Part shown: positions 1 through 20,227 of the stretch, one piece after another
Layout: each line of letters opens with the position of its first letter
Position numbering within the stretch: position 1 is the stretch's first letter
DNA from: a bacterium
Lineage (GTDB): Bacteria > Zhuqueibacterota > Zhuqueibacteria > Oceanimicrobiales > Oceanimicrobiaceae
DNA length: 20,227 nt
Reading direction: 5' to 3'
Assembly (NCBI GenBank): GCA_037446635.1
Contig: JBBIIG010000044.1
Coordinates: forward strand, 1-20,227
The notes under the pieces: model-generated
Seen by the model: only the letters and a program-made list of their open reading frames with translations
Databases searched by the model: none
What the model was told of the DNA's origin: nothing
Position numbers and translations under genes: made by a program

Positions 1-25
1 AGAAAAAAACTAATTTAAGTTTTTC

Positions 26-1354
26 TTAAAACGTCGCCTCGTTGACAAAATATGGGGCGAACATCAAGCTGCGGGAATCGCCCACCGCGAATGGAAACAG
101 CACAAGCTGATCGATGTTGGTGACATTCTCCACAGGATTGAACAAGTCTCCGATGATTAATGCGGTATTGATTCCCTGCTGCGGGGAAGGCGCGGCGATG
201 CGAAGATTGAAATCGTCGCTGAGCCGCGAAGCCTCGACACCAGTCAAGAGTAGATTGGACACCGCGCCGGTGTTAAACGAAAACACCGCTTCAAGCTGAT
301 TGCCAAACAACTTCTGTTTGTCGTCCAGCGATTGCAGCGTGCGAAACACGCTGAAGCCGCCGCTCTGGTTGGGAAAGGCGCCGTTGAGCAGCGTGCCGTT
401 GGTGAGCCAGTCGAGCTGAGTAAAATAAAATTTGTTGCGCAGCGTGATGGCCTTTGTGAGCTCGCGATGGTAGTCCATTCTAACGCGCAGCAATTCCTGA
501 TCAGAACGATCGAGCGGAGTTTGATACGAGCGCTCGCGCGGCACGTTCGGAATTGCCGGTTCAAAAGTGAATTGCAGTGGCAAGCCGGAATCCGGCGCGT
601 AGTCGCTGTTGACGTACTCGAAATTGATAGTTGCCGCGCTGCGATCGTCGATGCGCCAGGTGAGTGCCGGGTTGATCGCAAAGTTGTTGTTCTCTTTATC
701 ATCGCGGAAACCATTCGACTCCTGCCAAATGCCGTTGAGGCGCAGCGCAAGATTTTTTTGCAAATTAGTGAGTCCGGCGTCAAACGTGCCGCGCGTGGTT
801 TTGAATTCGCCGTACGACGCCGAAACGTTGGCGAAATTTTTGAACACCGGCTGCTTGCGTACGAGATTGACCGCGCCGGAAAGCGGATTGCTGCCGTACA
901 AAAATGCCGCCGGACCTTTCAACACTTCCACGCGCTCGATGTTGTAGAGATTATAAAAACTCACCTCAGGTTCCGCGGCGCCGTCGGTGAGCACCAGCCC
1001 GCTGCTGAGCGATTCAAAGCCGCGGATGAAGAAAAAGTCGAAGATGCCGAAGCCGTTCTGCACGTTAACGCCGCTGACGTTTTTGAGGGCGTCGCTCAGC
1101 ACCAACCCGTTTTGACTTTCAAACAGCGGCCGCGTCACCACGCCCACGCTGGCTGGCATCGAATGCAGCGACATCAGCGATTTCGTGGCCACGGCGCTCA
1201 CCGTAGGAATCGACAAGCTGCGCTGACCAACCACGGTCACGGTATCAGCCCAAAATAGCGGATTGGGATCGAATTCCTGAGCGGCCACAAAAGCCGGCAG
1301 AAAAAGCATGAGGTTGAGATACATCCAAAATTTAATGCGAAGTTTTAATTTCAT
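26..1354 (-). CDS. TonB-dependent outer-membrane receptor (siderophore-receptor-like), truncated by an in-frame TAA at 26-28
   Basis: Probable start is ATG 1354 (GGAGG RBS upstream), followed by a signal peptide. It has a TonB-box-like DTVTVVG, plug motifs (FFIRGF; NIERVEVLKGPAAFLYGSNPLSGAVNLVRK) and barrel strands. Only 442 aa, with no C-terminal barrel strands. The frame continues past the stop as EKLKLVFF. Confidence 0.85.
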   Translation of the reverse strand: MKLKLRIKFWMYLNLMLFLPAFVAAQEFDPNPLFWADTVTVVGQRSLSIPTVSAVATKSLMSLHSMPASVGVVTRPLFESQNGLVLSDALKNVSGVNVQNGFGIFDFFFIRGFESLSSGLVLTDGAAEPEVSFYNLYNIERVEVLKGPAAFLYGSNPLSGAVNLVRKQPVFKNFANVSASYGEFKTTRGTFDAGLTNLQKNLALRLNGIWQESNGFRDDKENNNFAINPALTWRIDDRSAATINFEYVNSDYAPDSGLPLQFTFEPAIPNVPRERSYQTPLDRSDQELLRVRMDYHRELTKAITLRNKFYFTQLDWLTNGTLLNGAFPNQSGGFSVFRTLQSLDDKQKLFGNQLEAVFSFNTGAVSNLLLTGVEASRLSDDFNLRIAAPSPQQGINTALIIGDLFNPVENVTNIDQLVLFPFAVGDSRSLMFAPYFVNEATF

Positions 1355-1375
1355 TTTTCCTCCGTCATGTTTTAG

Positions 1376-1401
1376 CGCTCCCACGCCGGAGCGTGGGAGC
1401 G
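1376..1401. repeat. REP-like palindrome CGCTCCCACGC-cgga-GCGTGGGAGCG
   Basis: Perfect 11-bp stem with a 4-nt loop. A related copy lies at 20186-20208, and both are followed by GCAGTAAG. Confidence 0.8.
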
Positions 1402-1410
1402 AGGCAGTAA

Positions 1411-1439
1411 GGTAGGTCGACCGGCCTGGGCGACCTACC
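1411..1439. repeat. GTAG-type REP-like hairpin GGTAGGTCG...CGACCTACC
   Basis: Perfect 9-bp stem (1411-1419 with 1431-1439). Confidence 0.7.
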
Positions 1440-1447
1440 ACGCCAAC

Positions 1448-1475
1448 GTAGGGGCGTATTGCAATACGCCCCTAC
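1448..1475. repeat. GTAG-type REP-like perfect 28-bp palindrome GTAGGGGCGTATTGCAATACGCCCCTAC
   Basis: The sequence equals its own reverse complement. GTAG/CTAC ends are typical of REPs. It starts 6 nt after the stop of the upstream gene. Confidence 0.85.
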
Positions 1476-1481
1476 ACCGGT

Positions 1482-2711
1482 TTATTTCCCCGACAAATCG
1501 AGGCACAGCAGTTCCTTTTGGTTGCGAACGAACAACTTGCCATCAGCCAGCGCGGGCACCGTCCAGCAGCGGCCGCGCAGCACTTGCGCCGCCGCCACTT
1601 CTCTGAACTCGTTGGGATTGGCTTCAATCAAACCTAACTTGCCGCGCTCACCCAAGACGACGAGATGGCCGTCGGCGAAAATGAGCGTGCCGTTCTGGTA
1701 ACCGCGCTGCGCCCATTTTTCTTCCTGTGTCAGCACGTTGACGCATTTCAAAATCGCGCGGTCAAAACCATAAATATGATCGCCCACCAAAACCGACGAC
1801 GAAAAATCGTTGCGCATCACCTTGCTTTCCCAGATGGGCTTGACCGCCGGCTGGTTATCCGCGACGATTATTTCCAGCAGCGCCGCGCCTTTTTCCGCGC
1901 CACTGGAGATGAAAATTTTATTCTCCGGCACAAACACCGGTGTCGCGGCATTAAACGCCTGCGGTGGAAACGGATACTTCCAATAAATCTGGCCGTCCTT
2001 TGGCGACACCGAAACCAGCGAGCTGCCGGTGAAAAAAATGATCTGCCGTACACCATTGACGGTGATGGCAATCGGCGCAGCGTAATCCGGGTTATCAAAG
2101 TGGGAAGCCCACGCCAGCTTGCCGTCCTTTTTGTTGAAGGCGATGAAAGCTTGGTTGTTCGCGCCGCCGGCGTTTACCAAAATCAGATCGCCTTCGAGAA
2201 TCGGCGACGTGGAAATTCCGTGCTGGGGAATGGCGGCGCTGTATTCTTCGCGCAGATTGTGCTGCCAGATGACTTTGCCATCGCTCAGGCTGAGCGCGAA
2301 CAACAGGCCGTTTGCGCCCAACGTAAAAATCCGGTCGCCAGCGATAGCCGGCGTGGCGCGCGGGCCATCACCGAATTCGCTGGGGAACGCGGCGTCGGAC
2401 TTGAACCGCCACAGCTCATTGCCGGTGGCAGCATCGTAGCAGATCACAAACTCCTCACCGCGCTCGCCAAACATCGTCACCAGCCGGCCGCCGGCGACTG
2501 CCATGCCCGAAAAGCCGCTGCCAATTTCGGTGCGCCACACAACCGGCGGTCCGGTTTCCGGCCAAGTTTTGAGAATGCCGGTTTCTTTAGAAATGCCATC
2601 GCGATTGGGTCCGCGCCACTGCGGCCAATCGTTGTCCCCTGCCAAAACTAATGATGCCCAAATCAAGCAGCACACCATCGCTGCTTTTGTTATGATGGTT
2701 TTGCCTTTCAT
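1482..2711 (-). CDS. Exported PQQ-like/BamB-like beta-propeller repeat protein (409 aa)
   Basis: Probable start is ATG 2711 (AGGAGG RBS), followed by a signal peptide ending VLA. Motif DWPQWRGPNRDG, then repeated 'A(L/F)DxxxGxxxW' Trp-docking repeats. The ORF-track extension to 2819 merely reads through the 8-mer repeat. Confidence 0.88.
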   Translation of the reverse strand: MKGKTIITKAAMVCCLIWASLVLAGDNDWPQWRGPNRDGISKETGILKTWPETGPPVVWRTEIGSGFSGMAVAGGRLVTMFGERGEEFVICYDAATGNELWRFKSDAAFPSEFGDGPRATPAIAGDRIFTLGANGLLFALSLSDGKVIWQHNLREEYSAAIPQHGISTSPILEGDLILVNAGGANNQAFIAFNKKDGKLAWASHFDNPDYAAPIAITVNGVRQIIFFTGSSLVSVSPKDGQIYWKYPFPPQAFNAATPVFVPENKIFISSGAEKGAALLEIIVADNQPAVKPIWESKVMRNDFSSSVLVGDHIYGFDRAILKCVNVLTQEEKWAQRGYQNGTLIFADGHLVVLGERGKLGLIEANPNEFREVAAAQVLRGRCWTVPALADGKLFVRNQKELLCLDLSGK

Positions 2712-2757
2712 GCCAGCCTCCTGATCTTGAATTTCAAAATTCGAGGTAGTATAACGA

Positions 2758-2868
2758 GGAGTAATGGATTGCTGGCGCATGGCAGTAATGTAAAAACGAC
2801 CATTAATCCACTGACCCACTCATCCAGAAATCCATTACTCCAGAACTCCACCACTCCAGTGCTCCAGC
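2758..2868. repeat. Inverted 8-mer tandem-repeat arms with no enclosed gene
   Basis: Left arm: GGAGTAAT GGATTGCT GGCGCAT GGCAGTAAT (2758-2789). Right arm: CCATTAAT CCACTGAC CCACTCAT CCAGAAAT CCATTACT CCAGAACT CCACCACT CCAGTGCT CCAGC (2800-2868). Confidence 0.8.
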
Positions 2869-2874
2869 AAGGGA

Positions 2875-4107
2875 TCACTTGCTCATCATCGTGCCGCCCG
2901 TGAGATCGAGCGCAACAATCTCTTCCTGATTCTTTACGTACAGTTTGCCGTTGGCCAACGTCGGCACGGTCCAGCAGCGGCCGCGCAGCACCTGCACCGA
3001 CGCCTTTTCGACGTACTGTTCTGGTTTGGCTTCCACCAGCAGCAGCTTGCCGCGCTCGCTGAGGACAATCAAATGGCCGTCGGCGTAAATCAATGCGCCT
3101 TTGCCCAGTCCGCGCGTGGCCCATTTTTCCTCTTGCGTGTTGACGTTGATGCACTTGAGCGTGGCCTCGTCAAAACCGTAGAGGTAATCGCCCAACAGCA
3201 CCGGCGACGCCCAGTGATTGCGCATCACCTGACTGCGCCAGACTTGCTCCACCTGATTGCCTTTGATTTTCAACACTGCCGCGCCGACGTTGTAACCGGA
3301 GGAGATAAACACTTTGTCCGGCGGAATGAACACCGGAGTGGCCGCGTTGACGTCGTAGCTAGTGCGCCAGGGATGCGACCACAGCTTTTTGCCGTCCGTG
3401 GGTGAGACCGAGACCAGCGCCGTGCCGGTGAAAAACAGGTACTGCTTAACGCCGTTCACAGTCACAGAGATGGGCGCCGAGTAGCCCGGAAGATCGGTTG
3501 CGGTTTTCCAAACCACTTTGCCACTTTTTTTGTTGAAAGCCATCACGCCGTTGTCGCCGCGGCCACCAACGTCCACCAGCAGCAGCTCGCCATCCACCAG
3601 CGGCGAGGTAGAGACGCCCCAGGTGGGAACTTGACCGCCGAATTCGCTCCGCAGATCGTGTCCCCAGACTTTGGCGCCGGTTTTGGCGTTCAACGCCGCC
3701 AGCTTACCCTGGGCACTCAGCATATAAACCAAATCGCCATCCACGGCCGGAGTCGAACGCGGACCGTTGCCTTGATCATTTTTAAAAGCTTGATCGATGA
3801 TCGTTTTCCAGATTTCTTTGCCGGTGGCGGCGTCGAGGCACACCGCCAGCTCGTCGGCGCGCGTGGCGTGAATGGTGTACATCTTGCCGTTGGCTACCAC
3901 AATGCCGGAATAGCCCTCGCCCGACGGCGCTTTCCAAATCACTTTCGGGCCCTCGGCGGGCCAGCTTTTGAGAATGGTCTCTTTGGAGATACCATCGCGA
4001 TTGGGACCGCGCCACTGCGGCCAGTCGATGGGCGGGGTTGCCAACGTAACGACCGCTAATATCATCAGCAAACAAACTGGGATGATCGTTTGAGGTTTAA
4101 ATATCAT
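2875..4107 (-). CDS. Exported PQQ-like/BamB-like beta-propeller repeat protein (410 aa), paralogue of 1482-2711
   Basis: Probable start is ATG 4107 (GGAGG RBS), followed by a signal peptide. DWPQWRGPNRDGISKET and QVLRGRCWTVP are identical to the neighbouring gene. Trp-docking repeats are present. Confidence 0.88.
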   Translation of the reverse strand: MIFKPQTIIPVCLLMILAVVTLATPPIDWPQWRGPNRDGISKETILKSWPAEGPKVIWKAPSGEGYSGIVVANGKMYTIHATRADELAVCLDAATGKEIWKTIIDQAFKNDQGNGPRSTPAVDGDLVYMLSAQGKLAALNAKTGAKVWGHDLRSEFGGQVPTWGVSTSPLVDGELLLVDVGGRGDNGVMAFNKKSGKVVWKTATDLPGYSAPISVTVNGVKQYLFFTGTALVSVSPTDGKKLWSHPWRTSYDVNAATPVFIPPDKVFISSGYNVGAAVLKIKGNQVEQVWRSQVMRNHWASPVLLGDYLYGFDEATLKCINVNTQEEKWATRGLGKGALIYADGHLIVLSERGKLLLVEAKPEQYVEKASVQVLRGRCWTVPTLANGKLYVKNQEEIVALDLTGGTMMSK

Positions 4108-4123
4108 AGGTTCCTCCGTGGCT

Positions 4124-4201
4124 AATTGATTATTGACTATTTGACTAATGAACAAACGCTGACGCAATGATTAATCAATAGTCAATAGACAATAATCAAT
4201 T
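4124..4201. repeat. Inverted 7-mer tandem-repeat arms with no enclosed gene
   Basis: Left arm: ATTGATT ATTGACT ATTTGACT AATGAAC (4125-4153). Right arm: AATCAAT AGTCAAT AGACAAT AATCAAT (4173-4200). Segments 4124-4141 and 4184-4201 are reverse complements at 17/18 positions. Confidence 0.85.
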
Positions 4202-4206
4202 GGACT

Positions 4207-6639
4207 TCACTTCTGTGTTTTCTGAATCGGGAAAAACGTCTCCAAAATATCATCGGTGCGGGCGCGCCAACTGGCGTAGCCGTAGCCTTCGTTGAACTCG
4301 CCGCCGTGCACCACGTAGCCTTTGTCCTTCAAATTTTTAAACAAAGCCGCGCAAACCGCCGGACGATCCAGTCCGCTGTTAGAGTCGCGAATATCGTATT
4401 TGCCCCAGTGCAGATAAAATTGAATGGGCAATTTTTCGGTACTCGCCTGCCCGTCCGGCAGGCGGGCGATCAAATCACGCAGCTCGTCCCCGCGCGGACT
4501 ATCGACGTTGGTGGATTGGCCGGCGATAAAATTCACGACGCCCGGATGTTTGAGCGCCGCGAGAATCGAGAGATAGCCGCCGGAGCTGCCGCCCATCATC
4601 AAACGCGCGTTGGGGTCAGCGATGGTGCGGTAGCGGCTGTCTATGAACGGCACCAGCTCTTCCATCATCGCCTGCGCGAACTTTTCCCGCGGCGCGCCGG
4701 CGTATTCCTGAAATCCGGCCTGCGGATTGACATGAATGAACACTGCAATCAGCGGCTGGATGGTTTTGCCGATCAGATTGTCGAGGGTGTTGGGCAACTT
4801 CGCCCAATTTTTGGCCTGCATGCCGTAATGGACGTACACCACCGGATATCGCTGCTCGCTTTCATCGTAACCAGCCGGCAGGTACACTTCGAGCTTGCGG
4901 CTGTTGCCCAAAATCTTGCTCTCGAAATTGAGGCTGTCGATGCGGCCACGCGCAATGCCGTCGGCCGGATCGTCAAAATGAGTCTCAGCTTTGCGTTTCG
5001 GCATCACCAACACCGACTGCTCGCCATTGAACGATCGCGCCTTGTGCGGATTCAACGGGTCGGTGATGGTTTCATCAAAGTTGCGGATGATCTGATAGGC
5101 GAGATAAGCATCCGGTGCGGTTTTAAAAGAGTAGTGATAAAAATCCGTATCGGCAATTCGATTGAACGGCACCTGCTGGCCGATGTTGAACATATCGCCG
5201 GCGAGGGCTAAATCTTTCGCCTCGCCGCGGTAAACGACGTGCACAAGCTCGTCGCCCTCGATGATTGGAAATTGCTTTTGCGATTTCATAAACTCGTCGA
5301 TAAGCGCTACTTTGGCCGTGGCCGCTTCCACTTTTTTGACAAAGTCCGCAAACTTGGAAGTCGCCGGCACCCCAGGCGCGGCTGGTTTCGGAATGTCGGC
5401 CGCCAGTACCTCATCCACTCTGCCAACCTCGACGCTGGCGATTTCGTGCAGGCTGCGGACATAAATGCGGCCATTGGCAAAACTGGGCGGCGTCCACGCC
5501 GGCTTATCGAACACGTTTAAACTCGCCACCTCCTCGTAGCCGGCGGGCGTCGCTTTCGCTGCATGCAGCCGGCCGTCTTTAGTTTGAATAATGAGATGGC
5601 CATCGACCAAAATCAGAAAGCCGTCACCCGGCGGGCGCGAGCGCCAAACCGTTTCGCCCGTAACGGCATTCACGCAGGTGAGAAAACGGCCGTTGTAGCC
5701 GTACAAATGGCCTTCGTGAAACACCGTGGGATTGTACGTCTGCTTGATGTTGCCGTTCTTCCAGATTTCTTGAACCGAATAGCTGCCGCCCTCCTTTTTC
5801 ACTTGCAGCAGCAGTGATTCCTGAAAGCGCGGCATCAAAAGGATTTTGTCGCCGTCCACCAGCACCGGCGTGCTGGTGTTGTCTTCCCCGTTAAATCTGT
5901 ACTCCCACAATTTTTCGCCCGATGCCGGCCGCAATCCCAAAATCATTTTGTTGCCGACGGCGAGCAACTGTTCTTCGCCAGCGAGTTTTGCCACCACCGG
6001 CGATTGGTGGGTGACGGTGTCGGCGCCAGCGCTCCACAACAGTTTGCCGGAATGTTTGTCGAAGCCGGAAATCGCGTTGTTGGCCGAGCCGCCGGTCTCG
6101 AGAATGAGAACATCTTTATAAACCAGCGGCGCGGTGGTGTAGCCATAAAACGGGGCGACGGATTTGTGATCTTTGATGAGATCGGTGGACCAGATTTCTT
6201 TGCCGGTTTGGACGTTGAGCGCGTAAAGCACGCCTTTCGGAGCGAGCGCAAAGACTTTGCTGCCGTCGATCACCGGCGTGGAGATGGGACCGTTGTGCGA
6301 GCCGTCATGGCCGCGATAGGTGGAATCCATTTTGAAGCGCCACAACTCGCGGCCGTTGTTGGCATCGAGCGCGATGATGTAATCGAAGGTGCTGTCCGAA
6401 AACATAGTGACCGCGCGGCCATCGGCCACCGACACGCTGGCGTAGCCGGAGCCGAGCGGTTTCTTCCACGCGATCTTAAGTCCCTGACCGTTGCCAAATT
6501 TCAGCACGTTGTGAAACGCTTTGCCATCGGCGTTAGCGCCGCGCCACGAAGGCCAGTCTGTGGAAAAAGGCGTTGAGCCAAGGGTCAACGCAACCAAAAC
6601 TAGCACACCCATCCACCCAAACTGTAAACGGTTTTTCAT
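4207..6639 (-). CDS. Exported PQQ-like beta-propeller fused to a Fes/enterochelin-esterase-like alpha/beta-hydrolase module (810 aa)
   Basis: GAGGTG RBS and signal peptide. DWPSWRG propeller of about 400 aa, then a CBM48/Fes-N-like segment (LAGDMF...YQII...DPLNP). The esterase part has SKILGNSRKLEVYLPAGY, ELVPFIDSRYRT and the nucleophile elbow GGSSG. Confidence 0.88.
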   Translation of the reverse strand: MKNRLQFGWMGVLVLVALTLGSTPFSTDWPSWRGANADGKAFHNVLKFGNGQGLKIAWKKPLGSGYASVSVADGRAVTMFSDSTFDYIIALDANNGRELWRFKMDSTYRGHDGSHNGPISTPVIDGSKVFALAPKGVLYALNVQTGKEIWSTDLIKDHKSVAPFYGYTTAPLVYKDVLILETGGSANNAISGFDKHSGKLLWSAGADTVTHQSPVVAKLAGEEQLLAVGNKMILGLRPASGEKLWEYRFNGEDNTSTPVLVDGDKILLMPRFQESLLLQVKKEGGSYSVQEIWKNGNIKQTYNPTVFHEGHLYGYNGRFLTCVNAVTGETVWRSRPPGDGFLILVDGHLIIQTKDGRLHAAKATPAGYEEVASLNVFDKPAWTPPSFANGRIYVRSLHEIASVEVGRVDEVLAADIPKPAAPGVPATSKFADFVKKVEAATAKVALIDEFMKSQKQFPIIEGDELVHVVYRGEAKDLALAGDMFNIGQQVPFNRIADTDFYHYSFKTAPDAYLAYQIIRNFDETITDPLNPHKARSFNGEQSVLVMPKRKAETHFDDPADGIARGRIDSLNFESKILGNSRKLEVYLPAGYDESEQRYPVVYVHYGMQAKNWAKLPNTLDNLIGKTIQPLIAVFIHVNPQAGFQEYAGAPREKFAQAMMEELVPFIDSRYRTIADPNARLMMGGSSGGYLSILAALKHPGVVNFIAGQSTNVDSPRGDELRDLIARLPDGQASTEKLPIQFYLHWGKYDIRDSNSGLDRPAVCAALFKNLKDKGYVVHGGEFNEGYGYASWRARTDDILETFFPIQKTQK
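4442..4468. repeat. Intragenic mini-palindrome CGCCTGCC-cgtcc-GGCAGGCG, encoding approximately RLPDGQA
   Basis: Perfect 8-bp stem (4444-4451 with 4457-4464). It shares GGCAGGCGGGCG with 19939-19950. Confidence 0.65.
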
Positions 6640-6703
6640 AAATCACCTCTTTGGTTAGCCTTTCATGCCTCAGTTTATATTAGTTGGTTTCCTCTCATCA
6701 AGC

Positions 6704-6760
6704 GGAGTAATGGAGCAATGGATTACTGGAGTAATGAAAAAGCCAACGCCAGCGCTCCAA
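6704..6760. repeat. 8-mer tandem-repeat arm with a degenerate inverted partner
   Basis: GGAGTAAT GGAGCAAT GGATTACT GGAGTAAT (6704-6735), followed by CCAACG CCAGCGCT CCAA (6743-6760). Confidence 0.75.
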
Positions 6761-6779
6761 ATTAAAGTCCGATTTTTAA

Positions 6780-6841
6780 CTCATTCCCAAGTTCCACTTG
6801 AAAACGTACTTTTACCGCGAAGTGTTGCTTTGCCGGGGTAA
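6780..6841. repeat. Degenerate REP-like hairpins downstream of the radical SAM gene
   Basis: CTCATTCCCAAGT-tcc-ACTTGAAAACG resembles the CTCGTTCC...GGAAACG palindrome at 20133. A weak TTACC...GGTAA stem follows at 6812-6841. Confidence 0.4.
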
Positions 6842-6860
6842 CATAACATCCAATGTTGTG

Positions 6861-8210
6861 TTACGTGTAGCGCGCATTGCGATACTTCTCGTGGTAAAAT
6901 TCCGGCAGCAGGGTATCGACACGCAGAAAGCCGGCACGGGTCAAGGACACGCGCTCGGGTGAAAAAGTAAGCATGCCTTCGTGTGCCAGTTTCTGAAACG
7001 CGGCGCCGAATTTCTCGATGATGTCAAGGTCGAATTTGTCTTTGAAATATTTTGGGAAAATCTCGCCTAATTTCAGTTGCAGGATCATCTCACGAGTGAC
7101 GCGCTCCAGCGGCGTGGTGACAAACGCGCGGCTCAGCGGCAAGCGCCCGGATTCAAGCATCGTCAAATACTCATCCCACGACGGCGTGTTTTGAATGTGT
7201 ACCCCGCTCGCATGCCCGAACGATGCCACGCCAGCGCCAATCATATCGGTGCCATGCCAGACGGAATCGCGATAAACAAACCGGCAATTCTGCTTATTTT
7301 TCACCATCGTGTAGGCGCTGGAGATTTCATAACCGGCGGCCGCGAGTTCATTGAAGGCATAATCGTGCCACTCGCGTTTGGTTTGCCAGTTGGCGACCGG
7401 CGTGTCCAATTTCCCTTCCGAAAGCAGTTGCGTGTAAACCGTGTTGTACGGTAATTCCATTTGATAAATGGTGACACTATCCGGGTTAAGCGCAATGGTC
7501 TGTTTGACATTGTCGCGCCAGGTATCCCAGGTTTCGCCCACCATGCCAGCGATGAGATCGATGTTGAGTTGATCGAATTTCAGTTCGTTGATCCACGGCA
7601 GCACTTGAAAAATCTCTTTCGCAAGATGGGCGCGACCATTTTCCTCCAAAATGCGATCGTTGAAATTTTCCACGCCAAGACTGAGCCGTGTGACGCCAAT
7701 CTCACGAATGGCCTCCAATTTCGATTGCGACAGGGTGCCGGGTTCGCATTCAAACGTGACTTCTTCCGCGCCGTCCCAGGGGAGGGCCGTCTTGACGCGC
7801 TTCACGAATTTTTTGAGATGATTGACGCTGATGAACGAAGGCGTGCCGCCGCCAAAGTACACGAATTTCAGGTTCCGTCCCTTCACCGAGGCCAGGCGGC
7901 TGTACAGCTCCACTTCCTTCGCCAGCGCGTCGATGTAGCGTTCGATTTGCGAGCTATTTTTGTCGGTGTAAACTTTGAAGTAACAAAACTTGCAGCGCTT
8001 GCGGCAAAATGGAATGTGCAAATAGAGTCCGAGCGTGCTGCCGGCCAGCGGTTCTGAGTTTAGAGCGCGCAGAGCGTCGTTGATTTTGTCTTTGCTCCAA
8101 AACGAGTAGGGCGGATAATTCGAAACGAAGACGCTGCCCGCTTCGGTTTCTTTTAGATCAAGTCGCGCGGTGGCGGGCTCTGGTTTGAGTTTTTCTACGG
8201 TCGTTGCCAT
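6861..8210 (-). CDS. HemN-like (coproporphyrinogen III oxidase family) radical SAM enzyme, function not assigned (449 aa)
   Basis: LYLHIPFCRKRCKFCYF (CxxxCxxC), VYFGGGTPS, RLSLGVENF, NIDLIAG, and a HemN_C-like C-terminus (LTRAGFLRVD). Probable start is ATG 8210 after AGGA. Confidence 0.88.
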   Translation of the reverse strand: MATTVEKLKPEPATARLDLKETEAGSVFVSNYPPYSFWSKDKINDALRALNSEPLAGSTLGLYLHIPFCRKRCKFCYFKVYTDKNSSQIERYIDALAKEVELYSRLASVKGRNLKFVYFGGGTPSFISVNHLKKFVKRVKTALPWDGAEEVTFECEPGTLSQSKLEAIREIGVTRLSLGVENFNDRILEENGRAHLAKEIFQVLPWINELKFDQLNIDLIAGMVGETWDTWRDNVKQTIALNPDSVTIYQMELPYNTVYTQLLSEGKLDTPVANWQTKREWHDYAFNELAAAGYEISSAYTMVKNKQNCRFVYRDSVWHGTDMIGAGVASFGHASGVHIQNTPSWDEYLTMLESGRLPLSRAFVTTPLERVTREMILQLKLGEIFPKYFKDKFDLDIIEKFGAAFQKLAHEGMLTFSPERVSLTRAGFLRVDTLLPEFYHEKYRNARYT

Positions 8211-8247
8211 GATGTTCCTAATTGTTTTCATGTCATTCAAATGAAAT

Positions 8248-8317
8248 GTCATTCAGGAGGAACCGTTTTAAATCAACGGTTCTTACTCAGACTTAAAAAA
8301 GATTCCTCCGGAATGAC
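8248..8317. repeat. Intergenic palindromic element GTCATTCAGGAGGAA...TTCCTCCGGAATGAC
   Basis: Terminal inverted repeats match at 14/15 positions (8248-8262 with 8303-8317). An alternative inner stem GAACCGTT/AACGGTTC lies at 8260-8282. Confidence 0.75.
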
Positions 8318-8324
8318 CATGTCG

Positions 8325-9446
8325 TTACTTTTCTCCAAAACAATACACCACCCCATCATCTCCGCCAATCACGAATTGGCTGGCCGAGAAACCCGGCGAC
8401 GCCACGATACTGGCGCCAGTTTCGAATTGCCAAAGTGATTTGCCGGTGGCGACATCCAAAATATGAATCTCGCCGCTGCCAGAGGCGGCGAGCACTTTGT
8501 CGCCGACGATCACCGGCGAAGACTCCACTTTGGATTTGGCCATGAACGTCCACTTGGCTTCGCCGGTTTTGGGATCGAGCGCGTGGATCATTTTGTCGCG
8601 CCCGCCGACGATCACCACATCATTGGTCACCGCCGCCGAAGCATAAAACGGAAACTGCCGCTTCGGATTTTGATAGCGCCAAATGATTCCGCCGCTTCTC
8701 AAATCGACGCAGAGTACTTGATTGCCAAACGAACCCACGTAAACGCGGTCGTGTAAAATGGCCGGACTCGCTGCCACGTAATCGCCGAGGGCAATTTTTT
8801 GTTTCTCTTTGCCGCTGTGAATGTCAACGACTCGCAAATAGCCGTCGCAGCCGGTGATGATCACCATGTCATCAAAAATGGCCGGCGTGCCGTGAACGTA
8901 GCCGTCGGTTTCCAATTTCCAAAGCAATGTGCCGTCTTTTGTTGAAAGGCAATAAAGGAAATTATCATAAGCACCCAAAAGCACGCGGTTTTCGAAAAAA
9001 TTAGCGGAAGAAATGATGCCACCATCGGCTTTGAATTTCCATATTAATTGGCCGCGGGCGGCGTCCAGCGCGTGAAAGGCGCCCAGCTCGTCACCGAAAA
9101 AAACTACCCCGTTATACACCGAGGGCGACGACTTGATTTCATCGGATGCCTGATATTTCCATTTCAACTCACCGGTGGCGAAATCGAGGGCGTACAAAAA
9201 CCCATCGAGCGAGCCGACATAAACAACACCGTTCGCAATCGCAGCGGTGGATTCAATCGCATCGCCGGCTGCGAACGTCCACCGCGGCTCGGGATTTTCC
9301 GGCAGCGTCCCGACGGCCACGCCGGTGTTTTGCGGGTTGCCGCGGAACATTGGCCAGTCGGTGGTCGCGATCTTTCCGTTTTGAGAGAATGATGTCGAGA
9401 AAAGGCAAAGGCTAAGACTGAGGCTGAGCACAAAACGTTTACTCAA
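8325..9446 (-). CDS. Exported PQQ-like/BamB-like beta-propeller repeat protein (about 373 aa)
   Basis: DWPMFRGN followed by regular repeats 'SSP.....VYVGSxDGxLYALDxxTGxxxW'. The start is proposed at TTG 9446, giving signal peptide MSKRFVLSLSLSLCLFSTSFS. The ORF stays open to ATG 9596 through a palindromic repeat, so the start is uncertain. Confidence 0.85.
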   Translation of the reverse strand: MSKRFVLSLSLSLCLFSTSFSQNGKIATTDWPMFRGNPQNTGVAVGTLPENPEPRWTFAAGDAIESTAAIANGVVYVGSLDGFLYALDFATGELKWKYQASDEIKSSPSVYNGVVFFGDELGAFHALDAARGQLIWKFKADGGIISSANFFENRVLLGAYDNFLYCLSTKDGTLLWKLETDGYVHGTPAIFDDMVIITGCDGYLRVVDIHSGKEKQKIALGDYVAASPAILHDRVYVGSFGNQVLCVDLRSGGIIWRYQNPKRQFPFYASAAVTNDVVIVGGRDKMIHALDPKTGEAKWTFMAKSKVESSPVIVGDKVLAASGSGEIHILDVATGKSLWQFETGASIVASPGFSASQFVIGGDDGVVYCFGEK

Positions 9447-9481
9447 CCATGATGGTTTAGTAAACGTGACCCGCACCCGCT

Positions 9482-9558
9482 TGTCATGCCCGCATGCTTT
9501 TATCAGGCATCCATCATGGGTGCTAATGGATTCCCGCCAAAAGCACGCGGGAATGACA
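9482..9558. repeat. Palindromic element TGTCATGCCCGC...GCGGGAATGACA
   Basis: 33-nt arms (9482-9514 and 9526-9558) are reverse complements at 27/33 positions. It has the same GTCAT...ATGAC termini as 8248-8317. Confidence 0.8.
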
Positions 9559-9605
9559 CGTTGTAAATGAAATTTGTAATCCAACATTTTAAACATAAAT
9601 GAAAT

Positions 9606-10718
9606 TCAAAACGCCATTTTATAAAGTTCTAAAAATTCCTTCACCGAAACCGGGCGCGGATTGAAGGTGCCGGTCCACTGCTTTGCCGCTTCCTGCGCCA
9701 AGTCGGGAAGCATCTTTTCTTCCACCGGGAATTCGCGCAGCCTCTGCGGCAGCTCAAAAAGCTTTTGCAGCTCAGTGATGCGCGTGGCGAGTGTATCGGA
9801 GCAGGACGAGGTTCGTCCCAATCCCAAATTGGCGGCCTCCACCAAATCTTTGTAGTAGCCATTGACGGTCTCGCCGTTGAAACGAATGACGTGCGGCAGC
9901 ATCACGCCCACCGCAATGCCGTGGGTGATGCCAAAGTGGGCGGTCAACGGATTGGCGCAGGCGTGCGCCGCGCCCAACATCGAAGCTTCGATGGCCAGGC
10001 CGGCGAGATGCGCGCCGAGCTGCATGTTGCCCCAGGCTTCGAGGTCGTTCGGATGGGTCAACACGGTTTCGTAGTTCGCCGACAACAACCGCCACGCCTC
10101 GCGGGCGAACATCTGCGAAAAAGGATGGCGTTTCGTGCAAACATAACTTTCAATGGCATGTGCGATGGCATCCATGCCAGCGATAGCGGCGACTTTTTTC
10201 GGCACGGTGATCAGCAACGTTGGATCGAGCATGACGGCGTGGAAGCGCGCTTTTTTGTCGCCGCATGCCATCTTCTGATGCGTCTGCGGATGCGAGATCA
10301 GCGCGTATGACTGCGCCTCGCTGCCGGTGCCGGCGGTGGTCGGAATACCGATGGATGGCAGCATCGGTTGGTTCGCTTTGCCGAATCCCCAGTAATCTTC
10401 CATTTTGCCGCCGTTGGTCAAAATGAAATTGATTCCTTTGGCGCAGTCCATCACGCTGCCGCCGCCGAGAGCGATGATGACATCGATGGGCGCACGCTTT
10501 CTCGCAAATTGCACACCGGCTTCGACGTGACGCGTGGTCGGGTTTTCTTCGACGTCGTGAAAGACAAAAGTCTCCACTCCCGCTTTTCGCAATGTGCTGA
10601 GCGCCCGTTCAACGTGACCGGCCTTGCGGATGCCGGGATCGGTCACAAGCAATGCGCGGCGACCAAATTCCTTCGTCAACTCGCCCAGGCCATCCATGGC
10701 ATTTTCACCAACGAGCAT
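9606..10718 (-). CDS. Iron-containing (group III) alcohol dehydrogenase
   Basis: LLVTDPG, VEENPT, GGGSVMD, PTTAGTGSE, and metal ligands in DAIAH, GAAH and THG. Family-like sequence extends upstream to about 10748 (IKFEFDCNTR). Confidence 0.92.
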   Translation of the reverse strand: MLVGENAMDGLGELTKEFGRRALLVTDPGIRKAGHVERALSTLRKAGVETFVFHDVEENPTTRHVEAGVQFARKRAPIDVIIALGGGSVMDCAKGINFILTNGGKMEDYWGFGKANQPMLPSIGIPTTAGTGSEAQSYALISHPQTHQKMACGDKKARFHAVMLDPTLLITVPKKVAAIAGMDAIAHAIESYVCTKRHPFSQMFAREAWRLLSANYETVLTHPNDLEAWGNMQLGAHLAGLAIEASMLGAAHACANPLTAHFGITHGIAVGVMLPHVIRFNGETVNGYYKDLVEAANLGLGRTSSCSDTLATRITELQKLFELPQRLREFPVEEKMLPDLAQEAAKQWTGTFNPRPVSVKEFLELYKMAF

Positions 10719-10807
10719 CCGGGTGTTGCAATCGAATTCAAATTTTATAATAGAACGTGTCAGGCTGCAAAATTTATTATTTACTCAGGACAGGTTTCCG
10801 CAGCCGG

Positions 10808-12151
10808 CTAATCGAACGACAGTGGCAGGCCAATAATCACCCACAACGCCCAGACGACAGCCAAAACCGCGACCCGGGCGATGGACTCGCGAAAACGGTA
10901 AACCCACGGCGCCGAGCGACTGCGCCCCTGCTGGAAGCCAACCACTGCTAGCATGAGTAATGTTACCATGTTCCATCCGAATACGGCGTAGCGGTTCGGG
11001 GTCAAACCGAAATTAAGGGTGCGGCTGGCGATGGCCGCCAGCGCATAAATGTTAAGAAACAAGGTTAAACCTACCAATACCTGGACAGCATAGCGCAAGA
11101 TGGTATCCTGACGCGGAGAGCGCTCATCAAGCGGGCCCGATACGACCACGGTGAGCAGAACTAAAATCGCCAGGATGGTGGCATTGTAGATAATCAAAAC
11201 TTCCCGCTCCTGAAATGGTCGCCAGAAATAGGCGGGAACAAACCAGAAAACGTAGATAAGCAACACGCCAAGGGCCAGCGGCAGGATAAGCTGGGCGACG
11301 ATTCTGAGAATACGGGTGATACCGGTCGTCCAGTCTTGCGCTGCGGGCGCAGCCGTGGGGTCGTAAACGCTGGCCAGCGCCAACAGCGGAATGGTGCCAA
11401 TGCCCCAGGCCGCAACGGATTGTAAGTTATCTTGCGGGAGATGGATTCCCAAGACCGCAAATATGCCATAGGTTAAGCCCAGAAAAATAGCGCCAACCGC
11501 AAAATAGATGCCGCCCACCAGAACGGTTTCCACCGATTTCACAAGATACGCATAGCCTTGCCTGGCCGGGTCAGGTCGCCCCAAAGTCAGAGCAGCGCCT
11601 ATTGCAGCCCAGGCAACAAACGGCAGGTGAAGGCTGCTCAAAATCGCCGTGGCATCTACTCTGCGCCAGTTTGTGACAGCGGTATAGACAGCAACCGGTA
11701 TGACAGTTAGAGCGGCATATAGATACATGCGTTTCCTTGAGCGGTCAACCATTGCCAGGTAGAAAACGATACTTAGGGCGGTCAGCGGACTCCACCCAAT
11801 CCAGAACAGAGGTTCCGCTTCACCGGGTATCGGAACTGGCGCCTTATCACCGGCAAAAAGCGCATACCCGATGCCCAGCACTACGCTCGTCGCAATGGCG
11901 GTCCACCAGCGTCGGGTCTGGCTTTGATTCGCGGTTTGCTCATCCACTGTAACTAGAGGTGGAGGCAAAGCCAGGACGTCCAGTCGATAAGCCCAGGCCG
12001 AGAACAGGATGTTGTGCGGATGCTCGCCCGCACATCGTCCTATCGCCTCTTTAAAAGCGGCCTCATTTCCGGCCACAAGGGCCTGTTTGTAGATTCGTTC
12101 CAATCCAGCCGCATCATCGCGTGCCTCTTCAATTTGGCTTTTCAGGTTCAT
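10808..12151 (-). CDS. Polytopic membrane protein, DUF4153-like (447 aa)
   Basis: A soluble helical N-terminus ending AWAYRL, roughly 12 hydrophobic segments, and a C-terminal GLTPNRYAVFG motif. The family call is from recall only. Confidence 0.65.
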   Translation of the reverse strand: MNLKSQIEEARDDAAGLERIYKQALVAGNEAAFKEAIGRCAGEHPHNILFSAWAYRLDVLALPPPLVTVDEQTANQSQTRRWWTAIATSVVLGIGYALFAGDKAPVPIPGEAEPLFWIGWSPLTALSIVFYLAMVDRSRKRMYLYAALTVIPVAVYTAVTNWRRVDATAILSSLHLPFVAWAAIGAALTLGRPDPARQGYAYLVKSVETVLVGGIYFAVGAIFLGLTYGIFAVLGIHLPQDNLQSVAAWGIGTIPLLALASVYDPTAAPAAQDWTTGITRILRIVAQLILPLALGVLLIYVFWFVPAYFWRPFQEREVLIIYNATILAILVLLTVVVSGPLDERSPRQDTILRYAVQVLVGLTLFLNIYALAAIASRTLNFGLTPNRYAVFGWNMVTLLMLAVVGFQQGRSRSAPWVYRFRESIARVAVLAVVWALWVIIGLPLSFD

Positions 12152-12170
12152 CTCCCAATCCTTTACACAG

Positions 12171-12192
12171 AATCAATAGTCAATCGACAATT
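12171..12192. repeat. Solitary 7-mer arm AATCAAT AGTCAAT CGACAAT
   Basis: Same unit series as 4173-4193. It supplies the last codons (LSIDY) and the stop of the ALDH-fold gene. Confidence 0.7.
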
Positions 12193-13600
12193 GAAACGCG
12201 CGTTGCCGATACAAATGCTCGAACAAATTCCCCTCATGCGGCTGATCCCAACTGATGCGGTTGGTTGGAAACGGGCCGAGGTTGAGGCGATCGATGTGCT
12301 TTGCCGACATCAGCTTTTGAATGAATTTGCGATCTTCGGTGATGGCCGTTACAACGAGTGAATAGCCCATGCGCTCGATCAATTCGTCTTGCGCCGCCTC
12401 CACCACAGTGGCAAATGGAAACAGCAACTCATATTTGGTCAACGGATGTTCCGGGCTCTCGCACCAAACAATCGTTGGCAGCAAAAACGTCGCGCCGTCT
12501 TTTTTGAGGAGACGAGATGTTTTGCGATATTTTGCGGTCACGTCTTCCGCGCCGCCCTGATGCAAGCCGCGATCGATCATCTCCGACATCCGTTCCGCCA
12601 CTTTCGGATTGACGAACGCGGCGAGCTGCGCTTCCGGGTCATCCATCGCGCGGGCAGTGACCTGCGCCAGCCGCTGCGCCAGCGCTTCGGCCATGTCGCG
12701 GCCGTGTCGCGGCGCCCAAACTCCGGAGGCGTTCAAACACGAGCGGCCGCTGTTGGAAAGAATCGACTCGATCATCACGTCGAGATGCTGGCGCCAGTTA
12801 TCGATTTGATCTTCGCCGAAAACGATCTTGCTCCAGCCGGGCCCGTGCAACTGGATGCGGCGATCCGATTCCCATTTGCGCACGGTCGCTTCATCGCCGA
12901 ACAACATCGAGCGGCCGCATTGTAAAAGAATCTGCGTCGCGCCGGAGTAATCGGTCGGATAAAAACTGAACGCTTCCGGCGGACAACCCGCGGCGATGAA
13001 CGCTTGAATGACGCGATAGGGCGTCCACGGCTCCTGACTGCCGGGTTTTAAAACCAGCGGCACTTTCAATGGGATACTCGGCAGCCACAGCGAATGCACG
13101 CCCGGCGAATTGTTGGGCAGTATCGCGCCCAGCGATTCCGTTTGCACCGAGTAGCTGATGGCGCGCTCGCCCTCTTTACCCCAGCCAACATCGAGCACCG
13201 AGAGGTCGAGGCCGCGCGTGAGTCCGCCCAGCACAGTCTCCATTTCATCCAGCACTTTGCGGATTTTCTCCATGTTGCGGCGGCAGAGAATTTCCGGCAT
13301 CCCAGTGGTCGCCGACTGAATTTTCACAAACTCAGCCGGCGACTGCGCCTCGCCATCGAGCGGCAAATCGGCATCCATGAACAGCGCGGCGGCATTTTTG
13401 CACATCGTCAGCAACTCATGCACCGGCAGCGCGTCGAGGGCGGCTTTGTTGCGCCCCGCCTGCATGAAATCGCGGCGAATGAGTCCGGTGTTGGCCTGAC
13501 TTAATTCGGCCACGGTTTCACCGCTGATGAAATTTTTGACGCGAACCGTTTCTAAACTTTTGTAGGGTTGGCCGGCTCGCAGGATAGGAATGTGAGGCAT
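12173..13600 (-). CDS. Aldehyde-dehydrogenase-fold protein, probable acyl/arylcarboxylate reductase subunit (GriD/EhpG/LuxC-like)
   Basis: ILPNN, VLKPGSQEP, catalytic Cys in NSGRSCLNAS, ELLFPF. LHGPG replaces the ELGG general-base motif of hydrolytic ALDHs. It lies directly downstream of an EhpF/GriC-like gene, apart from the inserted cassette. Confidence 0.85.
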   Translation of the reverse strand: MPHIPILRAGQPYKSLETVRVKNFISGETVAELSQANTGLIRRDFMQAGRNKAALDALPVHELLTMCKNAAALFMDADLPLDGEAQSPAEFVKIQSATTGMPEILCRRNMEKIRKVLDEMETVLGGLTRGLDLSVLDVGWGKEGERAISYSVQTESLGAILPNNSPGVHSLWLPSIPLKVPLVLKPGSQEPWTPYRVIQAFIAAGCPPEAFSFYPTDYSGATQILLQCGRSMLFGDEATVRKWESDRRIQLHGPGWSKIVFGEDQIDNWRQHLDVMIESILSNSGRSCLNASGVWAPRHGRDMAEALAQRLAQVTARAMDDPEAQLAAFVNPKVAERMSEMIDRGLHQGGAEDVTAKYRKTSRLLKKDGATFLLPTIVWCESPEHPLTKYELLFPFATVVEAAQDELIERMGYSLVVTAITEDRKFIQKLMSAKHIDRLNLGPFPTNRISWDQPHEGNLFEHLYRQRAFQLSIDY

Positions 13601-13611
13601 TTTAACTGAAT

Positions 13612-14039
13612 ATTGTCAAATGATTATTGACTAATTTCTAATCTAATATTTCGCTGAGCTGTTTTACGTGACGCAATAAAGATTGAAGTCAGTTCCTTTG
13701 CTTCGTTTAATAGTGGTTCAACTAATTCTTTCTTCATCAGCGCTTCATCAATTATGAACTCCATCCAAAAAGCCGATTCATCGGTCTCCTCTATGACAAT
13801 GCTAACCTTGGAAACAAACACAGCTTTCGTTTGCGCTAAGCAGGTTGCGCGATAATTGGCAGCGACAGAAGTTGAACATCGAATTAGCTGCCCTTGAACA
13901 TGTCTTCCTAATTTCGTATCCGGCAACGCCAAAGCAAGCTTGACACAGCGATGAGCAAAATCCTTTGTCCTTTTCTTTAATTGCTCGAAATCCATAAGAC
14001 AACAATCCATTAAACAATAATCAATAATCAATAGACAAT
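13612..14039 (-). mobile_element. Putative cassette: four-helix-bundle gene enclosed by inverted 7-mer tandem-repeat arms
   Basis: Left arm ATTGTCAAATGATTATTGACTAATT (13612-13636) and right arm CAATAATCAATAATCAATAGACAAT (14015-14039) are reverse complements at 20/25 positions. More degenerate units extend to 13997. The interior is AT-rich. Mobility is inferred. Confidence 0.55.
13624..13995 (-). CDS. Four-helix-bundle protein (23S rRNA intervening-sequence protein/TIGR02436-like; 123 aa)
   Basis: LKKRTKDFA...QLIRCSTSVAANYRA...FVSKVSIVIEETDESAFWMEF...EAKELTSIF matches the family pattern. Probable start is ATG 13995. The upstream MIIDYCLMDCCL is translated repeat. Confidence 0.88.
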   Translation of the reverse strand: MDFEQLKKRTKDFAHRCVKLALALPDTKLGRHVQGQLIRCSTSVAANYRATCLAQTKAVFVSKVSIVIEETDESAFWMEFIIDEALMKKELVEPLLNEAKELTSIFIASRKTAQRNIRLEISQ

Positions 14040-15112
14040 TAATACACGCCTACCACCACCGATTCCTGCAACGACGACAACAACCGCACATTGGCCACAC
14101 CATCCCACGGATATTTCTCGATGGGCGGGGTGCGTTCGCCTTCGTCGCGTTCCAAAAATCGCGGCATAAAAAATTCTTTCGTCAGCGTGGTGAGCATCAC
14201 GCGGCCGGTCTGGCCGTAGTCCACCCCTTCTTCGGGATTGTCCGGATTGACAATTTCAAACACGGCGCGCGGATGCGGCGGATAATAAATGATGGCGTAG
14301 TTGTCCGCCGGATCAAACGGCTTGTGCACGGCGAGTCCCATGAGCGTGTTGCCGTAAGTCGGCACGAAATCGATGCCCGGCACCAGTTCCTCGCGGGCGA
14401 AGCGGTGGAACTGCGCGTTCATCTCAGTGCCGCCGCAGAAAATACCAGTGATGCCCGCCTTCTTCAAATTGATTTTCTCGCACAGCGCTTCCAGCAGCTT
14501 CGGGGTGATGAACAGGCATTTGATGTTATCGTGCGCGCGCAAGATGGTCAGCGCCTGATCGACGACGTGATTTTTGTACAGCTCCAGCTCCGCGAAATTG
14601 CCGCGTTTGATGAGCTTGTTCACCCAGCGCGGATCGAGATCCACAAAAAAGCAGATGCCGCCGCGATGCTGACAGAGATGCTCGACCGAGAGTCGCAGCC
14701 GCCGCGGGCCGCTGGGTCCGACCATCAGCCAATCAGCGCCTTTGGGGAACGTCTCGTCGGAAAGGGTCTCGCTGAACAGTTCGTAGTCGATTTGAAAATC
14801 GCGGATGTTGATACGGGTTTTGGGCACGCCGGTGGAGCCGCCGGTTTCGAAAACATAAGTGGGTAGATTTGCGAATGCTTTCGGCACCCATTTGCGCACC
14901 GGTCCGCCGCGCAGCCAGCTATCTTCAAAGTGGCCGAGGAGTTTCAGATCATCGTATCCGCCGATTTCTTTGCGGGGATCGAAATCCAGTGTCTTGGCAT
15001 AGTCCAGCCAAAACGGGCAGCCGGTCGCCGGGTCAAAATGCCAGTTGACGATCTCGCGCACGTGGGCGTCCAGCCTTTGTTTCGCTTGTTTTATTTTTTC
15101 GGAAAGTGTCAT
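14039..15112 (-). CDS. Truncated ANL-superfamily adenylating enzyme, EhpF/GriC-like (357 aa)
   Basis: WHFDPATGCPFWL N-terminus, P-loop ETGGSTGVPK, A5-like TYGNT and A7-like FLERD. It ends without the C-terminal subdomain, as is known for EhpF. Confidence 0.8.
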   Translation of the reverse strand: MTLSEKIKQAKQRLDAHVREIVNWHFDPATGCPFWLDYAKTLDFDPRKEIGGYDDLKLLGHFEDSWLRGGPVRKWVPKAFANLPTYVFETGGSTGVPKTRINIRDFQIDYELFSETLSDETFPKGADWLMVGPSGPRRLRLSVEHLCQHRGGICFFVDLDPRWVNKLIKRGNFAELELYKNHVVDQALTILRAHDNIKCLFITPKLLEALCEKINLKKAGITGIFCGGTEMNAQFHRFAREELVPGIDFVPTYGNTLMGLAVHKPFDPADNYAIIYYPPHPRAVFEIVNPDNPEEGVDYGQTGRVMLTTLTKEFFMPRFLERDEGERTPPIEKYPWDGVANVRLLSSLQESVVVGVY

Positions 15113-15125
15113 TTGTTCGCTAAGA

Positions 15126-15646
15126 GGATTAATGGATTAATGGATCAATGGATCAATGTTGTTTTTGGATTCGTAAATGCCTTCGTCGTCGGAGATTCGA
15201 TTTGACCATGTTCCGGATTCTTTCTTCTTCTCCAAGCTTTCTACTAATTTCAAAAGTCTGTTTTCCACTTCATAATGAAGTAAATCAATTTTCTTAAATT
15301 GCTCTTGAGTGATCTGATCTGTTTCTTTCAGGCCAATGGCTCGGCTCAGTGTCTCTGAAAGTGAGGACAAGGCAATAAACAAGAATTGCAGATACTCGTT
15401 TATTGAACGGCGACTGTAGCCTTCTGAAATGTTCGACGAAACCGATTGCGCCGCATCAGCGATTTGGGCGCGTAACTTAAAATCTACCTTGTTTTCTTTA
15501 TAAACAACTTTCCAAATCAGCTTGAACAACTCGATGGACTTCTGCCAAACCTCAAGCTTCATATATCCCCGATTCATATTGCGAAGCTGTGTATATTCAC
15601 TCATCGCTCCTCCCATTGATCCACCGATCCATTAATCCATTGATCC
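15126..15646 (-). mobile_element. Putative cassette: four-helix-bundle gene enclosed by inverted 8-mer tandem-repeat arms
   Basis: GGATTAATGGATTAATGGATCAATGGATCAATG (15126-15158) and CATTGATCCACCGATCCATTAATCCATTGATCC (15614-15646) are reverse complements at 30/33 positions. The interior is AT-rich. Mobility is inferred. Confidence 0.6.
15137..15604 (-). CDS. Four-helix-bundle protein (23S rRNA IVS protein-like; 155 aa)
   Basis: GYMKLEVWQKS...LRAQIADAAQSVSSNISEGYSRRSINEYLQFLFIALSSLSET is the classic family motif. GGAGG RBS precedes ATG 15604. The last codons (IDPLIH) come from the repeat arm. Confidence 0.9.
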   Translation of the reverse strand: MSEYTQLRNMNRGYMKLEVWQKSIELFKLIWKVVYKENKVDFKLRAQIADAAQSVSSNISEGYSRRSINEYLQFLFIALSSLSETLSRAIGLKETDQITQEQFKKIDLLHYEVENRLLKLVESLEKKKESGTWSNRISDDEGIYESKNNIDPLIH

Positions 15647-15665
15647 AACATTCCGTCAACTCAGC

Positions 15666-17123
15666 TCATTTGGCAACGGCGAGCGCAAACAACGTCGACC
15701 GGTTGGTGACATAAAGCACGCCGTTTTTTGCCACTGGCGTGGTGTACACCGCCGAGCCCATGTTGACTTCGTGCAGCAGTTCCAGAGTTTTGCCGGCTTT
15801 CAAAATCGCCACGTCGCCGTCTTCATCGCCGATGTAGACTTTGCCATCCACGACGTACGGGGAGCCCCAGACCGCCGCGAACAGATCGTGCGTCCAGTAA
15901 TGCTGGCCGGTGTTGGCATCGAGGCAGTAGAGGAAGCCGCTCAAATCGGCGGCGTAAAGTAAGCCGTCATGAATGGCGACGGTGGAAATGGTGCGATGGA
16001 AATCCTCGCCGCCGCGGTGCCAGACCACTCCGCTTTCGGTAATGTCGCCTTTTTGGGTGGCATCGATGCACCACAAATGGCCGATGCTTTCGCCGTGTTC
16101 CGGATCCTGCCCCACGCCGATATAAACTTTATTTTCCCAAATTACCGGGGTGGCGATAAGGTTATTGCGGGTGCCAGCGCCGCCCAATTCCCACACGGCA
16201 TCTTTAGGATTGCAGTCGAATTTCCAAATCAGCTCGCCGGTTTCCGGGACGAACGAATAGAGCCAGCCGTTGCCGCCCGGAAAAATCACCTGCGGCTGCC
16301 CGTTGATGACCGCGTACGCCGGATTCGACCACTGGCCGTGCAAAAGCTCTGCACTAGGAGTAGCATCTTCCCAAACCAGCCCGCCGGTGTTTTTGTTGAC
16401 GGCGATGAAACTCGGTGCATCCGGCGACGGAATGTTAATGTGGCTTTCATCGACGCCGTTGCCGGTGACCGTGAAAACCAGATCGCCGATCACCAGCGGC
16501 GAGCACACCGCGAGGTTGTGCGGAAAAACATCCAGCTCATCGATCATGTCATAAATCCAAACAAAGTCAGCATCGATGTTCGAGGTGTCCATTTCACTCT
16601 TATACGGGCCGTCATTTTCGCCATCGAGGAAGCCCTCGGTATCGGCGCACACTAGTTGTGCACGGTTCGAAACATAATAAAGACGATCGCCCTCCACGAA
16701 CGGACTCGAACATATTCCCTGCTGCGGCCAGTCGTTCACGCGTCCGCTTTCTAATTTGTTGTGCACTGCCTGCCACAGAAACTGGCCGTCGCTTTCGCGG
16801 AACGCCATCACCACGCCCTTATCGCCTTTGAACTTGGGATTGCGCAGAGCTTCGTTGTTGGTGCCAACAAAAATTTTTCCGCCTGCAACTACCGGGTTGC
16901 CGTAGGTCTGCGAACCCAACTGCGCCGTCCATTTTATGTTCAAACCGGATGCGGGATCCCATTCCGCCGGAATGCCCTTCTCGTCCGAAATCATATTGCG
17001 CGCCGGCGTGCCGCCCCACATCGCGACGTCGCGGTTGACGTAAAAACCAATCGTTGAAAGCACGCCCACAGCAACAATCATTCTCAGTGCTGAAACGGCT
17101 TTACCTTTATGAATGAATTTCAT
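15666..17123 (-). CDS. Exported or membrane-anchored PQQ-like beta-propeller repeat protein (485 aa)
   Basis: Hydrophobic N-terminus, MWGGTPARNM, Trp-docking repeats and an acidic insert DTEGFLDGENDG. It starts 3 nt after the upstream stop. Confidence 0.88.
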   Translation of the reverse strand: MKFIHKGKAVSALRMIVAVGVLSTIGFYVNRDVAMWGGTPARNMISDEKGIPAEWDPASGLNIKWTAQLGSQTYGNPVVAGGKIFVGTNNEALRNPKFKGDKGVVMAFRESDGQFLWQAVHNKLESGRVNDWPQQGICSSPFVEGDRLYYVSNRAQLVCADTEGFLDGENDGPYKSEMDTSNIDADFVWIYDMIDELDVFPHNLAVCSPLVIGDLVFTVTGNGVDESHINIPSPDAPSFIAVNKNTGGLVWEDATPSAELLHGQWSNPAYAVINGQPQVIFPGGNGWLYSFVPETGELIWKFDCNPKDAVWELGGAGTRNNLIATPVIWENKVYIGVGQDPEHGESIGHLWCIDATQKGDITESGVVWHRGGEDFHRTISTVAIHDGLLYAADLSGFLYCLDANTGQHYWTHDLFAAVWGSPYVVDGKVYIGDEDGDVAILKAGKTLELLHEVNMGSAVYTTPVAKNGVLYVTNRSTLFALAVAK

Positions 17124-17126
17124 GGG

Positions 17127-19346
17127 TTACTTGCTCCTCGTAATTTTGATGTTGTCAAAATAGATAGTGGTGACAGCGTCGCCGTGGAGGGCGGGGCTGC
17201 CGTTGCGATTCGGCATCGGGTCTTCGACTGTAATCGTCCACTCGCCCGGCTCCTGTTGATCGCGCGGACACACCTTGCCTCTGACGATCGCTTTGCTGCC
17301 TTCGTAATCGACTTGCATTTTCATGGTGTACCAGCTTTCGGGATTCCAGCTAAAATCGATCTCCTTCAAAATTCGCAGTTCGGCGGGCCAGTCGCGGATT
17401 TGCAGCTTCTGCTTTTTGGTTTGAAAATCGAGATAGTAGCGATTGTTGATGACGCCGAAATCCGGGCTGCGGCGTTTTTCCTGCGTGCCCTTCACATCGG
17501 CTTGAATGACGTAGCCGGTCATCTCGGGCCGGCCGAGATACAAATTGTGGCGCGTCAGCAAGCGCTCGGGCTTTTCCTTGGCCAACACTTTTCCACCCTC
17601 AAAATCCACCACTCTGAATTTTGAAGCGCCCGGCCACAGCGGTGGATTTTTGTCTAACTCAAAATTTTCGAAGTCGTAACTCCACGGCAGATCGACTTGC
17701 ACGGCAACGCGCGACTTCGATTCCAGCTCGCCGACTTTCGCCACCACGTATCCCGCTTGGTTGCCGGCAGATTTGTCGGGGGTGAATTTACCCTTCGCGT
17801 CAACCGTGCCTTTCAACCCGGCAACGGAGAAGGTTGCCGGCTTTTCGCCCAAGAATCGGCCTTTGTCATCGAACGCCCGAACTTTGAATTGAATGTTCTG
17901 ATTCGCATAAATCCATTTTTCCGAAGGCACAATTTGGATGTGGGCCACCGGCGCGTTAGCATCCGGCTTCTCCTCCGTTAGCTCAGGCGGAGCGCTGGAT
18001 TTATGATTGGAACTCGCGCCTTTTTTCCCAAGGCAATACAAACCCTCTTCGGTGGTGAAATAAATTTTGCCGTAAGCGATGGCAGCCGAGCCGTAAATTT
18101 CGGCTTTGCGTTTGGCATCGAAGTCGATGCTCTTGCTGTCGAGCGCTTTGGCGGAAGTATCGCCGGGCTGAATGATGTGAAAGCCGCCGTTGACCTCGGT
18201 GGCGAAAATTTTGCCATCGGCCCACACTGGCGAGCCTTTGCCCACGGTGCCGATGTTGAACGTCCAGAGCTCTTTGCCGGTAGCCGCGTCGAGGGCCATC
18301 AAGTTGCCGGAGTTGGTGACGACGTAAAGCCGGCCGTCGTGAAGCAGCGGCGAAACGTAGCCGGCGCGCACGCCGGGATGGCGCCAGACTTCATGGGTTT
18401 TGGTGATGTCGCCGCGGCCGGTGGCATCGATGCAAAACATCCCGCCCATTTCTGTGGTATCAAAATTTTCTTCGCTGTGGCAAATATAAACTTTATTGCC
18501 ATCGACCACGGGCGACGTGTGAACTGCTTCTTTCGAAAATGAAAACTTCCACAATTCTTCGCCGGTACGAGCTTTCAAGCCATAGAGCGCACCGTCCGCG
18601 CCGCCGACGATCAACTGGCGCACGCCATCGATGATCGCGATCACCGGCACAGAGTAGTTGGTGTTCTTCGGAATGCCGCTGAGTGCGGTCACCCACACCT
18701 GCTCGCCGGTGCGCTTATCATAAGCGGCGAGGCGGTTGCGCTGAGCCAACTGATCGCCCCAGCTATTATTGATGTAATCGACGATGACGAGATCTTCGTC
18801 GATCACCGGCGTGCCGGTGCGGCCGCCGTAGCCGGAGAAGCGATTGAATTCTTCCTCAAACGAAACTTGCCAGAGAATCTTTCCATCTTTGTCGAAACAA
18901 ACAAACCAGCCATCGACGCCAAAGAGATAGACGTTGCCGGTCTCCGGATCGCCAGCGAGATTGCTCCACTCCACACGGGTGAAGGGTACGCTGGTGTGAA
19001 AGACGTTGGCCTTGTGTTCCCAAATCAGCTTGCCGGTTTCGGCGTCGAAGCAGGCGATGTGGCGCTGCATGGTGATGCCCTCGCCGGTGCGGCCGTTCAC
19101 GTAAACCCGACCGTTCATCACAATCGGCGTCGAACGGCTAGTGAAGTTAGCTTTCCACAACAGGTTCTCGCCATCGAGCGACCAGTTGGAAACCAGCCCC
19201 GTTTCATCGGAGACGCCGTTTTGATGCGGGCCGCGCCAACTCGGCCAGTCGCCGGCCTGCGCAGGCAGGCTGGCCACGACGACGCTCACGCCGGCGAGCA
19301 TCAAAGCTAAACGTGAAAAAACAACTCTGATTTTGGATGTCATCAC
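17127..19346 (-). CDS. Exported PQQ-like beta-propeller protein with C-terminal Ig-like and lectin-like beta-sandwich domains (739 aa)
   Basis: Signal peptide ending AQA, then a DWPSWRG propeller of about 440 aa. A low-complexity linker leads to an Ig-like segment (IQIVPSE...FKVRAFDDKG) and a ConA-like tail (WYTMKMQV...YFDNIKIT). Start is GTG 19346 or ATG 19343. Confidence 0.85.
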   Translation of the reverse strand: MMTSKIRVVFSRLALMLAGVSVVVASLPAQAGDWPSWRGPHQNGVSDETGLVSNWSLDGENLLWKANFTSRSTPIVMNGRVYVNGRTGEGITMQRHIACFDAETGKLIWEHKANVFHTSVPFTRVEWSNLAGDPETGNVYLFGVDGWFVCFDKDGKILWQVSFEEEFNRFSGYGGRTGTPVIDEDLVIVDYINNSWGDQLAQRNRLAAYDKRTGEQVWVTALSGIPKNTNYSVPVIAIIDGVRQLIVGGADGALYGLKARTGEELWKFSFSKEAVHTSPVVDGNKVYICHSEENFDTTEMGGMFCIDATGRGDITKTHEVWRHPGVRAGYVSPLLHDGRLYVVTNSGNLMALDAATGKELWTFNIGTVGKGSPVWADGKIFATEVNGGFHIIQPGDTSAKALDSKSIDFDAKRKAEIYGSAAIAYGKIYFTTEEGLYCLGKKGASSNHKSSAPPELTEEKPDANAPVAHIQIVPSEKWIYANQNIQFKVRAFDDKGRFLGEKPATFSVAGLKGTVDAKGKFTPDKSAGNQAGYVVAKVGELESKSRVAVQVDLPWSYDFENFELDKNPPLWPGASKFRVVDFEGGKVLAKEKPERLLTRHNLYLGRPEMTGYVIQADVKGTQEKRRSPDFGVINNRYYLDFQTKKQKLQIRDWPAELRILKEIDFSWNPESWYTMKMQVDYEGSKAIVRGKVCPRDQQEPGEWTITVEDPMPNRNGSPALHGDAVTTIYFDNIKITRSK

Positions 19347-19444
19347 AAACCCTCTCAGTAGTTTGATTAAAAGATTGGCAGAGAATGGCGTAAAAAATCA
19401 ATGCACTTAATACGGCCGAGCCATTTTTTATGTTCCGTAAGCAA

Positions 19445-20107
19445 TCAAGCAAGCTTTAAAATGAAATCAAACGACGCCGCTTTTTGTTCACCGGCGTTCT
19501 TCACTTTCATTAGCAAGGCTGGATTAAAAAGGCGGTCGCTTTTGTTGCGCGGCTCATCCGGAAAGTAGAGCTGCGTCGTCAAAATGCCCTGATTGGGCGC
19601 CTGCACCCGTACATGAAAGTGACGCGTCCGTCCGGGATACGCGCCGGGGACGATGGTTTCGAGCCGGTATTTTCCCTCGGCATCCGTGAATTGATGCCCG
19701 CGCAGCTTGAAACCGCGATTATCGTATTCGCCATTTTCGTTGGCATGCCAAAAATCAACGAGCGCATTCGCCACGGGTTTACCTTGGGTTGTCAACACAA
19801 CGCCGGTGAGGATGATTTTTGTTCCAGAGATGCCCGGCTCGATCAGCGAGGTGCGCAGGGGAGAATTAGGAGTGTAAAACGGGCCGGCGGTTTGCCGCGG
19901 CGTCACATCGTCATCATCCCCGCCTGTCTGCGCGGGCAGGCAGGCGGGCGTTGGCGGCAAGTACGCCGGGCCCACGAACCCAAGCGCGCCGGCGCGGCTG
20001 GCGCCAATGCCAATCACGATGGCGGCCGGAATCACAGCCAGTTCCTTCAGAAACTCGCGCCGGCTGACGTCGGCCGTTTCTTTGTCTCCTTTATTGTTGA
20101 GGTTCAT
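19445..20107 (-). CDS. Tat-exported intradiol ring-cleavage dioxygenase family protein
   Basis: AGGAGG RBS, twin-arginine motif SRREFLK, TAGPFY, VDFWHANENGEYD, LRGHQFTD, and PGAYPGRTRHFH (2 Tyr/2 His iron ligands). Confidence 0.9.
   Translation of the reverse strand: MNLNNKGDKETADVSRREFLKELAVIPAAIVIGIGASRAGALGFVGPAYLPPTPACLPAQTGGDDDDVTPRQTAGPFYTPNSPLRTSLIEPGISGTKIILTGVVLTTQGKPVANALVDFWHANENGEYDNRGFKLRGHQFTDAEGKYRLETIVPGAYPGRTRHFHVRVQAPNQGILTTQLYFPDEPRNKSDRLFNPALLMKVKNAGEQKAASFDFILKLA
19919..19950. repeat. Intragenic mini-palindrome CCCGCCTGTCTGC-gcgg-GCAGGCAGGCGGG, encoding PACLPAQTGG
   Basis: 13-bp stem with one mismatch (19919-19931 with 19936-19948). It shares a 12-mer with 4457-4468. 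Confidence 0.7.
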
Positions 20108-20132
20108 CGTCGCCTCCTACAAAAATTAACAT

Positions 20133-20216
20133 CTCGTTCCACGCGCTGCGTGGAAACGCCAGCGTGATTGCGCAGTTCACTTTCTGCTCCCACACAGAGC
20201 GTGGGCGCGCAGTAAG
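20133..20216. repeat. Pair of REP-like palindromes
   Basis: TTCCACGC-gct-GCGTGGAA (20137-20155) and GCTCCCACACAGAGCGTGGGCGC-GCAGTAAG (20186-20216). The second resembles 1377-1411. Confidence 0.7.
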
Positions 20217-20227
20217 TTTAAATCAGA

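Follow-up and report, generated by a model that had tools for sequence, protein, structure and literature searches.

The window, that is the whole stretch of 20,227 nucleotides analysed here, carries genes that all lie co-oriented on the minus strand, with gaps of 3–221 bp between the longest ORFs (Table 1). As the first-pass annotation had proposed, six PQQ_2 propellers (P1–P6) with N-terminal hydrophobic stretches accompany four enzymes that lack signal peptides: the best 12-residue Kyte–Doolittle mean is 2.3–3.2 in P1–P6 versus 0.5–1.8 in the enzymes. Its outline of an enzyme and propeller module followed by a TonB receptor holds in part. The receptor is there, but its gene is cut: the C-terminal 284 aa lie on contig C17 of the same genome, onto which the cluster runs on, and the TAA at 26–28 falls in an error-rich contig end. 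The enzyme run is also interrupted by three additional ORFs (two four-helix-bundle genes and a 447-aa membrane protein), which are local insertions; 0/80 related loci carry the membrane protein, for which neither Pfam nor NCBIfam gave a match.

Table 1. Genes of the window, listed in the direction of the minus strand
Feature	Positions	Strand	Remarks
P1 propeller	17127..19346	-	PF13360; then ~300 aa of extra domains; directly upstream of P2
P2 propeller	15666..17123	-	PF13360; 8-bladed, highly conserved
Four-helix-bundle (23S rRNA-IVP family) gene	15137..15616	-	local insertion
EhpF/GriC-family adenylating enzyme	14039..15112	-	match to PDB 3L2K
Second four-helix-bundle gene	13624..14031	-	local insertion; also in two family relatives
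ALDH-fold partner of the adenylase	12173..13600	-	PF00171
447-aa membrane protein	10808..12151	-	local insertion, no family match
Fe-containing alcohol dehydrogenase (Fe-ADH)	9606..10718	-	family match and metal ligands
P3 propeller, YxaL/ACSF4-type	8325..9446	-	PF13360; TTG start, 373 aa; PF13570, 213 bits
HemN-like (class C) radical SAM enzyme	6861..8252	-	CxxxCxxC and HemN C-terminal domain
P4 DWPxWRG propeller with esterase-like domain	4207..6639	-	PF13360
P5 stand-alone DWPxWRG propeller	2875..4107	-	PF13360; 410 aa, 8 blades
P6 propeller, P5 paralogue	1482..2711	-	PF13360; 409 aa
TonB-dependent receptor, N-terminal part	1..1354	-	gene cut by contig end

Family assignments of the four enzymes agree with the earlier ones with a single reservation. 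The adenylase matches EhpF over its full length (residues 16–357, E = 3.6e–44), and its ETGGSTG loop (E89, G91, G92, T94, G95) and ERD are invariant in 80/80; it likely activates an aromatic acid. Its neighbour, annotated before as GriD/LuxC-like, has the ALDH fold with the catalytic Cys288 (49/49) and a His252 that aligns with the ALDH general-base Glu (His in 48/49), features that point to a likely acyl-AMP reductase in the role of EhpG/GriD. The 'LuxC-like' part of the label is loose, since neither the LuxC nor the LuxE family was found among family matches at E 0.01. An ALDH-fold reductase shares the locus with the adenylase in 55/80 loci, a count made with a score filter and including loci that end at a contig end, and lies beside it in 10/10 further Acidobacteriota loci; it is absent there in G012 and G013. 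All metal ligands of the Fe-ADH (D183, H187, H252, H266) are kept in 28/28, and the enzyme likely converts the aldehyde to an alcohol. The radical SAM enzyme, with its motif in 21/21, belongs to class C and scores below the equivalog cut-offs of HemN (176/325 bits), HemW (168/205) and HutW (196/400); methyl or C1 transfer is its likely reaction. It occurs in 35/151 Acidobacteriota, every one of them propeller-positive.

Among the propellers, no lipobox was found (0/6) and the sole Cys-Cys lies within the P6 signal peptide, none being present in the mature parts, so both absences reported earlier, of the BamB lipobox and of the vicinal Cys-Cys of quinoproteins, stand. P1 is present in 48/80 adenylase loci, and its extra domains look Ig-like and lectin-like by eye. 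Prediction of a P1–P2 complex gave a score of 0.01; long open frames over P2 in three Acidobacteriota, considered as possible P1–P2 fusions, are overlapping separate genes in GC-rich DNA. P2 retains 61–79% identity across phyla with invariant His/Asp/Glu/Arg-rich loops and has one match per genome in 5/5 genomes tested, one of them of the type B described below; it is a candidate periplasmic enzyme or metal site. The esterase-like domain of P4, a protein tandemly repeated in family relatives, has no catalytic His, and its role as a feruloyl-type esterase releasing aryl acids was rejected (His absent in 14/14 aligned domains, the nucleophile Ser in 12/14).

P5, to which P6 is 55% identical, is a member of a large multi-copy family, whose profile matches 9,950 clusters (50% identity) at E 1e–30 and whose members appear in databases as BamB or PQQ-binding proteins. 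Most top matches are stand-alone propellers of ~400–550 aa; fusions to methyltransferases, WD40 domains, esterases and ECF sigma factors also occur, a range as compatible with a binding module as with an enzyme. No acidic or His residues are conserved in this family. Fold searches with P2 and P5 returned generic 8-bladed propellers only, with YxaL and BamB closest (Z 34–36) and quinoproteins at Z 28–30. Window propellers reach 58–189 bits with the BamB model (TIGR03300, cut-off 285), 31–98 with that of PQQ-dependent alcohol dehydrogenase (TIGR03075, cut-off 480) and 37–83 with acido-empty-quinoprotein group A (TIGR04528, cut-off 650). In a profile alignment of the P5 family nothing corresponds to the Cys-Cys and metal-ligand motifs of quinoproteins, whereas P2 shows a Cys and acidic residues close to these columns. 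An apparently aligned Arg between the family GPRSTP motif and the quinoprotein NRG motif was 1–2 columns off and was discarded.

The whole cluster comprises ~17 genes. Its part on C17 holds, besides the rest of the receptor, a PltA-type flavin enzyme, an SSS importer, a GT4 glycosyltransferase with a CxxC, an EamA-like protein, a thioesterase and an FtsX-type ABC transporter. The order P1–P2–adenylase–reductase–Fe-ADH–P3–radical SAM–P5–TonB is seen again in loci of several phyla (phyla according to record titles), and 5/5 extended loci continue to the flavin enzyme, the GT4 and, where the locus reaches that far, the ABC genes. The GT4 combines PF00534/PF13439 with a C-terminal E-x7-E motif (E343 in 97/107, E351 in 107/107), keeps C15 and D21 in 107/107 and C18 in 106/107, and reached no named NCBIfam family. 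Closest solved structures to the flavin enzyme are PDB 8ZOP, PltA (E = 4.6e–55) and ChlB4; GxGxxG, WxWxIP and a Lys aligned with the PltA Lys, which we take to be PltA-type halogenase motifs, are all present. It scores below the CmlS cut-off, and the hydroxylase QhpG also scores 147 bits; the enzyme may halogenate or hydroxylate a ring. Beside it in Planctomycetota, some Acidobacteriota and two KSB1 genomes lies a chorismate-lyase-like gene. This assignment is weak: the gene has no Pfam match, the UbiC/Rv2949c-like families PF01947/PF04345 are on only 11–19% of the members of neighbouring Atlas clusters, and a match to PDB 2NWI (E = 0.005) ranks behind haemoglobin matches. Together with the EhpF homology, the PltA/ChlB4-like flavin enzyme, a PaaK-like ligase and a 4HBT thioesterase, this gene points to a likely aromatic substrate. 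Since the source genome has neither the chorismate-lyase-like nor the PaaK-like gene, we infer the substrate there from relatives.

Co-occurrence was profiled in 415 genomes of three phyla, among which kin are not independent; in the large searches the best 11–14 candidates were scored per genome. DWPxWRG propellers, found in ~30% of the genomes sampled and usually in several copies, are present in 130/415 and the CxxC GT4 in 124/415, with 123 genomes common to both; in the 285 genomes without propellers, one broken GT4 and one adenylase remnant were all that turned up. In the surveyed genomes propellers thus almost never occur without the GT4, the best propeller-tracking gene, which usually lies beside the FtsX-type transporter, both outside the window. 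With a GT4 that mostly comes as a single copy and propellers that number at least 12–15 per genome at the top, the picture is that of a single supply machine serving many clients. The high candidate counts of G243, G180 and G207 come from true quinoproteins and were not taken as family sizes.

The expectation that the enzyme module and the propellers go together was borne out in one direction. Of 90 genomes with an orthologue of the EhpF-like adenylase 89 have propellers, the exception being a remnant of 120 aa, and this holds even with the genes hundreds of kb apart. However, 41/130 propeller-positive genomes have no adenylase orthologue, eight of them with an Fe-S module instead, so the four enzymes track the propellers but are not required. 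In four single-contig Acidobacteriota with a dispersed cluster the adenylase, GT4, radical SAM enzyme, P2, flavin enzyme and Fe-ADH are all kept. The orthologues form a clade of 52–89% identity; distant EhpF-like proteins (32–38%) occur in 14 genomes, none with propellers. The propeller family is independent of PQQ synthesis, since pqqC was present in only 3 of the 78 propeller-positive genomes tested and missing from 75, in line with the earlier suggestion. The same pqqC model gave matches in 10 other genomes. The source genome (97% complete) has no pqqC match and no pqqE above cut-off, and its two PF03070 matches are TenA-like by eye with no match to the PqqC model.

In those eight adenylase-negative genomes the neighbour of the same GT4 is an NADH/Fe-S/NapGH-like chain, and P3 and the ABC genes are usually there as well. 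The 107 GT4 loci divide into 42 of type A (with the enzymes of the window), 39 of type B (with the chain) and 26 of neither; neighbour genes of the two types never meet in one locus, and 0/80 adenylase loci had type-B genes. Both redox modules occupy the same slot upstream of P3/GT4. The GT4 is the most constant partner of the propellers, and in both types P3 and the ABC transporter adjoin it. P3 is found in 28/32 type-B loci of at least 6 kb, its counterpart in the complete type-B genome G075 is a lipoprotein, and it is a candidate periplasmic receiver. No aromatic biosynthesis genes were seen in type-B clusters, and neither the flavin enzyme nor the Fe-ADH has an orthologue in G075; the alcohol therefore cannot be a universal ligand unless scavenged. 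Polyprenyl-synthase and squalene-cyclase-like genes occur in some type-B genomes, either next to the cluster or away from it; a terpene cyclase was rejected as a fixed type-B part, being in only 2/5 adenylase-negative genomes searched. Several type-A clusters miss the SSS or the EamA-like gene.

From the observed gene content, order and co-occurrence, the window holds the front half of a conserved gene system with a likely sugar-tagged aromatic product that is likely meant for exported propellers. Our preferred reading, to which we give a probability of about 0.45, is that the enzymes reduce and tailor an aromatic acid, probably of the hydroxybenzoate type, that a sugar is added and that the product reaches the propellers, which take it up as ligand or cofactor. 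The acid would likely be imported in the source genome by the TonB receptor and the SSS protein, or, where the chorismate-lyase-like gene is present, is likely made as 4-hydroxybenzoate. Ring tailoring would fall to the flavin enzyme, by halogenation or hydroxylation, and to the class C radical SAM enzyme; the EhpF/GriD-type pair would adenylate the acid and reduce it to an aldehyde, which the Fe-ADH would take to the alcohol, as family, active-site residues and the GriC/GriD precedent suggest. The GT4 would then glycosylate the compound, the ABC system transport it and P3 hand it over to P1/P2 and the many dispersed DWPxWRG propellers, whose use of the product is suggested by the gene profile only. 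In type B the NADH/Fe-S/NapGH-like chain takes the place of the enzymes for acid supply, tailoring and reduction, and the GT4 substrate there falls outside this scheme. The propellers may bind the product as a cofactor. It is doubtful, though conceivable, that this is a hitherto unknown redox cofactor independent of PQQ, namely a hydroxybenzyl or quinone compound that carries a sugar and is loaded into the propeller family in the periplasm. If true, the 'BamB-like' proteins of Planctomycetota, Acidobacteriota, KSB1, Poribacteria and Latescibacterota would be a hidden class of periplasmic enzymes, and those of type-B organisms would be wired to NADH through the NapGH-like chain.

Mutual exclusion of the A and B genes and their common slot could also mean that both cluster types deliver electrons to the periplasm, B through the NADH/Fe-S/NapGH-like wire and A through a private acid/alcohol shuttle, which we consider unlikely. 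The SSS protein would bring the acid in, its reduction would draw on ATP and NAD(P)H, and the reduced form would leave through the EamA-like protein and be re-oxidised by P1/P2, while the GT4–ABC–P3 core would make or place whatever becomes reduced. Presence of an importer and an exporter-like protein in type A and the invariant His/Asp/Glu loops of P2 fit such a loop, but it would be costly in ATP, either transporter gene may be missing, electrons could run in either direction in type B and there is no periplasmic acceptor among the identified parts. FtsX-type (type VII) ABC transporters usually export lipid-like cargo from the inner membrane. This, with the diverse cargo domains (including sigma factors and the pseudo-esterase) and the polyprenyl-synthase and cyclase-like genes of some type-B genomes, is consistent with an envelope glycoconjugate or glycolipid with an aromatic unit, for which the propellers would be non-redox anchors or sensors. 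We consider this unlikely as well: type A shows no conserved lipid-transfer gene, the cyclase-like gene is in a minority of the genomes searched, most top matches of the family are stand-alone propellers and the NapGH-like chain is left without an obvious role. An ordinary halogenated secondary-metabolite cluster with propellers as incidental passengers would agree with the classing of halogenase and aryl-CoA ligase clusters with PQQ-like domains as natural-product clusters in the accessible part of a preprint (bioRxiv 10.64898/2026.08.03.742642); it is made highly unlikely by the near-perfect co-occurrence with dispersed propellers, the keeping of all parts after operon break-up and a second cluster type without tailoring enzymes. 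Scavenging of PQQ or BamB-like assembly by the propellers, independent of the enzymes, has the nearest folds and the database names in its favour and is very improbable given the bit scores far below both cut-offs, the missing lipobox, Cys-Cys and quinoprotein motifs, and propellers that do not track pqqC.

The propellers form a very large family, carried by abundant bacteria of soil, sediment and sponges, whose members are routinely mislabelled, and a single GT4 gene, present in 123/130 propeller genomes, is a direct handle on their function. If a new cofactor or envelope ligand came to light, it would account for the expansion of the family, and BamB and PQQ annotations could be put right by the thousand. 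The chemistry would be new as well, with a two-part carboxylate reductase that does not belong to an antibiotic pathway and a GT4 that has a CxxC in its active site. A literature search, with subscription journals mostly outside its scope, brought up no description of the system.

Mycofactocin and its dependent oxidoreductases are a case of a single-copy gene set tracking a multi-copy protein family. The same holds for PQQ and quinoproteins, which also share the 8-bladed PQQ-like fold; in contrast to both, the system described here has no pqq genes, no precursor peptide seen, unmatched catalytic motifs and two interchangeable upstream modules. BamB/YxaL/Rv3035-type propellers are the top fold matches of P2 and P5, but at 16–22% identity, and the propellers here are below the BamB cut-off, have no lipobox in the window, come in many copies per genome and are tied to the GT4 and ABC transporter. 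Like EhpF/EhpG of the D-alanylgriseoluteic acid phenazine pathway and GriC/GriD of the grixazone pathway, the latter reducing 3-amino-4-hydroxybenzoate to the aldehyde according to the portion of PMC10179220 at hand, the cluster has a stand-alone EhpF-family adenylase next to an ALDH-fold partner; unlike them, it has no phenazine or aminohydroxybenzoate core genes among the scanned genes of the window and C17, and its adenylase forms an orthologue clade apart from the distant EhpF-like proteins. The baaA/baaB locus for 3,5-dibromo-p-anisic acid also pairs a chorismate-lyase-like gene with a flavin halogenase in a planctomycete, but in the available text it is a two-gene locus with BaaB ~44% similar to Bmp5 (bioRxiv 10.1101/723874), whereas our flavin enzyme is closest to PltA/ChlB4-type proteins in a far longer cluster. 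Finally, the preprint cited above reports a 'Halo_AMP' pseudoclass of sponge and seawater clusters with a halogenase and an aryl-CoA ligase in Acidobacteriota, Latescibacterota and Poribacteria, frequently with PQQ-like domains, radical SAM, thioesterase, GT and TonB genes. It treats them as natural-product clusters and pursues a P450 cluster, and the sections of its text at hand do not describe the acid reductase, the GT4–ABC core, type B or the genome-wide link; some of these clusters are probably the same system as the one described here.

The exported DWPxWRG propellers and the gene system encoded around them in the window are very probably linked in function. We surveyed 133 genomes of KSB1 (the name applied here to the source phylum, after the candidate division to which close P2 relatives are assigned), 151 of Acidobacteriota and 131 of Planctomycetota with a profile of the P5 propeller family (E-value limits 1e-25 or 1e-40), the CxxC glycosyltransferase GT4 (1e-60 or 1e-50) and the adenylase (1e-30). 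Propellers were found in 130 genomes, GT4 in 124 and both in 123; the large genome searches scored 11–14 candidates per genome, and related genomes are not independent. Seven propeller genomes yielded no GT4: G050, where the cluster contig stops at the flavin gene, G066 and G107, with a single propeller match each, and G067, G231, G303 and G369. The sole GT4 of a propeller-negative genome carries an internal stop. This agreement is partly trivial because a P5-type gene often lies within the operon. More telling is how rarely genomes without GT4 have additional propeller copies outside the operon: almost never. Four single-contig genomes in which the operon is split up retain every tested part, and presence of the system is patchy within KSB1 families (11/16 and 10/14, for example). 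Adenylase orthologues occur in 90 genomes, 89 of them with propellers, the exception being a 120-aa remnant; this count leaves out 14 distant EhpF-like matches (32–38% identity), whose genomes have propellers in 0 of 14 cases. All 35 Acidobacteriota (of 151) with the radical SAM enzyme are propeller-positive. Near the distant EhpF-like genes of two propeller-negative Planctomycetota (loci L146 and L147, 33–38%) we noticed by eye MMPL-like, SCP2-like, SDR, aminotransferase and U32 peptidase-like genes, possibly a different, lipid pathway. Three Acidobacteriota (G243, G180, G207) have 23–61 quinoprotein-like matches (TIGR03075) besides the DWPxWRG family, and the genome search of G207 gave no pqqC match.

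In the window, 14 minus-strand genes run from position 19346 to the contig start, with 3–221 bp between longest ORFs. Six code for propellers of family PF13360 that have a hydrophobic N-terminal stretch, and their lengths in the first-pass annotation are right, given the likely start codons. Four others encode cytoplasmic enzymes, namely an EhpF-family adenylase (E 3.6e-44 against EhpF, PDB 3L2K), an ALDH-fold protein, an Fe-ADH and a HemN-like radical SAM enzyme. Two four-helix-bundle genes and one membrane protein are local insertions; insertions similar to the former occur in the clusters of relatives (L003, L153, L194, L197). The intradiol dioxygenase-like gene was absent from the best 80 of at least 596 adenylase loci; a single weak homologue was seen, in G048.

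Coordinates of individual features (G000, source genome; C17 and C56, its contigs; L082, the C17 stretch)
Feature	Position	Context
Four-helix-bundle genes (TIGR02436)	window 15137-15616 and 13624-14031	inside operon
Intradiol dioxygenase-like gene, TAT signal	window 19445-20107	same strand as P1, just upstream of it
P4-type propeller/pseudo-esterase fusion	window 4207-6639	2–4 tandem copies within cluster in family relatives L191, L194, L195, L197
Separate propeller with lipobox	G000 C56:22249-26374	adjoins 979-aa gene, Omp85-like by eye; may be the true BamB-like gene
Small c-type cytochrome (PF02276 match)	L082:4478-5026	between SSS and GT4; not seen in the five extended relatives
ABC permease	L082:11766-15296	periplasmic segment YWDQFRGAP, similar to WPQWRGP, with which the propellers begin; possibly fortuitous
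Further genes near or away from some type-B clusters	L148:15300-19807	DUF116/polyprenyl synthase, prenyltransferase-like, squalene-cyclase-like, B12 radical SAM; also L152, L153, L154, L187

The cluster continues on contig C17. A TAA terminates the TonB gene 26 bases from the window's contig start, and we read this stop as a probable contig-end error because of two comparisons: the start of C17 overlaps the window end by 48 bases, 41 of them identical, with Ser at the TAA codon; and a close relative's contig, aligned to window bases 5-201, has the C17 reading at base 40, with about 300 bases too many to fit there. C17 encodes the remainder of the barrel, followed by a PltA-type flavin enzyme, a DUF3311-like small protein with an SSS importer, GT4, an EamA-like protein, a 4HBT thioesterase, an ABC ATPase and its permease (1176 aa, two FtsX domains). 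TonB, flavin enzyme and GT4 follow in 5/5 extended loci, and the ABC genes are present in all four that reach that far.

Among at least 596 adenylase relatives the best 80 were retained for neighbourhood counts; going by their record titles, they come from Calditrichia, Poribacteria, Latescibacterota, Gemmatimonadota, Acidobacteriota and Planctomycetota. Although many of the 80 loci end short, we found within 10 kb the reductase in 55, P1 and P2 in 48 each, Fe-ADH in 29, P3 in 25, the radical SAM enzyme in 24 and TonB in 13. Twelve Acidobacteriota loci (L041-L079), probably one clade, have, immediately upstream of the adenylase gene, a membrane protein that by eye resembles YhhQ, a queuosine-precursor transporter.

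That the four enzymes form the propellers' module, as had been proposed from the window, holds as to co-occurrence, but there is a second upstream module beside theirs: 41/130 propeller genomes yielded no adenylase. In eight genomes (G075, G035, G092, G298, G300, G306, G332, G352) the propellers are accompanied instead by an NHL protein, a ferredoxin, a NapH-like membrane Fe-S protein, a NuoE/F fusion and a GltD-like flavoprotein (type B, the enzyme cluster being type A). GT4 comes directly after them in 7/8, and in G092 P3, GT4 and ABC are on a separate contig. A type-B GT4 query retrieved 32 metagenome loci of at least 6 kb, with GltD-like genes in 29, P3 in 28, ABC ATPase in 27, NuoE/F in 26 and adenylase in none. 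Across 107 full-length GT4 loci (some genomes repeated) the neighbours are type A in 42, type B in 39, neither in 26 and both in 0. Type B falls into two clades of the GT4 tree (FastTree, midpoint-rooted), a weak hint that this module was swapped more than once. The cluster of G046 holds P2, P3, P5, TonB, GT4, thioesterase and ABC and none of the enzymes, and its genome search gave no adenylase; such a gene set would suit a scavenger. Type-B G075 has a P2 orthologue (38% identity). From these comparisons the core common to both types comprises GT4, P3, the ABC transporter and, probably, P2.

As to chemistry, in the alignment the reductase has the ALDH catalytic Cys in 49/49 and, in 48/49, His at the general-base Glu position of oxidising ALDHs. 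By the established ALDH mechanism, Cys with His replacing that Glu fits an acyl-transferring reductase. A chorismate-lyase-like gene, weakly assigned, adjoins the flavin enzyme in Planctomycetota, in part of the Acidobacteriota and in two KSB1 genomes; a PaaK-like ligase often accompanies it. This gene content points to 4-hydroxybenzoate as the putative substrate. According to PMC10179220, the GriC/GriD pair activates 3-amino-4-hydroxybenzoate by adenylation and reduces it. GT4 keeps its donor-binding residues, with C15-x-x-C18-x-x-D21 at its N-terminal end, and it matched none of the named families. Neither the chorismate-lyase-like nor the PaaK-like gene was found in G000; since TonB and SSS are present there, this genome may import an aromatic acid.

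We propose that one single-copy machine would supply many exported propeller clients. For type A, we envisage tailoring of an aromatic acid and its reduction to the alcohol, which would then receive a sugar and pass to the periplasm; there the propellers are predicted to bind the product. We give this reading a probability of about 0.45. Both cluster types might instead bring electrons to the periplasm, for which the type-B redox proteins come into consideration; we think this reading unlikely. Similarly doubtful is a product that is an envelope glycoconjugate gripped by the propellers. We consider an ordinary natural-product cluster quite improbable.

P2 and P5 are predicted 8-bladed propellers (pLDDT 89 and 90) with YxaL and BamB as closest folds, and neither reached the BamB, quinoprotein or TIGR04528 cut-offs. 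pqqC occurs in 9/151 Acidobacteriota and 1/131 Planctomycetota, and in only 3 of the 78 propeller genomes of those two sets; we regard PQQ or BAM roles for the propellers as most improbable. The dense invariant motifs of P2 (FPHN, NGVDExH, HGQW, GQDPEHG), which blade topology would place on the top face, are a possible metal or catalytic site. The P5 family matched 9,950 clusters at 50% identity (E 1e-30), among which other propellers may be included. Among the conserved positions other than glycine are W1, R5, R91, Y183, C297 and R370, and none of the acidic or His residues reaches 70% conservation. In long members of the family the propeller is repeated or is joined to methyltransferase, WD40, esterase or ECF sigma domains.

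The gene system is real and widespread and apparently undescribed, our literature searches having found no description of it. PQQ-like domains are frequent, and left unexplained in the available part of the report, in halogenase and ligase clusters of sponge symbionts (bioRxiv 10.64898/2026.08.03.742642), and the baa locus (bioRxiv 10.1101/723874) is a different case of two genes only. As a whole the system matches none that is known, while its parts come from known families.

Follow-up and report, generated by a model that had tools for sequence, protein, structure and literature searches.

HB1 and HB2, two genes for four-helix-bundle proteins of the PF05635/TIGR02436 family, are two copies of a widespread cassette in which such a gene lies between inverted arrays of a short tandem repeat (arm-gene-arm). 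Both were found in a 20,227-nucleotide contig (JBBIIG010000044.1), hereafter the window, where an initial annotation had reported two arm-bounded four-helix-bundle genes at operon junctions; that observation was correct in every detail checked. Taken as a whole, the explanation we regard as the probable one is an insertable cassette consisting of an Avd-like gene between arrays of a clade-specific 7- or 8-nucleotide repeat. HB1 and HB2 would be independent insertions of it, the encoded protein would be the likely reader of its own arrays, and base pairing between the two arms would give the operon transcript a long stem that RNase III may cleave, as it does in the 23S rRNA element.

Architecture of the two cassettes

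At both cassettes, the host operon runs in the order propeller gene, 357-aa gene, and aldehyde dehydrogenase gene. The G+C content of flanking genes is 55 to 58%, versus 40.5% for the HB1 cassette and 37.4% for the HB2 cassette, and the AT-rich interiors described earlier were recovered with the same counts (14/60 G+C at 15241-15300 and 21/60 at 13681-13740). As the initial annotation had stated, no transposase, recombinase, or reverse transcriptase was detected by Pfam among the 15 open reading frames (ORFs) of the window; specifically, the window holds no RVT domain, and the single RVT_1 match of the genome lies on another contig, C27. PADLOC returned no match for the HB1 or HB2 protein.

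The ORF containing HB1, 15137..15616(-), scored 80.6 bits against PF05635 (cut-off, 33.8) and 76.4 bits against TIGR02436 (cut-off, 24); orthologues place the true start at 15604, four codons after the start of that ORF. The 5′ arm stops directly before a GGAGG ribosome-binding site, and the 3′ arm ends 14 nt short of the following gene, which starts at 15112. The stop codon (15137-15139) falls within the 3′ arm, as had been noted, and the protein ends in the tail GTWSNRISDDE. The octamer takes the forms TGGATTAA/TGGAGTAA. The 30/33 complementarity stated for the octamer arms (15126-15158 with 15614-15646) was confirmed, and these arms scored 24 against a 99th percentile of 12 in a mismatched-flank control, in which 5′ and 3′ flanks taken from different family genes were paired (400 pairs). 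The predicted structure of HB1 (pLDDT, 85.8) has the four-helix-bundle fold of 2GSC (target-normalised TM, 0.93; rmsd, 1.3) and 2RLD (TM, 0.85), entries with five chains each. HB1 also carries a conserved S-x3-N-x2-E (S58, N62, and E65), in which E65 is invariant and S58 and N62 are nearly so across 40 sequences; in the available part of PMC3936711, this forms part of the family motif GxxRxxxSxxxNxxE.

For HB2, the ORF was listed as 13624..14031(-), the orthologues indicate a true start at 13995, and the scores of 40.8 bits (PF05635) and 64.9 bits (TIGR02436) both exceed the curated cut-offs. The S and N of the motif are kept, while ANYRA replaces NxxE. The 5′ arm reaches, at its outer end, into the TAA stop codon of the 357-aa gene upstream, and the HB2 stop codon (13624-13626) again lies within the 3′ arm, in keeping with the earlier claim. 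The heptamer arms are real, and the 20/25 matches first attributed to them are part of a longer pairing of 13612-13642 with 14009-14039 (25/31 complementary), which can be extended to 13602-13635 with 14009-14042 at 74% complementarity. They scored 13 against the control 99th percentile of 12, a value reached by 0.5% of control pairs.

Table 1. Coordinates of cassette parts, host gene, and related arrays in the window
Feature	Position	Strand	Basis or remark
HB1 5′ arm (mRNA strand), four tandem octamers GGATYRRT	15614..15646	(-)	30/33 complementary to 15126-15158; paired in MFE and centroid folds
HB1 gene, 155 aa, PF05635/TIGR02436 four-helix-bundle protein	15137..15604	(-)	Profile scores, predicted structure
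HB1 3′ arm, four octamers ATTRATCC	15126..15158	(-)	Supplies final 7 codons and TAA stop
Host gene between the cassettes, 357 aa	14039..15112	(-)	Weak AMP-binding match
HB2 5′ arm, tandem heptamers ATTGWYT	14009..14042	(-)	Arm-complementarity analysis
HB2 gene, 123 aa, PF05635/TIGR02436, "SxxxANYRA" subtype	13624..13995	(-)	Profile scores
HB2 3′ arm, heptamer-like units including TAA stop	13602..13642	(-)	1 nt before aldehyde dehydrogenase ATG (13600)
Solo octamer array CATTRMTC, 3′-arm type of the octamer family, intergenic spacer	6704..6735	(-)	Repeat scan
Gene-less hairpin of the HB2 heptamer family (ATTGAYT arms, 20-nt loop)	4124..4201	(-)	z = -3.59
Direct octamer array, nTGGAnnn units, junction before 445-aa propeller gene	2822..2859	(-)	Repeat scan

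Repeat arms, protein clades, and orthologous junctions

Each of the five TIGR02436 genes in the 4.64-Mb genome is flanked by inverted tandem-repeat arms, and the five units all differ. When 40 relatives were added, arms exceeded the 95th percentile of the control in 54 of the 76 genes with complete flanks and the 99th percentile in 46 of 76, a count that takes HB2 as non-significant and, like the other survey counts, covers 41 genomes and is not made up of independent cases; about one-third of the family genes had no significant arms. Among arms scoring at least 13 (n = 51), the period was 7 in both arms in 44 and 8 in 4. A stop codon inside the 3′ arm is the minority arrangement among relatives (9/51).

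An alignment of 40 diverse family members offered no stretch conserved enough for a wide locus search; a three-sequence HB1-clade alignment was used instead, so the wide sample comprises the HB1 clade only. It yielded 60 loci in public genomes, 51 with complete flanks and 41 with significant arms, and every one of the 41 showed an 8-nt period on both sides and a GGAGT/GGATT core. Several phyla are named in the titles of these records, and protein identity between records of different phyla is 53 to 79%. The covariation of repeat period and unit with protein clade that the initial annotation had proposed to look for was thus present: unit and period strictly follow the protein clade. The cassette proteins are under purifying selection, with dN/dS of 0.055 to 0.21 in the 8 of 18 pairs with estimable dS (dS was saturated in the other 10). 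Covariation, together with a repeat unit that stays conserved even between genes with saturated synonymous divergence, suggests that each protein probably recognises its own repeat.

Orthologous junctions were located through the 357-aa host gene, which is 80 to 85% identical in 12 related genomes. At junction B, where the 357-aa gene meets the aldehyde dehydrogenase gene, six relatives have a hairpin-free stop/start overlap of 3 to 8 nt, one has an NTP_transf_2 plus HEPN pair, another has a Phd plus PIN pair, and in relative G014 the junction is filled by an orthologue of HB2 (81% identity) whose arms are the same. At junction A, HB1 orthologues are present in G014, G017, and G009; G003 has a decayed copy, G008 retains a remnant of an arm, and in three genomes the junction is short and has no arms. 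The comparison of filled with empty junctions therefore returned filled, hairpin-free empty, decayed, and otherwise occupied states. Elsewhere, HB2-clade genes (72 to 81% identical) with ATTGAYT/ATGATTA arms stand at at least three distinct sites, and one family clade has common sharp ends, CTATTCAGGT...ACCTGAATAG, at four sites. Together, gain and loss at junctions and the recurrence of genes of one clade, with the arm unit unchanged, at several sites bear out the proposal of a self-contained insertable unit. The possibility that orthologous operons always carry these genes at the same place held for some cassettes, which are vertical at one site across genera, and not for others. As the cassette has no recombinase, its movement must rely on functions of the host or of some other element.

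No target-site duplication or precise cassette ends could be defined, and the host-protein tree for junction A did not separate the order of gains and losses. Two genomes of the same genus were also compared: the flanks of a G019 cassette, sought as an empty site, were not found in G003, and G001 has 74 to 83% DNA identity over long matches (178 to 828 bases), with contigs that break at cassettes. Comparison with the contigs of two DNA runs (Logan, share 0.18) at 85% likeness gave short contigs of relatives and incomplete coverage of the region. One contig runs straight from 15158 to 15620, without HB1, but is anchored by only 26 letters at one end; given how common octamer hairpins are, its most likely origin is a different hairpin, and we did not count it as evidence. 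Separately, HB2 has TTAA at each end, which would match an empty site of the TATTAAATG type in one relative; we base no claim on this single case.

Gene-less hairpins, transcript stems, and alternative explanations

Cassette units also occur without a gene. The heptamer hairpin of the window sits between 810-aa and 430-aa propeller genes, and the genome contains 62 gene-less hairpins of cassette units whose loops do not exceed 200 nt; 33 of these are octamer hairpins, no two with the same loop. No four-helix-bundle remnant was found in 42 other hairpin loops, and descent of gene-less hairpins from cassettes was seen at two orthologous sites only. Where both flanks were called, 29 of 33 hairpins lie between co-directional genes. 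The octamer hairpins are palindromic and read the same on either strand, with the G-rich arm first on both, so arm polarity is uninformative for gene-less hairpins. At the genome level, coupling of arrays with a cognate gene is imperfect: an HB1-clade gene was present in three of the four genomes with at least 100 octamer matches, and none was found in G001 (155 matches, 74% complete), G022 (89, 85%), or G002 (59, 99%), nor was a cognate gene found in G037 with its 46 ATGCTGG matches.

One gene per unit family beside dozens of gene-less hairpins is what would be expected of a domesticated pair of the REP/RAYT type. The hairpins would do a job for the host, such as transcript stabilisation or processing; a protein with one gene copy would maintain or spread them, and that gene would simply have the protein's substrate on either side. 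The co-directional neighbours of the hairpins, the near agreement of octamer-rich genomes with an HB1-clade gene, and the vertical cassettes with saturated dS all suit such a pair. However, cassettes decay to pseudogenes and remnants, toxin-antitoxin pairs replace them at the same junctions, they are AT-rich relative to the host, and the protein identity between phyla points to horizontal spread; we also know of no catalytic motif in the four-helix-bundle fold. We consider this alternative unlikely.

Next in order, and likewise improbable, is that the element acts mainly as an mRNA intervening sequence (IVS), with arms that loop the gene out and processing that regulates or insulates the flanking cistrons. 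In both cassettes, terminal inverted repeats form a stem whose loop contains the ORF, and the mRNA folding suggested by the initial annotation paired the arms of HB1 and HB2 in MFE and centroid structures. For HB1, the closing stem measures 28+4+6 bp (z = -4.56). An RNase III gene (rnc) is present in the genome, excision of the rRNA element by RNase III is described in the available text of PMC4990558, and flanking genes are co-oriented with the cassette at 65 of the 75 decidable flanks (65 versus 10). Stems of 28 bp and more, rnc, and the likeness to the Coxiella element suggest that RNase III may process transcripts at the arms. Against a primary IVS function, HB2 taken as a whole does not fold better than shuffled sequences do (z = -0.98), the octamer hairpins are alike on both strands, and the operon can dispense with the element, since junction B is a tight overlap lacking it in six relatives. 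The clue that two of the three mismatches in the octamer stem are G-U pairs on the sense strand held for that stem but not in general; arm mismatches on the sense strand were G-U 52 versus A-C 51 in 53 cassettes and 25 versus 47 in 41 octamer-clade cassettes, and with no G-U excess over A-C, selection on a sense RNA stem was not detectable.

Least probable is that the hairpins came first, as generic intergenic tandem-repeat structures of the host in whose loops four-helix-bundle genes land or stay: gene-less same-unit hairpins with different loops and array-rich genomes with no detected cognate gene agree with it. However, the repeat unit and its period go with the protein clade even where record titles name different phyla, which would not be expected of arms belonging to the host; in addition, empty orthologous junctions are wholly hairpin-free, and element ends in one clade are identical at four sites.

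Relation to known elements

To our knowledge, no function has been assigned to PF05635, a very common family with solved structures, since its discovery in rRNA IVSs, and tandem heptamer repeats in bacterial spacers have so far gone unexplained. The coupling of unit and period to clade in the insertable cassette offers a concrete and cheap test, namely, binding of each protein to its own word, which is the GGAGT/GGATT-core octamer for one clade and distinct heptamers for others. It would also recast the rRNA IVS as one of several targets of a general cassette, operons and tRNA clusters being others. A wider reading, which we hold as a possibility short of probable, is that PF05635 proteins are specific readers of 7- or 8-nt words and, with the arrays, form a self-propagating system behind both intergenic tandem repeats and the ORF-bearing rRNA IVSs, similar to REP/RAYT but with a non-enzymatic, Avd-like ring. 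For annotation, such genes should be treated as insertions and not as members of the surrounding pathways; according to the available part of PMC3936711, cas loci are invaded by PF05635 genes too.

In the portions of PMC4990558 available, the 23S rRNA IVS of Coxiella burnetii has an S23p gene (PF05635) in the loop of an inverted-repeat stem, with three to four GACAGAT heptamers, variable in number among strains, just before its ATG; RNase III cuts at the first repeat, G+C is below that of the host, horizontal spread is suspected, and a Leptospira IVS is cited as well. The cassettes described here share the PF05635 gene in a stem loop, the tandem units, the low G+C, and the suspected horizontal spread. 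Unlike the rRNA IVS, they stand between protein genes of operons, and neither HB1 nor HB2 is inserted in a helix of a 23S or 16S rRNA gene (helix 45 or 25); tandem 7- or 8-mers make up the full length of each arm, and gene-less derivatives are scattered over the genome. Excision by RNase III has been shown for the rRNA IVS only. We found no description in the literature of an arm-gene-arm unit outside rRNA.

The HB1 model matched 4DWL, the diversity-generating retroelement (DGR) accessory protein Avd (DGR ribonucleoprotein entries, 8UB7 and 8UBB), with a target-normalised TM of 0.86 and an rmsd of 2.2, in agreement with the common fold claimed at the outset. Sequence identity is only 11%, however, and no reverse transcriptase or template/variable repeat lies near HB1. 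In the available part of PMC10053308, PF05635 is described as resembling Avd.

Like REP/RAYT systems, the cassettes have a gene flanked by its own inverted repeats, scattered gene-less hairpin copies, and a repeat cognate to the clade. RAYTs are HUH/Y1 transposases with known chemistry, and REPINs are doublets of REP hairpins. In contrast, the PF05635 proteins are helical bundles of about 120 aa and not HUH/Y1 transposases, and their arms are tandem 7- or 8-mers, not a single palindrome.

Short tandem 7-nt units in spacers, often just upstream of starts and variable in copy number, are shared with intergenic heptamer repeats, the cyanobacterial STRRs among them. Other examples are the TAACTGA repeats of Beggiatoaceae (PMC4679880) and the GGGACCG-type elements of Geobacter metallireducens (PMC2700814), as given in the available text of each. 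Those texts contain none of the terms "S23," "helix bundle"/"four-helix," and "intervening" and do not link the repeats to a PF05635-type protein.

Integron cassettes are similar in their small promoterless gene, co-directional insertion, and imperfect inverted-repeat site. Their attC is a single 3′ recombination site, and they stack at attI beside the integrase. The cassettes described here instead have two tandem-repeat arms and are scattered singly at operon junctions.

Armed four-helix-bundle genes in the operon and in the family

Every gene of the window is carried on the minus strand. In an operon ordered as a PQQ-type propeller gene, HB1, a 357-aa host gene, HB2 and an aldehyde-dehydrogenase gene, the ORFs 15137..15616 (HB1) and 13624..14031 (HB2) exceeded the curated cut-offs of both PF05635 and TIGR02436. 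Starts were corrected from orthologues to 15604 for HB1 (155 aa, preceded by a GGAGG site) and to 13995 for HB2 (123 aa). The initial annotation had described each of these four-helix-bundle (4HB) genes as enclosed by inverted tandem-repeat arms, and this arm-gene-arm architecture was borne out for both (see the table), as were its G+C figures and the placement of both stop codons inside the 3' arms. Arm scores were compared with a control of mismatched flanks, the 5' one and the 3' one coming from different family genes (400 pairs; 99th percentile, 12); HB1 scored 24 and HB2 13. Separately, a 447-aa mid-operon ORF (window 10808-12151, minus strand) had no Pfam or NCBIfam match and is missing from that place in the relative G009, where an Fe-ADH gene directly follows the HB2-like cassette.

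Positions of repeat arms in the window and of GxxExxY genes in this genome (contigs C) and at locus L172
Feature	Location	Strand	Repeat units	Complementarity
HB1 arms	15126-15158 / 15614-15646		four tandem octamers each side	30/33
HB2 arms	13612-13642 / 14009-14039		heptamer-type arrays	25/31; 34 nt at 74% when extended
GxxExxY gene	C31:8905-9255	+
GxxExxY gene	C25:56152-56487	-
GxxExxY gene	C12:15332-15679	+
GxxExxY gene	C92:6861-7193	-	ACGGATTA-type octamers
GxxExxY gene	L172:2121-2393	-

The structural model of HB1 (pLDDT 85.8) matched 2GSC (TM 0.93 by target length) and 2RLD, followed by the DGR protein Avd (4DWL; TM 0.86), with which identity is only 11%; PF05635 is likened to Avd in a paper on DGRs (PMC10053308). 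Among 18 protein pairs, dN/dS was 0.055-0.21 in the 8 with estimable dS, while in the other 10 dS was saturated and dN was 0.16-0.31.

The 4.64-Mb assembly holds exactly five family genes by the curated profile, in agreement with a second profile built from family matches and run over 21,144 ORFs. All five carry inverted tandem-repeat arms, each with a different unit (GTGAGAG, GGTATAA, CGATGAT, GGATYAAT and ATTGAYT). The best 80 family matches from 40 relatives were then sampled, requiring profile coverage, a stop-free frame and over 300 bases between gene and contig start. Arms exceeded the 95th percentile of the control in 54 and the 99th in 46 of 76 genes with complete flanks, this genome's five included; about one third of these 76 lacked significant arms, and some of those were instead followed by a complete hairpin. 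Among the 51 cassettes scoring at least 13, both arms had period 7 in 44 and period 8 in 4, with 3 others, and the median arm-to-arm distance was 445 nt. In relatives, many family genes are at most a few hundred bases away from the end of a contig (L015, L026, L031, L035, L047, L052, L058, L068, L069, L073 and L082); draft assemblies seem to break at these repeats, and cassette copy numbers are likely undercounted.

Filled, empty and decayed junctions in relatives

Orthologues of the 357-aa gene (80-85% identity) were found in 12 of 20 genomes of the same family and 2 of the same class, and 13 orthologous loci were taken for comparison. At junction B, between the 357-aa gene and the aldehyde-dehydrogenase gene, six relatives (L002, L003, L007-L010) have overlapping stop and start codons, or only a few bases between the two genes, and no hairpin. 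G014 carries there an HB2 orthologue (81% identical) with the same arms as in the window, L006 an NTP_transf_2 and HEPN pair (L006:1770-2469), L012 a Phd and PIN pair (L012:1791-2425), and L001 and L011 other hairpins. At junction A, between the propeller gene and the 357-aa gene, HB1 orthologues with octamer arms occur in G014 (82%), in G017 (68%; its frame contains a TGA) and, partly masked, in G009. G003 retains the arms around a decayed HB1 copy; G008 has a gene-less octamer remnant ending in AATCCTC, as does the arm in the window; in L005, L007 and L013 the spacer is short and carries no arms; and L001, L003 and L010 have other small genes. The junction differs between G003 and G019 despite their shared genus and nearly identical host proteins. 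Phd-like genes scoring just below cut-off were also seen at cassette junctions (L001:2217-2459 and L010:3268-3528).

Genes of the HB2 clade (72-78% identity) that share the ATTGAYT/ATGATTA arms occupy other sites in three relatives: one junction further along in G009 and G011, and between tRNA-Arg(ACG) and tadA in G018. The latter spacer in this genome (within C9:47700-48700) contains just eight ATTGAYA heptamers in a solo array, whereas that of G018 has the complete HB2-like cassette. The filled and empty states that the mobile-cassette proposal called for were thus both seen, together with decayed and otherwise occupied ones, and with the same arms at other sites they indicate that both junctions were invaded. 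We conclude that HB1 and HB2 are insertable cassettes, that the arms arrived together with the gene, and that cassettes decay to gene-less arrays. Small selfish genes have hot spots at both junctions, where relatives carry toxin-antitoxin-type modules. The cassette has no recombinase, and the sole reverse transcriptase of the genome (RVT_1 match), a 985-aa fusion frame at C27:1799-4753 (minus strand), is not near any 4HB gene; by eye, this frame comprises an RT domain, TPR-like repeats and a long C-terminal part.

Repeat units, protein clades and gene-less arrays

When 87 proteins were placed on a quick maximum-likelihood tree, every well-supported clade proved to have a unit of its own (GTGAGAC, ATGCTGG, AAGGTAT, TAGGCTG, AGTSATC, AGAGSGC or the octamer). 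Some clade members share flanks, reflecting vertical descent at one site across genera, and the flanks of others differ; the TAGGCTG clade occupies four sites that are unrelated to each other, and its element ends, CTATTCAGGT...ACCTGAATAG, are identical at all of them. A three-sequence alignment of the HB1 clade, which has a C-terminal tail of its own, GTWSNR(I/V)SD(D/E)E, was scanned against one genome per species of a public collection and returned 60 loci, most 53-79% identical. Most record titles were Verrucomicrobiota/Chthoniobacterales/Udaeobacter; others included Candidatus Scalindua, Cytophagia, Bacteroidota, Chitinophagales, Alphaproteobacteria, candidate division KSB1, Caldithrix and Latescibacterota. 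Leaving out 3 loci with a short or broken frame and 6 with flanks too short or cut by a contig end, arms were significant in 41 of 51, and in all 41 both arms had period 8 (unit cores GGAGTA, 49 units; GGAGTG, 31; GGATTG, 13). The conjecture that period and unit track protein clade is therefore confirmed as covariation. Between the window and G014, HB1 synonymous sites are near saturation (dS 1.5) and the GGATYAAT unit is retained, so the unit is either constrained or continually renewed. The 4HB protein likely binds its own arrays.

Gene-less counterparts abound in this genome. Tandem Repeats Finder reported 659 period-7 and 465 period-8 arrays in it, versus 264 and 120 after block shuffling. 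Inverted array pairs within 2 kb numbered 92, 62 with loops of at most 200 nt. Of these, 33 were octamer hairpins (TGGATTAA/TGGAGTAA/TGGATCAA) with loops of at most 70 nt, no two loops alike, and units of resident cassettes predominated among heptamer hairpins on inspection of the inverted pairs; one gene-less hairpin with the HB2 unit lies in the window at 4124-4201. Where the genes on both sides of a hairpin could be called (33 hairpins), they were co-directional in 29. Known cassettes occupy 4 of this genome's 46 loops of 60-2000 nt, and no 4HB gene remnant was found in the remaining 42. Heptamer hairpins also lie between tRNA genes at C9:47700-48700.

An octamer pattern search allowing two mismatches gave 558 matches in this genome, 174 in G014, 155 in G001, 140 in G037, 89 in G022 and 59 in G002, the reversed-pattern control giving 0 in each. 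HB1-clade genes are present in this genome, G014, G037, G040, G017 and G009; the TGGAGTGR units that make up the arms of G040 escape this pattern. G003 (88), G019 (49) and G037 (46) are rich in ATGCTGG arrays, whose cognate gene was detected in G003, G019 and G018 only. Coupling between array and cognate gene is real but loose, and these kin genomes are not independent.

Transcript pairing and precedents

In both cassettes the two arms are paired with each other in the minimum-energy as well as the centroid fold (z-scores: HB1, -4.56; HB2 overall, -0.98). RNase III cuts substrates of the type of a 28-bp uninterrupted duplex, and an rnc gene is present. The transcript stem formed by the arms would be cut by this enzyme. 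Cassettes were co-oriented with their neighbors in 65 of 75 decidable flanks (182 in total; 85 undecided, 22 too short or masked), although each orthologue was counted on its own and the binomial p-value therefore overstates the case. Selection on a sense RNA stem would favor G-U over A-C mismatches. The initial annotation was correct that 2 of the 3 HB1 mismatches are G-U, but no such excess exists across cassettes: sense-strand counts were 52 G-U versus 51 A-C in 53 cassettes, and 25 versus 47 in the 41 octamer-clade cassettes. Among octamer-clade cassettes (L095-L154), the 5' arm tends to have the A variant (TGGAGTAA) at places where the 3' arm has the complement of the G variant (TCACTCCA), which yields the A-C bias. 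RNA pairing alone thus does not seem to have shaped the arms. Transcript cleavage is a probable effect of having them, and it may be the reason that insertion is tolerated.

Searches with family names and repeats led to a Coxiella paper describing the same kind of element, there excised from 23S rRNA by RNase III, which cuts at the first tandem heptamer (PMC4990558). In the literature searched, with subscription journals outside its coverage, we found no description of a repeat-armed cassette outside rRNA or of the unit-clade rule, and no paper with the term "TIGR02436". Elsewhere, 18 such genes inside cas loci, e.g., between cmr3 and cmr2, are interpreted as functionally associated (PMC3936711), a preprint places PF05635-type genes in rRNA insertions of CPR bacteria, and the 4HB family goes unmentioned in two papers about heptamer repeats of intergenic DNA (PMC4679880, PMC2700814).

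GxxExxY proteins (TIGR04256) are a second kind of small cargo flanked by inverted repeats, which were seen by eye at 4 of 4 genes of this genome. In G001, of the same genus, CACAGAG-type arms enclose a GxxExxY gene at the junction that holds the GGTATAA-armed 4HB cassette in this genome.
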